Source: Candidatus Poribacteria bacterium | GTDB lineage: Bacteria; Poribacteria; WGA-4E; WGA-3G | Assembly (NCBI GenBank): GCA_965215265.1 | Contig: OZ244048.1 | Location: 1,312,001 to 1,376,000 of the forward strand | Length of the DNA: 64,000 nt | Reading direction: 5' to 3' | Shown: in pieces, positions 1-64,000 of the stretch | Position numbering within the stretch: the first letter of the stretch is position 1 | How the letters are laid out: each line of letters opens with the position of its first letter | Notes under the pieces: generated by a model | The model's database searches: none | Seen by the model: only the letters and a program-made list of their open reading frames with translations | Told to the model about the DNA's origin: nothing | Translations under genes and position numbers: made by a program

Positions 1-1551
1 ACGTTGTATGTATTGCTCAAACATTATGGCCTCACGCCTGTGTTCCGAATCAAGCCGCGCATCCGATTTCAACGTTCTAACTACGATAATCTCTCTTCGA
101 GTGCACCGCTCCAGTATAGTCTTGATGACATCATCCATTTTGCGGAACTCAAACGGGGGATAGATCTCACAGAAAAACTTGACGATACAAAACTGGCAGA
201 GATCCTCGGGGATGCCCCCACACTCGTTGAATTGGAGCAAGATCATGCCCTCCAACTTGTCTCGCAACGTGATGTCTCCCTTAGGAACCCGCCTTTCAAA
301 ACCAAGACGAAGGTCTTCGGGCAAGGGGAGGAGGGCGGTGTAGAAGAAGGCGGGATACCGATAGGTAAATTCCTGGACGCACTCAACCAACCGCAAAACA
401 CTGAGCAGATTTTCAAAGAGTTTTCCAGAGGTACTGACTTTGCACGCGACCTGCGTGAAGCACTCGATCCGCTTTCAAACTTTGAATTCCAATTCGGGCT
501 CTATTCGCGCTACGAACGGCGCGATTGTGTTTTAAGTACTGAAAATCCTGAAAATAGTGGCAGCTACCGGGCCACATTTGACCCGTGGACCGCCTTGGGA
601 TATATTCGGACAACCGACGATACACAGCAGTTCCAGATACTGGGACACGAACGCGGCACGCGCTGGGAACACAAAATTATGCTAGAGGCACTTGATGCGC
701 GCACATTAGACCGGCTTGCTAAACAGTTTCGCACACTCCGGCAGCAATATCTCATAGGGCGCGTCTTATCCAAAAGCCAGACCGCCCTCAATATCTTAGC
801 ACATCTCCGCGAAGCTCAACTCAATCATACCCCCGATTTTCCCTCCGGATACAAACTCAGCCTCGAAATCCGCTTAGCCGACAAGCGATTTTCCGTTATT
901 CAACACCGACAAAAACTACGGCAGCTCTTTAACGGAAACGGCACGTATCAACTGCATCCGCTCAACGATGATATTGTTGAAAAGCATCAGAATCTGGCAA
1001 AGGGGGTACGGGACGGGGTTGTCTGGACACTTGATAATGTCAACCTTTTCACGGGATTCCCAACCGTCCAACAGAACGACGCAGGAATTCTTATCAACAG
1101 AACGCCCCCGCAAAACAAGTTTGTCGTCCGTTCTGCTGCAGAACTTCGGGAACGCCTCCCCAAAAACGGGTTTGAGAAATGTTGGAATGAGGTAGTTGAC
1201 ACAGGCGGCTATACAATCCTCAACAAAACCACTGGCAGAGGCTATACTGTTAGCTACGGGCATAGGGATACCGGCAGAACTCTAGAAGGCAACGTTACAC
1301 AAGAGGGACGCACCCACTTCCTCTCTATCGAGTATCTCGGCACTGCACACACACACAGCAGCAACCCTGCACCGCAAGAATCAGCCCAAGCTCACCCCGG
1401 CTTTTTACAGCAATTCTTCAACCGGTTCAGGACTCATAACCAACAACCGGTCCCCGCGCAGATGCGCTCTCTCATTCACACTGAACAACACGTCTTGGCT
1501 GAGATGAAAGAACTGGCGCAGTTTTGTAAGCAGAAATTGGAGATCCCCTAA
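1..1551 (+). CDS. Hypothetical protein with VTC/CYTH-like (triphosphate tunnel) motifs; probably 5'-truncated by the window edge
   Basis: 515-aa ORF open to the window start. KPRIRF, YSRYERR, YRATFD, WEHK and LSKS occur in the order of VTC-domain motifs. Confidence 0.5.
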   Translation, partial: TLYVLLKHYGLTPVFRIKPRIRFQRSNYDNLSSSAPLQYSLDDIIHFAELKRGIDLTEKLDDTKLAEILGDAPTLVELEQDHALQLVSQRDVSLRNPPFKTKTKVFGQGEEGGVEEGGIPIGKFLDALNQPQNTEQIFKEFSRGTDFARDLREALDPLSNFEFQFGLYSRYERRDCVLSTENPENSGSYRATFDPWTALGYIRTTDDTQQFQILGHERGTRWEHKIMLEALDARTLDRLAKQFRTLRQQYLIGRVLSKSQTALNILAHLREAQLNHTPDFPSGYKLSLEIRLADKRFSVIQHRQKLRQLFNGNGTYQLHPLNDDIVEKHQNLAKGVRDGVVWTLDNVNLFTGFPTVQQNDAGILINRTPPQNKFVVRSAAELRERLPKNGFEKCWNEVVDTGGYTILNKTTGRGYTVSYGHRDTGRTLEGNVTQEGRTHFLSIEYLGTAHTHSSNPAPQESAQAHPGFLQQFFNRFRTHNQQPVPAQMRSLIHTEQHVLAEMKELAQFCKQKLEIP

Positions 1552-1571
1552 CAGTAAAGGAGATAGTTACC

Positions 1572-2402
1572 ATGCCTCAAAATAGAAAAGTCCTCATCAC
1601 CGGTGCCGCCGGGTACATCGCCGGACGGATGCTCCCACAATTGCGACAACGCTACGAACTCCGCCTGCTAGACATAAAAAATACGAATCGAGCAGGAGAA
1701 CCTGTCGACGGAGTTCAGATTGCCGAATTGAGCGACCCCGATAGAGATGCCTACCGACACCATTTCCACGGCGTTGATGCCGTCATCCACTGCGCCTTTA
1801 AAGGCGGCAGCTTTGAGAATGAATTCGCAAACGTCCAGATGGCATATAACCTCTATCAGACATGCATAGAGACCGATGTCCGACGTGTCGTTGTCTGTAG
1901 CTCCAACCACGCCGCTGACTACTATGAACGGCTTATATGGGCAGATAAGTGCGAAGTGGTTACACCCGACATGCGTCCGTTATCCGATAATTTCTACGGG
2001 TGGGCAAAAGAGGCTTATGAACACCTCGGCTTTGTCTTTGCTACCGGGCACGTCGATGGAAAGAAACTCCAGAATATCCAACTCCGCATCGGCGGACCAC
2101 GGGAAACCGACATGGCGAATGCTTCTGCTGACGACTTAAAGCAGATGCACCGTGGACTCGGCGCATACCTGAGCACCCCCGATCAGCTACAACTTTTCGT
2201 TAAGAGCATTGAGACGGAAAACATAGAAGATGAAAATGGCATACCATTCCAAATCTTCTACGGCATCAGTGACAATTCGCATAAATTCTGGAGCATCGCC
2301 AATGCACGAAAAGTCATCGGATACGCACCGCGGGACAATAGCCAAGTCCGTTTCGCCAGCCGGCTCGCAGAATTATTGCAAGAGGCAAACGCTAACGCCT
2401 AA
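1572..2402 (+). CDS. NAD-dependent epimerase/dehydratase (uronate dehydrogenase-like extended SDR)
   Basis: TGAAGYIA Rossmann motif, SSNHA, YGWAK catalytic YxxxK; AAGGAG RBS. Confidence 0.85.
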   Translation: MPQNRKVLITGAAGYIAGRMLPQLRQRYELRLLDIKNTNRAGEPVDGVQIAELSDPDRDAYRHHFHGVDAVIHCAFKGGSFENEFANVQMAYNLYQTCIETDVRRVVVCSSNHAADYYERLIWADKCEVVTPDMRPLSDNFYGWAKEAYEHLGFVFATGHVDGKKLQNIQLRIGGPRETDMANASADDLKQMHRGLGAYLSTPDQLQLFVKSIETENIEDENGIPFQIFYGISDNSHKFWSIANARKVIGYAPRDNSQVRFASRLAELLQEANANA

Positions 2403-4288
2403 AACGAGGCACCTAAATTCACGTGGATCTTACCACGCAGGACAGATTCACCAGCGGCAAGCCCATAATTCAGACGGAGGATACCTCCACGCGATTCAAG
2501 GCGAGCCCCGAACCCATAGCCGACGCGGAGCCGCTCAAAAACCGAGGGACGTTCCACTAACGTCACTGCCCCCATATCTGTGAAAATAAAAACTTGGGAG
2601 GAACGTCCTACCAGAAAGCGATATTCTAACGAAGTATGCACGCGCCGCGGGCCAGAAAACCAGTCTTCATCATAACCGCGCAGTGTGTTCGCGCCGCCTA
2701 AATAAAACAATTCTGTTGGCGGGAAGCGCGTTCCCCAGGCCACCGCCCCGTGCAATCCGAGCGCCACCGTCTGATTCTGCCACGTCGGAAAATATTGCTG
2801 CAGCGAGAGCCAGACTTTCCGCAGTCGGAAATCACTGCGCGACACCTCAAACGCAAGGCTATCGCGCCGCCCACGAGTCGGATTCAAAAAATAGTCGCGC
2901 GTATCCCGCGTCAACTCAATGGTCAGACTATACTTTGTTCCCTTGTAGTGCGACGATGCGTCCAAAACAGACGCGACATCCGTAGGCAGCGCCGCGGAAC
3001 GCTCAGCGTCCGGATTCGAAACTCCGACCGGCAATGCCCCGGAAACGGAAGGTTCAGGGCCCGCATCTAAAACTGTCGCACCGCCTGAAACAAACCCCGC
3101 CTCCGGAACGTTGAGGCGGATATACCCTACTGTCAACACGCCTTCAAAGAACCGCCCGAAATTCGCTTTCCCACTCAGCCTCGCATACTGCTCCTCGGAC
3201 ACCGCCTCAGTGTACGGATTGCGCTGGGCAACTGTCCCATATCCAACTCCAGCTGCTATCGGTTTGCCTGCTATCCACGGTTCCTCATACGCAAAACGCA
3301 ACGTTTTCCTTAGACCTGTTTTCCAATAGAAACTCACTTGCCGCCCTGTTCCCAACAGATTGGTTTCGCGTGCCTCAAGCACCCCGGTCACCTGCGGTGC
3401 CGCATCTACATCCGAGGCCGGGGGCGCGTACCCGATGACACCACTCAGCCGTCCTGTTCGCGCCTCTGTCACACGCGCATGGAAATTAATCATATCGGCT
3501 TTCTCACTCGCCTCTAATACATTCGGATTGATGGAATAAAAATATCCTAAATTGCGCAACCGGCGATAACTTAGGTCAATCTTCCGCTGATCGAACCGTT
3601 CCCCCGATTTGACAAGTATTTCCCGAAGCACCACACGCTTTTTTGTCTTTTTCAGACCGGTCACCTTAACCTCGCCAATCTGAATTGGCGAACCCTTACG
3701 CACATTCAATTGGAAATCTACGCTACCGCGCGCTGATACAAACTGGAAGCCAGTCGGTTCCACCTCAACTTTTGGGTAGCCGTGCTCACTGTACAACTGC
3801 TGAATCCGCTCTATTCCACCTTCCAAAGCAGCTTGTGTAAACCGCGTCCCCTCGCGCAATCCGAGCACTTGCCGAATGTCGGTTTCAGAAAATCGTGGTG
3901 CAACTGCTGACTCAATCTTTAACGTCACCACGCCGACACGTACTTGTTTCCCCTCTACTATTCTTACCGTAATCGAGACTGGCTTTTCCTTAACGTTTCC
4001 CGTCTCTGCAGGCAGGGCATCCGGCGTGAGTTCAGCAAATACAAAACCGGCTTCACGATACGCAGCGAGGACGCGCTCAAAGCCATCTACAAATTCCTCA
4101 CGTAGATACGTCTGTCCTGCTTGCAACCCGCACTGCTCTTCCAACTTCTTATCATTGAAGTGCACATGTCCTTCAAACCGGAGCTGCCTAAGCCGGTAGC
4201 GCTGCTCTGAAGCTTCCGCCTGCAACCCAACGCAGGGCAGCGGAAAATAAAAAACCAAAACTATGAAAAAAAGAAGTCGCAGTATCAT
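2399..4288 (-). CDS. BamA/TamA (Omp85) family outer membrane protein
   Basis: Signal peptide, POTRA repeats (YREAGF, YSEHGY, LRNLGYF), ETNLLGTG, LGGANTLRGY, C-terminal Phe. Confidence 0.9.
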   Translation of the reverse strand: MILRLLFFIVLVFYFPLPCVGLQAEASEQRYRLRQLRFEGHVHFNDKKLEEQCGLQAGQTYLREEFVDGFERVLAAYREAGFVFAELTPDALPAETGNVKEKPVSITVRIVEGKQVRVGVVTLKIESAVAPRFSETDIRQVLGLREGTRFTQAALEGGIERIQQLYSEHGYPKVEVEPTGFQFVSARGSVDFQLNVRKGSPIQIGEVKVTGLKKTKKRVVLREILVKSGERFDQRKIDLSYRRLRNLGYFYSINPNVLEASEKADMINFHARVTEARTGRLSGVIGYAPPASDVDAAPQVTGVLEARETNLLGTGRQVSFYWKTGLRKTLRFAYEEPWIAGKPIAAGVGYGTVAQRNPYTEAVSEEQYARLSGKANFGRFFEGVLTVGYIRLNVPEAGFVSGGATVLDAGPEPSVSGALPVGVSNPDAERSAALPTDVASVLDASSHYKGTKYSLTIELTRDTRDYFLNPTRGRRDSLAFEVSRSDFRLRKVWLSLQQYFPTWQNQTVALGLHGAVAWGTRFPPTELFYLGGANTLRGYDEDWFSGPRRVHTSLEYRFLVGRSSQVFIFTDMGAVTLVERPSVFERLRVGYGFGARLESRGGILRLNYGLAAGESVLRGKIHVNLGASF

Positions 4289-4929
4289 ATCAATTTCACC
4301 TTATAATTCATATCGTATCGTGTAAGAATAATCGCCCGAGCACGACACCTCTTTTCTGCTTGATTGGTGCTTCCGGTTTATAATCTGTGCATTTGTAGGC
4401 GGGCGATGAATTGCTTGTTCCCTGCCCCAAGGTGCCTCACATCCGGAATATCTCTTATCCGCCGGCAAATCCCTCAATCCTGATGAAATCAAACGAGTCT
4501 CGTTAGGATGTCGTGGGTATGCAGCAGGCATTTGCACGTCCGTTTTTTTCTAAAACGGGTGGTACAAGGCTTCGGATTTGCATCCATGTTTCAAAACGCG
4601 GTAAAAAGTTGTCAATCTCACAAAAAAGTGTTATAATATACTATGGAAACGCCTTTGGGTTCAGGTTTTGCTTCTCTCATTATACCATAGGAGTCCTCCG
4701 GCGCGCACATCTTTATTTTTTTTACACCGGGCTCACGTGATGTTTTCCTTTATAGCAAACTTCCTAGAAAAGAGAAACACAACGATGGAGTTACAGTATA
4801 CCTTGGCAGCGGCGGCACAACTGAAAAAATAAGCCACGCAAAAACCGAGATTTGCCAGGGGACGCTTTCTAAATTTTTAAACCGAACTCACGTTCGGTTA
4901 AACTGAACTGAATTGAGAGGTGCATCAGG

Positions 4930-5703
4930 ATGCGTTTTGAAAACAGGGTGGCTTTTGTAACAGGGGGTGGCGGGCCTCTAGGGATTGGCAGGGCGGCATG
5001 TCTTGCCTTCGCCTGTGAAGGTGCGTCCGTGGTCGTCGCTGGAGGCAGAAGTGCGGATGCCGTCGCTGCAGAAATTCAGCGTAACGGAGGCAAGGCAATC
5101 TCCGTACCGCTAGATGTTACCGTACCTGAGCAAGTCCAAGCAGCAATGGATACCACGGTAGCTCGTTTTAAACGGGTGGATATTCTCTTTAATAATGCAG
5201 GTATCCTCGGGCGTGAGCCGTTGTTTGAACTCAAACCAGAGCAATTTGATAAGGTGATGGCAGTGAACGTTAAAGGATGTCTGTTATGTGCACAGGCAGC
5301 CGCCAAGGTGATGATAGACACAGGTATACGGGGCCGGATTATTAATAATTCTTCGATCTTTGCAGAAGAATCACACGTTGGAGTTTTGAGTTATTGTGTG
5401 AGCAAAGCGGCGTTGAATCGGCTGACCCGCAGTCTCGCACTCGAGTTGCGTCCGTATGGCATTACAGTGAATGCGATAGCGCCAGGGGGCGGTGCGCCGA
5501 CAGGCATGAATGCTGCCCAAAACCTACCCAAGGATGAAACTCTGCCCCAGTTGCCGCCTGTTTCACCGGATGCACCCCCGCTTGAACGCGGTGCGACTGT
5601 CTGGGACTATATCGGCGGTGTACTGTTTCTGGCTTCCGATGAAGCCGCTTATATTAGCGGAGAAATTATGACCATTGACGGAGGCGCGGTGGCACGCCGA
5701 TAA
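4930..5703 (+). CDS. Short-chain dehydrogenase/reductase (FabG-like)
   Basis: TGGG..GIG, NNAG, YCVSK, VNAIAPG, DGG. Confidence 0.9.
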   Translation: MRFENRVAFVTGGGGPLGIGRAACLAFACEGASVVVAGGRSADAVAAEIQRNGGKAISVPLDVTVPEQVQAAMDTTVARFKRVDILFNNAGILGREPLFELKPEQFDKVMAVNVKGCLLCAQAAAKVMIDTGIRGRIINNSSIFAEESHVGVLSYCVSKAALNRLTRSLALELRPYGITVNAIAPGGGAPTGMNAAQNLPKDETLPQLPPVSPDAPPLERGATVWDYIGGVLFLASDEAAYISGEIMTIDGGAVARR

Positions 5704-5719
5704 ATAAGGAGGCAATCGG

Positions 5720-6157
5720 TTGGGGTTTATTAGTACATTAGCACCTTATGGGCTCTTAATCTTTGAGTGGCTTAAAGAACACGGTTTATTTCTCGGCATT
5801 ATCTCATCTATCATTTTTGTGGTGAGCCTCACCGGATGCGCAGCCGTTATCGCTTACCTGCCTTCTGACTATTTTATCCGCAAAAAACAGGTCCGTCGTA
5901 TTAAGCAACCTGTTTTACGGGTGTGTCTAAGCTTGTTCAAAAACTTTCTCGCTATGATTCTTATTGTTGTAGGAATTATCCAAATCCCGTTACCTGGGCA
6001 AGGTATTTTGACAATTTTAATAGGGATTTTGATGAGTGACATCCCTGGCAAGCGGCGGTGGGAACGTCGTCTCATTCAAATACCTGCAGTGTTCAAAGGG
6101 GCAAATGGTATCCGCGCCTGTTTTAAACGCCCACCGCTCGTGTTAGAACAAAAGTAG
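5720..6157 (+). CDS. PGPGW-type small membrane protein
   Basis: TM helices, LPSDYF and PLPGQGILTILIG motifs; AGGAGG RBS before a TTG start. Confidence 0.7.
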   Translation: MGFISTLAPYGLLIFEWLKEHGLFLGIISSIIFVVSLTGCAAVIAYLPSDYFIRKKQVRRIKQPVLRVCLSLFKNFLAMILIVVGIIQIPLPGQGILTILIGILMSDIPGKRRWERRLIQIPAVFKGANGIRACFKRPPLVLEQK

Positions 6158-6174
6158 AGTAATTGTGTTCTCGT

Positions 6175-6838
6175 CTACCGATCAAACAACCGCTTATGAA
6201 TTTCCAACAGTCATTGGAGCTCTTTAATGGGTTCAACGTGGTCGTCGACGCGAAGGTCTATGTAACGGTCATTGAAGCCGCTGTAGTCCCCATTTTCGCG
6301 TACAACGAGTAGTGCCGCAGACTGCTGTCCGCGTCTATCGCCTCCATTTTCTTGCGCAGCGATGAGTTTATCAGCGAGTTCGCCTTGGGATTTCTCAAAG
6401 GCTTTCCGCATCGCCTTGACGACTGCTTCTCCGGCAAGAATATTGCCTTGGGCAGTATAATTTTTGCCTGATGCGGTGCCTGCCCACTCCTGGCATTTAT
6501 CTCCGGTATAGTTTGCGATGTTGCCTTTCGCGTCCACGATGCCGACTTGCCGAGTTGCATGTCCCCCATCCGCTGCGATGAGACGTTCTAAGGTCTGTTC
6601 TGCCGAAAGCCCACTTTTAAGCCCTTCGGACCGCATGTGGTGTTTGCCCAAGATTGCGTTGCAACTGCTCCAACGCCTGCTTCTGCCCAAGGGACAACTG
6701 CACCGACAGCGAATAATTTAGATTGCACGGCAACCCCAAGGTCTCCGTTATCCGGTCGTATGCAACAATGGAAAACGTCGCGACGGGGAATGCAGGCTCA
6801 GAAACGGATAAAAATAGACTAAAGGGCAAAAAAAGCAT
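6175..6838 (-). pseudogene. DUF1028 (Ntn-hydrolase-like) pseudogene
   Basis: [39 protein letters not shown] and RQVGIVD...QGNIL...GGDRRGQQSAAL...DLRVDDH lie in three successive reading-frame segments (two frameshifts). Premature TGA at 6211-6213 (ELQ*LLEIHKRLF). Confidence 0.8.
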
Positions 6839-6899
6839 CAGGTGCTCCTATGAGGCATATTCTGAGGTTGCTTGGACAGCGAGGGAAAAATAGCGTCCT

Positions 6900-8198
6900 T
6901 TACTCTTCTTCAAATCGGATCTTCATTGCAGCAGCATGCCCTTCTAACCCCTCTACTTCGGCGAGTTTAACAACAGCCGGCGTGACTTTCTCTAAAGCGG
7001 TTTTGGTGTAAGAAATAAGGCTGGTCTTCTTTATGAAATCGTCAACACTTAAGGGTGAAGCGTAACGAGCAGCAGTTCCGGTCGGCAGGACGTGATTGGG
7101 GCCCGCAATGTAATCGCCAACCGCTTCAGGCGAATAAGGTCCGAGCAAAACGGCACCAGCGTTTTGGATTTTCCCTAACCATTCCAGCGGATTCTCTACG
7201 TGCAATTCAACGTGTTCCGGCGCGATTTGATTGGTGAGTTCAACGGCTTCGTCTAAATTGGTGACAACAAACGCGACACCGTAGTTTTCTAAAGCCTGTT
7301 GAATCTGGTTTAGGCGCGGCAGATCCTCGGTTTGGAGCTGCACTGCGGCCCTGACCTGTTCAGCAAAACCGAGTGATTCGGTAAACAGGATTGCAGAACA
7401 GTCCGCGCTGTGCTCTGCTTGTGAAATCAAATCGGCGGCGATATAATCCGGATCGGCGGTGCTATCCGCAATGACGAGAATTTCGCTTGGGCCAGCCAGT
7501 TTATCTATATCGACATGCCCGTAAACCTCTTTTTTTGCAAGTTGGACGTAGAGATTGCCGGGGCCCACAACCTTGTCGACAGGGGGTATCGTCTCTGTTC
7601 CATAAGCCAGGGCCGCCACAGCTTGGGCCCCGCCACACTTATAGAGTTCTCGCACGCCACATTCAGCAGCAGCAACTACCATGTGTGGGTTAATCTGCCG
7701 ATTCCGTAGCGGGCCCATACAGACAGCAATTTCCTCAACGCCACAGATGGTAGCGGGTATGACGTTCATTAGCAACGAAGACACGAGGGCCTGACTCACT
7801 GACGGAATACAGATGCCGACGCGTTTTAAGGGACGGATGAGATGCCCTAGAATAACGCCATCTGCTTCTGTAGACACCCAGGAAGTACGCAGCTGCTTTT
7901 GGTGGAACTTCTCAATGTTCTTTCTAGCATGGGTAACTGCTTCAATAAATTCGGAGGTTACCTCTAAATAAGCCTGCCCAAATTCTTCAGGTGTTACCTT
8001 GAGCTCTTTTGGAGAAAAACGTGGGGCATCGAGTTTTCTCGTATATCGTGCGACAGCTTTATCGCCTTCATTTCGTACGTCGCTCAGGGTGCGTCGTACT
8101 GTTTTGAAGATGCCCTCATCGGTTAACTTTCCTCTCGCCTGCAATTTTGTTAGGAAAGCCTTTGCTTCTGGCGTATGCGTTTGAAGTATTCGCAACAT
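6900..8198 (-). CDS. hisD: Histidinol dehydrogenase
   Basis: GGAQAVAALAYGTE, GPGN, AGPSE, SQAEH, APEH, GDYIAGPNHVLPT. Confidence 0.97.
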   Translation of the reverse strand: MLRILQTHTPEAKAFLTKLQARGKLTDEGIFKTVRRTLSDVRNEGDKAVARYTRKLDAPRFSPKELKVTPEEFGQAYLEVTSEFIEAVTHARKNIEKFHQKQLRTSWVSTEADGVILGHLIRPLKRVGICIPSVSQALVSSLLMNVIPATICGVEEIAVCMGPLRNRQINPHMVVAAAECGVRELYKCGGAQAVAALAYGTETIPPVDKVVGPGNLYVQLAKKEVYGHVDIDKLAGPSEILVIADSTADPDYIAADLISQAEHSADCSAILFTESLGFAEQVRAAVQLQTEDLPRLNQIQQALENYGVAFVVTNLDEAVELTNQIAPEHVELHVENPLEWLGKIQNAGAVLLGPYSPEAVGDYIAGPNHVLPTGTAARYASPLSVDDFIKKTSLISYTKTALEKVTPAVVKLAEVEGLEGHAAAMKIRFEEE

Positions 8199-8257
8199 CG
8201 TTCAATAAGTGCTTCCTTTTCGCGGGTGTACTGCGTCCTGTTTAATCCGGCTTTGTG

Positions 8258-9526
8258 CTAAGCGGCGTTGACTCTGAGAATATCTGCGCCGATGTTGTTC
8301 AATTTTTTCTCAATTGCTTCGTAGCCCCGGTCAATGTGATAGACACGCGAGACTACGGTTTCGCCAACGGCAGCCATACCGGCAGCCACTAATACGGCAC
8401 CAGCCCGCAAGTCAGATGCCATGACAGGGGCACCACTGAGACGCGCGCCACCGTGAATCAGGGCGCGCCTGCCATCCAGCATGATATTCGCGCCCATGCG
8501 GTTCAACTCGGCTGCGTGTATGAACCTATCTGTGTGCACCTTTTCAGTGATGACGCTGGTGCCTGTTGCGAGGCAGAGGAGCCCCATTAACTGTGCCTGC
8601 ATATCGGTAGGGAACCCCGGAAACGGCGCGGTTGTCACATCAATCGCTCTGAATTCTCTGGGTGTTGTGACTCGTACACCCGAGTCGTCCCAATCCAATT
8701 CCACACCCGCCTCAATGAGTTTCTCCGCGACAGCGGGCAGCTGCTGCGGTGTGATGCCTTTGACATACACATCCCCGCGCGTAATTGCTGCAGCTGCCAT
8801 AAAGGTCCCTGCTTCAATATCGTCGGATATGACGGTGTGTTCGGTGCCGCGTAACTGTTTGACCCCGTGGATTGTAAGTACGGAAGAGCCGATGCCCTCA
8901 ATATTTGCACCCATCGCGTTGAGAAACCGGGCTAAATCGCTGATATGCGGCTCGCGTGCAGCACCGCGAATAACGGTGGTTCCCTCAGCCAAAGTCGCCG
9001 CCATCATTACGTTGGCCGTCGCACCGACACTCGGCCCGTATTGTCCAGTGAGGTACATTTCTGTTCCACGCAGCCGTTGCGCTTGCGCATAGATGTACCC
9101 CTTTTCCACCTGCACGTCTGTACCTAAGTTCTCCAAGCCGCGGATGTGCAAGTCTATCGGCCGGGGCCCAATCGCGCAGCCACCGGGGAATGAAACTTTG
9201 GCACGCCCGAGCTTTGCGACAAGCGGACCTAAGACATAGATGGACGCACGCATTTTCCGGACGAGCTCATAGGGCGCCTCATACTCCAGATGGTTCACCG
9301 GCTCAATATAGAGTGTCGATTTTTTTAGTTTCGTTGATGCCCCAAGACCTTCAAGCACTGCACATAGTGTTGCTACGTCTGTTAAATTTGGCACATTGTG
9401 AAGTACGCTGACACCATCCCCGAGAATCGCAGCCGCGACTGCGATAGGGAGCACAGCGTTTTTGCAACCGCTTACCGGAATTGTACCTTCAAGCCTTGTT
9501 GAACCCTTGACAATTAATTTTTCCAT
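8258..9526 (-). CDS. murA: UDP-N-acetylglucosamine 1-carboxyvinyltransferase
   Basis: KNAVLP, MRAS, PGGCAIGPRPIDLH, FPTDMQAQ, DLRAG, HIDRGY. Confidence 0.98.
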   Translation of the reverse strand: MEKLIVKGSTRLEGTIPVSGCKNAVLPIAVAAAILGDGVSVLHNVPNLTDVATLCAVLEGLGASTKLKKSTLYIEPVNHLEYEAPYELVRKMRASIYVLGPLVAKLGRAKVSFPGGCAIGPRPIDLHIRGLENLGTDVQVEKGYIYAQAQRLRGTEMYLTGQYGPSVGATANVMMAATLAEGTTVIRGAAREPHISDLARFLNAMGANIEGIGSSVLTIHGVKQLRGTEHTVISDDIEAGTFMAAAAITRGDVYVKGITPQQLPAVAEKLIEAGVELDWDDSGVRVTTPREFRAIDVTTAPFPGFPTDMQAQLMGLLCLATGTSVITEKVHTDRFIHAAELNRMGANIMLDGRRALIHGGARLSGAPVMASDLRAGAVLVAAGMAAVGETVVSRVYHIDRGYEAIEKKLNNIGADILRVNAA

Positions 9527-9643
9527 TTTTCATTCTCCTACGGATGCTTGCAATTTTAGACCACTATTGGTAAATCTTAACGACTAAAGATGGGGGCTTA
9601 CCAGAAATGAGTCTATTTCCTTGTGAAGAATCAGGAGCTGCCA

Positions 9644-9703
9644 ACGAGATTTACTCCGCACTTACAGCAGCATAAAACATCATAGTACTGAGTTATTCTA
9701 AAA
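9644..9703 (+). repeat. 60-bp dispersed unit (diverged copy)
   Basis: ACGAGATTTA...CATAA...ATAGTACTGAGTTATTCTAAAA aligns without gaps to the units at 11478 and 11538. Confidence 0.65.
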
Positions 9704-9711
9704 ACCTCTAT

Positions 9712-9728
9712 TGCATAAACGATGCCAA
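9712..9728 (-). promoter_or_regulatory. Putative sigma54 (-24/-12) promoter upstream of murA-hisD
   Basis: Minus strand TTGGCATCGTTTATGCA fits GG-N10-GC, ~185 bp upstream of the murA start. Confidence 0.55.
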
Positions 9729-9964
9729 ACCTATCTTTGTTACAAATATAGTGGTACAAGGCACGTAAACATTTTCGGGTTGTGTCAAAATAGACACATG
9801 TTATTTTACCATTCTTTTGAAATCACATTACCTCTTGTCTTAGTGGAAACGCGACAGCCCTTTTTTCGCTCGCTATCAAACAGATAAGCAGAATTCATTT
9901 GCACTAAATCGGAATCTTTGATAAAATCTAATTTCAATTTCTCTCATTTTATGAGGTAAAGCAG

Positions 9965-11017
9965 ATGGCAGACAAAACATATCGTATCGGAATTATCGGT
10001 TGTGGCGGTATGGGGCGTTCTCATGCCCGGAATTGGACAAGCACCGGCCGGGCAGAAGTTGTGACTGCATCAGACATCAGTGCTGATTCGGCTGCAAAAT
10101 TTGCTTCGGAGTTATCGCTTCCGACACACTATACTGATTTTAACGAGATGTGCGAGAAGGAAACGTTGGATATCGTGAGCATCACGACCTGGCAGAGCGT
10201 GCGTGCAGAGCCAACTATAGCGGCTGCCGAGAGCGGCGTTCTCGGTGTAATCACTGAAAAGCCGATGGCCGCATCGGTAGGTGATGCACAGGACATGATG
10301 GACGTTTGCGAGAAACATGGCACAAAACTTGTAGTTGGACATCAACGCCGGTTCAGCCCGCAAAACTGCGAGGCCCGCCGACTGATACAAGAAGGCGCAA
10401 TCGGCGAACCCCAAGCGATGCTCCGGCGAGATGGACACGGTTTACTGAATCGCGGCACGCACGAAATTGACGAGATGCGCTACATCCTTGGAGATCCAGA
10501 GCCGCTATGGCTCATCGGGCAGGTCGCACGCCGCACAGACCGGTGGGAACGGCGGGTCCGATGCGAAGATCTCTGCATGGCTGAAATCTGCTTTCAAGGC
10601 GGGATCCGCGGTATTTACGAAAGCGATTTGCCAGAGCCTGCACTGCGCGGGGATGTTGTTTACGGCAACGATGGGCAACTCCGCCGGGGTAGTGACGGCA
10701 CAATTGAACTGCTCAACAGCAAAGCATCTGGATGGCAATCGATTAAACCGCGCCAGAGTGAACCGAATCAGTTTGACGAGATGTTAGCCTGGATAGAAGG
10801 CGATATCGACGAACATCGGAACGCTGGCAAGCACGGACTCTGTACAATAGAAATTCTGATGGCGATTTATGAATCGCTTCGTATCAAAAATGTGGTGACG
10901 TTCCCACTAACGACGCGGCCGAATCCGCTGGATCTGTTGGTTGAAGGCGGAACCTTGCCGGTGTTTGTTGAGGGACGCTATGACATTCGCGCACCGTTCC
11001 CCGAACAGAAAAAGTAG
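9965..11017 (+). CDS. Gfo/Idh/MocA family oxidoreductase
   Basis: GIIGCGGMG, TEKPMA, GHQRRF, GTHEID. Confidence 0.92.
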   Translation: MADKTYRIGIIGCGGMGRSHARNWTSTGRAEVVTASDISADSAAKFASELSLPTHYTDFNEMCEKETLDIVSITTWQSVRAEPTIAAAESGVLGVITEKPMAASVGDAQDMMDVCEKHGTKLVVGHQRRFSPQNCEARRLIQEGAIGEPQAMLRRDGHGLLNRGTHEIDEMRYILGDPEPLWLIGQVARRTDRWERRVRCEDLCMAEICFQGGIRGIYESDLPEPALRGDVVYGNDGQLRRGSDGTIELLNSKASGWQSIKPRQSEPNQFDEMLAWIEGDIDEHRNAGKHGLCTIEILMAIYESLRIKNVVTFPLTTRPNPLDLLVEGGTLPVFVEGRYDIRAPFPEQKK

Positions 11018-11048
11018 CGGTGCCACAAATGATGAGATGCCCCCTTTA

Positions 11049-11072
11049 AGGGCAGGCTTCCGAGCCTGCCCT
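11049..11072. terminator. GC-rich hairpin between the convergent oxidoreductase gene and the phyH 3'-end copy
   Basis: AGGGCAGGCT-TCCG-AGCCTGCCCT; no clean U-tract. Confidence 0.5.
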
Positions 11073-11114
11073 GCCTTTGCTGAATTGTTCCTAAACTTAG
11101 ACGCTAATCCGCTT

Positions 11115-11251
11115 TTAGCACGTCACCTCTTTTCCTTCGCTACCGTAAACCGCCATTCGTTCGGCGGTTGTTATCTCCTCGCAACTCCCAGGTTTGTAAT
11201 GAAACTGGAGCGCACGGCGACGGGCACTCGAATGGTTAAACGGGCTACCAT
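11115..11251 (-). repeat. 137-bp direct repeat of the phyH 3' end (copy of 14213-14349)
   Basis: Base-by-base match with 4 mismatches clustered at the distal end; includes the stop codon. Confidence 0.95.
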
Positions 11252-11283
11252 AGTCATGCACCACTACCATGATGGTAACTTAT

Positions 11284-11493
11284 GAGGTGACGTGCTAATG
11301 ATTTTCAGGAATATCCCCAAAGTTGTCTGAACCGCTCGCTTTTCTTAACCCCTAACTATACGAAAATTTTTGTCTACTGCAGCCCCATGAAGGTTGCTGT
11401 AATGTTCAATCCACTATAAATCTCGTCAAAGCCTTTTGATGTTTTGATTTTTAAAGACATTACCTAAGGAGTCTCCGACGAGATTTACACACG
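11284..11493 (+). repeat. Left 210-bp inverted repeat (pairs with 14019-14227)
   Basis: Reverse complement of 14019-14227 with 1 indel and 2 substitutions; begins with the last 15 nt of phyH. Confidence 0.95.
11367..11426 (-). repeat. 60-bp dispersed unit inside the left IR
   Basis: Minus strand ACGAGATTTATAGTGG...GGGGCTGCAGTAGACAAAAA. Confidence 0.75.
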
Positions 11494-11597
11494 AGTACTC
11501 ACGACATAAGCGTTGACGGTACGGAGAGATACGAAAAACGAGATTTACACAGGAGTTTCCAAAACATAACCCTTGATGGTACGGAGATATACAAAAA
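11478..11597 (+). repeat. Two tandem 60-bp dispersed units
   Basis: ACGAGATTTACACA...GGTACGGAGA[GT]ATAC[GA]AAAA at 11478-11537 and 11538-11597. Confidence 0.9.
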
Positions 11598-11947
11598 AGC
11601 GTACCAAATGATGCTTTTTGGGGAGATAAGATGTACAATTTGTCTCATCTAACATTTTTCACCTCTAAAACGACTTATTCCGTTATTTTTTGTTAAATGT
11701 GAAAAATCACGACGGTATTCACAGATTTTTAGGTACGCAGACAGAAAAATGAAAAAAAATTGTCCAAATTCCTAAAAATTCTGAAAAAAGTGCAAATTAG
11801 GTATAAACTTTTTTGATCTCATCTTTATACATAACTATAGAACAGAAAAAAGAAAAGACATTCGTATTGTGATTTAGTTGTTGTTTACACAAAAGTGGAA
11901 GATGTGGTAAACTCACCCATGTCTTTCGTAAACGAAGGAGGTTTCTG

Positions 11948-12490
11948 ATGAACCGTTTCTTTTCTTACGCGATACTTTTTATCGCCATGCTCTGTGTAGG
12001 GCTGAGTTTTGTCTCAACGCACACCGAAGCCGCACTTGACATTCATTCAGGTTATGCTAACGACGTGCTCTCTCCGCAAGGTGACGAGCTGCCCTATACT
12101 TACGGTGAAGCCGTGGTAGAGAGTATGTGGACGAGTGGGCGTTGGGCGTATAGCACACACTCTATCTTCATCGGCAACTACGCTGGAGGCCCGTTTGGCC
12201 CACAAGATATTGACTTTGATGTTACCTACGTCTGCGAAATCAGGGGTACTAATCGTTTGGAGAGAGTTTTCGAGCAGTCGGTAAAAATCTTAGCGCCTTA
12301 CTATGACGTTGGTTGGGTAGATGCAACCTGGTCCGACAGCAACCGACAACTGTCTGTGCGGCGGGATGGGCTCCCTAATGAAGAGTACACTTTTGCCGCG
12401 TATACCGAACTTGATGCGAGAGATGCCGCTCGCGTTCGGGATTCAGCGACATGGCGGGCAGAATATTTAATCATAATTAATCCGTTTTGA
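11948..12490 (+). CDS. Secreted hypothetical protein (beta-rich)
   Basis: AAGGAGGT RBS, Sec signal peptide (TEA cleavage site), no recognised domain. Confidence 0.8.
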   Translation: MNRFFSYAILFIAMLCVGLSFVSTHTEAALDIHSGYANDVLSPQGDELPYTYGEAVVESMWTSGRWAYSTHSIFIGNYAGGPFGPQDIDFDVTYVCEIRGTNRLERVFEQSVKILAPYYDVGWVDATWSDSNRQLSVRRDGLPNEEYTFAAYTELDARDAARVRDSATWRAEYLIIINPF

Positions 12491-12553
12491 TGCCTTGAGA
12501 TGCCACACTTGAGGGGGAGCTCGCTCCCCCTCTCACCGCATAAGGAGATTCGT

Positions 12554-13576
12554 ATGAAACTTTTTTTCGCCCTGATGTTCGTGTTGCTTTTTGCTGCAAC
12601 CGCATCTCCAAAAATTGTGTTTTATTCCGAGCGTGATGGCAATAAAGAAATTTACATCATGAATGATGATGGCAGCCACCTTCGCAGAGTCACGGACAAT
12701 CCCGCGGCAGATCTCCGTCCCTTATGGGCACCAGATGGACAGACCATCGCATTCCAGCGCGGTAGCTACACACCGGACGGTAGACAAGTCTCAGATCTTA
12801 TCCTCATCAACCCAGACGGTAGCAACGAGAGAACTTTAGTAAACAACGATGAAGCGTTTTCGTCTGTGTATCCCGCTTTTTTCATGCGAGAGGGAAGGGA
12901 ACTTGCAATTGCCAGATGGGACCTGAACGCGCTCACTTTACGGCTTTTCTTCATGGATGTTGAAAGTGGTGTGACACGCCCACTCCGAGGCGTTGAGGAT
13001 ATAACAGATGCAGACATCTCCCCAGATGGCCGTTTCATCGCCTTTTCAAAGACACCGAGCTTTGAAAAGAACATCCACCTCGTCGCACCAGATGGACGCG
13101 GAGAGAAACCCCTCCTGCCACCTAATGCAGACCCCGATGTCCTACTCCTTCGCTTCTCTCCGCGCTGGGCACCGGATAGTAAACGCCTGATGTTTGTTGA
13201 AGAATGGCTTGATATTGTAGAGAAGGAAAACGAAGAGGGCCCTTTTATTGACTTTGTTGTCACAGAAAACAACCTGCTCATCTACCACATTGGCTCGGAA
13301 AAGACAGAACGCTTGCCGCTCCCACACGGGTTTCGCACGGCGACATCTTGTTGGATGAACAATAACCAGATTCTCTTTGCCGCAGATACCACAGGTTTGA
13401 TAACTAAAGTGCATGGCAACTACGACATTTACCACTACAACCTTACAAGTAGAACGCTGACGCAGCTCACCACACATACTGCAGCAGACAAGTCTCCTCG
13501 ATGGATAGCCGGCACGCTTGAGGTGTCTGCAAAACAAAAAAAAACAACGCAGTGGGGAAAAGTGAAGGCCGACTAG
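12554..13576 (+). CDS. TolB-like PD40-repeat secreted protein
   Basis: AAGGAG RBS before ATG 12554, signal peptide, IVFYSERDGNKEIY, WAPDG and SPDG repeats, C-terminal VSAKQKKTTQWGKVK motif. Confidence 0.85.
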   Translation: MKLFFALMFVLLFAATASPKIVFYSERDGNKEIYIMNDDGSHLRRVTDNPAADLRPLWAPDGQTIAFQRGSYTPDGRQVSDLILINPDGSNERTLVNNDEAFSSVYPAFFMREGRELAIARWDLNALTLRLFFMDVESGVTRPLRGVEDITDADISPDGRFIAFSKTPSFEKNIHLVAPDGRGEKPLLPPNADPDVLLLRFSPRWAPDSKRLMFVEEWLDIVEKENEEGPFIDFVVTENNLLIYHIGSEKTERLPLPHGFRTATSCWMNNNQILFAADTTGLITKVHGNYDIYHYNLTSRTLTQLTTHTAADKSPRWIAGTLEVSAKQKKTTQWGKVKAD

Positions 13577-13584
13577 ATTGATAG

Positions 13585-13683
13585 ATGAAGAGTACACTTT
13601 TGCCGCTCGCGTTTCGGATTCAGCGACGTGGCGGGCAGAATATTTAATCATAATTAATCCGTTTTGATGCCTTGAGATGCCAC
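13585..13683 (+). repeat. Duplicate of the 3' end of gene 11948-12490 (copy of 12378-12506 with a 30-bp deletion)
   Basis: Direct match; the deletion lies between two TGCCGC microhomologies (12394 and 12424); 3 substitutions. Confidence 0.92.
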
Positions 13684-13950
13684 TCGTTTTTTAAGAGCAC
13701 CGCGCCGGTGCTCAGAAACAGCAGTATGTTCAGAAAAATCAAGTAGGCCAAATCCGAGAAAGTACCGCCGATAGCGGCGTTTCCCCACGCAGTGCCACTG
13801 GTAAAGACAGGCATGCCACTTAAGTCCAGCGGTTCCACGTCACTCCAATTTTTCGGTGTGATGTTTGCTATAAAGGCATCTTCGTCTGACTTTACGAATC
13901 CAGCTTGTGAGGGCATATCGTTGATATTGACTCGCGTGAACCAGTTGCTA
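13684..13950 (-). pseudogene. 3' fragment of a membrane protein gene (ABC permease-like C-terminus)
   Basis: PLDLSGMPVF...DLAYLIFLNILLFLS resembles ABC-2-type permease C-termini; no intact 5' part. Confidence 0.45.
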
Positions 13951-13974
13951 CTTGAGAACGCCCCTTGTTCCTGC

Positions 13975-14034
13975 TTTTTGTATATTTCAGCCCCATCAAC
14001 GCTTAGGTATTGACAGCCCGTGTGAAAATCTCGT
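13975..14034 (-). repeat. 60-bp dispersed unit
   Basis: Minus strand ACGAGATTTTCACACG...AAGCGTTGATGGGGCTGAAATATACAAAAA. Confidence 0.85.
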
Positions 14035-14227
14035 CGGAGACTCCTTAGGGAATGTCTTTAAAAATCAAAACATCAAAGGCTTTGACGAGATTTATAGTGG
14101 ATTGAACATTACAGCAACCTTCATGGGGCTGCAGTAGACAAAAATTTTCGTATAGTTAGGGGTTAAGAAAAGCGAGCGGTTCAGACAACTTTGGGGATAT
14201 TCCTGAAAATCATTAGCACGTCACCTC
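14019..14227 (-). repeat. Right inverted repeat (pairs with 11284-11493); contains a 60-bp unit at 14085-14144 (+)
   Basis: Reverse complement of the left IR; overlaps the phyH stop codon. Confidence 0.95.
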
Positions 14228-15072
14228 TTTTCCTTCGCTACCGTAAACCGCCATTCGTTCGGCGGTTGTTATCTCCTCGCAACTCCCAGGTTTGTAATGA
14301 AACTGGAGCGCACGGCGACGGGCACTCGAACGGTTAACCGGACTGCCATGATGGAGTAAGCCGTGCCAGAAGAGACAGCCACCCGGTTTGAGAGGCACCA
14401 TCGTATCGCGTGCAACTGGGACATCTGTATCGCAAATCTGCCAATCGCGCCGTTTGAAATGAATCCTGGGACCCTCATTATGAGAACCCGGGATGATGTG
14501 CAGGCAGCCGTTTTCAGGCGTGGCTTCGTCAAGCGCTACCCACACCCCTACGACTGTCGTGCCGAAAGGGACATTAAAATAGGCACAATCCTGATGCCAC
14601 GGCTTTTCAGAACCGAATCGTGGCGGTTTCACTAACGCCATATCCTGGAAAAGTTCAGGTGCCTCGCCCATCATTTGTTCAAGGGTACGAAGCAGTCCTG
14701 CATGTGCTGCCATGGCGTTCAAGCGAGTTCATGATCAACAAATCGGAAAATTTTTCGGATTGCATCCCGACGTTCATCAGGGGCCATCTCGTTTTTACGT
14801 TTGGCGAGAGACGGTTCAAATTGGATTGCCCGGAAATCAGGACAGTTTCCATCCATCAGATAAACCATACCAGCCAAAGCGTCATCAACTTCCTTTTCAC
14901 TAAAGGCATCGTGGATGACGAGATAGCCGTGCTGATGGAAGTGTTGGATGTCAGCCTCGGTTACGGCTGAAAATCCACCACGCATCCCTTCTGCTACTGT
15001 ATCAAATCTATAAAGTTCCGCAGGATAAGGGATGGCTGATGTACTCTGTTCGCTTGCTGCTTCGGAATTCAT
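14213..15072 (-). pseudogene. Phytanoyl-CoA dioxygenase (PhyH) family gene with a single frameshift near 14722
   Basis: GGAGGT RBS and ATG at 15072. FHQHGYLVI in one frame; KPWHQD, WVALD, NGCL.IIPGSH, HHGS and RRA in the next. One base is missing at GAA-CT-CGC-TTG. May be a sequencing error. Confidence 0.8.
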
Positions 15073-15303
15073 AAAATACCTCCCAGTGGATTGTGAGTAA
15101 AAGGGAAGGGAAGTTCTCCCCACAAGCAGGGAGGAATCCCCTTTCTTTTCTGTCCTGACGGACAGAAAAAAAATACCTATCTTGCAACTTTCGGCTGTGT
15201 TAGTGATACTGCCAATGAATCAAGACGGAATGCGCGTATGGCATTCGACTCACCTGAATTTTGGTGTCGCTATCTTACTGACTCAACATTATAAGCTGCA
15301 TCC

Positions 15304-16317
15304 TTAGATCTCACCCCGGCTCTCCTGTTCAAGCAGGTCTAAGAAATCGTTAACGCGGTTAATAGCTGCTTGGGCACGTTCGCGGGCCGATTGACTTTTC
15401 TCTTCTTCCGACAGCCAGCACCGTCGTTGCGGAAGCCATTCCGTTTTTAGAGAACTAAGTTGATTTAGAAAATGCGGGTCCGCTGTCTCACTAACAAAAT
15501 ACTCTATCACACCGAGTAACCCGTACTTCCGATTTACCTCCATATCCTCTAATTCACCTACCATGTGGGCAAAGAGTTGTTGATTCCTATCCTGTCTTGC
15601 TTGTGCAACCTCACGTGAGGAAGCGGTAAGCAGTTTATCTACAAATTCCTGCTTAGAGTTAATCCACCTCGGTAGGTTCCTGACGTAGTCTTCCAAATCG
15701 AAATGCCCCCGCTGCAGCGCGAAGTGAGCATGGATATGAATGTTACGGAAGAACGCCGTATATCCAACATTTGGATCCATGGTATCCGCATCATAGAGAA
15801 TTTGATTCTCAATGTTCCCATATAGAAGTTTAAAATCTTCGGCAGTCAGATTCATCGGTTTTAGATGGGCCAACACAACGGCTGTTGCGGCTTCCACGAA
15901 CTCGCGCTCAAAGTCGTACATCGCCAATATATTTTCCGTAATCACAGCACCGGACTCATGATGCACTTTTCCATGGAGGTTGTGCTTATTGTACAGTTCA
16001 GTAACGACGTTCTGTCCACTTGGAGTGAGCACCTCGTTTAACCAGAAGCCGTTGTGGTCCAAAATCCGCTTGCCGTTGTCGTCTGTTAAGATGACACCGT
16101 CGTAACGTTTGGTGATGTCATGTAACGTCCCAGCGACTTCAAGTAACTTGACATCACCACCCTCACGTTTTCCCAGTTCCATGCTCAGCGCACGGACGCG
16201 GAGCGTGTGGTTCCAGGTATAGTGCCGCCATTGAAAGCCGACGCGGTTGTGTTCCCAGAGTTCAAACGTTTCATTCACTAAGGTTTCCAATTCATTCAAA
16301 ACTTGAGCGTAGTTCAT
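15304..16317 (-). CDS. HD-domain metal-dependent phosphohydrolase
   Basis: NHTLRV...LHDI...HHESG...H...YDADTMD. Confidence 0.85.
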   Translation of the reverse strand: MNYAQVLNELETLVNETFELWEHNRVGFQWRHYTWNHTLRVRALSMELGKREGGDVKLLEVAGTLHDITKRYDGVILTDDNGKRILDHNGFWLNEVLTPSGQNVVTELYNKHNLHGKVHHESGAVITENILAMYDFEREFVEAATAVVLAHLKPMNLTAEDFKLLYGNIENQILYDADTMDPNVGYTAFFRNIHIHAHFALQRGHFDLEDYVRNLPRWINSKQEFVDKLLTASSREVAQARQDRNQQLFAHMVGELEDMEVNRKYGLLGVIEYFVSETADPHFLNQLSSLKTEWLPQRRCWLSEEEKSQSARERAQAAINRVNDFLDLLEQESRGEI

Positions 16318-16455
16318 ATTTGAATGTTTTTAACCTCCTGTTTTCAGAGACTTTCTCGCCGTTGTCGTATTTTTAAGCACCTTTGCTAAGCGGTAATTGC
16401 CGCAGTTCTCCTATTAGCGATTTCGAGTCTTGAAGTTAGGCGAACCTCAGCCAAT

Positions 16456-17247
16456 TCATGGCTTATTGCCGTATGTGACGCGAATGAGTGACAACCCGTG
16501 CGCAGGTACCGACGGCCCAGCCGCTGCCCGATCCTTTGCTTTGATGATCCGACGGAGCTCCGCTGGCACGTTTTCGCAATTCACATATTTGAGTATCGTG
16601 CCGACAATAGCCCGAACCATCCCTCTCAGAAAGGAGTCTGCCTCAATTTCAAAATAGACGTGTTCGCCTGCCTTCCAGCAAGCTGCCTCATAAATTTCAC
16701 ACATAGGATTTAAACGATCGCTTCCAGTTCTTCGGAAAGCGGAAAAATCCTGTTTGCCTACAAGGTTTGCGCACAGAGCGTCAGCTCGCGAAATATCAAT
16801 AGTTTGTGCCGGATAGAAGTAACACCTATGGCGCGACAGTGCGGACGGATACGCACGATTCAAAATTGTATACCGATACCGCCGGCTTGTCGCACTGAAA
16901 CGAGCGTGAAAGTCCGACGGCACCTCCGTTGCTGCAAGGATAACTATATCCCTTGGCAGAATAGTATTGAGCCCTTTCTGAAAAGCGACAAGAGGTATCT
17001 CCGGTCTCGCATCTATTTTTTCTTTCTCACTCCCCACAGTAGTCTGTGCTAGATGGAAGTTAGCAACTTGCCCTTCAGCGTGAACACCTGTATCAGTCCT
17101 ACCAGCCCCAATAATTTGGACACGCGTTTTGGTTAACTTGCTCAGCGCATCCTCAACGGTGCCTTGAATTGTTGGCTGGTTAGGTTGTTTCTGCCATCCG
17201 TGATAATTGGTTCCGTCATATTCAAGTACCAGTTTGATGTTCCGCAT
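16456..17247 (-). CDS. truA: tRNA pseudouridine(38-40) synthase
   Basis: YDGTNYHGWQ, AGRTDTGVHA, FHARFSA, FLRGMVR. Confidence 0.97.
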   Translation of the reverse strand: MRNIKLVLEYDGTNYHGWQKQPNQPTIQGTVEDALSKLTKTRVQIIGAGRTDTGVHAEGQVANFHLAQTTVGSEKEKIDARPEIPLVAFQKGLNTILPRDIVILAATEVPSDFHARFSATSRRYRYTILNRAYPSALSRHRCYFYPAQTIDISRADALCANLVGKQDFSAFRRTGSDRLNPMCEIYEAACWKAGEHVYFEIEADSFLRGMVRAIVGTILKYVNCENVPAELRRIIKAKDRAAAGPSVPAHGLSLIRVTYGNKP

Positions 17248-17262
17248 TTTTTATCGATACGC

Positions 17263-17291
17263 AGTTTATCACATTCAGCATTCAGTGTCAA
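17263..17291 (-). promoter_or_regulatory. sigma70-type promoter of truA
   Basis: TTGACA-N17-TAAACT with extended -10 TG. Confidence 0.6.
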
Positions 17292-17417
17292 GTTTTTTCG
17301 GAATCAAAAAAGTGCCCGTGGTGTGCGAATTGGGCTATCGCGAAGGTTCAAATTTGAGTGGCTATGAAAAACTAACGGATTCGGTATCTTAATTGCCCCT
17401 CTGTTAGGGGCACTATC

Positions 17418-18701
17418 CTATTTCTTTATCGCGCCAAACGTTACGCCACGTAGTAGATGGCTCCGCATCAAGAACGTGAAAATGGCAACCGGCAGTAGAA
17501 ATACGAACGTCGCAGCAGCGATTTTGCCCCAATCCATACCCGTTGAACCTGTCGCACTCGTAATTGAAGGTGGAGCAGTTGCAGCCCTGCCGCCGACTTC
17601 GGTTAGGACAATCGCAAAAGCGAATTCGTTCCACGCCGTAATCAGACAGAAAACCGCTGTTGCTGCCATGCCTGTAACCGATTGCGGCAGGACGACTCTC
17701 AGGAAGGTTTGAAACCTTGTGTAACCATCAACGAGGGCAGCATCCTCATACTCCGTTGGAATCTCATCAATAAACCCTTTCATGAGCCACACTGCAAACG
17801 AAACATTGAAGGTAGTGTATAGCAAAATGAGACCGAAGTGCGTATCTCGTAAGCCCAGAGCACTATACATCAGATATATTGGAATCACGACAACCACGGG
17901 CGGCAGCATGCGAGTACTCAGAATAAAAAATAGCAAGTCATCTTTGCCCGCAATATTGAATCGGGAAAAGGCGTAAGCGGACAGTGTGCCTAACCCTACT
18001 GCCAATATAGTACTTCCACCAGCGATGATAACACTATTGAACAATTGGTAGAAGTACGCAGAACCGTTGTTTGCTAAGACAATACAGACTGCAATTGTGG
18101 CAAAAAGGGTCGGCCCAACAAAGGCGAACCGCAGCTTTCCTGTATCCGTCGGTTCCTTGCGTTTCCACAATACACCCAGCGAAGACGGTAAAATCAGTCC
18201 GTATGTTACAAGACAACAGACTATCAAGGACCAGAATTGGAATCGGACATCCGCTTGAAGGCGTGTTTGAAGTGGCGGCAGACTAAAAAAACTATACAGA
18301 CACGTTACAACAAAAATACCGTTCCAGGCTAAGCCGATGTGCCTTGCCTGCTTCGACAGTGTGTCCACAATGCCATGTTGCCGGTTTTCTGCATTATGAC
18401 GGACAAGTGAAAAGAAGGCAAATAGCAGCAGGCCCCCGACAGCTTCTGCTATGAAGAGATAGGTTACGCCTGGCACAGCCGCAGCATCTATTAACTTTTG
18501 ATAATTTTCCAAAGATATCTGGAAAATAAACTTCGGGAGTTTGGTATGAATATCCGCCGGGGCTTTCAATGAAGTCGCCAAAATCCAGTAAATCGGAGTG
18601 ATATAGATAAGCATCACAATGCCTACGAACGCTAGAATCAGGTAGTGTACAAAATTCTTCCGATTTTTTGGTCTGCTCTTTCTAGGGTGCCGGTTTCGCA
18701 T
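17418..18701 (-). CDS. Carbohydrate ABC transporter permease (MalG-like) with an extra TM insertion
   Basis: EDAALVDG EAA loop, AWNEF; ~150-aa hydrophobic insertion after the first TM helix. Confidence 0.9.
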   Translation of the reverse strand: MRNRHPRKSRPKNRKNFVHYLILAFVGIVMLIYITPIYWILATSLKAPADIHTKLPKFIFQISLENYQKLIDAAAVPGVTYLFIAEAVGGLLLFAFFSLVRHNAENRQHGIVDTLSKQARHIGLAWNGIFVVTCLYSFFSLPPLQTRLQADVRFQFWSLIVCCLVTYGLILPSSLGVLWKRKEPTDTGKLRFAFVGPTLFATIAVCIVLANNGSAYFYQLFNSVIIAGGSTILAVGLGTLSAYAFSRFNIAGKDDLLFFILSTRMLPPVVVVIPIYLMYSALGLRDTHFGLILLYTTFNVSFAVWLMKGFIDEIPTEYEDAALVDGYTRFQTFLRVVLPQSVTGMAATAVFCLITAWNEFAFAIVLTEVGGRAATAPPSITSATGSTGMDWGKIAAATFVFLLPVAIFTFLMRSHLLRGVTFGAIKK

Positions 18702-18765
18702 GAATATTCCTTGTGAATGAGAGTCAAAGTGAATTTGTTTAGAGGAATTTCCTATAGCTTCCGGA

Positions 18766-19674
18766 TTAGTTATCTCGCTTGACGCGATTGAGATATTTTA
18801 CGTAGATATTGCTAAGTGCGACAATAATAACCAGAAGTAGATAAGCCATTGCACACGCTTTGCCTGTGTTGAAATTCCGAAAAGCGAGTTTGTAGAGGTT
18901 CATCGACACAGTCTCCGTAGCAGTAGCAGGGCCACCTTCGCGAGTCAGTACATAGACGATGTCAAACATTTTGAACGCATCCATGGTTCGGAATAAGAGC
19001 GCTATCAGTAAGAGTGGCGACACTAGCGGCAGCGTAATCCATCTGAACTTGAACCATGTGGAAGCCCTGTCAACATCAGCCGCTTCATAGAGGGACTTGG
19101 GGACGGCGCTCAATCCGGCCAATGCAATCAGCATCATAAATGGCGACCACATCCACGTATCCACAATAACAACTGCTAACATGGCTATCTTCGGGTCTGT
19201 TGTCCAGCCGATAGGTGAGTTAAGGAACGGACTGAGGAAAAAATTAAGTAATCCAGCATTATCGGAGGCGAGGATATTTCGCCAAAAAAGGCCAACGACG
19301 ACTGGCGATAGCATCATGGGTAGTAGCAGCAGCGTTGTCACAAACCCTTTATATCGGAATTCGCGATTTAATAAGAGAGCCAGTCCAAACCCAATCACAA
19401 ATTGGGCTGCTACAGCTAAAATCACAAAGTAGGCTGTCGTCTGAAAATAACCCCAGATATCCGGGTCTGCGAGCAGGCGTGCGTAATTTCGCGTACCGAT
19501 AAACCTCGGGGCTGTCGGCATGGAGGCTTTATATCTATGGAAACTTAGATAGAGGGACCACAGCAACGGGAAGATATTCATCAAAATGAGCAGAATCATA
19601 GTCGGCATGATGAATGCCATTTTCACTTGATAGTCGCTCATACCGCGTGACGGCGGGGTTAAGGCTTGCTGCAT
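18766..19674 (-). CDS. Carbohydrate ABC transporter permease (MalF-like)
   Basis: LYEAADVDRAS EAA motif, RTMDAFKMFD. Confidence 0.92.
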   Translation of the reverse strand: MQQALTPPSRGMSDYQVKMAFIMPTMILLILMNIFPLLWSLYLSFHRYKASMPTAPRFIGTRNYARLLADPDIWGYFQTTAYFVILAVAAQFVIGFGLALLLNREFRYKGFVTTLLLLPMMLSPVVVGLFWRNILASDNAGLLNFFLSPFLNSPIGWTTDPKIAMLAVVIVDTWMWSPFMMLIALAGLSAVPKSLYEAADVDRASTWFKFRWITLPLVSPLLLIALLFRTMDAFKMFDIVYVLTREGGPATATETVSMNLYKLAFRNFNTGKACAMAYLLLVIIVALSNIYVKYLNRVKRDN

Positions 19675-19704
19675 GTTTCGTTGGCAAATATATTTTATAA
19701 GATG

Positions 19705-19749
19705 AGGTTACGGTAGGACGCACGAAAGGCATGCGTCCCAACGTAACCT
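19705..19749. repeat. GTAG-type REP-like palindrome between the binding-protein and permease genes
   Basis: AGGTTACG-GTA-GGACGCA...TGCGTCC-CAA-CGTAACCT. Confidence 0.55.
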
Positions 19750-19786
19750 ATAGCTCGATTGAAGTCATTAATCAGCGAGAACAAAG

Positions 19787-21103
19787 TTATTCATCGTAGT
19801 AACCTGCATCCTCAAAGATTTCCTCGTGCTTTCGTGCAATTGCATCTAGCGCTTCCTTCGGGCTCTTCAGTTTGGAGATGGCTGCACTCCAATTCGTCTG
19901 GCAGGCCTCAAGTAGTTCCGCGTATTCGGGGACCGCCCAAAAATCTCGTAGATAGGGGAAGCTTGCAGCGAACGCCTCATTATATGGAGTCGCTTTCCGG
20001 AAGGCATCTGATTTTAATATCTCTCTATGTGGGGTAAAACCACCAAGACGTGCCCATTTTTCCTGAACAGATGTCTGCATAAACCATTTCATATACTGCT
20101 TCGCAATATCCCGGTTTTTAGAGTAAGAGGAAATCGACATTCCTTGGCCCCCGATGCTGATATAGTGCCCTTTAGGACCGGCAGGCGCAATAAAGAACCC
20201 ACTTTTATCGTGAGAAGTCGGATTCGTTTTCGCATCCACCACCCCGGGGAAAAAAGCGAAGTAATTCATCGACATCGCCACCTTTCCTGAAGTATAGGCA
20301 TTGAGTGTCTCTTGCCAATAGTAGTTCGGCGCATCTGGCGGAGCAAATTGGAGCAAATCCGTATAATATTGAAGTGCCTGAACAGAATCTTCGGTGTTAA
20401 TATAGCCTGCAATTTTGTAGTTTTCTGCGTCGCCATAGTTGCCACCGAAACTCCACATTACTTGTTGGAAGCCCATTGTGATGCCGTCGTATTCTTTACT
20501 ATACCACGTCGCAATGCCGTAGAAGTCTTGCTCCGGACGCGTGAAAAACTCAGCCACATCACGGAGCTGCGCGTATGTCTTCGGCGGCCCAAGGGGATAG
20601 CCATACTTCGCTTGGAACGATTCCATCTCTTTCGCATCTTCAAACAGATCTTTGCGATACACGTAACCAGCCGCATCCACTTCTGCCGGCAGTGCCCAGT
20701 ACGTTCCCGAACCTTTCGGATATTCTGCGAACGCTGTCATAGCAGGACGGTAGATAGAATCAATATCAATGTTGGTGTTAATCCAATCCGTGAGGTCAAG
20801 GTAGTGCCCGCCTGCAGAATTTCTGCCGAGCCACTGACTATCGCCTATGACGATGTCGTAGAGGTCGCTTTTGCCTACGAATGCGGTGAAAACCTTATCT
20901 TGGAAACTGCTCCATGGAATTTTAACGACATTCACCGGAATCCCCGTTTCTGCCGTAAAGTCTTTGGAGAGTTCCTCTAAATAGTTCGCAGGATCCCATT
21001 CTGCCCACACAATCGTTAAAGATTGTTGGGCGTTAGCAGGCTGGCTGATAAACGCCAACGCGAATATCAGGACAACAACTAGACTTATGTGAACCTTTTT
21101 CAT
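19787..21103 (-). CDS. Sugar ABC transporter substrate-binding protein
   Basis: Signal peptide, SBP family 1 features (YRKDLFED, PKTY), precedes two permeases. Confidence 0.92.
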   Translation of the reverse strand: MKKVHISLVVVLIFALAFISQPANAQQSLTIVWAEWDPANYLEELSKDFTAETGIPVNVVKIPWSSFQDKVFTAFVGKSDLYDIVIGDSQWLGRNSAGGHYLDLTDWINTNIDIDSIYRPAMTAFAEYPKGSGTYWALPAEVDAAGYVYRKDLFEDAKEMESFQAKYGYPLGPPKTYAQLRDVAEFFTRPEQDFYGIATWYSKEYDGITMGFQQVMWSFGGNYGDAENYKIAGYINTEDSVQALQYYTDLLQFAPPDAPNYYWQETLNAYTSGKVAMSMNYFAFFPGVVDAKTNPTSHDKSGFFIAPAGPKGHYISIGGQGMSISSYSKNRDIAKQYMKWFMQTSVQEKWARLGGFTPHREILKSDAFRKATPYNEAFAASFPYLRDFWAVPEYAELLEACQTNWSAAISKLKSPKEALDAIARKHEEIFEDAGYYDE

Positions 21104-21351
21104 GTATCAAACTCCTTTCATTGGGAGCACTGCTCCCTCCTCATTAAAAACGGTGGTGCCACAGTTTTTGTGCCCGGTAACGGTGCATATTTAACCAAAG
21201 TAGCAACATTAAACGCACGTCTACCGGTTTTAGTGCTAAAAGAATTATAGCACATTTCAAGATTTTTTTGCAAAATCTTTTTTCGTCACATGGAGCGATA
21301 ATGCAACCTTGGGTGTGAGACATCACACGCCATCTGGTATCAGGTGAGACT

Positions 21352-21603
21352 TTAAAATATGCCGAACCCTAAAACAAGCCGGATAGTACCCAAGAAAATT
21401 GCAACAGCACAACAGATGAGTCCAGCAACCGCTAACTCTTTCTGGGCTGATACGATAACGGCAAGGATGCTAAAACAGAGGCCAAGCCCAGCAAACGGAA
21501 TGTTAACGTAGTTGAATGCTCCAAGGCACGGAATAACGCCAAACAACATTCCCAAAATTGCCAGAATTCCCCACACCAGGCTGAGAACGGATAATAGATT
21601 CAT
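21352..21603 (-). CDS. Small membrane protein
   Basis: About three TM helices; start overlaps the upstream gene stop; GGAG RBS. Confidence 0.7.
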   Translation of the reverse strand: MNLLSVLSLVWGILAILGMLFGVIPCLGAFNYVNIPFAGLGLCFSILAVIVSAQKELAVAGLICCAVAIFLGTIRLVLGFGIF

Positions 21604-21974
21604 AGTAATTCTCCAGTCAAAAAAGCGGTTTTAGCAAAACGGATACCTGGATAGCAACTAATAATTGCCAAGAAAGTATTCATAACAAACAAAGAATAAA
21701 GAACAGTGCTTAAAGGATTCAAGCGATTTGCCTCCGTGAATCGTCCTTTTGAAATAGCGTAGAAGGCACTGCTCATCCCACAAAATGCACAAGGTTTGTT
21801 GAATTGTCTCTGCCATTCACATTCTGGGATGAGCTGCGTTAAGTGGTGTTGCGGCAGGACAAAAGGGACAGCAAGCACGATAAAAACGCCCGCACTCACG
21901 ATGTACCATATACAGAGTGCTACTGCCTTTAATGCTACGATTTTTTGCAACGTTTTACGTTTCAGCATCAGCAC
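21600..21974 (-). CDS. DUF2752-like membrane protein
   Basis: C-x9-CAFCGMSSAF...G.F.EA..LNP motif. Confidence 0.75.
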   Translation of the reverse strand: MLMLKRKTLQKIVALKAVALCIWYIVSAGVFIVLAVPFVLPQHHLTQLIPECEWQRQFNKPCAFCGMSSAFYAISKGRFTEANRLNPLSTVLYSLFVMNTFLAIISCYPGIRFAKTAFLTGELL

Positions 21975-23376
21975 TGCTCTGTTCCTCTGCCTGTTTCAGA
22001 CTGATAGCCCCACCCATGCATCGCAGCTTGAGAAGCGGGCCTCCGCCATTAATAGTCCCTTGCAATTGCCCGGCTTTAACAGGCTCTTCCCCGGCTACAT
22101 CAAATTGCGTGGTCATTCTGGTGCCGAGGCCTTTGGCATCAACAGTTACGCCAATATGCGACATGAGTGACACATCTATACTACCGCTGGTGGTTTCTAA
22201 AGTCCAATACGGGGTTCCCTGCTGCATTATCTGTGGTTGCTTTAACATCTGTGCGCGAATAGAACCCGCAGCGACTGTCGCTGTAACTTCCCCCTCGTTT
22301 TCTATCTCGACATTTCCACCGTAGGTTTTTACATCAACAGCGGCTTTGCAGGCATTGAGAATGATGTTGCCCCCCGAAGTTCTGCCGGAGATAGCCCCAT
22401 CAATCTCAACAAAACGGAGATTTCCGGCAGCGGTTTTAGCGTTAACATCGCCGGTGCCAGCCTTCACCTGAACATTTCCACCCGACGTTTGGACATCCAC
22501 CTTGCCATTGTAGCTGTTAATATGAATGTCGCCAGCAGCAGCTCTCGCAGTGAGAACCCCGTCCACATTCTCAAACCAGAGCCCACCGGCCGACGTTCTA
22601 GTATTCACGGTGCCTTGTATTGATGCCACTGAAAGACTACCACACGCTGTCTTTAAATTAAGATCATAACGTCGCGGCACAGTGATTTCAAATTGAACGT
22701 CTAACCGGTCAATTACTCTCTTCCACTGTGTACCCTTGAATGTCGCTTCAATCTTAACATCTGGCGTATCGTGTTCGATTTTGACATCAAAGTTTTTGAG
22801 GATATCGCCCGCGCGCCGGTCCGCTTTCAACTGTGCGCTACGACGTACCCGCACCTCAACTTTGTTACTATCCGCCGGGTGAATATCAATGTCTCCCAGG
22901 TCTGCATCAACAGTTAAACAGCCTCCAGGAGCAACGTGGAAGTCTTCTTCTATGTCAGCCAAGGTACTCTCGGTTAAAAAATCTGGTACCGATTTGCGAA
23001 TCAACTCACCAATTTTCCCTTCATTCAGGCCTTCAAGGTTTTCCAAGAACCGTCTCCGCAAAAAACCACTCATCCAATTCTTCGAATCGTGCTCAGTGGC
23101 TAATGCCTCGCTAAGGTATGCAGTGAGTTGCTGGTATGCGAGACTAATTTCGCCAAAAGATGCGTCAGCCTCTAGTGGTTCAAAGAGGGCTTTCGGTATA
23201 GCATCTAGGTCGTTGAGTCGCGTCAGCGCCTCATTAAATTGAGCAATGCATCGGTTTTCACCGTGCTTGAAAGTTCCAGTGAGCACGACACTCTCTACAA
23301 GTTTAGCGGTATGCTCCAACATGTGAAAAAGGCCACGCAGCTCCCTCTGTCTCTGCTCTTCCATAATACACCTCAT
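21955..23376 (-). CDS. DUF4097 (adhesin-like beta-strand repeat) protein with an N-terminal helical domain
   Basis: Repeated (K/R)T(S/A)(G/A)G(N/S)(I/L/V) units, INGGGP.LKL C-terminus; no signal peptide. Confidence 0.8.
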   Translation of the reverse strand: MRCIMEEQRQRELRGLFHMLEHTAKLVESVVLTGTFKHGENRCIAQFNEALTRLNDLDAIPKALFEPLEADASFGEISLAYQQLTAYLSEALATEHDSKNWMSGFLRRRFLENLEGLNEGKIGELIRKSVPDFLTESTLADIEEDFHVAPGGCLTVDADLGDIDIHPADSNKVEVRVRRSAQLKADRRAGDILKNFDVKIEHDTPDVKIEATFKGTQWKRVIDRLDVQFEITVPRRYDLNLKTACGSLSVASIQGTVNTRTSAGGLWFENVDGVLTARAAAGDIHINSYNGKVDVQTSGGNVQVKAGTGDVNAKTAAGNLRFVEIDGAISGRTSGGNIILNACKAAVDVKTYGGNVEIENEGEVTATVAAGSIRAQMLKQPQIMQQGTPYWTLETTSGSIDVSLMSHIGVTVDAKGLGTRMTTQFDVAGEEPVKAGQLQGTINGGGPLLKLRCMGGAISLKQAEEQSSADAET

Positions 23377-23382
23377 CTCTTT

Positions 23383-23982
23383 TTACTCGTCTAGTTCTCC
23401 GTATCCCTGTTCTTCTAAGAGGACCTTGAGTCTCTCTTTTGCTTTGTGTAACCGCCACTTTATAGTCGTTAAGGGAAGAGATAAAAATTCAGCCATCCGT
23501 TTTTGTGGCATTTCTGCCCAATAATAGAGTTGTATCACCTCTCGATATTCATCAGGAAGTTCGAGAATAGCTTCTTGGACAGCTTGCTTAAGCAATTTGC
23601 GTTCAAAAATCTGAGCCGGATCTTCCGCTGTCGTGTCTGATTCTCGGTGTAAGTGCGGCTCCATATCCTCCTGTAGTGCGTATCGACTCGCTTGTTTGTG
23701 GAATCGCAAGGCACGGTTACGCGTAATTGAATGGAGCCATGCACCGAAACGGTTCAAATTATTGAGCCGTGGTAAAGCCTCAAAAGCAAATAGGAAGGCA
23801 TCTTGCACAACATCTTCCGCATCGTTAGGATTCCGGACAATCTGTTGTGCGACAGCGAGCATCGCACGCCGGTAACGAAGGACTAATACGTCAAACGCAT
23901 TTGTATTCCCTTCAAGTGCGGCGAGGATTAATTCGGCATCGGTCGCGTTCGTTAATTCTTCGGCAGCCATCAACGTCTCCAC
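23383..23982 (-). CDS. ECF-family RNA polymerase sigma factor
   Basis: DAEDVVQDAF, FGAWLHSITRN, region 4 LPDEYREVI...TTIKWRLHKAK. Confidence 0.92.
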   Translation of the reverse strand: METLMAAEELTNATDAELILAALEGNTNAFDVLVLRYRRAMLAVAQQIVRNPNDAEDVVQDAFLFAFEALPRLNNLNRFGAWLHSITRNRALRFHKQASRYALQEDMEPHLHRESDTTAEDPAQIFERKLLKQAVQEAILELPDEYREVIQLYYWAEMPQKRMAEFLSLPLTTIKWRLHKAKERLKVLLEEQGYGELDE

Positions 23983-24081
23983 CCTGGGTTCTCCAGAGGC
24001 ACCGTAATTTGCTTTTGTAGATTAGAGACGGTTCGTGCGAAAAGGATAGTGAAAAATGCATGCACTCATCGCACGGGGCAT

Positions 24082-24555
24082 CTAGCCTGGTTTATAGAAC
24101 GTCACGAGACAGCCGCCAACTGCAGCGAGTAATATCCCGACAACGAATTGCCAACGCACGGTGCCCCAGCCGCCCGGCGGCGGATGCATCAACGTCGCAA
24201 CGATTGCGTTGACGATAGGCGCACCTGCAAACACGATAGACATCACCACAGCAGGCCGCCCGCCTGCCCCAAACGCCAATAGAACCCCAAACGCACCGAT
24301 CGCACCCACAAGCCCGGCCAAGAAAGACCAGGATACACCACCGCTTGTAAACTGAAATTCCGCTTTGTTAACAAGCAACATCATCGCAGAACCGATAACA
24401 GCTGTCAGAAGATAGGCAATACCGACAAACAGAAACGCTTTATAACGGCCATGCACGACATCTGCCATGGATATCTGCCCTTTGTGGAGAAAAACACCGT
24501 AAAGTCCCCAGCTTGTCACGGTCATAATCGCAAAAATTAACCATGTTTTAGACAT
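24082..24555 (-). CDS. DMT/EamA-like membrane protein
   Basis: Five TM helices, WGLYG, VFAGAPIVN. Confidence 0.65.
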   Translation of the reverse strand: MSKTWLIFAIMTVTSWGLYGVFLHKGQISMADVVHGRYKAFLFVGIAYLLTAVIGSAMMLLVNKAEFQFTSGGVSWSFLAGLVGAIGAFGVLLAFGAGGRPAVVMSIVFAGAPIVNAIVATLMHPPPGGWGTVRWQFVVGILLAAVGGCLVTFYKPG

Positions 24556-24649
24556 AATTTTGTTCCTTTTTTGTTCAGAAAAAACGAAATGCCTCCGCTT
24601 TTTACTTAGATTTCACAGAACATCTCTTTGCTGTGCCTCTCTCTAATCT

Positions 24650-25939
24650 TTACAGATACTTTTTAAACACGCCCAAGAGTTGCTCCGCAACCTTCTCATC
24701 ACTAAATTTCTGATGAACGTTGATTTTTCCGCGCTCTCCGAGGTGTCGCCGCCGAGCTTCATCGTTAAAGAGTTCAAGGATACCCTCAGCAATCGCATCA
24801 GCGGATTCCGGTTCAACCAAAATTCCGCCCCCAGTTGCATCAATCATTTCCGGAAAAGTGCCGTGCCGCGGTTGAATGGCGGGCACACCGTTCGCTAGTG
24901 CCTCTAGGATGGATAGCCCCTTCGATTCGCGATAAACAGTCGGAACAGAGAAAACATGTAGACGGTTAAGGAAGGCAATTTTCTGTGTACGGGTCACCTC
25001 GCCGTGATATACAAACGAATCTGCATAACCAGCTGCCTGGATTTTATCGTGGAGCTCCTCAAAATACGGTTCATCTTTCTTACCTAAGTACCCGGCGACA
25101 TGGAGATGGATAGTATCTGCCCCGAGTTCCCGCGTTAACTTCTCAAATGCTTCTACCAAAATGTGTAACCCTTTTTCTGGGCAAATCCGAGCCAAATAGC
25201 CTATGATGAAAGCAGGTCGCTCAGCTTTTTCAACTTCAGCCCCATGCCCAGCCAAATTTAAACCGAGCGGGACTACATCAATTTTGTTGACAGGAACCCT
25301 AAGATAGACATCACCCATAAATTCAGCATAGTATTGACACGGCGCAACAAATCCATCCACATCTGCAGCGCGTTCTGCTAGGAGGATTAACGCCTCAGAC
25401 TTGTACGGTTCAATCAAGTCTTGCAAGAAGATATCTTCGCCTTGTAGGGCACAGACAACTGGCACTTCTAACGCATTTTTAATTTCTCTCGCGAAACCGA
25501 CCAGCATAGAGTTTGTCAGATAAACAATATCAGGTGCATTATACTCCTTCAGCCACTGGACTAACTTCGCTAACTCCTTCTTCTGGTGGCCGTTTTCGCC
25601 TTTAAGCATTGAAACGGTAAGTGCACCGAGATCACTCGCATCAGTAGCACCACTGAAGCGGGCCAAACTGTTCAACAAACTTGGGCTATCAAACAGTCTA
25701 TCAACGGCCCACGGCGTATGCCGAAAAAGCGAGAGTTTTTGTTGGAGATAAACGTTAATCCCACCAAAAAAGACACGATCCATACTGACATTGGTTTCAT
25801 CCGTTCGGGTCGGTGTATACGTCGGTATCAACTCAACTTTATGCCCCTGCTTCTTAAGGGCCTTCGCAACCATATTGTCATGGATGCAGCTACCGCAATA
25901 CATCCCCGCGGCACCCGCAGTAATATAAGCAACTTTCAT
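24650..25939 (-). CDS. Glycosyltransferase family 4 protein
   Basis: GYLARICPEKG, ESKGLSILEALANG; N-terminal MYCGSC motif. Confidence 0.9.
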   Translation of the reverse strand: MKVAYITAGAAGMYCGSCIHDNMVAKALKKQGHKVELIPTYTPTRTDETNVSMDRVFFGGINVYLQQKLSLFRHTPWAVDRLFDSPSLLNSLARFSGATDASDLGALTVSMLKGENGHQKKELAKLVQWLKEYNAPDIVYLTNSMLVGFAREIKNALEVPVVCALQGEDIFLQDLIEPYKSEALILLAERAADVDGFVAPCQYYAEFMGDVYLRVPVNKIDVVPLGLNLAGHGAEVEKAERPAFIIGYLARICPEKGLHILVEAFEKLTRELGADTIHLHVAGYLGKKDEPYFEELHDKIQAAGYADSFVYHGEVTRTQKIAFLNRLHVFSVPTVYRESKGLSILEALANGVPAIQPRHGTFPEMIDATGGGILVEPESADAIAEGILELFNDEARRRHLGERGKINVHQKFSDEKVAEQLLGVFKKYL

Positions 25940-26034
25940 GTTTTTTTGGTTTTCCTATATCTGTTCCCAAATATGTTTACGTTGATGTCGGAGCTCCTAA
26001 TAGATGTATAAGCTGCGCTTTCACTCCGTATAAC

Positions 26035-27978
26035 TTATGAAGGCAGACGCTTTTTTTGCCAATTATAATAAAAAATTGCCGTACTTCCAAGCACCGCTAA
26101 CGCATATAGCCACAGAAACGGCATGGAGATAGGAGTAAAAAAGAAAATTATGGCAGCAATGAACAGAAGAACTCGCTCCCACAAAGAGAGAACATTGAAA
26201 GCATATCCAGCAATGCTCGACGCAAAAATAACAGTGCCGATTAAGGTCGGGGTAAGTTTTTGGGAGACAGCCCACAATCCAGGATTGCCTCCATCTGTAC
26301 TCAGCCACAGCAGCTCCGGACGCAGGACAAAGGCGTAAGGCAGTGCAAATCCTACCAGTGCAAACCTGAATGCTGCAAGCCCGGTTGACATTATTCCTGA
26401 ATTAGCAATTGCAGCAGCCGTATAGGCTGCTAAGGCAACAGGCGGCGTTACCATCGACATCATCCCGAAATAGAAGATAAAAAAGTGTGCAGCCAGAGGG
26501 ACTACCCCCAAGTCAAGCAACACCGGGCCTACCAAAATTGCCATCAGAAGATAACAGACAGAAGAAGGCAGCCCCATGCCCAGAATAATTGTTGAAACCA
26601 TCAGCAAGAGAAGTGCCAATATTAAATTTGTCGCAGCGAGCGGTAACAGCGCCGATGGCAATTTGCTGCCAATTCCGGTTAAGGTCACAACGCCTAAGAT
26701 GATACCCACACAAGCGGCAGCGGCAATCAGTGAGACACCGCTCTCGGCCGCGCCTACCATCGATTTTAGCCCCCCTTGCATCCCGATGCGGGTCTCAGCA
26801 TGAAAAAGACTGATACCTAACACAGCCAACAAACTCAAACTGACCGCCCGAAACGCTGTAGCTCCCAACAGCAAGAACCCGATTAGTGTCACAAAGGCGG
26901 TAAGAAAGACAACGCCCTGCATGCGGTTGCCTGCAGTTGTCCGTGCGGACGCTCGCTGATTCTCTAGTACATCCGCTTGTGGTTTAGATGCTTCAATCCG
27001 CTTCGCATAAAAATGGACGATGCAGAGCAGCGCCGTATAGTAAAGTATCGCTGGCAGTAACGCAGCCTTAATAATTGCCAAATACGTAACCGGAGGACTC
27101 ACAATTTCCAGCATCATGTACGCACCTGCACCCATAATCGGCGGTACTAATGCGCCCCCGGAACTTGCAGCCGCCTCAATACCGCCGGCGATCGGCGGTT
27201 GAAACCCGGCACGACGCATCAACGGTATGGTAAAAGTCCCGGTCGTTGCTGTGTTAGCCACAGCCGAACCCGACAGAGAACCCATCATCCCGCTGCTTAA
27301 AACTGCAACTTTCGCAGGACCGCCCGCGCTTGTACCGAAAAGCCGCCTCGCCAGCGACAGCACATAACGCGTCGCACCGGTCCCTGCCAACACGGCCCCA
27401 AACAGCACGAACAGAAAAACATACGTAAACATGACGCGCAGCGCAATACCGAAAGTACCTTGGCTCTGAAGGAACGTCTGACTAATGATACGCCGCAACG
27501 AATAACCCCGATGCGGGAAGAGCCAATCCGGCATAAACTGCCCCAGGCCAGCGTAAACGATGAAAGCGAGGGCAAGGCACATCAGGGTCATGCCTACTGT
27601 CCGACGCGTCGCCTCTAAGATGCAAATCAGACCGAACGCACCGATCAGGTAATCGAGCGGATGTTCCGCCGCAGCACGGTCCCCGAGCGATTTACCATTT
27701 ATCCATAAGCCTTCAAAGAGCGGCTCCGTCTGAATCAGCACATAACCGAAGCATAAAATAACACATCCTGCTATACTCACATCTAAAACTTGACAAATCC
27801 GATTATCTGCTACCCCTGGATGGACGGGATATTTTATAAACACCAAAACCAATCCCAACATTGCAAAGAGTGCCAATTGGGATTGTGGCGCAAGCTGCGG
27901 ATAGTTAACTTCCTTTAAAATGAAAAGGCAGAGCAATACCGCTACTATCAGAAAGAGAGTCTGTTTGAATTGTTTCAA
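26035..27978 (-). CDS. TRAP transporter fused 4TM/12TM permease
   Basis: GGPAKVAV, GSAVAN..TGTFTIP, EAAASSGG..PPIMGA, TPPVALAA. Confidence 0.93.
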   Translation of the reverse strand: MKQFKQTLFLIVAVLLCLFILKEVNYPQLAPQSQLALFAMLGLVLVFIKYPVHPGVADNRICQVLDVSIAGCVILCFGYVLIQTEPLFEGLWINGKSLGDRAAAEHPLDYLIGAFGLICILEATRRTVGMTLMCLALAFIVYAGLGQFMPDWLFPHRGYSLRRIISQTFLQSQGTFGIALRVMFTYVFLFVLFGAVLAGTGATRYVLSLARRLFGTSAGGPAKVAVLSSGMMGSLSGSAVANTATTGTFTIPLMRRAGFQPPIAGGIEAAASSGGALVPPIMGAGAYMMLEIVSPPVTYLAIIKAALLPAILYYTALLCIVHFYAKRIEASKPQADVLENQRASARTTAGNRMQGVVFLTAFVTLIGFLLLGATAFRAVSLSLLAVLGISLFHAETRIGMQGGLKSMVGAAESGVSLIAAAACVGIILGVVTLTGIGSKLPSALLPLAATNLILALLLLMVSTIILGMGLPSSVCYLLMAILVGPVLLDLGVVPLAAHFFIFYFGMMSMVTPPVALAAYTAAAIANSGIMSTGLAAFRFALVGFALPYAFVLRPELLWLSTDGGNPGLWAVSQKLTPTLIGTVIFASSIAGYAFNVLSLWERVLLFIAAIIFFFTPISMPFLWLYALAVLGSTAIFYYNWQKKRLPS

Positions 27979-28123
27979 GAGTTCGCTTGTTAAAAATCCT
28001 GTCCTGCAAGTTGAAGGGTTGGGACTTTGGGGACATCGGTATGGCTTGTGCTTTTGGGTTCGCGCTACTGTTATTTTACATTGACGGATGCTGTCGATTT
28101 AAAACTGTTGGCTTAGGGAGCTC

Positions 28124-30088
28124 TTAACCGTTCAACCCGAGCACGCCGCTCAATTCCAATAAACGTTGGTTAATCTTTGTTTTCTCTATCCGATTGCCGT
28201 GGACGAATTCTTGATATTGCGGCAGGAGCGTATCTGGAAGCATGGCGCGCGAATTTGCTTCGCGCAATGCTAACAGGGCCATGAAAAGTTGCATCTCCGG
28301 CGAATGGTTCGGGACAAAGTCGTCTATTGCTTCGCGAAGGTCTGCATCGGTGACGGTGTGGTGCCCATTACGCTTTGAGATGTTATGCGCACGTTGTTGA
28401 ATGAGAAACAGGTCGCGTGCCGTCAATCCATCCGTGTTCGTCTCGCCTATCAGGGGTTGGAAATTAATGGTATCGCCGACTTCTTCTCCACAATAAATCC
28501 TCAAGATTGCAACTCTTTCGGCGGCTGGAGGTGGGAGTAAGATTAATTTGTAATCGAAGAGACCTGTCCTGCGAAAAATCTCTGGAATTAAGTCTGGCCG
28601 GCTGGTTGCGCCCACCCAGATCACCCTGCCATGCAATGAATTGTCGCTGATTGCATTGACGAGCGCTGTCGGGAGGGGCCGATCCACGTTTTCCGGTTGC
28701 ATGCTTGTATGCGGGGCGGCCTGCTCAATTTGGTCCATAAACACGACGACAGGCGCAATGCCTCGGATAAAGTTAATCGCCGCGTTTAGGTTCCTTTCAT
28801 AACTGTTGCCGTTCTCAGTGATGTTCGCAGTGACTTCGCCTACCTGATTAGCATACCGGAGTTGAACAAACGCCATGCCGGTTTTGCCCGCCAGCAACTT
28901 TGTTATATACACTTTCCCTGTTCCGGCCGGGCCGACGAGGAGTATACCTCTCGGGATGCGGCGCCAGTCGCCTTGTTTGATGCCCTCGCTTATATCTTGG
29001 ATCGCGCGGTTGACGTGCCCGGGGCCTTGCTGATGCATAAATTCTCTCACTGGACTCACTTCAAGTACGCCGTGGCTGAAAACTTTGATGTGTTCTCGTC
29101 GGTAACGGTGCAGGAGCTCGCCGCCGGACGCTTTTTGCCCTGTGGCAGCCGCTTGGCGCGCTATATCATGGATGCCGAACAGATTGACACCTACTGTTTC
29201 TCTAGCTAGCGTTTCCTGTTCTTGGACAGTGCCGAGACCCTGGCGCATCGTGGAATCCGCTTCTGAAATTGCGTATAGATGCTGAATGAAGTGTAAACGG
29301 CGCTCATAATCCGGAAACGGGATCTCTACTAACGGAATTTCAGGGTTCAAAGTCAGCTTCGGATGTATATCAAAGGTGTTTGGCGTAAGGAGCAATATAA
29401 TATGCTGCCGCCTTCTAATAGACAGGTCTGATGCCCAATGCTGGAGTTGATTGAAAAATCGTTGCAACTCATCATTCGCACCACTCGTGAGTGATGGATG
29501 ATTCGGCGCAATTTGCTCAAGGAAATTGATAATAAGGCCGACCTTCGCCCTGTCTTGATAGAGGAGCTCGCGGAGATGATTTTGCAATTCCTCTGTCGGT
29601 GCCGGATCCATCGTGGCGAACGGGTCTTCATGTAGCTTTCCAACGGCTAAGCCGGAATTTATGGGTCTTCGCGCAATATGAGGACTAACGTCATCGTTCG
29701 GGCTCCCCTCAAGATGCCGAAGTATCTGCAGCCAGGTGGCTACACTCTGAAAATGAAAAACACCGGATTTTTCATAGGGATGGACAATTTGAAGCGTTTC
29801 CTGCGTTTGGTACCATTGATGGGAGCGAGGAAATATAATCCCTTCCGTATTGTTGTATCCGATAACAAGGTCGCATCCTAAGAGGTGGAGTTGCTCCATC
29901 AGATAGGGGAGCGTTGGCAAGTAGCCGTAAACCTCATCGTATTGTAAGTCTTGCACATTAAAATGGAGTAAAAATTGGTGTGCTGAGGCTGCACGGTAAT
30001 GTGTTGCAATCTGTTCCCAAAACATGTTTTTTTTATCGACGCAGATTTTTGATGAGTCATAAGAAACCGGAGCAGCGGCAGGGTGCAA
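28124..30088 (-). CDS. AAA+ ATPase-family protein with degenerate catalytic motifs (start may be ATG 30025)
   Basis: PRGILLVGPAGTGKV, VVFMDQ, GATSRPD. Confidence 0.85.
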   Translation of the reverse strand: MHPAAAPVSYDSSKICVDKKNMFWEQIATHYRAASAHQFLLHFNVQDLQYDEVYGYLPTLPYLMEQLHLLGCDLVIGYNNTEGIIFPRSHQWYQTQETLQIVHPYEKSGVFHFQSVATWLQILRHLEGSPNDDVSPHIARRPINSGLAVGKLHEDPFATMDPAPTEELQNHLRELLYQDRAKVGLIINFLEQIAPNHPSLTSGANDELQRFFNQLQHWASDLSIRRRQHIILLLTPNTFDIHPKLTLNPEIPLVEIPFPDYERRLHFIQHLYAISEADSTMRQGLGTVQEQETLARETVGVNLFGIHDIARQAAATGQKASGGELLHRYRREHIKVFSHGVLEVSPVREFMHQQGPGHVNRAIQDISEGIKQGDWRRIPRGILLVGPAGTGKVYITKLLAGKTGMAFVQLRYANQVGEVTANITENGNSYERNLNAAINFIRGIAPVVVFMDQIEQAAPHTSMQPENVDRPLPTALVNAISDNSLHGRVIWVGATSRPDLIPEIFRRTGLFDYKLILLPPPAAERVAILRIYCGEEVGDTINFQPLIGETNTDGLTARDLFLIQQRAHNISKRNGHHTVTDADLREAIDDFVPNHSPEMQLFMALLALREANSRAMLPDTLLPQYQEFVHGNRIEKTKINQRLLELSGVLGLNG

Positions 30089-30134
30089 GCAGTCACTATG
30101 TGATCTTGCACCGCTGCACTGTATCCGGTTCTAT

Positions 30135-30896
30135 TTATTGTAACGCTTTAAGGTTGCCCCAAGTGGTTGCAAGTTTGGCACGTGCATCCACTGCAGTTAG
30201 CAGCCCTTGTAAATCGGCAATATCAGCTGCTGACAGTGCGCGATTCCAGAGGCGTACTTCGTCAATCAGCCCGGCAAAAACGTAGTTTAGCCGTTCGCAA
30301 TCCTGCCCAATTCGCCACGGATCTTCGTTGGCACTGAGTGCTCCAGGCACCTCGCCTTCTGCGACTGCTTCAGCGTTGATGTAGATTGTTGCGGTTTCTC
30401 CGTCGTTCGTAAAAGCGACATGAACCCATTCACCGACTGGCGGGAGATCGGTTTCTATGTCAGCCCTCCCGCCTTCGGTTTCAAAACGGAGTTTGAAGCC
30501 GCCACTCTCGCTAAACAGTCCATATTGGGTTCTGCCTGCACATCCGCCATGAACGGATTTTCCAACAATTTGGCGCGTCCCGTCCCAATGTTCTGCGTTA
30601 ATCCACGCCATGAAGGTGCATTCGTTAACGTTAAGTAGCGATGTGCTTTCGACAGTGACGAACGCGTCGCTCCCTTCTCCACCGAATTGGAGTGCCTTCC
30701 CGAATTTCCCATCAACCCAGTCAGGATTAGAAATTTCGCCATCGTGTCCATTTCCACTGGCATCTGCGGCGATGTTGCCTTCACCCTCATCGTACGGGTG
30801 ATGTAGAACGAGTCCATCGGAAAACACCGCCATAGCGATCGGCGTTAGCAAGATCAGCTGCACGATGATAACAGTGACAAATGATTTTCTAAGCAT
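30135..30896 (-). CDS. LamG/concanavalin A-like secreted protein
   Basis: Signal peptide, GKFGKALQF, WVHVA, FAGLIDEVRLWNRALS, C-terminal AVDARAKLATTWGNLK. Confidence 0.9.
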   Translation of the reverse strand: MLRKSFVTVIIVQLILLTPIAMAVFSDGLVLHHPYDEGEGNIAADASGNGHDGEISNPDWVDGKFGKALQFGGEGSDAFVTVESTSLLNVNECTFMAWINAEHWDGTRQIVGKSVHGGCAGRTQYGLFSESGGFKLRFETEGGRADIETDLPPVGEWVHVAFTNDGETATIYINAEAVAEGEVPGALSANEDPWRIGQDCERLNYVFAGLIDEVRLWNRALSAADIADLQGLLTAVDARAKLATTWGNLKALQ

Positions 30897-31131
30897 GTTT
30901 TTCTCCTCATTGCATGACCGGCAGGGGGTTTCACTTTGATAATTTAGCCCACCCCGGTACAGCCGAATTATTTTTCACACTATCCATTTTAACCGATTTT
31001 CACGCCCCTTGTCAACAAAAAAACTCGTTTAGCGAGAATGTAGATTTCCCTTTGCTTTATACGGTAAATTTTGGTATCATAGGGACAACGATAAGAGACG
31101 CAAAACAACGCATGCGATAAAGGAAAAATGC

Positions 31132-31791
31132 ATGACAGAAAAAGAGTCTTTCACGCCTATCACGGTTGGGATTATGGGCGGGTCCGCTTCCGGAAAAACT
31201 ACGTTCGCCAACGCCTTAGCTGAGCAATTGGCGGAATTCTCCCCGATACTTCTGCATCAAGATGCATATTTTCGGGACTGGTCGGAATATTCACCGGAAG
31301 AACGCGAAAAGGTGATTACAGCGAATCATCCAGATGCCGTCCTATGGGATTTGCTAGTAGGAGATATTGAGGAGCTACGTAACCGGAACGCAATTCAAGT
31401 ACCTGCACCCGGCACCCGGGCAGCACGACAGGATGGGGGAGGCAGCAATTCACAGGTTCAACCTGCAGATGTCATCATTGTCGAGGGACACCTCATCTTC
31501 TGGAGTAGCGCGCTGCGCGAATTGATGGATATCAAGGTATTTCTCGATGTCGATGCGCACGAACGCGTTTTGCGGCGCATGCTTCGTGACGTAGCCGAAC
31601 GTGGGGGTGACCTGGTCTGGGCGATTGACTGGTACCGTAGAGATGTACTGCCTAACTTTCCTGTTTACACGGAACCTTGCAAACGGTTCGCCGACTTGGT
31701 TATCCCTTTTCAGCAGGAGAATCCCGTGGCGTTGCAGACGCTCGCTTCCGGAATCCGGGCGTGTATTGATGAACGGAATATAGGCGGTTAA
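31132..31791 (+). CDS. udk: Uridine kinase family protein
   Basis: GGSASGKTT, QDAYF, HPDA, IIVEG, RRMLRDVAERG, EPCKRFAD. Confidence 0.8.
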   Translation: MTEKESFTPITVGIMGGSASGKTTFANALAEQLAEFSPILLHQDAYFRDWSEYSPEEREKVITANHPDAVLWDLLVGDIEELRNRNAIQVPAPGTRAARQDGGGSNSQVQPADVIIVEGHLIFWSSALRELMDIKVFLDVDAHERVLRRMLRDVAERGGDLVWAIDWYRRDVLPNFPVYTEPCKRFADLVIPFQQENPVALQTLASGIRACIDERNIGG

Positions 31792-32158
31792 CGCACATTT
31801 GGCACGTTAGCAAATCCCCCGCAAACGCTTTCTATCTTGAGGGAGGCTTGCAACACACCAGACCTATCTTCTCTTGCAAATCTTAAAATCCTGCCTATCC
31901 TAATTCAGAAAGCATTTCGCGAGCATCAATGCGAAAGCGCAGGCGAGGTATATAGCTCCCCACGCTTACAAATTGTCGTAGATATGCCGGTGCTGGGCAT
32001 CTAGGGATACAGCACCAACACACTCAGTCAAACGGCTTATCTGGCAACTTCAGATGTTTGGCTTCAAAGTATGCCATTCACGAAAAGTTTCACGAGAGGT
32101 TTTCGTGAGCTTCACACATCGTGCACAGACATCACTAGCTGCCCAAAACTAATAAAGA

Positions 32159-32189
32159 AAATCCCCCTCTGATGAAGGGAGGGGGATTT
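32159..32189 (-). terminator. Intrinsic terminator after the decayed CTD gene
   Basis: AAATCCCCCTC/GAGGGGGATTT stem with a T-rich tail on the minus strand. Confidence 0.65.
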
Positions 32190-32202
32190 ATAAGTGAAGT
32201 CC

Positions 32203-32670
32203 CTACTTCCGGATGAGCATCTTGCATATGGCAGCGAACTCACCCGCCGTGAGCGTGTAGAAGTAGACACCGCTGGTAACCGGTTCACCGGCTGCGTTCC
32301 TGCCATCCCAATAAGCGGCACGGCTCCGCTGCAGGTACAGCCCCGCCGGCTGATGCCCAAGCGACAGTGTCCAAACTAACTTGCCTTGGGCGGAATAGTT
32401 TCGCACTGTCACGTCTGCCGACTCTGCCAGGCCATACGGCAGACACGTCCCCGGGTTGAACGCGCTCGGGAAATTCTACAACAGCGCGTCCACCACGCCC
32501 ATTACCAATACATCCGGCACTGCTGGCGCTGCCGATGTAAACGTAACATCGATTAACCCCGGAGACGTGGCGGGCACAGTGTATAAACCGATCGTATTTC
32601 CCTGCGTCAGCGATGCAAAAGTTTTACCGTTTGTTGACTAATTAGATTCTGATGTCATATTGACATTGGC
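32203..32670 (-). pseudogene. 3' remnant of a secreted protein: Ig-like segment plus FlgD/T9SS-like C-terminal domain
   Basis: ALL*NFPSAFNPGTCLPYGLAESADV...AAYWDGRNAAGEPVTSGVYFYTLTAG..KMLIRK with in-frame stops. Confidence 0.8.
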
Positions 32671-32850
32671 GCTCGTCCATAATGGCAGACGCGTGCCTAT
32701 CCGGCAGAATCTTGAACTGTCTCAATTGAAAAGGCCAACTCCGCCTTTCATTAAATAACGAACACCCGGAACCAAGTAAGAAGAACTGTAAACCCTCACA
32801 CCCTTGGCAATTTCGCAACTATAGCACATTTTAGACACAATTCTAGCGGT

Positions 32851-32867
32851 TTGGCATAGAACTTGCA
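32851..32867 (+). promoter_or_regulatory. sigma54 promoter 1 of hsp20
   Basis: TTGGCATAGAACTTGCA (TGGCA-N6-TTGC, GG-N10-GC). Confidence 0.7.
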
Positions 32868-32934
32868 CTATTATACGCAATGGCAAAGTTAGCAGATGTT
32901 TGCAATAAATGATGCCCAACATTAGAAACAGACT

Positions 32935-32951
32935 TTGGCATAAAACTTGCA
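32935..32951 (+). promoter_or_regulatory. sigma54 promoter 2 of hsp20
   Basis: TTGGCATAAAACTTGCA. Confidence 0.75.
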
Positions 32952-33015
32952 CATATTATGATGTCTAATAAGCCAAGATTAAGGCAATACTTAAACACAA
33001 AGGGAGAAACTAAAA

Positions 33016-33468
33016 ATGGCATACTTAGCAAGACGCAGACCCGTAGGAAATCTATTCAGCCTTCACAATGAGATGGGACGGATTTTTGATGACCTATTTG
33101 CAACCGAGGATCGGCAGCACAACGGCAACGACTACGACTGGTTGCCCGTTGTCGATATTTCAGAAGAGAAAGGGGGTTTCAAAATTCATGCCGAACTTCC
33201 TGGGATTTCAGAAAACGATATCCAGGTCTCTGTAACAGATAATGTGCTTGCGATTAAAGGCACGAAGAACCAGGAAACAGAGTCCGATACGAAAAACTAC
33301 CACCGGGTAGAACGCCGTTATGGGAGCTTCCAACGGAGTTTCACACTCCCACGGAGTGCCGATGCTACGGATATCAAAGCCGATTTCAAGGACGGCATCT
33401 TGGAACTCACGATTCCCAAACTAGAGGCCGCGCAAACCAAGGAGATACCGATTACGGTGAATTCCTAA
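33016..33468 (+). CDS. Hsp20/alpha-crystallin small heat shock protein
   Basis: PVVDISE, AELPG, ERRYGSFQRSFTLP, A.FKDGILELTIPK. Confidence 0.95.
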   Translation: MAYLARRRPVGNLFSLHNEMGRIFDDLFATEDRQHNGNDYDWLPVVDISEEKGGFKIHAELPGISENDIQVSVTDNVLAIKGTKNQETESDTKNYHRVERRYGSFQRSFTLPRSADATDIKADFKDGILELTIPKLEAAQTKEIPITVNS

Positions 33469-33518
33469 CCCGAACCCTCAGTAACGTGAAATTTGCTGAA
33501 GAACCACGGGCATAAGTA

Positions 33519-33572
33519 AAAAGAGCCAGAGAAGGAAGCAAGGTCAAAACCCTTTTCCTCTCTGGCTCTTTT
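33519..33572. terminator. Bidirectional terminator between hsp20 and the aquaporin gene
   Basis: AAAAGAGCCAGAGA...TCTCTGGCTCTTTT. Confidence 0.7.
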
Positions 33573-33597
33573 GTCTAATTGGATAAACAGACCACGT

Positions 33598-34239
33598 CTA
33601 TTCTTTCTCTTTCAATACACCGATATAGAGCAGCGCAGCGAGCACTGCACCGATGCACGGACCGACAAAATAGAGCCAGATGTCAGCATAATTGCCGCTA
33701 ACAATCGCAGGCCCTAACGTCCGTGCAGGATTCAGCGAAGCACGCGTCAGCGGACCGCCCATCAAGATGCATAAGACCAACGTTAAACCGATCGCCAGCC
33801 CTGCGAAGTTGCCCGCTTTTCCACTCACGGCAGTGTTGAAAATCGTATTGACGAGGAAGAAGGTGAGCACGATTTCGACGATGAGCCCTTGAACGGGGGT
33901 TACGCCCTCACTTAATATTGTCACACCGAGGTCACCTGCCTCCGGCAGAACCGCGTTAAGCAAGACTGCACCTAAAATTCCGCCTATAAACTGCGCAAGC
34001 CAGTAACCGATCGCCGCCACAAATTCTATTTCGCCTGCAATCAGCAGGCCGAGCGTCACGGCAGGGTTGATGTGTGTACCGGAGATGTGCCCATACGCGT
34101 AAGCGAATACAACAATCACTAAGCCGTGTGCAAGCGCAACCCCGACTAAATTCGCCTCGGTTATTGCCAACGCACCCGCACCGATAAAAATCAACGCGAA
34201 GGTACCGATAAATTCTGCTACTAAATTTTTTGTGTTCAT
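33598..34239 (-). CDS. MIP family channel (aquaporin)
   Basis: AEFIGTF, HINPAVT and SLNPAR NPA motifs. Confidence 0.95.
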   Translation of the reverse strand: MNTKNLVAEFIGTFALIFIGAGALAITEANLVGVALAHGLVIVVFAYAYGHISGTHINPAVTLGLLIAGEIEFVAAIGYWLAQFIGGILGAVLLNAVLPEAGDLGVTILSEGVTPVQGLIVEIVLTFFLVNTIFNTAVSGKAGNFAGLAIGLTLVLCILMGGPLTRASLNPARTLGPAIVSGNYADIWLYFVGPCIGAVLAALLYIGVLKEKE

Positions 34240-34345
34240 GAAAACCTCCTCTTGGAGTGTAAACTTCCTGTTTTACGTTACATTTGAAAATTGAACCCCG
34301 TTTTATTTATAGCAAAATTGCAATTTTCAGTCAATAGAATTTCGC

Positions 34346-34374
34346 TTGCAATCTGCTCCAAAATGCGATATAAT
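34346..34374 (+). promoter_or_regulatory. sigma70-type promoter
   Basis: TTGCAA-N17-TATAAT upstream of 34423. Confidence 0.65.
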
Positions 34375-34422
34375 AACGCAAAACAATTAAGTCTTGTGAC
34401 ATTGTAAAGATGGAAAGGTGTA

Positions 34423-35301
34423 ATGGCGACTGATAACACAACAACCGAACACAATTTTCTTGATCCTGTCTTCAAAGAAGTTTTGACAGCTAACTTCGGG
34501 CAACTCGCCATCCCTATCCAAACACAAGTGGAGGTGAGCCGGCTCCCACGCACCATCGATGCGCTGCTCGTCTTGGAAACCGCTCAACAGCGCGAGAGAG
34601 TTCAGACGCAAACCGCTTTCAACTATTTCCGCCGCTACAATCAGATTGAATTCAAAGGCAAAGCCGATGCTCTCACACGAGACGGATACCACCTCATTCG
34701 TGGGCGCAGCCACCTCTACCTGGCCGAGCAGAAACTCTCGGCAGCTGACATGACGGTGACAATCGTCTCCGCGCGTCAACCCAGAAGCGTGTTGAACCGC
34801 TGCCCATCTGATGTGAGGTGGGACTCCGTAGGTATCGGGCATTATCAAAGCACGGACTTATTGCCTGTGAACCTATTTGTGTGTAATGAATTGGAACTGG
34901 TGGCGAAAAATTACCCTCTGCTGCTCTTTGCCTCGTCCAAACGGAAGTTTTACCAGTTTGTCGAGCAGCTCATCGGCGAGGATAATCTGGCTTACCTCTC
35001 CTATGCGGCACGCGTAGCGCCAGAAATCACAATGGAGGTCTTCAAAATGGCAAAAAGAGAGAATTTATACGATAAACAGCTCCGGCGGATTATTGATGTC
35101 ATGGGCCCGGACTTGCTCAAAAAAATGACACCCCAAGAAAGGTTTCAAGGCATGACACCGGGAGAGAGGCTTGAGGGCATGACACTTCAAGAACGGCTTG
35201 AGGGCATGACACTTCAAGAACGGCTAGCTGGGCTGAGTTCAGAAGATTTACGCTCCTTAGACCCGGAAACCAAAGCAGAACTCCTGAAGTTGTTAACCTA
35301 A
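34423..35301 (+). CDS. PD-(D/E)XK nuclease-like (Rpn-like) protein with C-terminal 9-aa repeats
   Basis: DPVFKE, RTIDAL...IEFK; clear paralog of 60567-61727. Confidence 0.75.
   Translation: MATDNTTTEHNFLDPVFKEVLTANFGQLAIPIQTQVEVSRLPRTIDALLVLETAQQRERVQTQTAFNYFRRYNQIEFKGKADALTRDGYHLIRGRSHLYLAEQKLSAADMTVTIVSARQPRSVLNRCPSDVRWDSVGIGHYQSTDLLPVNLFVCNELELVAKNYPLLLFASSKRKFYQFVEQLIGEDNLAYLSYAARVAPEITMEVFKMAKRENLYDKQLRRIIDVMGPDLLKKMTPQERFQGMTPGERLEGMTLQERLEGMTLQERLAGLSSEDLRSLDPETKAELLKLLT
35047..35301 (+). CDS. Predicted nested in-frame small protein (84 aa, RpnS-like)
   Basis: GGAGGT at 35034-35039, 7-nt spacer, in-frame ATG. Confidence 0.55.
   Translation: MAKRENLYDKQLRRIIDVMGPDLLKKMTPQERFQGMTPGERLEGMTLQERLEGMTLQERLAGLSSEDLRSLDPETKAELLKLLT
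35125..35232 (+). repeat. 4 x 27-bp coding tandem repeat (MTxxERxxG)
   Basis: ATGACAC...GGC units. Confidence 0.9.
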
Positions 35302-35479
35302 TTAGACGAAACCGCCCAGCAAAAATAGATTGCCCTTCTTACTCACCTCTCCTACTTTTTGTAGAAGGCTGATAAGAAAAGGGCTTGGAAATTTGACTCA
35401 GGGCACCGCGTTATCAAGTGCACACTCGCTGCCGCTGCTTTCGTAACGTTTTTAAAATAGGCAATCAGGCAGCAGGCAT

Positions 35480-36096
35480 AATTTACCGGTTCCCCATGGG
35501 CGTTTTCTGCCGTCCCAATACGCAGCACGGGCCCTAGCCAATACGCAGCACGGGCCCGAGACGGATAAAATCCTGATTCCTGGCCGGTGAGGTCTTCGAC
35601 ACGGAAGGGCATTGAGCTAGGGGTGGAGGTCCCAGAGCAGCACGGTGCCGTCCCGACTCCAACTTGTGAGAGCGCTGCCATCTGGGCTGAACGCTACGCT
35701 CCTGACATCATCCGTATGCTCTATGAGGGTTCGGACGGGTTCGCCTATGTTGACATCCTAGAGACGAACGGTTTTGTCCGAACTAGCACTAGCGAGCGTG
35801 CTACCATCTGGGCTGAACGCTACGCTCCTGACATCATCCGTATGCGCTGTGAGTAGGTCGTGCGGCTCACCGCTCTCCGCATCATACAGCCAAATACCGA
35901 TACTACTTGCCACTGCAAGCTGCGACCCATCCGGCGGATACTGCACTTCATTTATCTCACCTTTACCGAGACGCGCAATCGCACCCTCCGGTAAACCCAA
36001 CTGCGTCTCCGCCGGATACTGACGCGACACAACCGGTAGAAAAACACTTGACAAGGTAACACTTAAAAAACAGAATAACGTTAAGCACTTTTTCAT
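35480..36096 (-). pseudogene. Collapsed WD40-repeat secreted protein pseudogene with a CTD remnant
   Basis: AAGGAG RBS and ATG 36096; LPEGAIARLGKG; two WD repeats (42 bp identical at 35678 and 35804); TAG at a Trp position (35758); RAAYW/DGR remnant with a 20-bp duplication (35515 and 35538). Confidence 0.85.
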
Positions 36097-36195
36097 CTTA
36101 CTCCTTCCATTGACTGTTTTTTGCCTGCATGCCGCAAGCTGCTTTCTTTCCAGTTTACCACTTGCCTTATGCTCCGTTAATAGCTCTTTTGCCAT

Positions 36196-36273
36196 AAGGA
36201 AATACTCCTTTGGGCGTGACTGACAAGGTTTCTAGCACAGATACGCCACTATCGTCCCTACCAGCAACTCACC
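36196..36273. repeat. ~80-bp dispersed repeat, copy 1 (copy 2 at 43161-43241)
   Basis: Shared core GTGACTGACAAGGTTTCTAG[CG]ACAGATACGCC...CTACCAGC..AACTCACC. Confidence 0.85.
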
Positions 36274-36308
36274 CGAAAAAATAGGGGTAGGGGAGAATAG
36301 GTTTTGGC

Positions 36309-36337
36309 TTGACAAATTTCGACTGATATGATACACT
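36309..36337 (+). promoter_or_regulatory. sigma70-type promoter of the cupin gene
   Basis: TTGACA-N17-TACACT with extended -10 TG. Confidence 0.65.
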
Positions 36338-36366
36338 GGTAAAAAAAAGAGTAAGGTACTATTATT

Positions 36367-36672
36367 ATGGCAAGCACAGTGAGAAATGATATCAAAGGAA
36401 TAGGGCGCTTTATTTTTGAAGCAGGCGCAGATCCACAGCAGCTACATCTCCATATTTCCGAGGTGGAGCCCGGCACGCGCGCACATCCACCGCATCAGCA
36501 CGACGGACAGGAGATTTTCTACGTTTTTTCCGGTCGAGGTGAAGTACTCTTTGGTAAACACACGCACCTGTTGACTGATAACCAGGCCATCCAGGTGGAC
36601 TGTCGTGTGCTGCACGGCATCCGGAATGTTGGCCAAACACCACTCCGGTACGCTGTCATTATCGCACGATGA
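36367..36672 (+). CDS. Cupin domain protein
   Basis: PG...HPPHQH..QEIFYVFSGRG...HGIRN. Confidence 0.9.
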   Translation: MASTVRNDIKGIGRFIFEAGADPQQLHLHISEVEPGTRAHPPHQHDGQEIFYVFSGRGEVLFGKHTHLLTDNQAIQVDCRVLHGIRNVGQTPLRYAVIIAR

Positions 36673-36696
36673 ATATACCGATATAAGGGAGACTGT

Positions 36697-37131
36697 CTAT
36701 TCCGTCTGATTGTTTTGAAGCTCTGTCCACAATTTGTATAGACCATTTATGCCACCTGCGATGAGAATAATCCCTGCGGCTGCTACAGCACGCCGGATCC
36801 ATAGCGGTTGTAAGTACTCCGGGAGACCCACCGAAATCCAATTCGGTTGCAGAAACGGAGAAAGGGCGATATTCAGATAAAGCGCCCCATAGGCGATATA
36901 ACTTAAGTCGCTCGCTAGCTCCTGTTTGTTACCAGTCACCGGCAGCCTAAATACGTTAATCAGATAGTCACCCGCGAAAATCAACGTCAAGCCTATCAGT
37001 AGAAAAGCACACAACGTCCATAGAGAATACGTGCCACGTCTCAGTGTCACTGATAGCACAATGCTCAGACCTCCCAACGCAACACTAACCAGCCCTTGTA
37101 TAATTTGAAAACTCCTATTCTCTGATACCAT
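36697..37131 (-). CDS. Hypothetical membrane protein
   Basis: Four TM helices; AGGAGG RBS before ATG 37131. Confidence 0.65.
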   Translation of the reverse strand: MVSENRSFQIIQGLVSVALGGLSIVLSVTLRRGTYSLWTLCAFLLIGLTLIFAGDYLINVFRLPVTGNKQELASDLSYIAYGALYLNIALSPFLQPNWISVGLPEYLQPLWIRRAVAAAGIILIAGGINGLYKLWTELQNNQTE

Positions 37132-37144
37132 TTTCCTCCTTCGC

Positions 37145-38125
37145 TTACTCAAATCGAATCCGCGGGTCCACTAAAGTGTAACTTATGTCTGTTAGCAGCA
37201 AGCCCACAATATACAGTAACGCCCCCAAATATACCATGCTCCGAACGATTGCGAAATCTTGTGCTTGAATCGCTTCTATCGTAAAACTTCCAAGTCCCGG
37301 AATCGCGAAAAATGCCTCCATCACCAGGCTCCCTACAAACAGAAACGGAATCGCTAACACAACATTGGTCAATATCGGTATCATGGCGTTTTTGAGCGCA
37401 TGCTTGAACAGCACAACCCCCTCGCTCATCCCTTTCGCACGTGCGGTCCGAACATAGTCCTGATTCACTTCCTCTAGAAATATAGTTCGATAAAAACGGA
37501 TACCGCCCCCTATACCGCTGATGATGCCGATAATTACCGGAAGAATCACGAATTTCAGCAGATGCACCCCCGAATCATACCCGGAGATGGGGAACAGACG
37601 CAACATCTTACCAAACAACCATTGACCTCCGATTATGTAGAATAACTGCGAGATAGACATCACGATCACCGCGGCGATTGTCCCCCAGAAATCAACGTAG
37701 GTGGCACGGTAGTACGCCACGATCATTGAGACGGTAATATTCACGCATAAGCCAATCACGAACGTAGGAAGCGCTATTGTGAGGCTCGGCCACATACGTT
37801 GCAAAATTTGAGAAGTTATGTCGACGTTGTTGGTATCTGAAGTACCGAAATCAAATAGAAAGAGTTTTGCCGATTTCTGAAAAAAAAGCGTCTCTGTGAA
37901 TTTGGCGACACCCGAGGCCCCCGGATTAATGAACAGCGGGAGATGGTAACCGTTTTGCCGCTTCCAATTCTCAACATCTTCTTGTGTGATATTCTTTTCG
38001 CCCAGCATCGTCCGTGCCATGCTATCCGGCGAATTGACGATGAAGAACAGCAAAAACACAATCAGGTTCACGCCGATTAAAATCGGAATCGCGTACAGAG
38101 TTCGCCGGATAATGTAGGTTAGCAT
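37145..38125 (-). CDS. Peptide/nickel ABC transporter permease (OppB/DppB family)
   Basis: MLTYIIRR, DYVRTARAKG, HALKNAMIP, DPRIR. Confidence 0.95.
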   Translation of the reverse strand: MLTYIIRRTLYAIPILIGVNLIVFLLFFIVNSPDSMARTMLGEKNITQEDVENWKRQNGYHLPLFINPGASGVAKFTETLFFQKSAKLFLFDFGTSDTNNVDITSQILQRMWPSLTIALPTFVIGLCVNITVSMIVAYYRATYVDFWGTIAAVIVMSISQLFYIIGGQWLFGKMLRLFPISGYDSGVHLLKFVILPVIIGIISGIGGGIRFYRTIFLEEVNQDYVRTARAKGMSEGVVLFKHALKNAMIPILTNVVLAIPFLFVGSLVMEAFFAIPGLGSFTIEAIQAQDFAIVRSMVYLGALLYIVGLLLTDISYTLVDPRIRFE

Positions 38126-38470
38126 GAAATCTGTTCCTCTGCCAAATCTTATAATGCTGTGATTTTTCTATGAGCACCGAGAAAAATTATAGCATAAGTT
38201 ATGCTATTACGTCAAATTGGCAGGTCGGATTTGAGAATATAGCGTAGAGGTAGTTTTTAGGTATCGCGAGCCCGAAAGCTTGCCGCTGCATGAAATACAA
38301 ACGCATACGAATCTAATTCCTAGTGAGAACCGCATAGGTTGGAGCCGCTGTAATTCATCAAAATGGAGCCACGGCATCTCCGTGCTGCACATTCGGCTCC
38401 ATAGAGAACCCCCAATATTTCCCGGGCAATTGCAGATGCCGAAGTGCGCAGGGGCAGGTGCATGTCTCTT

Positions 38471-40678
38471 TTAGCCTTTTTCATGCTCGCGCCTCCACAT
38501 AACAATCGCAGCGGGAATTGTCACAACGACGAAAAAACCGACAAAAACCCAGATCGGCCAGAAAATCGGCTTGTTCCATTCTAAACGGCTTTCCGCACGC
38601 AGACTTGCATCAACCCGAATATATTTGAGATGGTTCGCACCGATCGCGCTCGGTTTACTATTCTTCACCCACTGATGCGACAGCCCAAAGTTAATCGGAT
38701 GATACGTAAATACCCAAGGTGCATCTTGTTGCACGATCTGTTTCATTTGACGAATGATGTCCAGACGCTCACCGGAATTCTCCATGTTTTTCATCTGTTC
38801 AAACAGTCTATTGTATGCCCGGTTGTCGTAGTTGGCGGCGTTTTCACCGCCGTGTTTCGCTTTGCTGTTTGGGCCGTAGAGGAGGAACAGGAAATTTTCG
38901 GCATCCGGGTAATCCGCGTGCCAGCCCCACGAAATTATCTGGAAATTTGCGTTCTGCACCTTGTCCCGGAATCGGTTGTAGTCTGTCGTCCGGTTCTCCA
39001 TGGTGAGCCCCAACTTCTCAAATCTGCTCCGCATCCACGCTAATATCGGAGTCGCACCTGCCGAGGTCCAAGCGTTATCAAAATGGAGGATTAGCGGATT
39101 TCCGTTCTTATCGACTCCGTCACGGTAACCTGCCTCAGCGAGCAGTTCTCGAGCTTCCTCGATCGATTTGCGCTGAGGGGTGCCGGTTTTCGGATTCCAA
39201 TTATAGACGTACGGGTTCATCCCCTGCTCACCTGCTTCATGCCCGAAAATGCCAGGCGGAATCGGACTCTGCGAACTCAGTCCACGCCCATTCAGAAAAA
39301 TGTCTATGTATTCTTCATAATCTAATGCAATCGAGATGGCTTGACGCAGCTTCTGTTTCTCTACCGTGTAACCGCCCACTGTTTCGTCTTGCATGTTGAA
39401 GCCGAGATAGTAAATAGTTGGGCTCACGCTGGTGCGTAGCACGATATTCTTCGCTTGTAAGAATTCGCTTGCACGCGGGTCGCCGGTATCATCAAGCGTA
39501 ATTGCCTTATCAAACGTATCCGATGAGATGCCGGAACTATCGTAGTAACCTTGCAAGAATTTATTCCACCGCGGTATGTACTCTTTTTCCAGTTTGTAAA
39601 CCACTTTCGGAATAAACGGAATAATTTCCCAGGCATCGGCTAAGAGCCCTGCTTCCCTATCGCCCGGTGCACCGTTTCCAGGGTAACGTTCAACCCGAAA
39701 ATTCTCATTTTTCACAAGGGTTATCTCTTTATACGGCACGAGATTTTCAATACGATACGGGCCGGTACCCACAGGAAACCGATCTATTGTGATATTCCGT
39801 TCTTTGAGCACCGGTTGACTGTAGAACTCGATTGCTTCTCGCGGCATCGGTGAGAAGAAGGGCATCGCTAACCAATAAGCGAACTGCGGGTACTTTGTTT
39901 GCAGGATAATCCGGTAGGTATACCTATCCACGAGCGCAACGCCCGCAAAAACTGCGTCTTCTACGGAATGCGAGGCGGGTTCGGCATCGCTCAGCACATC
40001 TGAGTACGTTTTCATGCCCAAGATATACTCTTCCAAGGTGCTCCGTATCGGACAGGCGACGCGTGGATGCGCTAGTCGTTGAAGTTGGTACACATAGTCC
40101 GCCGCTACAAGCTCCCGCGTACCTGTGACAGGAAAATCGTTGATTTCTCTGAAACCATCGCCTTTTTTCACGTTCCGGTAAAGCCTTTCTCCGTTTTTAT
40201 CCTTAGCGAAACATGGATGCGGCTGGTACAGAATGCCGGGGCGGATGCGTACCTCATAAACTGCACGTTCTACCTGCTCAGATGACGCATCTTGTGGTAA
40301 TGCCCGGCCGTTGGCATCAAAATAACGCGGCTCTGGCACTTTTTCTGCTGTAAGCGGGATGAGTTCATACGGTCTTTTAAGGTAGTGGTATTGTAGCGGT
40401 GGTTCGTAAATTTGCTCAATGAAACGGTACTCATCTGAACTATAGGAGACCGCCGGATCGAAGTGCTTCGGCTCTTCACTAAACGTACTATAGTAGATTT
40501 CTTGGTTGTGTTCAGATTTGGGATACGGATTATTCGGCACCTCGCATCCAATAAAAAACGGGAGAACCGCTAGCAAAAATAAAGCTCGCAACGGTTTGGC
40601 CAGCAACACCTTAGACTTGGTGTCGCCACTCTTGCATAACCGAATGCGAAAATAAAAAAAATCTCTAAAAGAGCACAT
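38471..40678 (-). CDS. Peptide/nickel ABC substrate-binding protein (family 5); start uncertain
   Basis: FDPA, PVGTGPY, KLRQAISIALD, WHADYPDAENFL; lipobox-like FIGC; C-terminal TM helix. Confidence 0.9.
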   Translation of the reverse strand: MCSFRDFFYFRIRLCKSGDTKSKVLLAKPLRALFLLAVLPFFIGCEVPNNPYPKSEHNQEIYYSTFSEEPKHFDPAVSYSSDEYRFIEQIYEPPLQYHYLKRPYELIPLTAEKVPEPRYFDANGRALPQDASSEQVERAVYEVRIRPGILYQPHPCFAKDKNGERLYRNVKKGDGFREINDFPVTGTRELVAADYVYQLQRLAHPRVACPIRSTLEEYILGMKTYSDVLSDAEPASHSVEDAVFAGVALVDRYTYRIILQTKYPQFAYWLAMPFFSPMPREAIEFYSQPVLKERNITIDRFPVGTGPYRIENLVPYKEITLVKNENFRVERYPGNGAPGDREAGLLADAWEIIPFIPKVVYKLEKEYIPRWNKFLQGYYDSSGISSDTFDKAITLDDTGDPRASEFLQAKNIVLRTSVSPTIYYLGFNMQDETVGGYTVEKQKLRQAISIALDYEEYIDIFLNGRGLSSQSPIPPGIFGHEAGEQGMNPYVYNWNPKTGTPQRKSIEEARELLAEAGYRDGVDKNGNPLILHFDNAWTSAGATPILAWMRSRFEKLGLTMENRTTDYNRFRDKVQNANFQIISWGWHADYPDAENFLFLLYGPNSKAKHGGENAANYDNRAYNRLFEQMKNMENSGERLDIIRQMKQIVQQDAPWVFTYHPINFGLSHQWVKNSKPSAIGANHLKYIRVDASLRAESRLEWNKPIFWPIWVFVGFFVVVTIPAAIVMWRREHEKG

Positions 40679-40691
40679 TTACCCAGCCCTC

Positions 40692-41768
40692 TTAAAATGC
40701 GTGGAGTATAGTTAAAGAGATTAAAGGACCGAATTTAAACGCATCGCTTTCTTCGTACGTGCCGTCTAAAAGTGCCTCGCTATCGTCATAAAGCGTTTCT
40801 TGCGTCAACGGCAACATGAACGTAGCCGATAACGACATATTAGAAGGCACTGCTACAGATGCCCCTAAGGATGCCATGCTGAAACGGAGCCCGGTATTAA
40901 TGTCTTGTTCGCCTGCCCAATAGGCGTAAGATTGATAAAACCCCTGATAACTCGCCTGAACCGACACACGCTCAAAGAGGTGATAATTCAAGCCCGCAGT
41001 GTAGGTGAGCCCGCGAGAGCCGCGATAGGTTTTGCTGTTTTCATAGAACGGCAGCTTCCCGCGCAGTGAAGCACTCACGGATAGGCCGCCGTAGAGCGGA
41101 ATTCCATAATGCACCTCAGCAATCGGGTTAAAGGTACCCGTGCCGAATTGGATGTGCAGATGCTCAAGCCCATTATCACCGAGCATCCACGGGTCTTCTT
41201 CCGTTTTTCCGAGCGGCACCGTCGTACCGAGGCGTGTCAATAACAGGTCGTCACTTTTAAAGATGCCTTGGAACTTATGTCCTAGCAGCATATCCATATC
41301 CGTTAAACCTGTATAGGTCTCATTTCTATGGTGAATATCCCTATTGCGTTCAATCGCTTGCAAGTCTGCCGACGTGACCGGCTCAATTTCCTCAACCGTT
41401 GCGCTTTGTTCCTTAAGTTCATACGGGATATTTGCTTCCAGGGTCCACCGTGTGTTAAGGTTGTATTTCAAACCGACATTAACACGGAAGATATTTAAAG
41501 TCACGTGGTGCCTATGCAACGGTACATCGATAACACTTCCATCCGAAGCGAGCCCTTTTGTCTCAAGATGTCCGCCCTCGGCGTCGAACCAACGCATCAT
41601 GCTGAAAGATGCCTGGAATCGCTTCGCTTCTTCTGAAGTCAAACTGACTTCACCTATCCCGCCACGTGGGATCGCGGGATTACTTCAGGCACCTCAGCTA
41701 TCCTGGGCGAATCCGATCAGGAGCGTCATCAATTGCATTATCAGCATTGCCAACACGATTTTTTGCAT
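40692..41768 (-). CDS. Outer-membrane beta-barrel transporter-like protein; candidate selenoprotein (U25-G-A-U28)
   Basis: GGAG RBS, ATG 41768 and signal peptide MQKIVLAMLIMQLMTLLIGFA are in frame with ORF 40692-41642 across two TGA codons. QFGTG motif, His clusters, C-terminal Phe. Confidence 0.75.
41656..41680 (-). promoter_or_regulatory. Candidate SECIS-like hairpin
   Basis: ATCCCGC-GATCCCACGTG-GCGGGAT begins 4 nt after the second TGA. Confidence 0.45.
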
Positions 41769-41804
41769 GTTTTTCTCCGTAAGTGTTTTTTGGTGCACAG
41801 TTAT

Positions 41805-42755
41805 TCATAGCGGTGAATCTTCACGCTGTAGATTTAGCCATTCCATTTCCGAATCGGTGAGGTGCAGTGCTAATGCATCGACGGAAGAACGCATCTCGTC
41901 CAAGTCTGCCGGCCCAATGATCGGGAAGATCGGGAACGGCAGCTGTACGACGTACGCAAGTGAAACCTGAATAGCGGATGAGTTGTATTTTTTCGCCAGT
42001 TTAGTGGCGCGGGCGAGCCTCTCAAAATTATCTGTGTTGTAATACACACGCACCATATCCCGGTTATCTCGTTTCTCTGGTGTCCACGCACCGCCGAAAA
42101 AACCTCTCGCTTGCGAAGACCACGGCATCAATGGAAATTGGTTTTCCTGATGCCAACTCCGTCCTGCTTCATCAACGCATACGCAACCGCCCCACATCGG
42201 CTCCATCGGGACAGCGAGACTAATGTTATTGCTACAAGAGACAAAACCGTGCAACCCGTTGGCAGACGCGTAGCTGTTGGCGGCGGTAATCCGTTCTGGA
42301 TGCCAATTGGAGGCCGATATCGCACGAATCCGGCCCGCACTCATTTCATGATTCAGATAGTCGATAATCGTGCTAACCGGTATGACCGGGTCATCGCGAT
42401 GCAGCATATAGAGATCTATATACGAGGTACGTAGCCGGATGAGGCTTTCGTCCAAGTCGCGTTTTAGCTCTTCCGGTGACAATCTCGGACGAGGAACTCT
42501 GCCGTTTGGATGCCCGCCTTTATCTATGAGGAAAACGGCATCGCGGTTCTGTCGTTGTTGCATCCACAAACCGATTAACATTTCACTGCTGCCCCCACCG
42601 TAACCGTGTGCCGTGTCAAGCGCGTTCCCACCCGCATCACAGAACGCGTCCAGCAGGCGAGTACTATGTTCATATTGCACTGGCGACAGCATCATCGTCC
42701 CCAGAATTAACTGTGAAATCTCTTTGCTAACCCCAGGAATTTTTATCTGATTCAT
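41805..42755 (-). CDS. Aldo/keto reductase
   Basis: LILGT, DTAHGYG, SE, KGG, YIDLYMLHRDD, GRIRAISASNW. Confidence 0.93.
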   Translation of the reverse strand: MNQIKIPGVSKEISQLILGTMMLSPVQYEHSTRLLDAFCDAGGNALDTAHGYGGGSSEMLIGLWMQQRQNRDAVFLIDKGGHPNGRVPRPRLSPEELKRDLDESLIRLRTSYIDLYMLHRDDPVIPVSTIIDYLNHEMSAGRIRAISASNWHPERITAANSYASANGLHGFVSCSNNISLAVPMEPMWGGCVCVDEAGRSWHQENQFPLMPWSSQARGFFGGAWTPEKRDNRDMVRVYYNTDNFERLARATKLAKKYNSSAIQVSLAYVVQLPFPIFPIIGPADLDEMRSSVDALALHLTDSEMEWLNLQREDSPL

Positions 42756-43160
42756 TGATTCTCCTAATTCTCACCAAATCTGTTTCCTCATATTATAGCA
42801 TACTTTATCTATAAAATGGAAAGAGAAACAGCGGCATTTTAAAGTATATAACGTTGTATCTTATCTGAATCTCGCAAAATATATCAAGCATTCTAAAAAT
42901 AAAACTAAATACGCCCAATAAATCCGCTAACTCACTTACCCCAATTTTCTAGGGAAGTGTTGTGTGATGAGGTATTTCCTTGAAACTGTGTGGTGTGAGT
43001 TATCAGAATCCGGATTTGCAGGATTTTCAGGAGAAGCGGTTTTTCGTGCAGTCGGCGAGTTCCCAGAAAAGTTTATGCATGGCTCCGCCTGATCAAGCAC
43101 CCCGACGCGATGTGTGACACGTGGGCGTTCTGGTCTGCTTTTTAGCAGGGCTCTTACCTC

Positions 43161-43241
43161 AAGGAGATACCGCTTTGGCGGGTGACTGACAAGGTTTCTA
43201 GGACAGATACGCCGCCATCGCCTCTACCAGCGCAACTCACC
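43161..43241. repeat. ~80-bp dispersed repeat, copy 2
   Basis: Same orientation and core as 36196-36273. Confidence 0.85.
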
Positions 43242-43482
43242 AAGTGAGAAGATAAATCAGGCAGAGAAATCGGTATCGCCTCAAACAGAAAGAGATGTAA
43301 TAGCATTCGGCACACGGCCTACTCACCATCACACCTCTGCTTTTATCTTTCGCATATCTCACACTGCATAATACGCAAACCCCTATGCCCCTTGTCAGGC
43401 GGTATAATAACGGTAGGGTTCCTACCTGACACTACCAACCCGAGCGGACCGGGGTCTGCCATGGTGTTCCGTGCGTGCCGTC

Positions 43483-43812
43483 CTATAGTTCTAACGCCTG
43501 TAGGAATGCTTCAAAACTGTCGGCTTTGACGGCTGTCAGCAGCAGCTGCTCGAGGTGTTCGAGGTTAGAAAGGGTTTCGAGTTGCTGCGTGGCAGTGTGT
43601 ATGTCACAATGAGGGAATCGCGCATTGAGGACGGCGGTTATATTTTTGATAGCATTCTGGCACGCCCCTCGCTCAATCCCTTCTTCTCTCCCTTGTTCTC
43701 TCCCTTGTTCTCTCCCTTGTTCTATGCCTCGTTCTATGCCTTGTTCTATGCCTCGTTCTATGCCTTGTGCTATGCCTCGTTCGAAGAGGAATTCGGCCAT
43801 TGTCTCTGCCAT
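43483..43812 (-). CDS. Predicted nested in-frame small protein (109 aa, RpnS-like)
   Basis: GGAGGT at 43825-43820, 7-nt spacer, in-frame ATG (MAETMAE). Confidence 0.65.
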   Translation of the reverse strand: MAETMAEFLFERGIAQGIERGIEQGIERGIEQGREQGREQGREEGIERGACQNAIKNITAVLNARFPHCDIHTATQQLETLSNLEHLEQLLLTAVKADSFEAFLQALEL

Positions 43813-44631
43813 CGGTGCTACCTCCATGTCACTCGTATGCCGGTCTATCAACTCTATCAACTCTTCTTGTTCTTCCTTTGAACGCTGATGCTGAATCAGC
43901 AACACCAGATACATTATCGCTTCCCTACGCTGCCCGGAATCGACTGCATCAAGCGTCTCCAGCTGCGTCAAAGTCTCTCGTAACGCGCGGCTTATAGACG
44001 CTTTGTCCGAATCTTTTTGTTGAAGCACTCTCATCAGCCACCCGAATGGATGCGCCGCCTCTGTCAGCGTCGCCTTGTCTGTGCCTTTCAGATTCAGAAA
44101 CAGGATGTCAAATCTCGGAACGAATCTAGAGAGCGCCGCGGGCAAATTCATCATCGCCTCAAGTGTCAGTGGCTTCTCCCACCGCCGCTCCCCTGTGTAA
44201 AACACCACGGGCAAAATCGGCGGCAATACACGCTCACTTCTCGGCACCTTCTCTGCCGCCCACCGCCGCCGCTCTGCGTCCCAAATTAGCATCATGTAGA
44301 AAAGCACACGAAACCCCATCGTCGCATCTACCGTCGATTGATGTTCAATCAGCAGATAGATGAGCAGCTCTGCCGCACCCTCATCACCATCACTTTTGAA
44401 GGGCACCCGATATACAATGTCTGCCTCTTGTTCTCGGAGAGTGGCGGGCAGCAGACTCCTATTCATTGGAACCAGCTGCTCAAAGTCAATCAACGCGGCG
44501 AGTTCTGCCGCAACGAGTTCTAACAAGCCCCGGACGTTTTCCTTGTTTTCTAATAAGCGGCGTATACTCCGATCGGAAAAGTTCGCAACAGACATCTCGG
44601 ACAAAAAGTCGTGGATGTCCTTCTTCTGCAT
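43483..44631 (-). CDS. Rpn/YhgA-like recombination-promoting nuclease (putative transposase family)
   Basis: EADIVY, IYLLIEHQSTVD..MGFR, LPPILPVVFYTGERRW, GIEQG/GREEG repeats. Confidence 0.9.
   Translation of the reverse strand: MQKKDIHDFLSEMSVANFSDRSIRRLLENKENVRGLLELVAAELAALIDFEQLVPMNRSLLPATLREQEADIVYRVPFKSDGDEGAAELLIYLLIEHQSTVDATMGFRVLFYMMLIWDAERRRWAAEKVPRSERVLPPILPVVFYTGERRWEKPLTLEAMMNLPAALSRFVPRFDILFLNLKGTDKATLTEAAHPFGWLMRVLQQKDSDKASISRALRETLTQLETLDAVDSGQRREAIMYLVLLIQHQRSKEEQEELIELIDRHTSDMEVAPMAETMAEFLFERGIAQGIERGIEQGIERGIEQGREQGREQGREEGIERGACQNAIKNITAVLNARFPHCDIHTATQQLETLSNLEHLEQLLLTAVKADSFEAFLQALEL
43669..43776 (-). repeat. 9 x 12-bp coding tandem repeat (GIEQ/GREQ)
   Basis: Visible CCTTGTTCTAT/CTCT periodicity. 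Confidence 0.9.
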
Positions 44632-44692
44632 ATTAGACTCCTAAAACGTGGCAGTTGTCAAGTGCTTCCCTTCTTAAAACGGCTACGTCTTT

Positions 44693-44721
44693 ATAATAAC
44701 ACATCAGGGAATCATTGTCAA
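44693..44721 (-). promoter_or_regulatory. sigma70-type promoter of the Rpn gene
   Basis: TTGACA-N17-TATTAT with extended -10 TG. Confidence 0.65.
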
Positions 44722-44873
44722 GCAGAGATAAATCCTCACTTACCGCCATTTTTTAAAGAATCTAAAAAGGGCGTAAATGAGAATCCGCTAACCATTGCAG
44801 AAAAACGGATGTCATGCTATAATAGAAAATAGAATTCAACGAGGCATGCTCCTATTACTAACAGAGAGAGGAA

Positions 44874-45962
44874 ATGATAAAAGCGAAACCCGGTATTGAC
44901 ACCATTCAGCCGTACCAAGCAGGTAAACCGATTCAAGAAGTACAGTGCGAATTGGGCATCACCGATATTATCAAACTCGCCTCCAATGAGAATCCGCTTG
45001 GACCCTCACCGCTGGCGATGCAAGCAATCGCCGGCAGTGCCGCACAGGTACATCTCTATCCGGATGGAAACGCCTATTACCTCAAAGCAGCCCTGGCAGA
45101 ACACCTCGGTACCTCCGCAGAACATCTCATTTTGGGCAACGGCTCCAATGACGTGCTGCAGCTAGTCGGCGAGACATATCTCGTACCCGGCGATGAGGTT
45201 ATCTACGCAGCCGGGGCTTTTGTTGTCTATAGCCTGGTAACCACAATTTGTGGGGCAAAGCCTCTCATTATACGCATGCATAATAACACGCACGACTTGG
45301 ATGCCATGGCCGCAGCGATTACGCCCAGAACAAAACTCATCTTTATTGCAAACCCAAATAATCCTACAGGCACTATGGTTACAGCATCCGAGACAACCCG
45401 CTTTATGGAACAGGTGCCGGACCACGTGCTCGTTGTTTTCGACGAGGCGTATTATGAATACGTCACCCGGCATGACTATCCCCAGACGTTTCCTTACGTC
45501 CTAGCCGGACGTAATCTCATCATCACCCGCACCTTCTCCAAAATCTACGGACTCGCCGGGCTACGTATCGGTTATGGCATCGCACCGCCTCATATAGTCG
45601 AAATGCTAAATCGCGTCCGGCAACCCTTCAACTGCAACTCGGTCGGACAAGCAGCCGCGTGCGCTGCACTCAAAGATATCGCACACGTACAAAAAAGCCA
45701 ACAGTGCAACGATGCAGGCAAAAACTTTCTATACCAAGCACTGGACGATATCGGATTGCAATACATCAAAACCTATGGAAACTTTATTATGGTGTTTCTC
45801 ACAACTCCGTCAGGAGCAGACATCGCCGCGACGCTTATGAGAAAGGGGGTTATCGTACGGCCGATGGCAGGCTACGGTTATCCAGACGCTATCCGCGTCA
45901 CCATCGGCACACAGCAGCAGAATGAGCGGTTCATCGCCTGCTTAACTGAGGCCATCGCCTAA
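44874..45962 (+). CDS. hisC: Histidinol-phosphate aminotransferase
   Basis: KLASNENPLGPS, GNGS, ANPNNPTG, DEAY, RTFSKIYGLAGLRIGY. Confidence 0.95.
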   Translation: MIKAKPGIDTIQPYQAGKPIQEVQCELGITDIIKLASNENPLGPSPLAMQAIAGSAAQVHLYPDGNAYYLKAALAEHLGTSAEHLILGNGSNDVLQLVGETYLVPGDEVIYAAGAFVVYSLVTTICGAKPLIIRMHNNTHDLDAMAAAITPRTKLIFIANPNNPTGTMVTASETTRFMEQVPDHVLVVFDEAYYEYVTRHDYPQTFPYVLAGRNLIITRTFSKIYGLAGLRIGYGIAPPHIVEMLNRVRQPFNCNSVGQAAACAALKDIAHVQKSQQCNDAGKNFLYQALDDIGLQYIKTYGNFIMVFLTTPSGADIAATLMRKGVIVRPMAGYGYPDAIRVTIGTQQQNERFIACLTEAIA

Positions 45963-46026
45963 CCGGCTGTTTTTACCATCACCGGTACCCGAAATTCCTG
46001 ACGCACCCTGTTATGGAACCAAAAAG

Positions 46027-47142
46027 ATGAAACAACTGATACAACTTAACAATAGACGAACCACGCGAAAAATCGCAGTCGGCGACATTCCCATCGGCGG
46101 CGGCAGCCCCATCTCAATACAGACGATGACGACCACTTTAACACACGACATTGACGCGACTCTAGCACAGGTAGAACGCTGCGCTGACGCAGGCGCACAG
46201 ATTGTACGTGTCGCCGTCCCTGAAGAGAAGGACGCGAAGGCACTCCCCGCACTTGTCAAACGTGCACCCGTGCCTATTGTGTCGGATATCCATTTCAACT
46301 ACCGATACGCACTCGCTGCTGTTGATGCCGGTGTCGCCAAAGTACGAATTAATCCCGGCAACATCGGCAGTGAAGAACGCATCGAGCAGGTGTTATCCGC
46401 CGCGAAGGCAGCCAATATACCGATTCGCATCGGTGTCAACGAAGGCTCGCTTGAAAAAGAGGTATTGGAGAAATACCCCTCTCCAACCGCAGAAGCACTC
46501 GTGGAAAGCGCGATGCGCCACATCAATATCTGTGAAGCGCATGATTTTACGGACATCGCTATATCAGTGAAATCGAGTGACCCGCTGCGCATGATAGAAG
46601 CCAACCGGTTGCTTTCAGCGAAAGTCGCCTACCCGTTGCACCTCGGCGTAACCGAGGCCGGCACACCGCGACGCGCGCACGTCAAATCCACGCTCGGCAT
46701 CGGCACGCTCCTTTTGGACGGCATTGGCGACACAATCCGCATCTCTATTACCGGAGACCCGGTCGAGGAGGTACTCACAGCTAAAGAACTGCTGCGGGCA
46801 CTCGGCATGGCTGAAGATATGCTGGATGTCGTGTCTTGCCCATTCTGTGGCCGCGGAGACGCTGACGCAGATTACGAAAACATCGTCGCTACGGCAGAGG
46901 AACTTTTGGAAAAACACGGTATAAAAATTCCAGTCGCCGTCATGGGATGTGAAGTCAACGGACCCGGCGAGACACGCAATGCCGAAGTCGGAATCCACCT
47001 AGGCGGTAAGGAACTCGCCGTGCTAAAGGTCCGGGGACAACGCGTACGAACCTTCCGCGGTAGAGAACAGGTTAACCCGCAATTTTTGGCGAATGCGTTA
47101 CTGGAAGCCGCACAGCAGCTGCAGGCAAAACAGAGCCTATGA
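46027..47142 (+). CDS. ispG: (E)-4-hydroxy-3-methylbut-2-enyl-diphosphate synthase
   Basis: DIHF, RINPGN, RIGVN, PLHLGVTEAG, GIGDTIR, SCPFCGR, MGCEVNGPGE. Confidence 0.97.
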   Translation: MKQLIQLNNRRTTRKIAVGDIPIGGGSPISIQTMTTTLTHDIDATLAQVERCADAGAQIVRVAVPEEKDAKALPALVKRAPVPIVSDIHFNYRYALAAVDAGVAKVRINPGNIGSEERIEQVLSAAKAANIPIRIGVNEGSLEKEVLEKYPSPTAEALVESAMRHINICEAHDFTDIAISVKSSDPLRMIEANRLLSAKVAYPLHLGVTEAGTPRRAHVKSTLGIGTLLLDGIGDTIRISITGDPVEEVLTAKELLRALGMAEDMLDVVSCPFCGRGDADADYENIVATAEELLEKHGIKIPVAVMGCEVNGPGETRNAEVGIHLGGKELAVLKVRGQRVRTFRGREQVNPQFLANALLEAAQQLQAKQSL

Positions 47143-47328
47143 AAATGAATATTTGCCTCATTCCGCAACGACAACTGCTTTGAAGTACTCTCGCAGGGTA
47201 AAACGCCTTGTTACCGTTGATTAAACTTGACGCTGACTCGCCCATCGAAACACGAAATTCACGAAAAACAGTCAGCTTTAACCAAAGTGCCTCACCACGC
47301 CAGTGAAGGAAAAACCGAAAATAAAAAG

Positions 47329-48816
47329 ATGCCTCTCTTTCAAAAAGCGATTAAATCCATTGCAATCCAGACTGCGGCCTTAGCGCTCTTTTTCTTACTA
47401 TATCATAAATTCTTGCACTACGCGATGCGTGAGGCATCTATTAACCTCGGCGCAGTCAAATTTAATAGCCACTTTGTACCTCTATACGCTGAGCCGAGAC
47501 TCGACCTCAGTTGGTGGCTGCTGCCCGCACTGTTCGTCTGCGGCGGGTTCCTCTATCTCTGCTATAGATATTTCATAAACCGTGCGTGGGAACCTGTTCG
47601 CATCATCGCCATCGCCATCGTCTGCTTCACGGCTATTCATATCACCGTCGCACAGATTGATGGGTATAACGAACTTCCTGAAGAGCAGGGACGGATATTG
47701 GCGTTTTTGGAGCCCTATACCCGCACTTCTCTCGAGTACTACGGAGATGTACCGCGGCTTAATGAAATGGGACTCCGCGCCTTTTTAAGAGATTACAGCC
47801 ATCCGGAACTGTTCAATACCCTCTCCGGCCACACTCGGACGCATCCCCCAGGCGGGGTGGTTTTCTTATGGGGTGTGAGCAAAATTTTCGGGTACAATCT
47901 CCTCTCGGCATCGTTGGCATCCGTCCTCTTTACCGCTCTCACGGTGATACCTATTTACCGGCTTAGCACGCACCTTTACGATGAAAAGATTGCACGCTAT
48001 GCACTCGTGCTTTTCCTAATCACTCCCAATTTCGTGATGTTTACCGGAACGTCCATGGACGGCCCCTTCAGCGTTTTCCCTATCTTCAGCGTGTATCTGT
48101 TTTATGAAGCACTCTCGCGCTTTTCTTCCGCAGAAGTGCAGCCATCACGTTTCCACAAGGCACATCTCTATAGCCTCTTAACAGGGCTTTCATTGGCGTT
48201 TGGCATGTTCATGAGCTATTCAACCGTGGTAATCGGCATCTTTCTATCCGTCTTGCTACTCCTCTCTCTCTGTTGTTCTCGTGAACACACTTCCTTTAGG
48301 ACGCATGTGAAGGTGCTTTTATTCGCAGGCATCGCCTTCATCGGCTTTTACCTTCTGCTCTTCCTGCTCACAGGATTCCGGCCGGTCGAGGCACTCTGGG
48401 CAGCTATTAAAAAAGATGAGGCAGGCATGGGAACCGGGTATGAAACTGTTGAACGCTATTTCCACCTGAGCTTTGCGAATCTCTTCGCCTTTCTCATCGG
48501 GGTAGGAATTCCCATAACAACTGTCTGGATTCGGCAGCTGGTACGCACGCTCCGCCCCGCAATTCGTCACAGACGGATAGATGCTACACCAGACACAAAT
48601 TTTGTCATCGGCTACCTCATTACCCTGCTCTTTTTCACATTTTCAACGTTGTTTACCATGGAGGTCGAACGCATCTGGATGTTCATGGTCCCGTTTCTCA
48701 TTATTCCTGTCGCGAAATACTTGACAGAACAGCCACGCTCCGATTTTTATGCCGTCTCTGCGATGCTCGCCGTCCAACTCATCCTCTCGGAGGTCTTCCT
48801 CTATACATATTGGTAG
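47329..48816 (+). CDS. GT-C fold membrane glycosyltransferase (family 39 / mannosyltransferase-like); start uncertain
   Basis: Many TM helices, HPPG motif, S.DG, EVERIW. Confidence 0.75.
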   Translation: MPLFQKAIKSIAIQTAALALFFLLYHKFLHYAMREASINLGAVKFNSHFVPLYAEPRLDLSWWLLPALFVCGGFLYLCYRYFINRAWEPVRIIAIAIVCFTAIHITVAQIDGYNELPEEQGRILAFLEPYTRTSLEYYGDVPRLNEMGLRAFLRDYSHPELFNTLSGHTRTHPPGGVVFLWGVSKIFGYNLLSASLASVLFTALTVIPIYRLSTHLYDEKIARYALVLFLITPNFVMFTGTSMDGPFSVFPIFSVYLFYEALSRFSSAEVQPSRFHKAHLYSLLTGLSLAFGMFMSYSTVVIGIFLSVLLLLSLCCSREHTSFRTHVKVLLFAGIAFIGFYLLLFLLTGFRPVEALWAAIKKDEAGMGTGYETVERYFHLSFANLFAFLIGVGIPITTVWIRQLVRTLRPAIRHRRIDATPDTNFVIGYLITLLFFTFSTLFTMEVERIWMFMVPFLIIPVAKYLTEQPRSDFYAVSAMLAVQLILSEVFLYTYW

Positions 48817-48854
48817 ACATGTCAAACACAGTTCTATTCATAAGGAGAAATTCA

Positions 48855-51626
48855 ATGCCGAAAAAACCTATTGAGCATTATGCACACCCTGATAAACTGA
48901 CGAACAACCCGACCCAAGAACTCAGCGGCTTTGCCGAACCAGAAGAACACGCACCGACGCGCTACCCACGCGATATCGCACTGGATCCGCAACTCGTCTG
49001 GAAAGGCAAAGAACAGCAGAACAACACCGACCTCGAAGTAACGGCTCCACCTATCTACACTCAAGAGCATATCCAACCTCAAGCCATCATCGAAATACTA
49101 CGCACGCAACAACAGCAGAAGGACGCACCTCAAACCGAAATGCTCTTCGAAGGGTTCAACGAGCTCGATTTTAACCAACGGATTGAGTTCTACCAACACG
49201 AACAGAACTGGCATAACCGCTTCATCCTAGGCGATTCGCTCGTCGTCATGAACTCGCTCGCCGAAAAAGAGCAGCTCAGAAACGCAGTGCAGATGATCTA
49301 CTTTGATCCGCCATACGGAATTAAATTCAAAAGCAATTGGCAAGTCAGCACCCGAAGGCGAGATGTCGGCGATACGAAGCCGGAAGACGTGACACCCCAA
49401 CCGGAACAGGTTAAAGCCTATCGCGATACCTGGGAACTCGGGATCCACTCATACCTCGCCTATCTCCGCGACCGGCTGACTGTCGCGCACGAACTACTGA
49501 CGGATAGCGGCAGCATCTTCGTACAGATTAGCGATGAGAATGTGCATCTCGTCCGATGCCTGCTTGACGAAGTGTTCGGCAGTGAAAACTTCGTTAACAC
49601 GATTACATGGACTCGTGCCGGTATGACTTCTTCTAAGTTATTAGCTTCAGTCTCTGATTACCTTTTGTGGTACGCAAAAGATAAACCACGGATCAAATAT
49701 AATAAACTTTGGGTTGAATGGAATGAACGGACTCCGGATCCGCTCCTTAAGTCCTATACGCAAGTTGAATTAGAGGATGGAACCCGGCGAAGTATGACCC
49801 GAGAGGAGAGAAAAAATCCCGCATTGTTACCTAAAGGGTCTCGGCGATTTCTAGAAATCTTGGCATCATCACAGACGGGTAGTGGTGCTACATACAAATA
49901 TAATTTTGAAGGACATGATTTTATACCAATAGGTAAAAGTCGAGGTTGGCCAACAACTCTTGAGGGCTTAAATCGCCTTGCAAAGCAGAAAAGACTGGTA
50001 GGCAGAAAACGTACTTTGCTGTATATTCGATACGCAACTGATTCATCAGGGCGTGAAAGAACTAACCTCTGGACAGACACCGCCGGGTCAACTCCTGAAA
50101 GAAGGTACGTCGTAGAAACCAATCCCAAGGTTATCCAACGGTGTATTTTGATGACGACAGACCCCGGCGATCTCGTGCTTGATCCGACGTGTGGGAGCGG
50201 CACCACCGCTTATCTCGCAGAGCAGTGGGGCAGACGTTGGATAACGGTAGACACCTCTCGCGTCGCGCTGGCGTTGGCACGAACCCGCCTCATGTCCGCC
50301 AAATATCCGTACTACAAACTTGAAGATGCAGCTGACATCAAGCAGGGATTTGTTTATAAAACCGCACCGTATGTCAGCCTCTCAGACATGGCAAATAACA
50401 CTGAAATTGACGATATTCATGCCAAATATGCAGAGAAACTGGATCCACTGATTAAATACTTAACGTATACAAAGGGGGGGGCAAAGACGCGGAAAGAACC
50501 GGAAGTGTCAGATAAAAGTCCTCAAAAGTTTAAAAACCGTTCGGACAAATCGGACAATAGAAAGACGTGGAAAGAGTGGGAAGTGCCGACAGAAACTGAC
50601 CCGGAATGGGATGCAGAATTTCAGAAGGTGCACCGGCAATGGCTCGAGCTCAGGCGGGAGCGGCAGCGTGAGATGGATGCCTCGACTGCGAGACGTGCAA
50701 AAAACGAAATTCTCATAGATCAGCCGTTCCAAGACAGAAAACGGGTGCGTGTGAGTGGACCCTTCACGGTAGAGAGTTTATCCCCGCATCTTGTGTTTGA
50801 CCCGACTGATGCTGAGCAGGCTCCCCCAATGTCCGTTCCCTCGAAAAGCTCGCAAGATTACCATAAATATATCCTTGAATACCTCAAAACCAGCGGTGTG
50901 CAGAATCGGCTTAAACAACAGCGGATAACCTTTGACTGGGTGGAGGCACGTGCGAGTGAGTGGCTTCATGCTGAGGGCGTATATACGGACGCGAACGGAA
51001 AAACCCAAACTGCTGCGATTAGCATCGGACCACAATACGGGACTGTCGGAAGAGAGTGGATCAACGAAGCCGCCAAAGAAGCCGTCCGCCGGGTACCCAA
51101 GTTCGATCTGCTCATTGTTGCCGGTTTCGCCTTTGAGGGGTATACCGCCGATGAATCCAAACGCCTGGGCAGCTTGACTATTCTTCCTGTTAAGATGAGT
51201 CCAGAATTAATGGTGCCCGAGCTCAAGAACACAGGCCAGGGCAACCTATTCATGGTATTCGGGGAGCCGGACGTGGAGATTGTGACGCATGAAGATGGCA
51301 ACCTCTCTGTAAAACTTTTGGGTGTCGATGTATACGATGCGGTGAAGGGATTAATCCGTTCGGAGACACCAGCCGACATCGCGTGTTGGTTCATTGACAC
51401 TGCTTATAGGGATGAGGCGTTCTTCGTGCGACATGCATACTTTACCGGTGAAGGTGAACCGTATCAGCAGCTGCAGCGTGCACTGAATTCCGAGATTGAC
51501 GAAGTGGCGTGGGAGGCACTCTATCGGACCGAAAGCCTCCCGTTCGCAAAGCCTGCATCTGGCAAAATCGCAGTGAAGGTCATCAACCATTATGGCGACG
51601 AAGTGATGAAGACTTATAACGTATAG
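48855..51626 (+). CDS. Site-specific adenine DNA methyltransferase (Type III Mod-like, beta class)
   Basis: AAGGAG RBS; YFDPPYG (motif IV) precedes LVLDPTCGSGTT (motif I). Confidence 0.93.
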   Translation: MPKKPIEHYAHPDKLTNNPTQELSGFAEPEEHAPTRYPRDIALDPQLVWKGKEQQNNTDLEVTAPPIYTQEHIQPQAIIEILRTQQQQKDAPQTEMLFEGFNELDFNQRIEFYQHEQNWHNRFILGDSLVVMNSLAEKEQLRNAVQMIYFDPPYGIKFKSNWQVSTRRRDVGDTKPEDVTPQPEQVKAYRDTWELGIHSYLAYLRDRLTVAHELLTDSGSIFVQISDENVHLVRCLLDEVFGSENFVNTITWTRAGMTSSKLLASVSDYLLWYAKDKPRIKYNKLWVEWNERTPDPLLKSYTQVELEDGTRRSMTREERKNPALLPKGSRRFLEILASSQTGSGATYKYNFEGHDFIPIGKSRGWPTTLEGLNRLAKQKRLVGRKRTLLYIRYATDSSGRERTNLWTDTAGSTPERRYVVETNPKVIQRCILMTTDPGDLVLDPTCGSGTTAYLAEQWGRRWITVDTSRVALALARTRLMSAKYPYYKLEDAADIKQGFVYKTAPYVSLSDMANNTEIDDIHAKYAEKLDPLIKYLTYTKGGAKTRKEPEVSDKSPQKFKNRSDKSDNRKTWKEWEVPTETDPEWDAEFQKVHRQWLELRRERQREMDASTARRAKNEILIDQPFQDRKRVRVSGPFTVESLSPHLVFDPTDAEQAPPMSVPSKSSQDYHKYILEYLKTSGVQNRLKQQRITFDWVEARASEWLHAEGVYTDANGKTQTAAISIGPQYGTVGREWINEAAKEAVRRVPKFDLLIVAGFAFEGYTADESKRLGSLTILPVKMSPELMVPELKNTGQGNLFMVFGEPDVEIVTHEDGNLSVKLLGVDVYDAVKGLIRSETPADIACWFIDTAYRDEAFFVRHAYFTGEGEPYQQLQRALNSEIDEVAWEALYRTESLPFAKPASGKIAVKVINHYGDEVMKTYNV

Positions 51627-51678
51627 TCGCGCAATATGAATCCGCGGCAGTCCAATCTCTAAAGAGGAAGAGATATAG

Positions 51679-54600
51679 ATGTCAAAAATTACCATAGAAA
51701 ACCCAGTGATTAATAGTCCGTTTGAGGAACCGCAGCGGCATTTCAGATTTAATGCACGCGGACTCACTGAAGAGATTGTTGAGGGGAGACGACGGAGTGA
51801 ATACTTCATGCCCTTCCCAAAACCGAAAAAGCAATCTCAGGGTACCCAGATGCAATTTGAACTCCCCGAGCGGGATCTGCGGGAGGCAAATACGTTTATC
51901 AACAACGTTCGGACGCAGGTGGCGGCGTGGCGAAACAGCGGTTACCCCGGCGTAACCCCGACGACGAAACGGTTGCTCGAACACTGGAACAACCCTGAAA
52001 ACGAACCCCGGCTCTATTTCTGCCAACGCGAAGCCGTAGAAACCGCCATCTATCTCAACGAGTATGACAACAGGCGACGAAACAATTCATTTTATACCCA
52101 GCTTGTCACAGCGAACGAAGAGGCAAATCCGGACCTCTTCCGCATCGCCTTCAAAATGGCGACGGGCAGCGGTAAGACGGTTGTGATGGCGATGCTCATC
52201 GTGTACCATACGTTGAATAAGCGTGCGAACCCTCGGAATAGCCGCTTTAGCGATGCTTTTCTGATTGTCACACCGGGGGTAACCATCCGCGATCGACTCC
52301 AGGTCCTCCGTCCAGAAGAGCCGGAAAATGACTATCAGAAAATGAATCTGATCCCGCGAGATGGGTATGATGCCCTCGGTCAGGCGAAAATCGTCATCAC
52401 GAATTACCATGCATTTTTGTGTCGAAAGAGAAGCGAATTAAGCAGAATAGGAGAAAAAGTACTGGGCGAAAATGCTAAAAACTTCAGAGAAACGCCGGAA
52501 GAGATGGTAGCACGTGTCTGCCGTGGGCTCGATAAGAAGAAAGATATTGTTGTGCTAAACGATGAGGCACATCACTGTTATCGCCCCAAAACCGATAAGG
52601 AATCCGCACCCACAGAAGACGAGGCGCGTTTATGGATAAACGGGCTTGAGGCCGTGGAAGCGAAACTCGGCATAAAACAGGTTTATGATCTGTCTGCTAC
52701 CCCGTTCTTTCTCAAAAACGCCGGTTATTCAACCACTACGTCGAATGGGAAGAAATTGAAAGAAGGAGTCCTATTTCCGTGGGTAGTCTCCGATTTTGCG
52801 TTAATTGACTCGATCGAGTGCGGTATCGCCAAAGTCCCACGTGTCCCAGTCGCTGATGATACAATGAGAGGCGACCCGATTTATCTATGTCTCTGGGAGG
52901 TTGTGCGCCCCAAACTCAGGGGTATACCTTCTCGCGGTGAGCCGCAGCTGCCACAAGAATTAGAAACCGCGCTCCAAACCCTCTATAGCAATTATGAGAA
53001 GACGTATGACTTGTGGCAGAAAGAACCGCACGGGTTAACCCCACCTGTCATGATTGTCGTTTGCAATAACACGAAAGTCTCCAAACGTGTTTACGACTGG
53101 ATGGCTGGGTGGGAGAAAAAGACTGCTGCTGGTGACAAGGTCGTTGTCAAAGGCAAACTCCCAATTTTCAATAACGAGCGTGACGGGCACTGGAGCGATA
53201 AACTGAACACACTTCTCATTGATAGTAAGCAGCTGGAATCCGGCGAGGCTCTGAAAGGTGAATTTAAAAAAGCAGTTCGCACTCAGATAGAACAGTTCAT
53301 GCGCAAGAAGAACGTGGAGAAAGTTACAGATGCCGAACTATTGCGCGAAGTGATGAACACCGTTGGGAAGCGTGGTCAGCTCGGTGAACACATTAAATGT
53401 GTCATCTCCGTCTCCATGCTAAGTGAGGGCTGGGATGCGAAGCGTGTGACGCATATCCTTGGCGTGCGTGCCTTCAGTACGCAGCTGCTCTGTGAACAGG
53501 TCGTCGGCAGGGGTTTACGACGTTCCAGTCACGAGGTCGAACACAGAATTCTTAATGTAAATGGAAAGCAGCTCGAATTAGAAACGTTTCCGCCAGAATA
53601 CGCGGAGGTCTACGGGGTTCCGTTCTCATTCATTCCTGCGACGGGGAGTGGTAGAATCATCCGTCCGTTACCTTCAACCACAGTGGAGGCGCTCCCTGAA
53701 CGGAAAGGAGCATGTGAAATTAAATTTCCGAAGGTCGTGGGGTACCGTCGCCAATTGCCGCCTGACACGATTCGCGTGCTTTTCACGCAGGCATCGCGTT
53801 ATGAGCTCTCTACTGCTGAAGTGCCATCTATGACAGAAATTGAGGGGATAACAGGCGGTATTGAAGAGGTCCGCTTGCGTGTCGCGGAGGAACGCCTCCA
53901 GAAAAGCGAGTATTTTCTTGCGAACGTCGTCTTGCAGATGCATGAGCAGGATCCGGCTAACGACGCAAGGTGGTGGCTCTTCCCACAAGTGCTCCGCATC
54001 ACACGCCAATGGATGAAAGAGTGCGTTACCTATAAAGACAATACTTATCCGCAGTTTTTCCTGATTGGTGAAATCGCACGCAAAGCAGCACATCGGATTC
54101 ATAATGCAATCCTTAGGGCAGAACAACAAGCCCAAACCAGTCAATCGGCATCGGAAAACGAGCCATCACTGCAGGGGTTTCGCCCAATTTTTCTAGACAA
54201 AATGCACGTCGGATCCACTGAAGGTGTGTGGTTTGAAACAACCCAGCCCACCTGGGAGACACATCCGCAGAAGTGTCATATCTCGCATGTCGTCGCGCAG
54301 ACAGACTCATGGGAGCAGAAAACCGCCCAGGCATTAGAACAGATGCCGGAGGTGCTCGCGTACGTTAAAAATCACAATATGGATTTCACGATTCCATACA
54401 TCAATCACAACGGAGAGAGCCGACAATATGTTCCGGACTTCATCGCTCAGATCCGGAAACAGCACACGGATTCTGACGACGATATCGTGAATCTTATCTT
54501 GGAAACTTCCGGCAAAGCACGCGAAGATAAGGTGCAGAAGGTAAACACAGTCGAAAATATGTGGTTACCGGCTGTGAACACCCATGGTGAGTTTGGCGAG

Positions 54601-54690
54601 TGGACTTTTCTAGAAATCACCGATCCGTGGGATATGCAGAACACTATCCGTGAATTCATGAACGAATATAGTTCGTCATCGCTACGGTAG
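51679..54690 (+). CDS. Type III restriction-like helicase-endonuclease (Res subunit)
   Basis: MATGSGKT, NDEAHH, LSATP, SMLSEGWD, EQVVGRGLRR, C-terminal YVPDFI...ILETSG nuclease motif. Confidence 0.92.
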   Translation: MSKITIENPVINSPFEEPQRHFRFNARGLTEEIVEGRRRSEYFMPFPKPKKQSQGTQMQFELPERDLREANTFINNVRTQVAAWRNSGYPGVTPTTKRLLEHWNNPENEPRLYFCQREAVETAIYLNEYDNRRRNNSFYTQLVTANEEANPDLFRIAFKMATGSGKTVVMAMLIVYHTLNKRANPRNSRFSDAFLIVTPGVTIRDRLQVLRPEEPENDYQKMNLIPRDGYDALGQAKIVITNYHAFLCRKRSELSRIGEKVLGENAKNFRETPEEMVARVCRGLDKKKDIVVLNDEAHHCYRPKTDKESAPTEDEARLWINGLEAVEAKLGIKQVYDLSATPFFLKNAGYSTTTSNGKKLKEGVLFPWVVSDFALIDSIECGIAKVPRVPVADDTMRGDPIYLCLWEVVRPKLRGIPSRGEPQLPQELETALQTLYSNYEKTYDLWQKEPHGLTPPVMIVVCNNTKVSKRVYDWMAGWEKKTAAGDKVVVKGKLPIFNNERDGHWSDKLNTLLIDSKQLESGEALKGEFKKAVRTQIEQFMRKKNVEKVTDAELLREVMNTVGKRGQLGEHIKCVISVSMLSEGWDAKRVTHILGVRAFSTQLLCEQVVGRGLRRSSHEVEHRILNVNGKQLELETFPPEYAEVYGVPFSFIPATGSGRIIRPLPSTTVEALPERKGACEIKFPKVVGYRRQLPPDTIRVLFTQASRYELSTAEVPSMTEIEGITGGIEEVRLRVAEERLQKSEYFLANVVLQMHEQDPANDARWWLFPQVLRITRQWMKECVTYKDNTYPQFFLIGEIARKAAHRIHNAILRAEQQAQTSQSASENEPSLQGFRPIFLDKMHVGSTEGVWFETTQPTWETHPQKCHISHVVAQTDSWEQKTAQALEQMPEVLAYVKNHNMDFTIPYINHNGESRQYVPDFIAQIRKQHTDSDDDIVNLILETSGKAREDKVQKVNTVENMWLPAVNTHGEFGEWTFLEITDPWDMQNTIREFMNEYSSSSLR

Positions 54691-54696
54691 ACGAAG

Positions 54697-55794
54697 ATGC
54701 GAATTCTCTATGTGATCGATTCCATGACGAAAGATGGGGCTGAATCGCAGTTGCTCAAAACAGCCGCCCGCTTGTCCCCAGCACAGTATGAGGTATATGT
54801 AGTGTTGAGTCGCGCAGTTGGAGAATACGCGGATAGGTTAACCGCATGCCCGGCTGTACGCGAGGTTATTGCCATAGGGCGGGAGCGGAAGCGGATGCAT
54901 ATCGTCGAAAAGGCGTTCAGTTTGGCTGGAATTATCAGGGCAATTCAACCGGATGTTGTTCATAGTTGGCTATGGTACTCGAATTTTCTATGTGGTTTGT
55001 CTCGGAAGCTCGGTTTTTGGCGGTGCATCCCGTTCATCGCATCGCAGCGCGGGGATTATCAGGCACGGTACGGCAGCTTTCGACTCTGGTTGACCGAGAA
55101 GATTATCTATAATACTGCGGATACGCTGCTGACAAATTCCGAACGAATCCAACGGAACCTCCGCGAGCAGTATCCAGAGAAAAAAATCTTTGCTATCCCC
55201 AATCTATTGGAATTACCGACTCTCGAATTGCGGAAGTGTGGGGATAAAGAAGAAAAATTGATTGTGAGCGTCGGGCGATTCGCGCCAGAAAAAGGGCACC
55301 GTTATCTGATAGAGGCCTTGAAACTCCTCAAGCAAGACGACAAAGAATTAACCTGGCGATGCACGTTCCTCGGCGACGGTGAACTCAAAGGCGAGCTGCA
55401 TAACCTCACTGCACAATACAAACTCACGGAACAGGTTACGTTCCCCGGATTTTGTGAAGATGTTTTCTCTTTCTTATCCATGGCTGATGTCTTTGTGCTT
55501 CCGTCTCTGCATGAAAGCTCGCCGAACGCACTGATTGAGGCGATGGGTATTGGACTGCCGTGTATTGCCTCAGAGGTAGGCGGTGTAACCGATCTGATCG
55601 AGCATGAGAAAAATGGCGTTTGCGTCGTGCCGCGGAATCCTACCGCTTTGGCGGCAGCACTGCGGCATATTTTGTCCGAGCCGGCCATCGCCATAGAGCT
55701 CGGCAAAAACGCACAACTAACGATTAAGCAGAAATTCAACAGTGCCGACTCTCTCCAGAAGTTGGAGGAGATTTATCACGGCTTTTTGAGGTAA
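54697..55794 (+). CDS. Glycosyltransferase family 4
   Basis: GAE, VGRFAPEKG, PSLHESSPNALIEAM. Confidence 0.92.
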   Translation: MRILYVIDSMTKDGAESQLLKTAARLSPAQYEVYVVLSRAVGEYADRLTACPAVREVIAIGRERKRMHIVEKAFSLAGIIRAIQPDVVHSWLWYSNFLCGLSRKLGFWRCIPFIASQRGDYQARYGSFRLWLTEKIIYNTADTLLTNSERIQRNLREQYPEKKIFAIPNLLELPTLELRKCGDKEEKLIVSVGRFAPEKGHRYLIEALKLLKQDDKELTWRCTFLGDGELKGELHNLTAQYKLTEQVTFPGFCEDVFSFLSMADVFVLPSLHESSPNALIEAMGIGLPCIASEVGGVTDLIEHEKNGVCVVPRNPTALAAALRHILSEPAIAIELGKNAQLTIKQKFNSADSLQKLEEIYHGFLR

Positions 55795-55863
55795 CGCTGC
55801 CAATGAATACTCCGCTTTCCATCTTGAGCTACCTCTCTTATCGCTACTATAGAGAACCAATAG

Positions 55864-56739
55864 ATGCGTCAATTTCTTAAAAATCTGATCGCAGCCGTAG
55901 TCTATTTATCAGGTATGCCGTTCTTGACTCGGGAGTGGGGGTGCCGCAACAGGGTAGGCATCCTCATGTATCATGATGTCACACCGGAACTTTTCGCAAA
56001 ACATCTCGACTATCTCTCGAGACACTATAGAATTATTCCGCTGGATAGACTCATCACTGCCATTCGCTGCCAAAGTTTTTCACAGATGCATCCAAAGAGC
56101 GTGGTGATTACCATTGACGATGGGCATGCTGGCAACGTCGCACTGTTGCCGCTCTTCAAAACCTATAATATTCGTCCTACTCTCTACGTATGCACCCAGC
56201 TGATCAATACGCATCGGCACTTCTGGTTTAAAATAGCAGGACAGTCAAAGCGTTACAAAGAAGGATTAAAAAAAGTGAGGAATTCAGAACGGTTGGCACG
56301 GCTGAAACGGGATGCTAATTTTGAACCTGAGACGGAATTTCCGGAACGGCACGCGCTCAATCTGGCGGAATTGCGCCAGATGATGACTCAGGTTGATTTT
56401 CAACCGCATAGTCAATTTCATCCGATTCTCCCACACTGCACACAAGCGGAATGTCAGAAAGAGATCCTCGGCAGTAAACACGATTTAGAACGACTTTTGG
56501 ATATTGAATGCACTCATTTCAGTTATCCGAATGGGGATTATACGCCGCGTGAGATTGAGCTCGTCAAAGCTAGCGGCTTTCGTTCTGCACGAACGACGGA
56601 TATAGGGTGGAATACGTTACAGACAGATGCATATCGGTTAAAAGTTATACCGATAAGCGATGATGCAGGGCTGCTACGATTTCGTGCCGAGTTAACAACG
56701 ATTCCACAACGGCTCTATCGGTTTTTTCGGCGGAGGTAA
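55864..56739 (+). CDS. Polysaccharide deacetylase family protein
   Basis: ILMYHDV, ITIDDG, HSQFHP, FSYPNG. Confidence 0.9.
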   Translation: MRQFLKNLIAAVVYLSGMPFLTREWGCRNRVGILMYHDVTPELFAKHLDYLSRHYRIIPLDRLITAIRCQSFSQMHPKSVVITIDDGHAGNVALLPLFKTYNIRPTLYVCTQLINTHRHFWFKIAGQSKRYKEGLKKVRNSERLARLKRDANFEPETEFPERHALNLAELRQMMTQVDFQPHSQFHPILPHCTQAECQKEILGSKHDLERLLDIECTHFSYPNGDYTPREIELVKASGFRSARTTDIGWNTLQTDAYRLKVIPISDDAGLLRFRAELTTIPQRLYRFFRRR

Positions 56740-56741
56740 GC

Positions 56742-57431
56742 GTGAAGCAGGACTTAGGGCGGTGGCACCGCGCCTATATTAAGAACGCGTACCGGGAGTT
56801 GGAACGCGGCACGACGCGAAAACAGATTGATGCGCTCGGTATTAACGCTACCCGGAAAAAGGTTTTGGACGTAGGATGCGGTGCAGGGAACCTCCTCGTC
56901 GCGCTTGCTCTGGATGCACCGAGCCTCTTAGTCGGAGTTGATGTGGATATGACGTTCTTGGAATTCACACCGCCAGTTCACTTGAGGCACAACGGTGAAA
57001 TACCAATACGAAAACTTCGTGCCGGGCTGCCCGCCTTGCCGTTTAAAAACGAAACGTTTGACTTGGTAACCTGCTTCCTCGTTATGCCACATGTTCCGGA
57101 GGACAAAGCCGCTTTAACAGAGCTCGCACGTGTGTTGAAACCCGGAGGCACCCTCGCACTGTCCGGGCATGGATTCGGATTCCCGCTCAGTTATCTTAAA
57201 CGTCTTAAATTAAAACCGTTGATTATGTATCTCGCCACCCTGATTTATAGATGCACAGGAAAAAAGTGGATCCGGAACACGCTTCAGAGTGATAAAAAAG
57301 TGTGCGATATCCTCCGCAGCATCGGCATGAGCCCGGATAGGCAGCTCCGCCCTAAAAAGACGTTCGGGCACGTCACGACCTATTGCATCCGTGCAATGAA
57401 GAACGATACAAGCCCCAGCCCGATGCAGTAA
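56742..57431 (+). CDS. Class I SAM-dependent methyltransferase
   Basis: VLDVGCGAG, LPF..ETFDLV, RVLKPGG. Confidence 0.88.
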   Translation: MKQDLGRWHRAYIKNAYRELERGTTRKQIDALGINATRKKVLDVGCGAGNLLVALALDAPSLLVGVDVDMTFLEFTPPVHLRHNGEIPIRKLRAGLPALPFKNETFDLVTCFLVMPHVPEDKAALTELARVLKPGGTLALSGHGFGFPLSYLKRLKLKPLIMYLATLIYRCTGKKWIRNTLQSDKKVCDILRSIGMSPDRQLRPKKTFGHVTTYCIRAMKNDTSPSPMQ

Positions 57432-58204
57432 TAGGAAAAAACCGAGAATTTGCCGCGGTTTAGCATCGCCAAAAGAATTCGCAAGGCGATGTAACCCACA
57501 ACGAACGAGGCGAGCATCCCACCGCCTATGATGTGGATAGGTATGGCGGTATCCACAACATCGCGCATTTTAAGTACAACAGCACCGAGTATCGCCGGCA
57601 GCGAAAGCAGGAAAGAGTATTCCGCTGCTGTTTTTGCAGGAATGCCGCACAACAGCGCAACCGAAATCGTTGTTCCAGAACGGGAGATGCCGGGCGTAAT
57701 TGCACACCCTTGCGCTACGCCGATCAGCGGCGTATGCCACGCCTTGAGCGGCTGCTCTGTTTGGTCACGCCGCCGCAGACGCGGCAATTGGAGAATGCCA
57801 CCGGTGAGAATTAACATCACGCTCACGAGCTGCACCTCATCGAAAAACGATTCAAGCGTGTCCTTAAATAGCACAGCGATGAGACCTGTTGGAATAGAAC
57901 CGAGCAAGATTAACCAGATAAACTTCAACTCTGAGGAGGTGCTGAGCGTCCGGATCGGATGCCTATAAAGTTGCGGTGTCGCTACCGCAGAGAAGCCGCC
58001 TTTTAAGAGCCGCACGATTGCATACCGATAAACGAGCACAACCGCCGCTAACGTGCCGAGGTGGAGCATCACATCAAAGAAGACAAGCGGCTCGTTCAAG
58101 CCGAGGAATGTCTGTGCTAAAACCAGATGTCCCGAGCTGCTCACTGGCAGAAATTCGGTTAAGCCTTGTAAAACACCGAGCAGAATTGCTTCAAGAAAGG
58201 TCAT
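57380..58204 (-). CDS. uppP: Undecaprenyl-diphosphatase
   Basis: QGLTEFLPVSSSGHL, PGISRSG.T, AAEYSFLL. Confidence 0.96.
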   Translation of the reverse strand: MTFLEAILLGVLQGLTEFLPVSSSGHLVLAQTFLGLNEPLVFFDVMLHLGTLAAVVLVYRYAIVRLLKGGFSAVATPQLYRHPIRTLSTSSELKFIWLILLGSIPTGLIAVLFKDTLESFFDEVQLVSVMLILTGGILQLPRLRRRDQTEQPLKAWHTPLIGVAQGCAITPGISRSGTTISVALLCGIPAKTAAEYSFLLSLPAILGAVVLKMRDVVDTAIPIHIIGGGMLASFVVGYIALRILLAMLNRGKFSVFSYYCIGLGLVSFFIARMQ

Positions 58205-58211
58205 GGGTAGT

Positions 58212-58240
58212 ATGATAACAGTTTTGTGAAATTATGTCAA
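58212..58240 (-). promoter_or_regulatory. sigma70-type promoter of uppP (probably leaderless transcript)
   Basis: TTGACA-N17-TATCAT, 7 nt before the ATG. Confidence 0.65.
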
Positions 58241-58695
58241 TGATTTTAGCAGCGCATTTACCCCACGGAAACTAAGTCACGAATACAGAAAAAGAGTGGA
58301 CATTTCTTTTAGATTGCAGGTATAATTAACTTTACAAAGTGAGTTGCCGAAACCGTTTGAGGCAACATCCGTAAAATGGATTGACATTTTTTGTATTGTA
58401 ACCCTTTTACAACCCATAACGTTTCTATAAGTGTGACGAAGTCGTTTGGAGCCCTGTGTCTAAATTCGTCTGCAAATAGATACAAGGCTCAATTTCAGGA
58501 ATTCGAAAAAAAGAATTGAATTTTCTCAGATTGCGGGTATCATGATAGATATAAGAGAAAAAAGTCGGCTTTTTTTCGCGTTTTGTTTTATGGTATAATA
58601 TAGCTAAAGTGTTTTTTTTTGGGTTCTATAACTTAGTCAGAAGACTATAAAGTTTATTCCGTCACGGGATAAAGAATAACAAGGAGTTAGATAAG

Positions 58696-60351
58696 ATGAA
58701 GAGAAGAATGCACCCCCCCCACCTCCTTCTATATGTTAAGTATTTTATTTGCGTGTTGAGTGGCGGATTTATCTCATCTGTAATTTCGATAGCCGGGATT
58801 GCGATGTTAGCCGCACCGATGGCTACCGTGGAGGCAGCGAAACCGACGTTAGAGTCTGTTGAGATAGAGAGTGAAGGTCCACATACAGGCGATTCGCTCT
58901 ATTCGTACAGCAGGCAAAGGTTAATTAGAGATTGGGAGGATAATACCGATCCCGCGAGTAGAACCGCGGCTCGGGAGGATCTAGTAGCAAACCATACATC
59001 GGGCATTCTGACTGCTCCGGGGTACTCCAACCCCACCATGGGCCAAGAGGTTAAATTTTTCAGTAGTACAGATAAAATCGTTTTTAAGTTGACATTTAAT
59101 ATAGATGTCAAAGTCCAGCACGATGGAAGGTCCGCTCTGCCGGCCCTGGCGCTAGATATGGACGGTGAGAGCGACCTCGTTGGCACTACACTACGTGCCG
59201 TCTATGATCCAGTAAAGACCGGGGCGCGAACCGATGATAAAGTCGTATATTTCACATACACGGTGCAAGACGGTGATGACGTTTTCGGCGATGGCGTTGA
59301 TATAGATCGCGATCCGGATCCCTATTATGACGATGCAAATAATTTCATCATAGATAATGATGCTACCGTCGAGTCCCCCCCCGCGAACACCGGCGATACT
59401 GATAAGTGGAAAACTAGCTCGACTTATACGCGGATATACTTTGACAAGCTTTGGTCGGGCTTTTACGGCCGGGTTTGGCCGCCGCCGAACCCTTCTGATC
59501 ATGACGGTCTTAAGTATCTCATAGATACTATCCGGGCGAATGTGAGGATCCCTGGGCTGATCAAGGCCGGGACTCATGATGAGATGGGTTTCCGCACCGA
59601 CTATGTGGATTTTTCAACGACAGCACCCGATGCGGCTGTTACCGAACGTGACACTCAGACAGAGTCCTTTGATGTGGAATTTCTATTCTACAATTATGGG
59701 ATTGGAACTGACGATGATGGTGTGATTGCAGATACCACGCGAGGCTTCGAGGCGACGGACATCACGCTCAAGGTAGATGACACCGCGGTGACACTGGGCA
59801 CCACCGCGGCTGATTGGCAGGTTTCAGCCCCGATGTTAATCGGCTTAGACCATCGGGATCCCGGTTTTAATAATCCGAGTATAGATGATAGCGGGAGGGT
59901 GAAACATAGTTCCGCCTTCAAAGTCTACAGAGCGACTATCACGCCGCCGTCGGCTTTTGACGGAAATGTGGAAATAACGGTGCCAGAGAATGCCACCATG
60001 GACATAGCGGGCAACCTGAGCCTGGCCTCGAATACGCTGACGGTGCCTGTAAATACAAGCGTCGAGGTGACCATTCCGGATGAGACGCTCCGTGCGAAAA
60101 TCAAGGAGACACTCAACATCGCCGCGGGGACGGCTGTGACCTCGGTACATATGCTAGACTTGACAAGCCTAGATTTAGGTGGCTCAGACGTTAGCAAGCT
60201 GACTGGACTTGAATACGCCACCAACTTGGAAGAGTTGGATCTCGGGGGTACGCAAGTAGAGGATGTCTCGCCGCTGGCAAACCTCACGAACTTGAGAGTG
60301 CTGGATCTCAGTGATACGCAAGTATCGGATATCTCGCCGCTGGCAAATTAA
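58696..60351 (+). CDS. Secreted protein with Ig-like segments and internalin-type LRRs; C-terminally truncated
   Basis: AAGGAG RBS, N-terminal hydrophobic segment, FTYTVQDGD, A.DIAGN, IPDETLRAKI cap, LTGLEYATNL and DVSPLANLTNL repeats; ends mid-repeat. Confidence 0.8.
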   Translation: MKRRMHPPHLLLYVKYFICVLSGGFISSVISIAGIAMLAAPMATVEAAKPTLESVEIESEGPHTGDSLYSYSRQRLIRDWEDNTDPASRTAAREDLVANHTSGILTAPGYSNPTMGQEVKFFSSTDKIVFKLTFNIDVKVQHDGRSALPALALDMDGESDLVGTTLRAVYDPVKTGARTDDKVVYFTYTVQDGDDVFGDGVDIDRDPDPYYDDANNFIIDNDATVESPPANTGDTDKWKTSSTYTRIYFDKLWSGFYGRVWPPPNPSDHDGLKYLIDTIRANVRIPGLIKAGTHDEMGFRTDYVDFSTTAPDAAVTERDTQTESFDVEFLFYNYGIGTDDDGVIADTTRGFEATDITLKVDDTAVTLGTTAADWQVSAPMLIGLDHRDPGFNNPSIDDSGRVKHSSAFKVYRATITPPSAFDGNVEITVPENATMDIAGNLSLASNTLTVPVNTSVEVTIPDETLRAKIKETLNIAAGTAVTSVHMLDLTSLDLGGSDVSKLTGLEYATNLEELDLGGTQVEDVSPLANLTNLRVLDLSDTQVSDISPLAN

Positions 60352-60406
60352 CAACTTAACTCGGAAGAATAAACTCAGTGAAATCTAAGTTAACCTAGCC
60401 TAACCT

Positions 60407-60451
60407 AAACCAGGGGCAGCCACCTTCATATGGCTGCCCCTGGTTTTTTTT
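60407..60451 (+). terminator. Strong intrinsic terminator
   Basis: AAACCAGGGGCAGCCA-N8-TGGCTGCCCCTGGTTT followed by a T-run. Confidence 0.9.
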
Positions 60452-60503
60452 GTTTTCAGAGAAGCACCGAGGCCGCCTTGAGAAGCGACATCTGGAGACG
60501 GCC

Positions 60504-60533
60504 TTGACAAAATAATAGGGAGGCTGCTATACT
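60504..60533 (+). promoter_or_regulatory. sigma70-type promoter
   Basis: TTGACA-N18-TATACT with extended -10 TG. Confidence 0.6.
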
Positions 60534-60566
60534 TTATTATGAGAAGTGGAGCGTCTAAGCAGATAG

Positions 60567-61727
60567 ATGAGGCAAACTACGGCACCAGAGACATCCAAAG
60601 AAACACAAAGCAAACGGCAGTTTTGGGACCCTTTCTTCAAAGAGTTCCTGGCCCTGCTGTTCTCTGGGCTGGGTGCCTCTATCCAGACAGAGATAGAAGT
60701 CAACCGGTTACCGCAGCGTATAGATGCACTCGCTCTCCTCGAAAGTGCCGCAGCCCGGGCGAGAGTGCGGGCCAATCCGCTGCTCTCTTACTTACGCACG
60801 TATAATCTGTTCGAGTTCAAAGGGCAGAACGACCTGTTGAATGGTTCGGAGTATCACCGGATTTCTATGCGTGCGTGCGGCTATCTCGCAGCGCATAAGG
60901 TGCCAGACACGGAAGTTACCTTGACGATAGTGTCGTCTCGGAAGCCGCGGGCACTGCTTACCCACCCGCCTTTTGGGGTATCCTGGGTGCAGCTCGCCCC
61001 TGGACATTATCGGCACCGGGAAGATCTGCCGGTGCATCTATTGGTTTGTAATGAAGTGGAGGTGGTTGAGCCGAATTATTGGTTGCTGCTGTTTGCGTCG
61101 TCGCGGAAACAGTTTCGTGCGTTCCTGCGGCGGGTGATAACGGAAGAGAATACGTTATATTTTGACTCCGCGTTGTATTTGCAGCCGGAAGTCACGGAGG
61201 AGGTTTGTGAAATGGAAGGACATCAAGATTTATTTCAGAGTCGTCTTCGCGAAGTTGCGACGACTTTGGGTCCGAAGTTGCTGTCTGCACTGACATCGGA
61301 GGAGCGTGCGGACATGCTGGCCCGCTTGAGTCCTCAAGACCGGGCGGATCTGCTCGCACGGCTGCCCGCTGAAGACCGGGCGGACATGTTAGCAAGGTTA
61401 TCTACGGCAGACCGTGCGGATATGTTGGCGAGTTTACCGGTTGCGGAGCGTGCGGATATGTTGGCGAGTTTACCGGTTGCGGAGCGTGCGGATATGTTGA
61501 CGAGTTTACCGGTTGCGGAGCGTGCGGATATGTTGGCGAGTTTACCGGTTGCGGAGCGTGCGGACATGTTGGCACGGCTGGGTCCCGAAGCGCGTGCGGA
61601 CATGTTGGCACGGCTGGCGGCGATGCCTGACGCTGAATGGGTAGAGGTGCTCCGGGGCTTGTCGATGGAGATGCGTGTGAAACTGGCGCGGCAGTTGTTG
61701 GCTGCAGAGAATCGAACGGAGGAGTAG
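60567..61727 (+). CDS. PD-(D/E)XK nuclease-like (Rpn-like) protein with C-terminal 12-aa repeats
   Basis: DPFFKE, QRIDAL...FEFKG; paralog of 34423-35301. Confidence 0.78.
   Translation: MRQTTAPETSKETQSKRQFWDPFFKEFLALLFSGLGASIQTEIEVNRLPQRIDALALLESAAARARVRANPLLSYLRTYNLFEFKGQNDLLNGSEYHRISMRACGYLAAHKVPDTEVTLTIVSSRKPRALLTHPPFGVSWVQLAPGHYRHREDLPVHLLVCNEVEVVEPNYWLLLFASSRKQFRAFLRRVITEENTLYFDSALYLQPEVTEEVCEMEGHQDLFQSRLREVATTLGPKLLSALTSEERADMLARLSPQDRADLLARLPAEDRADMLARLSTADRADMLASLPVAERADMLASLPVAERADMLTSLPVAERADMLASLPVAERADMLARLGPEARADMLARLAAMPDAEWVEVLRGLSMEMRVKLARQLLAAENRTEE
61212..61727 (+). CDS. Predicted nested in-frame protein (171 aa, RpnS-like)
   Basis: GGAGGAGGT ending at 61204, 7-nt spacer, in-frame ATG. 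Confidence 0.55.
   Translation: MEGHQDLFQSRLREVATTLGPKLLSALTSEERADMLARLSPQDRADLLARLPAEDRADMLARLSTADRADMLASLPVAERADMLASLPVAERADMLTSLPVAERADMLASLPVAERADMLARLGPEARADMLARLAAMPDAEWVEVLRGLSMEMRVKLARQLLAAENRTEE
61302..61625 (+). repeat. 9 x 36-bp coding tandem repeat (ERADMLASLPVA)
   Basis: Central four units are nearly identical at the DNA level. Confidence 0.92.
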
Positions 61728-61947
61728 CACGGTAGGTGCACCTGCGGCTCACCCGCTGCTGCTTTTGTCAGCGAGATAATGGTAAACAGGAATGACGGCC
61801 GCCAACTGCAGAGGCCTGAACTTCACAATAAGTCGCATACGCAAGGGGCCAACCTTAATCAGTTTTTGGTTTTGGGGAAAGGTGATGACAGTTCCGATGT
61901 GAGCAAGGGGCCGGGCGGATAGCGTGCTCCGCCCGGAACTTAGAAAG

Positions 61948-62169
61948 GTTGATGGTACGGAGAGATATAAAAAATGGATATAAACATAAGCAGGCTCTGG
62001 CGAGATTTACATCTGATTTTACACAACCTAAGCACCGATGGTATTGAAATATACAAAAAAATGAATCTAAACAGAGAGAGGATTTGGGGTCGCCCGCCCA
62101 CCCAAATCCTTGAGATTTGACACAGTTTTATCAAAACATCAGGCGTTGCCGTGCTGCAGTATACAAAAA
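61948..62169 (+). repeat. Cluster of 60-bp dispersed units (partial 61948-61973; full 62000-62059 and 62110-62169) with a 10-bp hairpin between the full units
   Basis: GAGATTT...TATACAAAAA at 60-bp length; AGGATTTGGG-N12-CCCAAATCCT at 62079-62110. Confidence 0.8.
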
Positions 62170-62176
62170 AAATGTT

Positions 62177-63253
62177 TTACGGGATGGGTAAATGTGCGAC
62201 AACGCCTGCATGGTCTGATGGCCACAGCCCGGACGGTAGCAGGTCTGAAGGCTTATCCCCCACGGTGTGTGTGATGATAGGCATTCCTACTTCAAAATTC
62301 TTGACAAAAATCTGGTCAATGCGCTTTGTTAATTGACTGCTTTGATTTTCCAGCATTGCAGCTTGACAACAAGTGTTTCCAGTGCCTTCTGTAGGCATCT
62401 GCCAGGTGTCGACGTATCCGTCTGACAGTAAGATTTGATAAGCTGTTCCGTCTGGCGCTGCGGTGTTGAAATCTCCCAATAAGATAATAGGCAAAGTTTC
62501 ATCGCGAAGTGCCTGAATCAGTTCGTGAGTTTGGGCGATGCGAATCGTTTCGGCAAACGCCTCCAGATGTGTATTGACAACGCGATAGGTAACGCCGGAG
62601 ATAGTTGCGTCGATTGCTGTATATCCGCGTGGTACGCTAAAGTTAAGGGGTTCAATTAACAGGGCTGTCGGGTACGTTTGACTGCTGCTCCGTGATACTT
62701 CAACGTCGCTGCGTGCGAGGATAACATCATAGTCGGTTAACCGAATATCATCAACGCCGGTATCGGAAAACATAGGCATTTCAATGTCAATGTTTTGAAC
62801 TTTAGCAGCAACTTTATAATTTAAGTCCTCGGCTTGCAGTGCGGCGAGCAAAATTTCAAGGAAATCCAAAATGACTGTTTCAGCAGGGACTTCACCGCCT
62901 GCGATTCTATCGCCAGGGGTTTGCCGTCGCACCAATGAAATTTCCTGCAATCCAATGAGGTGAGGCTGAGATGCCTGGATGGATTTAACAATCGCCTTAG
63001 CTCGTGCTGGAAAATCAGAGGCGATGACTTGATTGTACATATCAGTGACTGCCCGGGGTATCTCCAATAGATTCGTTGTATCCAAAATGGATTCAGCACT
63101 TGCCCCTACATAGACGTTGTAAGTCATCACCGTAAGCGGTGCGTCAAAAGAGATAGAAGTGTCAGGGGGTGTGACGGTATCGGTTATTTTTTCGCAGGCT
63201 GAAAGGGTGACTAGTATTAAGATTAACGAAAAAAGAATTTTTACTCTATACAT
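62177..63253 (-). CDS. Endonuclease/exonuclease/phosphatase (EEP) family lipoprotein
   Basis: MYRVKILF...LSAC lipobox, MTYNV, GLQE, NTHL, LGDFN, RIDQIF, SDH. Confidence 0.9.
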   Translation of the reverse strand: MYRVKILFSLILILVTLSACEKITDTVTPPDTSISFDAPLTVMTYNVYVGASAESILDTTNLLEIPRAVTDMYNQVIASDFPARAKAIVKSIQASQPHLIGLQEISLVRRQTPGDRIAGGEVPAETVILDFLEILLAALQAEDLNYKVAAKVQNIDIEMPMFSDTGVDDIRLTDYDVILARSDVEVSRSSSQTYPTALLIEPLNFSVPRGYTAIDATISGVTYRVVNTHLEAFAETIRIAQTHELIQALRDETLPIILLGDFNTAAPDGTAYQILLSDGYVDTWQMPTEGTGNTCCQAAMLENQSSQLTKRIDQIFVKNFEVGMPIITHTVGDKPSDLLPSGLWPSDHAGVVAHLPIP

Positions 63254-63254
63254 A

Positions 63255-63306
63255 TTTTTGTATATTTCAGCCCTCCAACGGCTGATGTTTTTTGTATATT
63301 TCAGCC
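63255..63306 (-). repeat. Two partial dispersed units (37 bp and 18 bp)
   Basis: TTTTTGTATATTTCAGCC at 63255 and 63289; 63255-63291 is a 31/37 inverted match to 62133-62169. Confidence 0.8.
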
Positions 63307-64000
63307 TAAAAAGTAGACGAAATAGACATTGCACAGTTTGCTTTTATAAGTTCTCCGTCCAAGGTTGTTAACTTGACTCGCAAAATGTGGTTAATGGTTG
63401 AAACTGGTGTTTGTACTAAAACGCGTAGATAGTTATCAGTAAAACCGGCCAGTTGTTGTGGTTTTCCTTCGGTGCTATGTTCAACTAACACGTTCTTATA
63501 TTTTCCAAGCATGCGTCTGCGAAAGGCGATGCCGAGTTGTTTCCCGACTTCAATCATAATACGGCTTCGCGCTGCAGAGACCTCAGGTGAGACGTGTGCC
63601 TCGTAATTCGCAGCCGGGGTCCCTTTACGCGGCGAGTAACGAAACACGTGCATCTGACTGAACCCAATTTTTTTAACAAACTGGAGAGAGTTTTCGAAAT
63701 CAGCAACCGTCTCGCCGGGGAATCCTACCATAATATCTGTGGTGATTCCGACATCGTCTGTAAAGAGGGTGCGTAGCCTATCAACGAGGTGCGAAAATTG
63801 AGAAGTGGTATACCGTCTGCGCATGCGCTGCAAGACGTTATCCGACCCGGATTGAATAGGGAGATGGAAGTGTGGCATACATTTCGGCAGTGCGGCCATC
63901 CGCTCGGCTATGATGTCGGGGAAGTACATGGGCTCAATTGAGCTGAAACGGATGCGGGCGATGTCATCAATACGATGAATACGCTCTAATATGTCTGCAA
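63306..64000 (-). CDS. mtaB: tRNA methylthiotransferase, MtaB/MiaB family (5' part outside the window)
   Basis: RIRFSSIEP, HFHLPIQSGSD.VL..MRR.Y, TDIMVGFPGET, HVFRYSPRKGT, G.TDNY. Confidence 0.85.
   Translation of the reverse strand, partial: ADILERIHRIDDIARIRFSSIEPMYFPDIIAERMAALPKCMPHFHLPIQSGSDNVLQRMRRRYTTSQFSHLVDRLRTLFTDDVGITTDIMVGFPGETVADFENSLQFVKKIGFSQMHVFRYSPRKGTPAANYEAHVSPEVSAARSRIMIEVGKQLGIAFRRRMLGKYKNVLVEHSTEGKPQQLAGFTDNYLRVLVQTPVSTINHILRVKLTTLDGELIKANCAMSISSTF

What the first reader, a model, noticed from the sequence alone, without database searches (positions are those of the whole stretch)
9644..63306. Fixed-length 60-bp dispersed site family marking accessory cassettes
Seen: eight full units of 60 bp at 9644(+), 11367(-), 11478(+), 11538(+), 13975(-), 14085(+), 62000(+) and 62110(+), plus partial right halves at 61948(+), 63255(-) and 63289(-). 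Approximate consensus ACGAGATTTACA-N14-ACmTAAsCsTTGATGGkrykGArATATACAAAAA: conserved ends, variable middle, constant length. All are intergenic and non-palindromic, and occur as tandem, divergent (~50-bp gap) or inward-facing pairs around accessory genes. Inference: constant spacing between conserved boxes fits a multi-protein DNA site, such as a recombination or transposon-end site, rather than a REP or terminator. It may belong to an undescribed gene-cassette capture system acting in trans; no recombinase is encoded in the window.
Basis: partly seen in the sequence, partly recalled or inferred. Interest (0 to 1): 0.82.

Follow-up and report, generated by a model that had tools for sequence, protein, structure and literature searches.

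The report
Phage-linked one-ended repeat in Poribacteria
The 60-base sites are real, but they are part of a roughly 87-base mobile repeat that has filled hundreds of gaps between ordinary genes in one sponge-symbiont species and seems to come from just behind a phage DNA-packaging gene; they are not markers of captured gene cassettes.

Summary
Observation confirmed; the cassette reading is mostly not supported. The unit is the 3' part of a ~87-bp element (~26-bp leader + 60 bp). There are 619-640 units genome-wide, none in a reversed control and none in 60 relatives. Against 1.23 Mb of a same-genus genome, elements occupy 49 of 545 conserved gaps, 16 of 106 insert edges (p=0.07) and 17 of 168 synteny-break ends; inward pairs bracket 2 of 53 inserts. 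One is the window's 3.1-kb insert, absent in one conspecific run, but bounded by a 137-bp phyH duplication rather than by units. The A-rich end is fixed and the other end varies. Insertions show no long target duplication and no conserved fold. Dozens of copies carry cut-off tails of a terminase-small-subunit-like gene; the tails differ mostly at synonymous sites (64 vs 15; 113), so they come from many working alleles. No intact enzyme tied to the family was found. Best model: ends of phage-like elements, pasted in one-ended, then reshuffled. Earlier notes of this scan describe the same family in other windows of this genome.

The parts
9644..9703 (+). Old, degenerate unit without a leader, in the gap upstream of murA
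   Evidence: Profile score 22.2. A degenerate orthologous copy is in G001 (score 6.9). The gap to murA is 186/176 bp in G000/G001 against 57 bp in G004 and G012.
11115..11251 (.). Left copy of a 137-bp direct repeat (3' end of the phyH-like gene); outer boundary of the 3.1-kb insert
   Evidence: 97% identical to 14213-14349; joint 11114->14213 in run X8
11284..11436 (.). Left arm of a perfect 153-bp inverted repeat: one unit plus 83 bp beyond its A-rich end
   Evidence: junction spanned by a contig of run X7, 10872-11422
11367..11426 (-). Full 60-bp unit, left arm of doublet 1
11427..11477 (.). Doublet centre: two 20-bp leaders head to head around a short palindromic joint (51-bp class)
11478..11597 (+). 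Two tandem units; the outer A-rich end is the left edge of the cargo
11598..13974 (.). Accessory cargo: a 180-aa secreted ORF (11948-12490), a TolB-like beta-propeller gene (12500-13576) between 83-bp direct repeats, and a 3' gene piece open right up to the unit end (13644-13973, minus strand)
   Evidence: Absent at this site in G001, G004, G012 and in run X8; TolB part skipped in a contig of run X5. Families. Frames.
13975..14034 (-). Full unit whose A-rich end is joined into the middle of a reading frame
14035..14084 (.). Doublet centre (50-bp class)
14085..14144 (+). Full unit, identical to 11367(-)
14213..14349 (.). Right copy of the 137-bp direct repeat (functional phyH 3' end)
61942..62169 (+). 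Three-part array (partial unit, leader + unit, unit): a 222-bp, 91%-identical, 5'-truncated inverted copy of an array 7.8 kb away at G000:C1:1381795-1382005, both ending at the A-rich end
63255..63306 (-). Two 5'-truncated tandem right halves pointing at the start of the exo/endonuclease-phosphatase gene
   Evidence: the gene is next to radical SAM in G002 and G004 too

Best explanation
A species-specific, non-autonomous mobile repeat of about 87 bp (leader + 60-bp unit) with one fixed end (the A-rich 3' end) and one variable end. SHOWN: it is inserted into genes and gaps without a long target duplication, often with loss of 0-40 bp of target. It is joined by its fixed end to unrelated partners at many positions. 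It forms 60-62-bp tandems and head-to-head doublets. Leader and core are freely reassorted. Its natural place is directly behind the stop codon of terminase-small-subunit (TerS)-like genes, whose cut-off tails ride on dozens of copies and come from many working alleles. INFERRED: the element is the cis site of a family of phage- or satellite-like elements of this species. TerS binds the spaced boxes, and a partner nuclease supplied in trans, most simply the large terminase of a visiting phage, cuts at the A-rich end. The freed end, with a variable length of upstream DNA, is captured at chromosomal breaks by microhomology. Recombination among copies (exchange at the short dyad between leader and core, array copying, local patches) built the mosaics. 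Selection kept copies in gaps, favouring variants whose end supplies a ribosome-binding site. The window's 3.1-kb insert is a by-product of this end-joining plus homologous recombination, not the output of a dedicated cassette system.
For: Polarity: 951 of 1,326 fragments keep the 3' end against 581 the 5' end. The same targets are joined at different positions to the same end. Empty-site pairs show no long duplication. Three TerS C-terminal variants all stop at the leader. 29 tails of one variant: 61 of 87 differences at third codon positions, 64 synonymous vs 15 non-synonymous codons. The protein matches PHROG TerS families (best 1.4e-11) and TerS clusters in the Atlas (0.93); distant Poribacteria homologues precede a large terminase. 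Gene and repeat share one distribution: G000 only among 40-60 relatives. Linkage falls to about 0.035 across the leader/core dyad against about 0.10 inside the core. Orientation: 133 sense vs 43 antisense singles in tandem gaps. GGAG-type ends are followed by a long ORF start in 45 of 204 cases vs 29 of 400.
Against: No large terminase was found in G000. No parent element carrying terS plus unit was found outside this genome. Homologous terS loci in 12 other Poribacteria genomes, in the part of the output seen, had no units nearby. None of 257 CRISPR spacers matches the family or terS. The fold search did not single out TerS. Patchiness (next gap occupied 0.39 vs 0.106 baseline; closest copy within 10 kb 15% vs 1.3%) needs local copying that end capture alone does not explain. 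The window's 153-bp inverted repeat extends 83 bp past the fixed end. No Ku was found, so the joining route is not classical NHEJ.
Confidence: 0.45

Rival explanations
1. Rolling-circle, one-ended transposition (IS91/ISCR-like): the A-rich end is an origin nicked by an HUH enzyme that is missing from this assembly, and copies extend a variable distance upstream, into the terS-like gene when they start at a source locus.
For: Fixed end downstream of a gene, variable upstream end, no long target duplication. Whole arrays are copied as 5'-truncated blocks. One-ended transposition is described in PMC13181058 (passages).
Against: No Y1 transposase. The Y2 and Rep_1 searches were blank but their controls were silent too. 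No target tetranucleotide after the A-run. No conserved hairpin. The linked gene has no nuclease match.
Confidence: 0.2
2. Domesticated binding sites: the lone TerS-like protein with two helix-turn-helix domains binds about 600 sites to regulate or organise DNA, and the sites are kept because they supply leaders and ribosome-binding sites.
For: One intact, apparently promoter-bearing gene. Fixed spacing of boxes without folding. Sense bias and RBS-like ends at start codons.
Against: Clean insertions inside genes. 114 of 241 20-kb bins are empty while others hold about 30 fragments. Absent from 60 relatives. It does not explain the tails from many alleles.
Confidence: 0.12
3. A dedicated cassette-capture system: inward-facing units are recombination sites that excise and insert accessory genes.
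For: The window's cargo is edged exactly by A-rich ends, one fused mid-frame. It is polymorphic among conspecifics. Insert edges are weakly enriched (odds ratio 1.8).
Against: 2 of 53 inserts are bracketed and 49 of 86 occupied gaps are conserved gaps. The empty allele keeps no unit and is defined by a 137-bp host repeat. No shared host cargo among array copies. The only tyrosine recombinase hit is broken.
Confidence: 0.08
4. The doublet is the res-type site of the small serine recombinase at G000:C1:3344472, and it spread from there.
For: A doublet with a near-symmetric centre lies directly upstream of the gene. The gene was not found in 36 same-family genomes at E<1e-20. A dyad with a linkage break lies between leader and core.
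Against: About 7% of all genes have a unit upstream. The three closest resolvase relatives (62-64% identical) have no unit-like sequence upstream. It does not explain the terS tails or the fixed A-rich end.
Confidence: 0.06
5. Retroposition of a terS transcript end by the genome's DGR reverse transcriptase (SINE/LINE-like 5' truncation).
For: Fixed A-rich 3' end, variable 5' truncation. One reverse transcriptase is present, with a DGR layout.
Against: Close copies differ by A/G and C/T equally (76 vs 71), so there is no adenine-specific signature. No long target duplication. The tails come from many alleles, not from the one resident gene.
Confidence: 0.05

Closest known systems
BIME/REPIN elements moved by RAYT (PMC3116915, passages read)
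   Same: Hundreds of lineage-specific copies in gaps, inverted doublets, tandem arrays, one linked single-copy gene
   Different: Units are not palindromic, doublet arms are only about 60% alike, singles insert cleanly, no Y1 transposase, and the linked gene is TerS-like
MIRUs of mycobacteria (PMC12548453, one passage read)
   Same: Short, apparently mobile repeats inside operons, biased to the sense direction and sitting at start codons
   Different: No conserved internal ORF was tested or evident here; doublets are common; there is a link to a phage-type gene
BOX elements of pneumococci (PMC3049150, passages read)
   Same: Modular composite repeats with tandem middle units that change the sequence upstream of genes
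   Different: One fixed end, head-to-head doublets, no predicted stem-loop
IS91/ISCR one-ended transposition (PMC13181058, passages read)
   Same: Fixed end downstream of a gene, variable other end
   Different: No HUH gene found, no target tetranucleotide, no end palindrome
Phage and satellite pac/cos sites bound by TerS, including pseudo-pac transduction (recalled; search listing only)
   Same: Spaced boxes next to a terS gene and a defined DNA end
   Different: The site lies behind the gene where terL normally follows, there is no terL in the genome, and the site itself is amplified hundreds of times

Membership tests
MITE (TIR class) | Terminal inverted repeats on each mobile copy | tested here: not met
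   Singles and tandems insert without TIRs; doublet arms average 60.5% identity, below random pairs at 64.8%
MITE (TIR class) | Fixed target-site duplication | tested here: not met
   At most 0-3 bp, ambiguous in A-runs, in the clean empty-site pairs; others lost 4-40 bp
MITE (TIR class) | Cognate IS with matching ends in the genome | tested here: inconclusive
   No rve or IS110 hit; other DDE families were not searched
REP/REPIN-RAYT | Palindromic unit forming a hairpin | tested here: not met
   Consensus fold has 3 invariant pairs and no covariation; mean DNA folding z about -0.5
REP/REPIN-RAYT | Y1 HUH transposase (RAYT) in the genome | tested here: not met
   PF01797: 0 matches in G000 (95% complete), control rang in 6 of 14
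Integron attC / gene cassettes | Sites at the edges of single accessory genes, with an integrase | tested here: not met
   2 of 53 inserts bracketed; the only PF00589 hit has an internal stop
IS91/ISCR one-ended elements | Fixed ori end and variable far end | tested here: met
IS91/ISCR one-ended elements | Tetranucleotide target next to the ori end | tested here: not met
   No dominant word after the A-run in 604 free ends
IS91/ISCR one-ended elements | Y2 HUH transposase | tested here: inconclusive
   0 matches, but the control was silent
Terminase packaging site (pac/cos) | Adjacent to a terS-family gene | tested here: met
Terminase packaging site (pac/cos) | TerS fold of the linked protein | tested here: inconclusive
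   Model pLDDT 82.5 with the helix pair plus beta-hairpin order expected (expectation recalled); TerS structures appear only among weak hits (E 0.33; Z 4.5-4.9)
Terminase packaging site (pac/cos) | Large terminase present | tested here: not met
   PF03237 blank; tblastn with two Poribacteria TerL proteins gives best E 0.53
Terminase packaging site (pac/cos) | Binding and cleavage at the site | not testable with these tools
   needs biochemistry or virion reads
Rfam RNA families | Covariance-model match | tested here: not met
   0 matches in the window at gathering threshold
MIRU | Internal ORF translationally coupled to the downstream gene | not tested
   only sense bias and ATG adjacency were measured

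The most novel reading that the evidence does not exclude
A phage DNA-packaging end has become a selfish chromosomal element: terminase-made ends carrying the TerS site are captured and multiplied hundreds of times. The lone double-HTH TerS left in the chromosome then marks host regions for cutting and packaging by visiting phages, so the sites drive their own spread and the transfer of nearby host genes. That would be a transposase-free class of mobile DNA.
Probability: 0.25. Interest if true: 0.9.

Novelty: new variant of a known kind. Interest (0 to 1): 0.6.

Why it matters
For BOX elements, MIRUs and similar non-palindromic interspersed repeats I know of no established origin or mobilising enzyme (own knowledge). 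Here the repeat still carries pieces of the gene it was born next to, and that gene is phage-packaging-like rather than a transposase. This makes the origin of such a family directly testable. The family has also rewritten the translation-start regions of many conserved operons in one species of a dominant sponge symbiont. If the terminase model holds, it is a new route to mobile DNA and possibly to host-directed transduction.

Tried and rejected
Searches for the repeat elsewhere: blastn in 40 relatives, a pattern in 60 relatives, IMG/VR (24) and plasmids (87) all gave nothing outside G000. The 21 metagenome pattern hits all failed the full profile. A second apparent remnant in G001 lies inside a conserved coding alignment and was dropped as chance. 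Parent-element searches with P0001, P0002 and P0154 in viral contigs and with P0002 in genome contigs gave nothing useful; the phage collection gave one weak hit. The genomic context of the closest homologues (P0002, P0003, P0020, P0154) remains unseen. Enzyme searches in G000: Y1 transposase, Ku, IS110, rve and Terminase_6N were blank with working controls. Y2 transposase and Rep_1 were blank with silent controls. No multicopy gene family is consistently tied to units. A DGR signature was rejected. RNA or ssDNA structure was rejected. CRISPR targeting of the family was not seen. The share of near-identical array pairs ending at an A-rich end (77 of 121) is not used as evidence, because loci often end there anyway. 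Ortholog divergence is the same in dense and empty regions. No RNA holder was listed for window 8001-17000. Fold searches gave no significant match. Literature: searches found no description of this family or of amplified terminase sites (listings only; 0 papers in 122 and 98); PMC3909097 has no mention of intergenic repeats (term search, 125). No supplements were read.
Full report
Observation. A position profile iterated on the whole genome (G000, 4.83 Mb, one contig; window = C1:1312001-1376000) finds 640 units above 18 bits and 619 above 25, with none above 15 in the reversed genome. No Rfam family matches the window. The organism is named as Poribacteria by earlier scan notes; the large WD40, LamG and PhyH-type protein families fit that (the fit is from my own knowledge).

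Anatomy. The 60-bp unit is preceded by a conserved 20-26-bp leader, giving a monomer of about 87 bp. Of 147 minus-then-plus neighbours, 113 lie within 300 bp, with centres peaking at 35, 43 and 50-51 bp; these are two leaders head to head. Same-strand tandems peak at 61 bp (29 + 29). Doublet arms are not copies of each other (60.5% identity against 64.8% for random pairs; 46 doublets). There is no conserved fold. Variation in the leader is nearly independent of variation in the core (mean normalised mutual information about 0.035 across the short dyad at the leader/core joint, about 0.10 inside the core; 329 distinct copies), so copies exchange parts there. An ungapped local scan gives 1,326 fragments (38 in the control): 951 keep the A-rich 3' end, 581 the leader end and 349 both. 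Where a flank exists in paralogous copies (51 of 402 terminal flanks), the A-rich end is joined to the same target at different positions, within about 2 bp of its own terminus. No target word follows the A-run in 604 free ends.

Range and age. A degenerate pattern occurs 391 times in G000 and never in 60 relatives, including the same-genus G001 (blastn agrees for 40). One exception shows an older wave: the worn unit at 9644 has a worn orthologue in G001, and the gap holding it is 120-130 bp longer in both genomes than in G004 and G012.

Is it a cassette marker? I compared G000 with 1.23 of the 4.0 Mb of G001 (761 orthologues; own gene calls; tblastn at 65% identity or more over 60% of the length or more). 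Elements occupy 49 of 545 gaps conserved in both genomes, 16 of 106 edges of G000-specific inserts (odds ratio 1.8, p=0.07), 4 of 44 gaps inside inserts and 17 of 168 synteny-break ends (p=0.65). Inward-facing pairs bracket 2 of 53 inserts. In the window, 1 of 5 real inserts carries units; the 5.9-kb restriction-modification insert carries none (a sixth row, 743 vs 667 bp, was set aside as not an insert). In conserved operons the elements have replaced the native gap, often up to the ATG. Singles in tandem gaps are 133 sense against 43 antisense (p=7e-12). Ends with a GGAG box are followed by a long ORF start in 45 of 204 cases against 29 of 400 (p=4e-7). Occupied gaps come in patches (0.39 after an occupied gap, baseline 0.106, fading over 5-10 gaps), and a copy's closest relative lies within 10 kb in 15% of cases against 1.3% expected.

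The window's insert. G001, G004 and G012 have the oxidoreductase and phyH-like genes side by side. In run X8, a conspecific strain, one contig at flank depth joins 11114 to 14213 and skips 3,098 bp. Runs X5, X6 and X7 cover parts of the insert and its junctions, and one X5 contig skips the TolB-like gene between 83-bp direct repeats (contigs only, 4 of 23 listed runs laid). The insert is therefore real and polymorphic. Its inner cargo is edged exactly by A-rich ends, one of them fused into an open frame, which fits end-joining. But the outer edges are a 137-bp duplication of the phyH 3' end, the empty allele keeps no unit, and the 153-bp inverted repeat runs 83 bp past a unit end. Homologous recombination set these edges, not site-specific exchange. 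The array at 61942-62169 is a 222-bp, 5'-truncated inverted copy of one 7.8 kb away, placed around conserved genes.

Insertion footprint. Of 438 loci, 56 had both flanks alignable to G001 and 7 aligned to within 12 bp on both sides. Together with paralogous empty sites these show a 171-bp and a 168-bp doublet and 84-87-bp monomers inserted with at most 0-3 bp duplicated, two of them inside a gene. Other cases replaced 4-40 bp of target.

Origin. Many singles follow a cut-off gene end. One intact gene remains (C1:3557480-3558202, 240 aa, two helix-turn-helix domains); its stop lies at the start of a leader. It matches TerS families in PHROGs and the Atlas. It belongs to a family of mostly 160-200-aa metagenomic proteins, and two distant Poribacteria homologues precede a large terminase. 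The fold search is inconclusive. Three different C-termini all end at the leader. For 29 tails of one type, 61 of 87 differences from their consensus are at third codon positions and 64 of 79 changed codons are synonymous (the search motif itself limits variation in the last ~20 bases). The tails are therefore samples of many working alleles, which points to a population of parent elements rather than decay from the one resident gene. The gene, like the repeat, was not found in 40 relatives except one weak HTH hit. Homologues occur in 12 of 175 other genomes of the phylum, with no units nearby in the loci seen (output partly cut).

Enzyme. None was found. There is no Y1 transposase, Ku, IS110, rve or large terminase. 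The Y2 and Rep_1 searches were blank with silent controls. The genome has one broken tyrosine recombinase and one DGR reverse transcriptase, but copies show no adenine-biased changes. One serine resolvase has a doublet upstream, but its relatives lack units. I commit to terminase-made ends captured by microhomology (0.45). That it is a one-ended mobile repeat born behind terS-like genes I hold at about 0.85. Rivals are listed with their odds.

Comparison and novelty. It works like the interspersed mosaic repeats (REPIN/BIME, BOX, MIRU; passages read in PMC3116915, PMC3049150, PMC12548453) and shares the one-ended pattern of IS91 (passages, PMC13181058). It fails the membership tests for MITE, REPIN, integron and IS91. 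No paper describing it turned up. The scan has noted the family before in other windows of this genome, including the terS link. New here are the synteny test against the cassette idea, the conspecific empty allele, the insertion footprints, the linkage break and the synonymous signal in the tails. Verdict: real, a new variant of a known kind with an unusual phage-packaging link; interest 0.6, and about 0.9 if the terminase model is confirmed.

Noticed in passing
window 12424-12506 and 13601-13683: The TolB-like gene lies between 83-bp direct repeats that duplicate the end of the 180-aa ORF; a contig of run X5 lacks it. A second, nested gene gain or loss with the same 'duplicated gene end' layout.
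   Followed up: partly
window 14213-15123: The phyH-like gene is split into two frames in the window; runs X5, X7 and X8 show a one-base difference at 14726, so it may be an assembly error or a rare allele.
   Followed up: no
window about 9710-9727 (-): A motif conserved in G000, G001, G004 and G012 upstream of murA that resembles a sigma-54-type promoter (consensus recalled).
   Followed up: no
G000:C1, e.g. 3925600-3925656, 1206498-1206922: A second, hairpin-forming repeat family (about 57-70 bp, bulged stem) that often sits inside the units at the leader/core joint or after position 9.
   Followed up: partly
G000:C1, e.g. 477197, 479000, 1213432, 4522401: A third small element with short inverted ends inserted at one position (43/44) of many units, like an IS630-type MITE (label recalled).
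   Followed up: no
G000:C1:555346, 926413, 1680510, 2322503, 4311496, 4332991: 36-37-bp unique pieces between 29-31-bp duplications inside doublet centres or units, consistent with off-target CRISPR spacer insertion as earlier notes propose.
   Followed up: partly
G000:C1:3344256-3345100: A small serine resolvase gene with a doublet directly upstream; its C-terminal part is interrupted by the hairpin family.
   Followed up: partly
G000:C1:150619, 2453937, 2773701, 3745651, 3824783, 4280704: A ~307-aa multicopy family (Rpn-like by eye, not scanned) has a unit directly before its promoter in 6 of 7 copies.
   Followed up: no
G000:C1:3910679-3910706: One spacer of the large CRISPR array matches the chromosome over 28 of 28 bases.
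   Followed up: no
window 48810-54690: A type III restriction-modification pair absent at this site in G001, with no units at its edges.
   Followed up: partly

Follow-up and report, generated by a model that had tools for sequence, protein, structure and literature searches.

Each of the three genes examined here is probably a gene-within-a-gene of the RpnL/RpnS type, an intragenic toxin-antitoxin pair, with the type extended to a new family. The genes lie in a 64-kb window (the whole stretch of DNA analysed) on contig OZ244048.1 from the 4.83-Mb genome of Candidatus Poribacteria, an uncultured sponge symbiont (GCA_965215265.1). An intragenic antitoxin is already known for Rpn, and what is new is the same architecture in an unnamed nuclease family, referred to as family A. 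In the study by Zhong et al. (2023, PNAS; PMC10400941), RpnL/RpnS were investigated in E. coli (RpnA-E, RpnP2) and C. difficile, and RpnS was found to block RpnL, with antitoxin function demonstrated experimentally in two species. The same study reports that the 4-aa repeats begin 8-20 residues past the initiating Met, that mismatched repeats abolish inhibition, that some loci carry a second, separate RpnS gene, and that the internal-start mutant of E. coli RpnA is K240R+E241D+M244L. Briefly, in the mechanism proposed for the three genes the whole ORF would encode a PD-(D/E)XK nuclease acting as toxin, and ribosomes restarting at an internal Shine-Dalgarno (SD) sequence GGAGGU and an in-frame AUG, placed at the nuclease/tail boundary, would make the tail alone as antitoxin. 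The short form, having the tail in common with its own long form, would pair with that tail and silence the nuclease until a trigger, probably phage infection, releases it. Repeat number (4-aa units in Rpn; 9- and 12-aa units in the new family) differs between paralogs, which would prevent cross-inhibition among about 59 pairs. We infer internal-AUG translation, short-long binding, toxicity and phage defence, and complex prediction weakly suggests the short-long binding.

The motif GGAGGTNNNNNNNATG (GGAGGT-N7-ATG) has exactly three matches in the window, at 35034-35049(+), 43825-43810(-) and 61199-61214(+); the sites of genes 1 and 3 are homologous, so the three represent two independent cases. 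One hundred dinucleotide shuffles of the window gave a mean of 0.34 matches and a maximum of 2, with three matches in none. As the original prediction had it, GGAGGT stands 7 nt before an in-frame ATG in all three genes (motif search and ORF frames agree), coordinate arithmetic reproduces internal products of 84, 109 and 171 aa, and each site falls at the nuclease/tail boundary, between a conserved N-domain and a repeat-bearing tail. Its claim that the internal ribosome binding sites surpass those at the annotated starts stood for genes 1 and 3, where the start SD is weak or absent at proper spacing, but not for gene 2, whose own start forms a decent AGGAG-N6-ATG. The organism employs SD sequences for initiation: GGAGGU is complementary to the 16S 3' end, ...GATCACCTCCTTTCTA (also recorded as ...CACCUCCUUUCUA), and GGAGG is enriched 4-10 nt upstream of the first ATGs of long ORFs. 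The genome holds 87 exact GGAGGT-N7-ATG sites, 43 of them inside the nuclease families treated here; of the remainder, 15 probably mark genuine gene starts, and the remaining internal sites number only 5. Long ORFs contain 86 in-frame internal sites of the form GGAGG-N4..10-ATG, of which 53 lie within these same families. Judged from these positions, the GGAGG-N-ATG configuration likely serves real gene starts in this genome.

Gene 2 (P0002, 382 aa; 43483..44631, minus strand), the middle gene, had been called a canonical Rpn (YhgA-like), and this proved correct. Residues 20-227 match PF04754 (Transposase_31) with an E value of 3.4e-28 and 99.1 bits (cut-off 21), and the 4-aa repeats are placed as published, from residue 13 of the short form and hence within the 8-20 range; TIGR01784 scored 42.8, under its cut-off of 52.1. 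Relatives of this protein, which belongs to subfamily B1, are named 'Rpn family recombination-promoting nuclease/putative transposase', and several of them have a PF14261 (DUF4351) match, for which P0002 itself gave none at E <= 0.01. The full-length protein is the predicted RpnL, and a sigma-70-like promoter match (TTGACA-17-TATTAT with TG, 11/12 to consensus) lies upstream at 44693..44721(-). The internal SD GGAGGT at 43820..43825(-) precedes a predicted RpnS of 109 aa (43483..43812, minus strand), which starts MAETMAEFLFER and continues with ten GxxX repeats; Tandem Repeats Finder (TRF) places 8.7 copies of a 12-nt (4-aa) unit at 43679..43782(-). The tail was modelled as one long helix (4-65) and three short helices, and a structural search with this model gave no clear match. 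The crystal structure of RpnAS is a dimeric DUF4351-type helical bundle.

Genes 1 and 3 belong to family A. Gene 1 (P0001, 292 aa, subfamily A2; 34423..35301, plus strand), whose full-length product is the predicted long (toxin) form, follows a sigma-70-like promoter match at 34346..34374(+) (TTGCAA-17-TATAAT, agreeing at 10/12 positions). Its internal SD at 35034..35039(+), 7 nt before the in-frame ATG, would direct synthesis of an antitoxin-like product of 84 aa (35047..35301, plus strand) starting MAKRENLYDKQL, and its tail carries 3.7 copies of a 27-nt (9-aa) tandem repeat (TRF, 35125..35225, plus strand). The internal start, Met209, is invariant in 23/23 aligned homologues. Gene 3 (P0003, 386 aa, subfamily A1; 60567..61727, plus strand) has a promoter match of the same kind at 60504..60533(+) (TTGACA-18-TATACT with TG, 11/12), an internal SD GGAGGT at 61199..61204(+) within GGAGGAGGT, and a predicted short product of 171 aa (61212..61727, plus strand) starting MEGHQDLFQSRL; 36-nt (12-aa) tandem repeats of the ERADMLASLPVA type lie at 61308..61609(+) in its tail, with TRF also placing a 36-nt array at 61413-61573, and the tail matches MgtE_N in a Pfam search. 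The two proteins are 40% identical over 296 aa (E 4e-62) in an alignment that spans the internal start, and the RxIDAL...EFKG motif ascribed to them was confirmed in both translations.

The original prediction had termed this divergent family 'Rpn-like', which is borne out by architecture and fold and not by detectable sequence homology. The N-domains of P0001 and P0003 have no Pfam or NCBIfam match, nor does any of the relatives in sets of 23 and 32, and hhalign against the Poribacterial Rpn proteins gave probabilities of 0.3 and 0.2, i.e. no detectable similarity, so that any transfer of function from Rpn rests on architecture and fold. An Atlas lead from family A to PF04754 was weak (0.91, 122 features, 16% of members). 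The AF2 model of P0001 (pLDDT 79.5) consists of a nuclease core (13-157), helices at 161-209, Met209, and then the tail; it predicts a PD-(D/E)XK-fold N-domain before a helical repeat tail. The superfamily's alpha-beta-beta-beta-alpha-beta core, with D ... (D/E)xK on strands 2 and 3, is recognisable in the model: strands lie at 32-38, 41-50, 72-78 and 110-116, the second carrying D46 and the third E76-F-K78. D46, E76 and K78 are invariant or nearly so among homologues. Structure searches with residues 13-157 returned NucS (Z 8.4, rmsd 3.1, 102 aligned residues), AF1548 (Z 8.4), Card1 (7.4) and McrC (7.3), and the top rows, which include VC1899, Can2 and FokI (Z 5.8-8.4), are all PD-(D/E)XK nucleases. 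By its modelled fold, family A thus falls within the PD-(D/E)XK superfamily, with middling Z values and catalysis predicted. The family comprises about 1,100 cluster representatives.

Extension of the design to this divergent family not only held but reached further than claimed, since family A has 26 copies in the genome together with stand-alone tail genes. Altogether 59 genes of this design were counted: 26 of family A, 24 of Rpn (family B) and nine intact members of a third group (group C) outside the window. The internal Met is present in 59/59 and GGAGG in 54/59; for families A and B the figures are 50/50 and 45/50, the other five, all among the 26 family A copies, having a weakened GGAGA (GGAGAT). 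Spacing is GGAGG-N8-ATG in 24/24 Rpn paralogs and GGAGG-N5-ATG in all nine group C genes, and the GGAGG is encoded via different peptides (MEV, EEV, LEV, EEEK, PEG, TEV and TED). Group C gave no Pfam match by hmmscan at E <= 0.01; it resembles DUF2887 by language-model features (0.96; 181-190 of 256 features), a lead to kinship with DUF2887 (PF11103) proteins that concerns no window gene, and its tails are alignable with Rpn tails from the internal Met onward (hhalign probability 98.9, E 1.8e-17). The unit common to paralogs is the gene plus roughly 60-140 nt on its upstream and 20-100 nt on its downstream side, beyond which similarity fades gradually. An insertion sequence or transposase with defined ends was considered and rejected, given this gradual decay of the flanks and the lack of flanking inverted repeats: no terminal inverted repeats were found around the three window genes.

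The tails differ from copy to copy. Forty-nine of the 50 family A and B paralogs have distinct tails with variable repeat number: the 17 A1 paralogs carry 17 different tails of 92-238 aa, subfamily A2 has three paralogs of differing repeat copy number, with tails of 76, 84 and 103 aa, and B1 paralogs range from 354 to 386 aa in 4-aa steps. In all 24 genome copies of Rpn the repeats (3-11 units) begin at short-form residue 13, and the 9- and 12-aa repeats of family A start about 27-30 residues after the Met. Tails also occur as genes of their own, which start at the same Met and keep the upstream bases without an earlier ATG. In this genome five such genes are found downstream of family A members, and additional tail copies follow Rpn genes at loci L025, L034 and L052. 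Two stand-alone tails were called as proteins of 91 and 89 aa (P0392 and P0393), the former located elsewhere in the genome and beginning at the Met equivalent to the internal Met of gene 1. One further protein, P0262, combines a family A N-domain with DUF4351 (25.1 bits, cut-off 25). As far as alignments tell, tail modules are common to several N-domain families.

Conservation in other genomes provides a separate line of evidence. Among 22 family A loci fetched, two were broken before the site; the 20 assessable loci all retain the internal Met, with GGAGG in 13, GGAGA in 5, GAGG in 1 and GGATG in 1. For Rpn, 26 of 28 loci were assessable, with the internal Met in 24 and GGAGG in 20. The SD was lost in L014 and L031, and the most distant subgroup of family A lacks the boundary Met. 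Synonymous variation of the E-V codons in homologues had been named beforehand as an outcome that would refute the original prediction, which withstood this check: the codon of Glu(-4) is GAG in 18/18 family A and 25/25 Rpn homologues from other genomes, counts that overstate independence because the homologues are kin, for which a within-gene column control corrects in part. In that control only 3/126 (family A) and 3/121 (Rpn) conserved-residue columns use a single codon, Glu(-4) being among them, and GAG is the minor Glu codon in the same ORFs (196/568 and 358/995, respectively; 36.6% genome-wide). Likewise, Lys(-5) is AAG in 15 of 16 cases, whereas Lys(-1) is AAA in nine of ten, and the Rpn codon -5 encodes nine residue types yet ends in G in 24/26. 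The SD bases and the AUG are under protection at synonymous sites, and the bases between them differ freely across genomes.

These codon data bear most directly on a purely structural explanation, in which E-V-x-x-M is kept for the protein only, with the SD-like bases arising incidentally and the three matches reflecting ancestry and chance. Genes 1 and 3 are indeed homologous at the site, and the conserved Glu and Met are part of a helix; however, synonymous positions frozen on minor codons largely refute this explanation, GGAGG is reached via at least seven peptide contexts, and at codon -5 the residue varies while the third base does not, all of which leaves it very improbable. Slightly less remote, though still improbable, is a different nucleotide-level signal that yields no separate protein, either a ribosome pause for domain folding or a recombination or gene-conversion junction for tail swaps. 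A site exactly at the domain boundary, modular tails common to unrelated N-domains and the near identity of genome paralogs around the junction would all suit such a signal, but a pause or recombination site needs no invariant in-frame ATG at an SD-appropriate spacing of 5-8 nt, and the intervening bases vary freely across genomes. Moreover, the same signal is kept by the stand-alone tail genes, necessarily translated from this Met, and the same configuration is found at 15 or more likely ordinary gene starts.

It is also unlikely, albeit the strongest of these alternatives, that a tail-only protein is made and is not an antitoxin, being instead a required enzyme subunit, like Cas11d, or a dominant-negative regulator of a DNA-rearranging, transposition-like activity. 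The latter role has a precedent in Tn5 Inh, a C-terminal isoform produced from an internal start of the Tnp gene. Such a protein would be just as consistent with everything that points to internal initiation, and copy number is mobile-element-like, with 59 genes in the genome and 27 family A matches here versus 0-1 in 40 relatives. Cas10d/Cas11d is itself cited in the introduction of Zhong et al. (PMC10400941) as a complementary gene-within-gene, Cas11d arising from an internal start in cas10d. Against this alternative, Rpn proper has an antitoxin function established by experiment in two species according to the same source, paralog-specific repeat numbers suit the insulation of inhibitor pairs, and for the transposition option the three genes lack terminal inverted repeats and the gene-sized unit with gradually decaying flanks matches that paper's account of rpn (PMC10400941). 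Compared with both Cas10d/Cas11d and Tn5 Tnp/Inh, the Poribacterial genes share an internal in-frame start and a C-terminal fragment predicted to associate with the long form, but those systems involve other enzyme classes and have no repeat-number code.

The toxin-antitoxin reading draws on a closer set of likenesses to RpnL/RpnS. In both, a PD-(D/E)XK nuclease (for family A a modelled fold) precedes a helical tail, Lys/Glu codons located a few codons upstream of the in-frame boundary Met form the SD, the tail has tandem repeats of variable number, and extra stand-alone tail genes lie downstream; like rpn genes, these genes are multi-copy, arranged in tandem arrays and patchily distributed, without insertion-sequence ends. 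Genes 1 and 3 differ from Rpn in their N-domain, which no Pfam or NCBIfam model covers and which hhalign does not relate to Rpn, in repeats of 9 or 12 aa that start later, and in tails resembling MgtE_N helical pairs rather than DUF4351. As in RpnS genes of the DUF4351 (PF14261)/YpaA type, a tail-only gene can lie directly downstream and start at the long gene's internal Met; in contrast to that type, stand-alone tails of family A do not match DUF4351 and bear the head and the 9/12-aa repeats of family A. Group C, with Rpn-type tails, is in turn like the cyanobacterial 'Rpn family' proteins of DUF2887 (PF11103) by language-model features. The number of copies, 59 in one Poribacteria genome, exceeds the 26 copies quoted for a Bacillus thuringiensis strain by Zhong et al. 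(PMC10400941).

More tentatively, and somewhat short of an even chance, the intragenic antitoxin may be a transferable module, a tail that brings along its own SD and AUG. It would have become attached to two or more (possibly three) nuclease N-domains lacking detectable sequence similarity, one of them that of family A, and been amplified in this genome to about 59 insulated pairs, with specificity set by how many 4-, 9- or 12-residue repeats there are and in which order. If true, this uncultured symbiont of sponges would possess an innate immune repertoire encoded in repeats. Family A would give a concrete second family for the question, raised in Koonin's commentary (PMC10400984), whether internal-start antitoxins are 'the tip of an iceberg'. 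An SD and in-frame Met that sit at a domain boundary and are frozen synonymously also make a search rule for further genes-within-genes, applicable where culture or ribosome profiling is impossible. The gene list of this genome probably omits about 59 short proteins, and the 49 distinct tails among 50 form a natural data set for relating repeat number to partner specificity. A point against the toxin-antitoxin reading is that the three genes sit among housekeeping genes in the window with no obvious defence island, although a type III restriction-modification pair is located at 48810-54690.

A pattern search of the 64 kb window returned exactly three matches to GGAGGT-N7-ATG, each in frame inside a long ORF: 35034-35049 (+) in gene 1 (P0001, 292 aa; ORF 34423-35301, +), 43825-43810 (-) in gene 2 (P0002, 382 aa; ORF 43483-44631, -) and 61199-61214 (+) in gene 3 (P0003, 386 aa; ORF 60567-61727, +). 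The mean over 100 dinucleotide-preserving shuffles of the window was 0.34, and none of them reached three. The ORFs and their translations agreed with the original prediction that these internal ATGs would give products of 84, 109 and 171 aa. P0001 and P0003, both belonging to an unnamed nuclease family referred to here as family A, are 40% identical in an alignment that runs through the internal site, so that the three matches represent two independent cases. It had also been claimed that the internal ribosome-binding sites are better than those of the annotated starts, which holds for gene 1, with a weak Shine-Dalgarno (SD) sequence (gaaaggtgtaATG), and for gene 3, with no SD at proper spacing from its annotated start, but not for gene 2, where a fair AGGAG-N6-ATG is found.

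The site could be conserved through pure protein constraint, a reading that is largely excluded, being contradicted by a codon-column control within the same genes. Among 22 family A loci from other genomes, two were broken before the site; the other 20 all kept the Met, preceded by GGAGG (13), GGAGA (5), GAGG (1) or GGATG (1). For Rpn, 28 loci were taken from 40 relatives and 26 assessed, of which 24 kept the Met and 20 GGAGG, with AGGAG, GGAGA or GAGG in most others; as these homologues are related by descent, such counts are not independent trials. The glutamate four codons before the internal Met, Glu(-4), was encoded by GAG in 18/18 family A and 25/25 Rpn homologues, with GAG being the minor Glu codon (196/568 in family A ORFs, 358/995 in Rpn ORFs and 36.6% genome-wide). 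Only 3 of 126 conserved-residue columns in family A and 3 of 121 in Rpn used a single codon, Glu(-4) among them. Lys(-5) was AAG in 15 of 16 cases, as against AAA in 9 of 10 for Lys(-1), and the Rpn -5 column held nine residue types yet carried G in 24/26, ranking second of 202 variable columns, while the bases between SD and ATG varied. Ranked within genes, the frozen SD codons nevertheless point to constraint on the RNA rather than the protein. The synonymous variation of the Glu-Val codons that had been named beforehand as evidence against an internal start was not seen.

The same arrangement recurs throughout the genome containing the window, a single contig of 4.83 Mb and 48% GC that encodes 26 family A ORFs, 24 Rpn ORFs and nine intact genes of a third group found outside the window, group C (59 ORFs). 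The proteins closest to those of this genome come from Candidatus Poribacteria. The internal Met is kept in 50/50 family A and Rpn ORFs and GGAGG in 45/50, the other five reading GGAGAT via a Val-to-Ile change; GGAGG-N5-ATG is present in 9/9 group C genes. The peptides encoding GGAGG differ (MEV, EEV, LEV, EEEK, PEG, TEV and TED). Exact GGAGGT-N7-ATG occurs 87 times genome-wide, comprising 43 sites in these three groups, 15 likely ordinary gene starts, five other internal sites and 24 in short frames. Long ORFs contain 86 in-frame internal GGAGG-N4..10-ATG sites, 53 of which belong to the same groups. With a 16S rRNA 3′ end of ...GATCACCTCCTTTCTA and an enrichment of GGAGG 4-10 nt upstream of the first ATG in long ORFs, the organism uses SD-led initiation, and a spacing of 8 from GGAGG is within its preferred range. 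Rpn gave 28 matches in this genome and was matched in 23/41 genomes overall; the family A N-domain gave 27 matches here and one each in 3/40 relatives. Neither was matched in the same-genus genome (4.0 Mb, 95% complete), and among the genomes searched both expansions look recent and lineage-specific.

This genome has five tail-only ORFs placed directly after family A genes (loci L056-L058). One (contig positions 3425484-3425735, -) follows a copy of subfamily A2, that of gene 1, at 3.426 Mb; two (1762437-1762721 and 1762082-1762366, -) follow a copy of subfamily A3 at 1.763 Mb; and 4102514-4102888 and 4104346-4104855 (+) accompany one A3 copy each at 4.10 Mb. Their homology sets in about eight codons ahead of the conserved Met, with the upstream bases retained and no earlier ATG in frame; gene callers start P0392 (91 aa, from this genome) and P0393 (89 aa, from another contig) at that Met. 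In three loci from other Poribacteria (L025, L034 and L052), second tail copies with GGAGGTA-N6-ATGGC are found just downstream of Rpn genes. Since the stand-alone tails start at the conserved Met with the same SD, Met and SD serve there as a gene start; a rival reading takes GGAGG...ATG as a pause or recombination signal. The stand-alone tails are counterparts of the separate, ypaA-type RpnS genes reported in the text of Zhong et al. (PMC10400941). A joint from 35312 to 34876, with 23 other letters between, in contigs from four sequencing runs was rejected as a rearrangement of the window, as it matches a paralogous locus at 3.4257 Mb, where a full A2 gene is followed by a partial duplicate that starts at about residue 152.

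The most economical reading of all three genes is the RpnL/RpnS mechanism, in which the full ORF would give a toxic nuclease and the internal start a tail-only antitoxin; translation, binding, toxicity and defence are what we infer from it. On a rival reading, the tail protein is made but has another role. A complex prediction with a custom alignment, pairing full-length P0001 with its own residues 209-292, is not counted as evidence here: it returned 'weak support' with a score of 0.60 (best of three controls, 0.00), at least 90% contact agreement between runs and a partner pLDDT of at least 77. The mark was reached by 116/157 solved complexes and 2/215 mismatched pairs, and passes scoring 0.60 or under comprise only 18/157 solved complexes but both passing mismatched pairs. 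PADLOC gave no meaningful hit for P0001, P0002 or P0003. A look for RNA data covering 34301-44300 listed four sequencing runs, none of them recorded as RNA.

Under the RpnL/RpnS reading, gene 2 is most economically a new member of the known system. Its assignment as a canonical Rpn was borne out by a PF04754 (YhgA-like) match of P0002 (E 3.4e-28), and a homologue search with residues 1-273 found relatives from Candidatus Poribacteria named 'Rpn family recombination-promoting nuclease/putative transposase', some of which additionally carry PF14261/DUF4351. No solved structure matched the P0002 sequence at E <= 1. Its tail was modeled as one long helix (4-65) and three short ones, for which Foldseek gave no row at E <= 0.001 and VIA-align listed SpoT and designed helical proteins, with Z reaching 9.2 at best (60 residues) and no Rpn entry among the matches listed. 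On the same reading, genes 1 and 3 would have the design of RpnL/RpnS with a different, unnamed nuclease domain and different repeats. The proposed extension to a divergent family holds for the internal start signal at sequence level; profile-profile comparison of family A with Poribacterial Rpn found nothing (prob 0.3 and 0.2). No report of family A or of a Poribacterial Rpn turned up in searches of the available literature, one restricted to 2023 onward, which listed only the paper by Zhong et al., Koonin's commentary and one review, and the supplementary text of Zhong et al. (PMC10400941), where rpn is defined as COG5464, mentions neither Poribacteria nor DUF2887; their Dataset S1 and GitHub tables may already include some of these genes.

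The nuclease assignment of family A comes from predicted structure. Neither the P0001 and P0003 N-domains nor those of 23 relatives and 32 distant members had a Pfam or NCBIfam match, and the relatives are annotated at source only as 'hypothetical protein'. In the AlphaFold2 model of P0001 (pLDDT 79.5, pTM 0.71), the best structural matches of the core (residues 13-157) are all PD-(D/E)XK nucleases, including NucS (Z 8.4, rmsd 3.1, 102 aligned), AF1548 (Z 8.4), Card1 (7.4), VC1899, McrC, Can2 and FokI among others, and the conserved residues D46 and E76-x-K78 lie on strands 2 and 3, respectively. Foldseek gave only weak PD-(D/E)XK rows for this model, none at E <= 0.001; the family profile yielded only chance rows against solved structures, and a language-model search only a weak lead to PF04754. 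The N-domain profile matched 1,120 cluster representatives at E <= 0.001 among 1.84 billion. In one distant relative, P0390, this N-domain (residues 2-167) is followed not by a repeat tail but by a bacterial EndoU nuclease domain at the C-terminus (E 8.4e-17).

Rpn tails begin with MAETMAEFLxER, followed in 24/24 copies by 3-11 GxxX units from residue 13, and paralog lengths differ in 4-aa steps; this fits the published rule, by which RpnS repeats start 8-20 residues downstream of the Met and their number varies (PMC10400941). Head and end of the family A tails are conserved; between them lies a variable series of 12-aa (ERADMLASLPAA) and 9-aa (ERVKGLSPD) units, and the P0003 tail matches MgtE_N. 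Among the 50 family A and Rpn paralogs, 49 have distinct tails. The contigs of the four runs on 34301-45000 were uninformative about tail polymorphism, as they break at multi-copy genes and no insertions or deletions were listed. One of the family A relatives, P0262, has a tail that reaches the Pfam threshold for DUF4351, indicating that tails are exchanged between N-domain families. Group C genes (about 311-339 aa; on the genome contig at about 958.4-959.5 kb, -, 1601.4-1602.3 kb, +, and 3828.9-3829.9 kb, +, and six more; loci L053-L055) have Rpn-type GIEQ repeats, and hhalign matches their tails to those of Rpn from the internal Met on (prob 98.9). Their N-domains have no Pfam match, carry an E-x-Q motif (HIELQ) and, in language-model features, resemble the cyanobacterial 'Rpn family' clusters of DUF2887.

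Strong sigma-70-like matches lie upstream of all three genes; internal promoter candidates, matching 9/12 positions, lie at 34958-34986 in gene 1 and 61134-61161 in gene 3, gene 2 having none, and are at shuffle level. No terminal inverted repeats (IS-like ends) were found at the three genes, and what paralog units share extends beyond the gene by just about 60-140 nt on its upstream side and 20-100 nt on its downstream side. Neighbours are mostly housekeeping genes. Between genes 2 and 3 (48810-54690, +), a DNA methylase (N6_N4_Mtase, 938 aa) and the ResIII helicase/nuclease after it (1003 aa) likely form a type III restriction-modification pair. Another multi-copy element or repeat adjoins gene 1: at about 35690-36085 contig depth rises several-fold and short contigs break in all four runs. 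A minus-strand ORF at 35758-36195 (145 aa) has a WD40 repeat. Immediately ahead of gene 3's promoter-like match, an 8-nt loop closed by a perfect 16-bp stem and followed by a T-run (60407-60446, +) is likely the terminator of the upstream LRR-protein gene.
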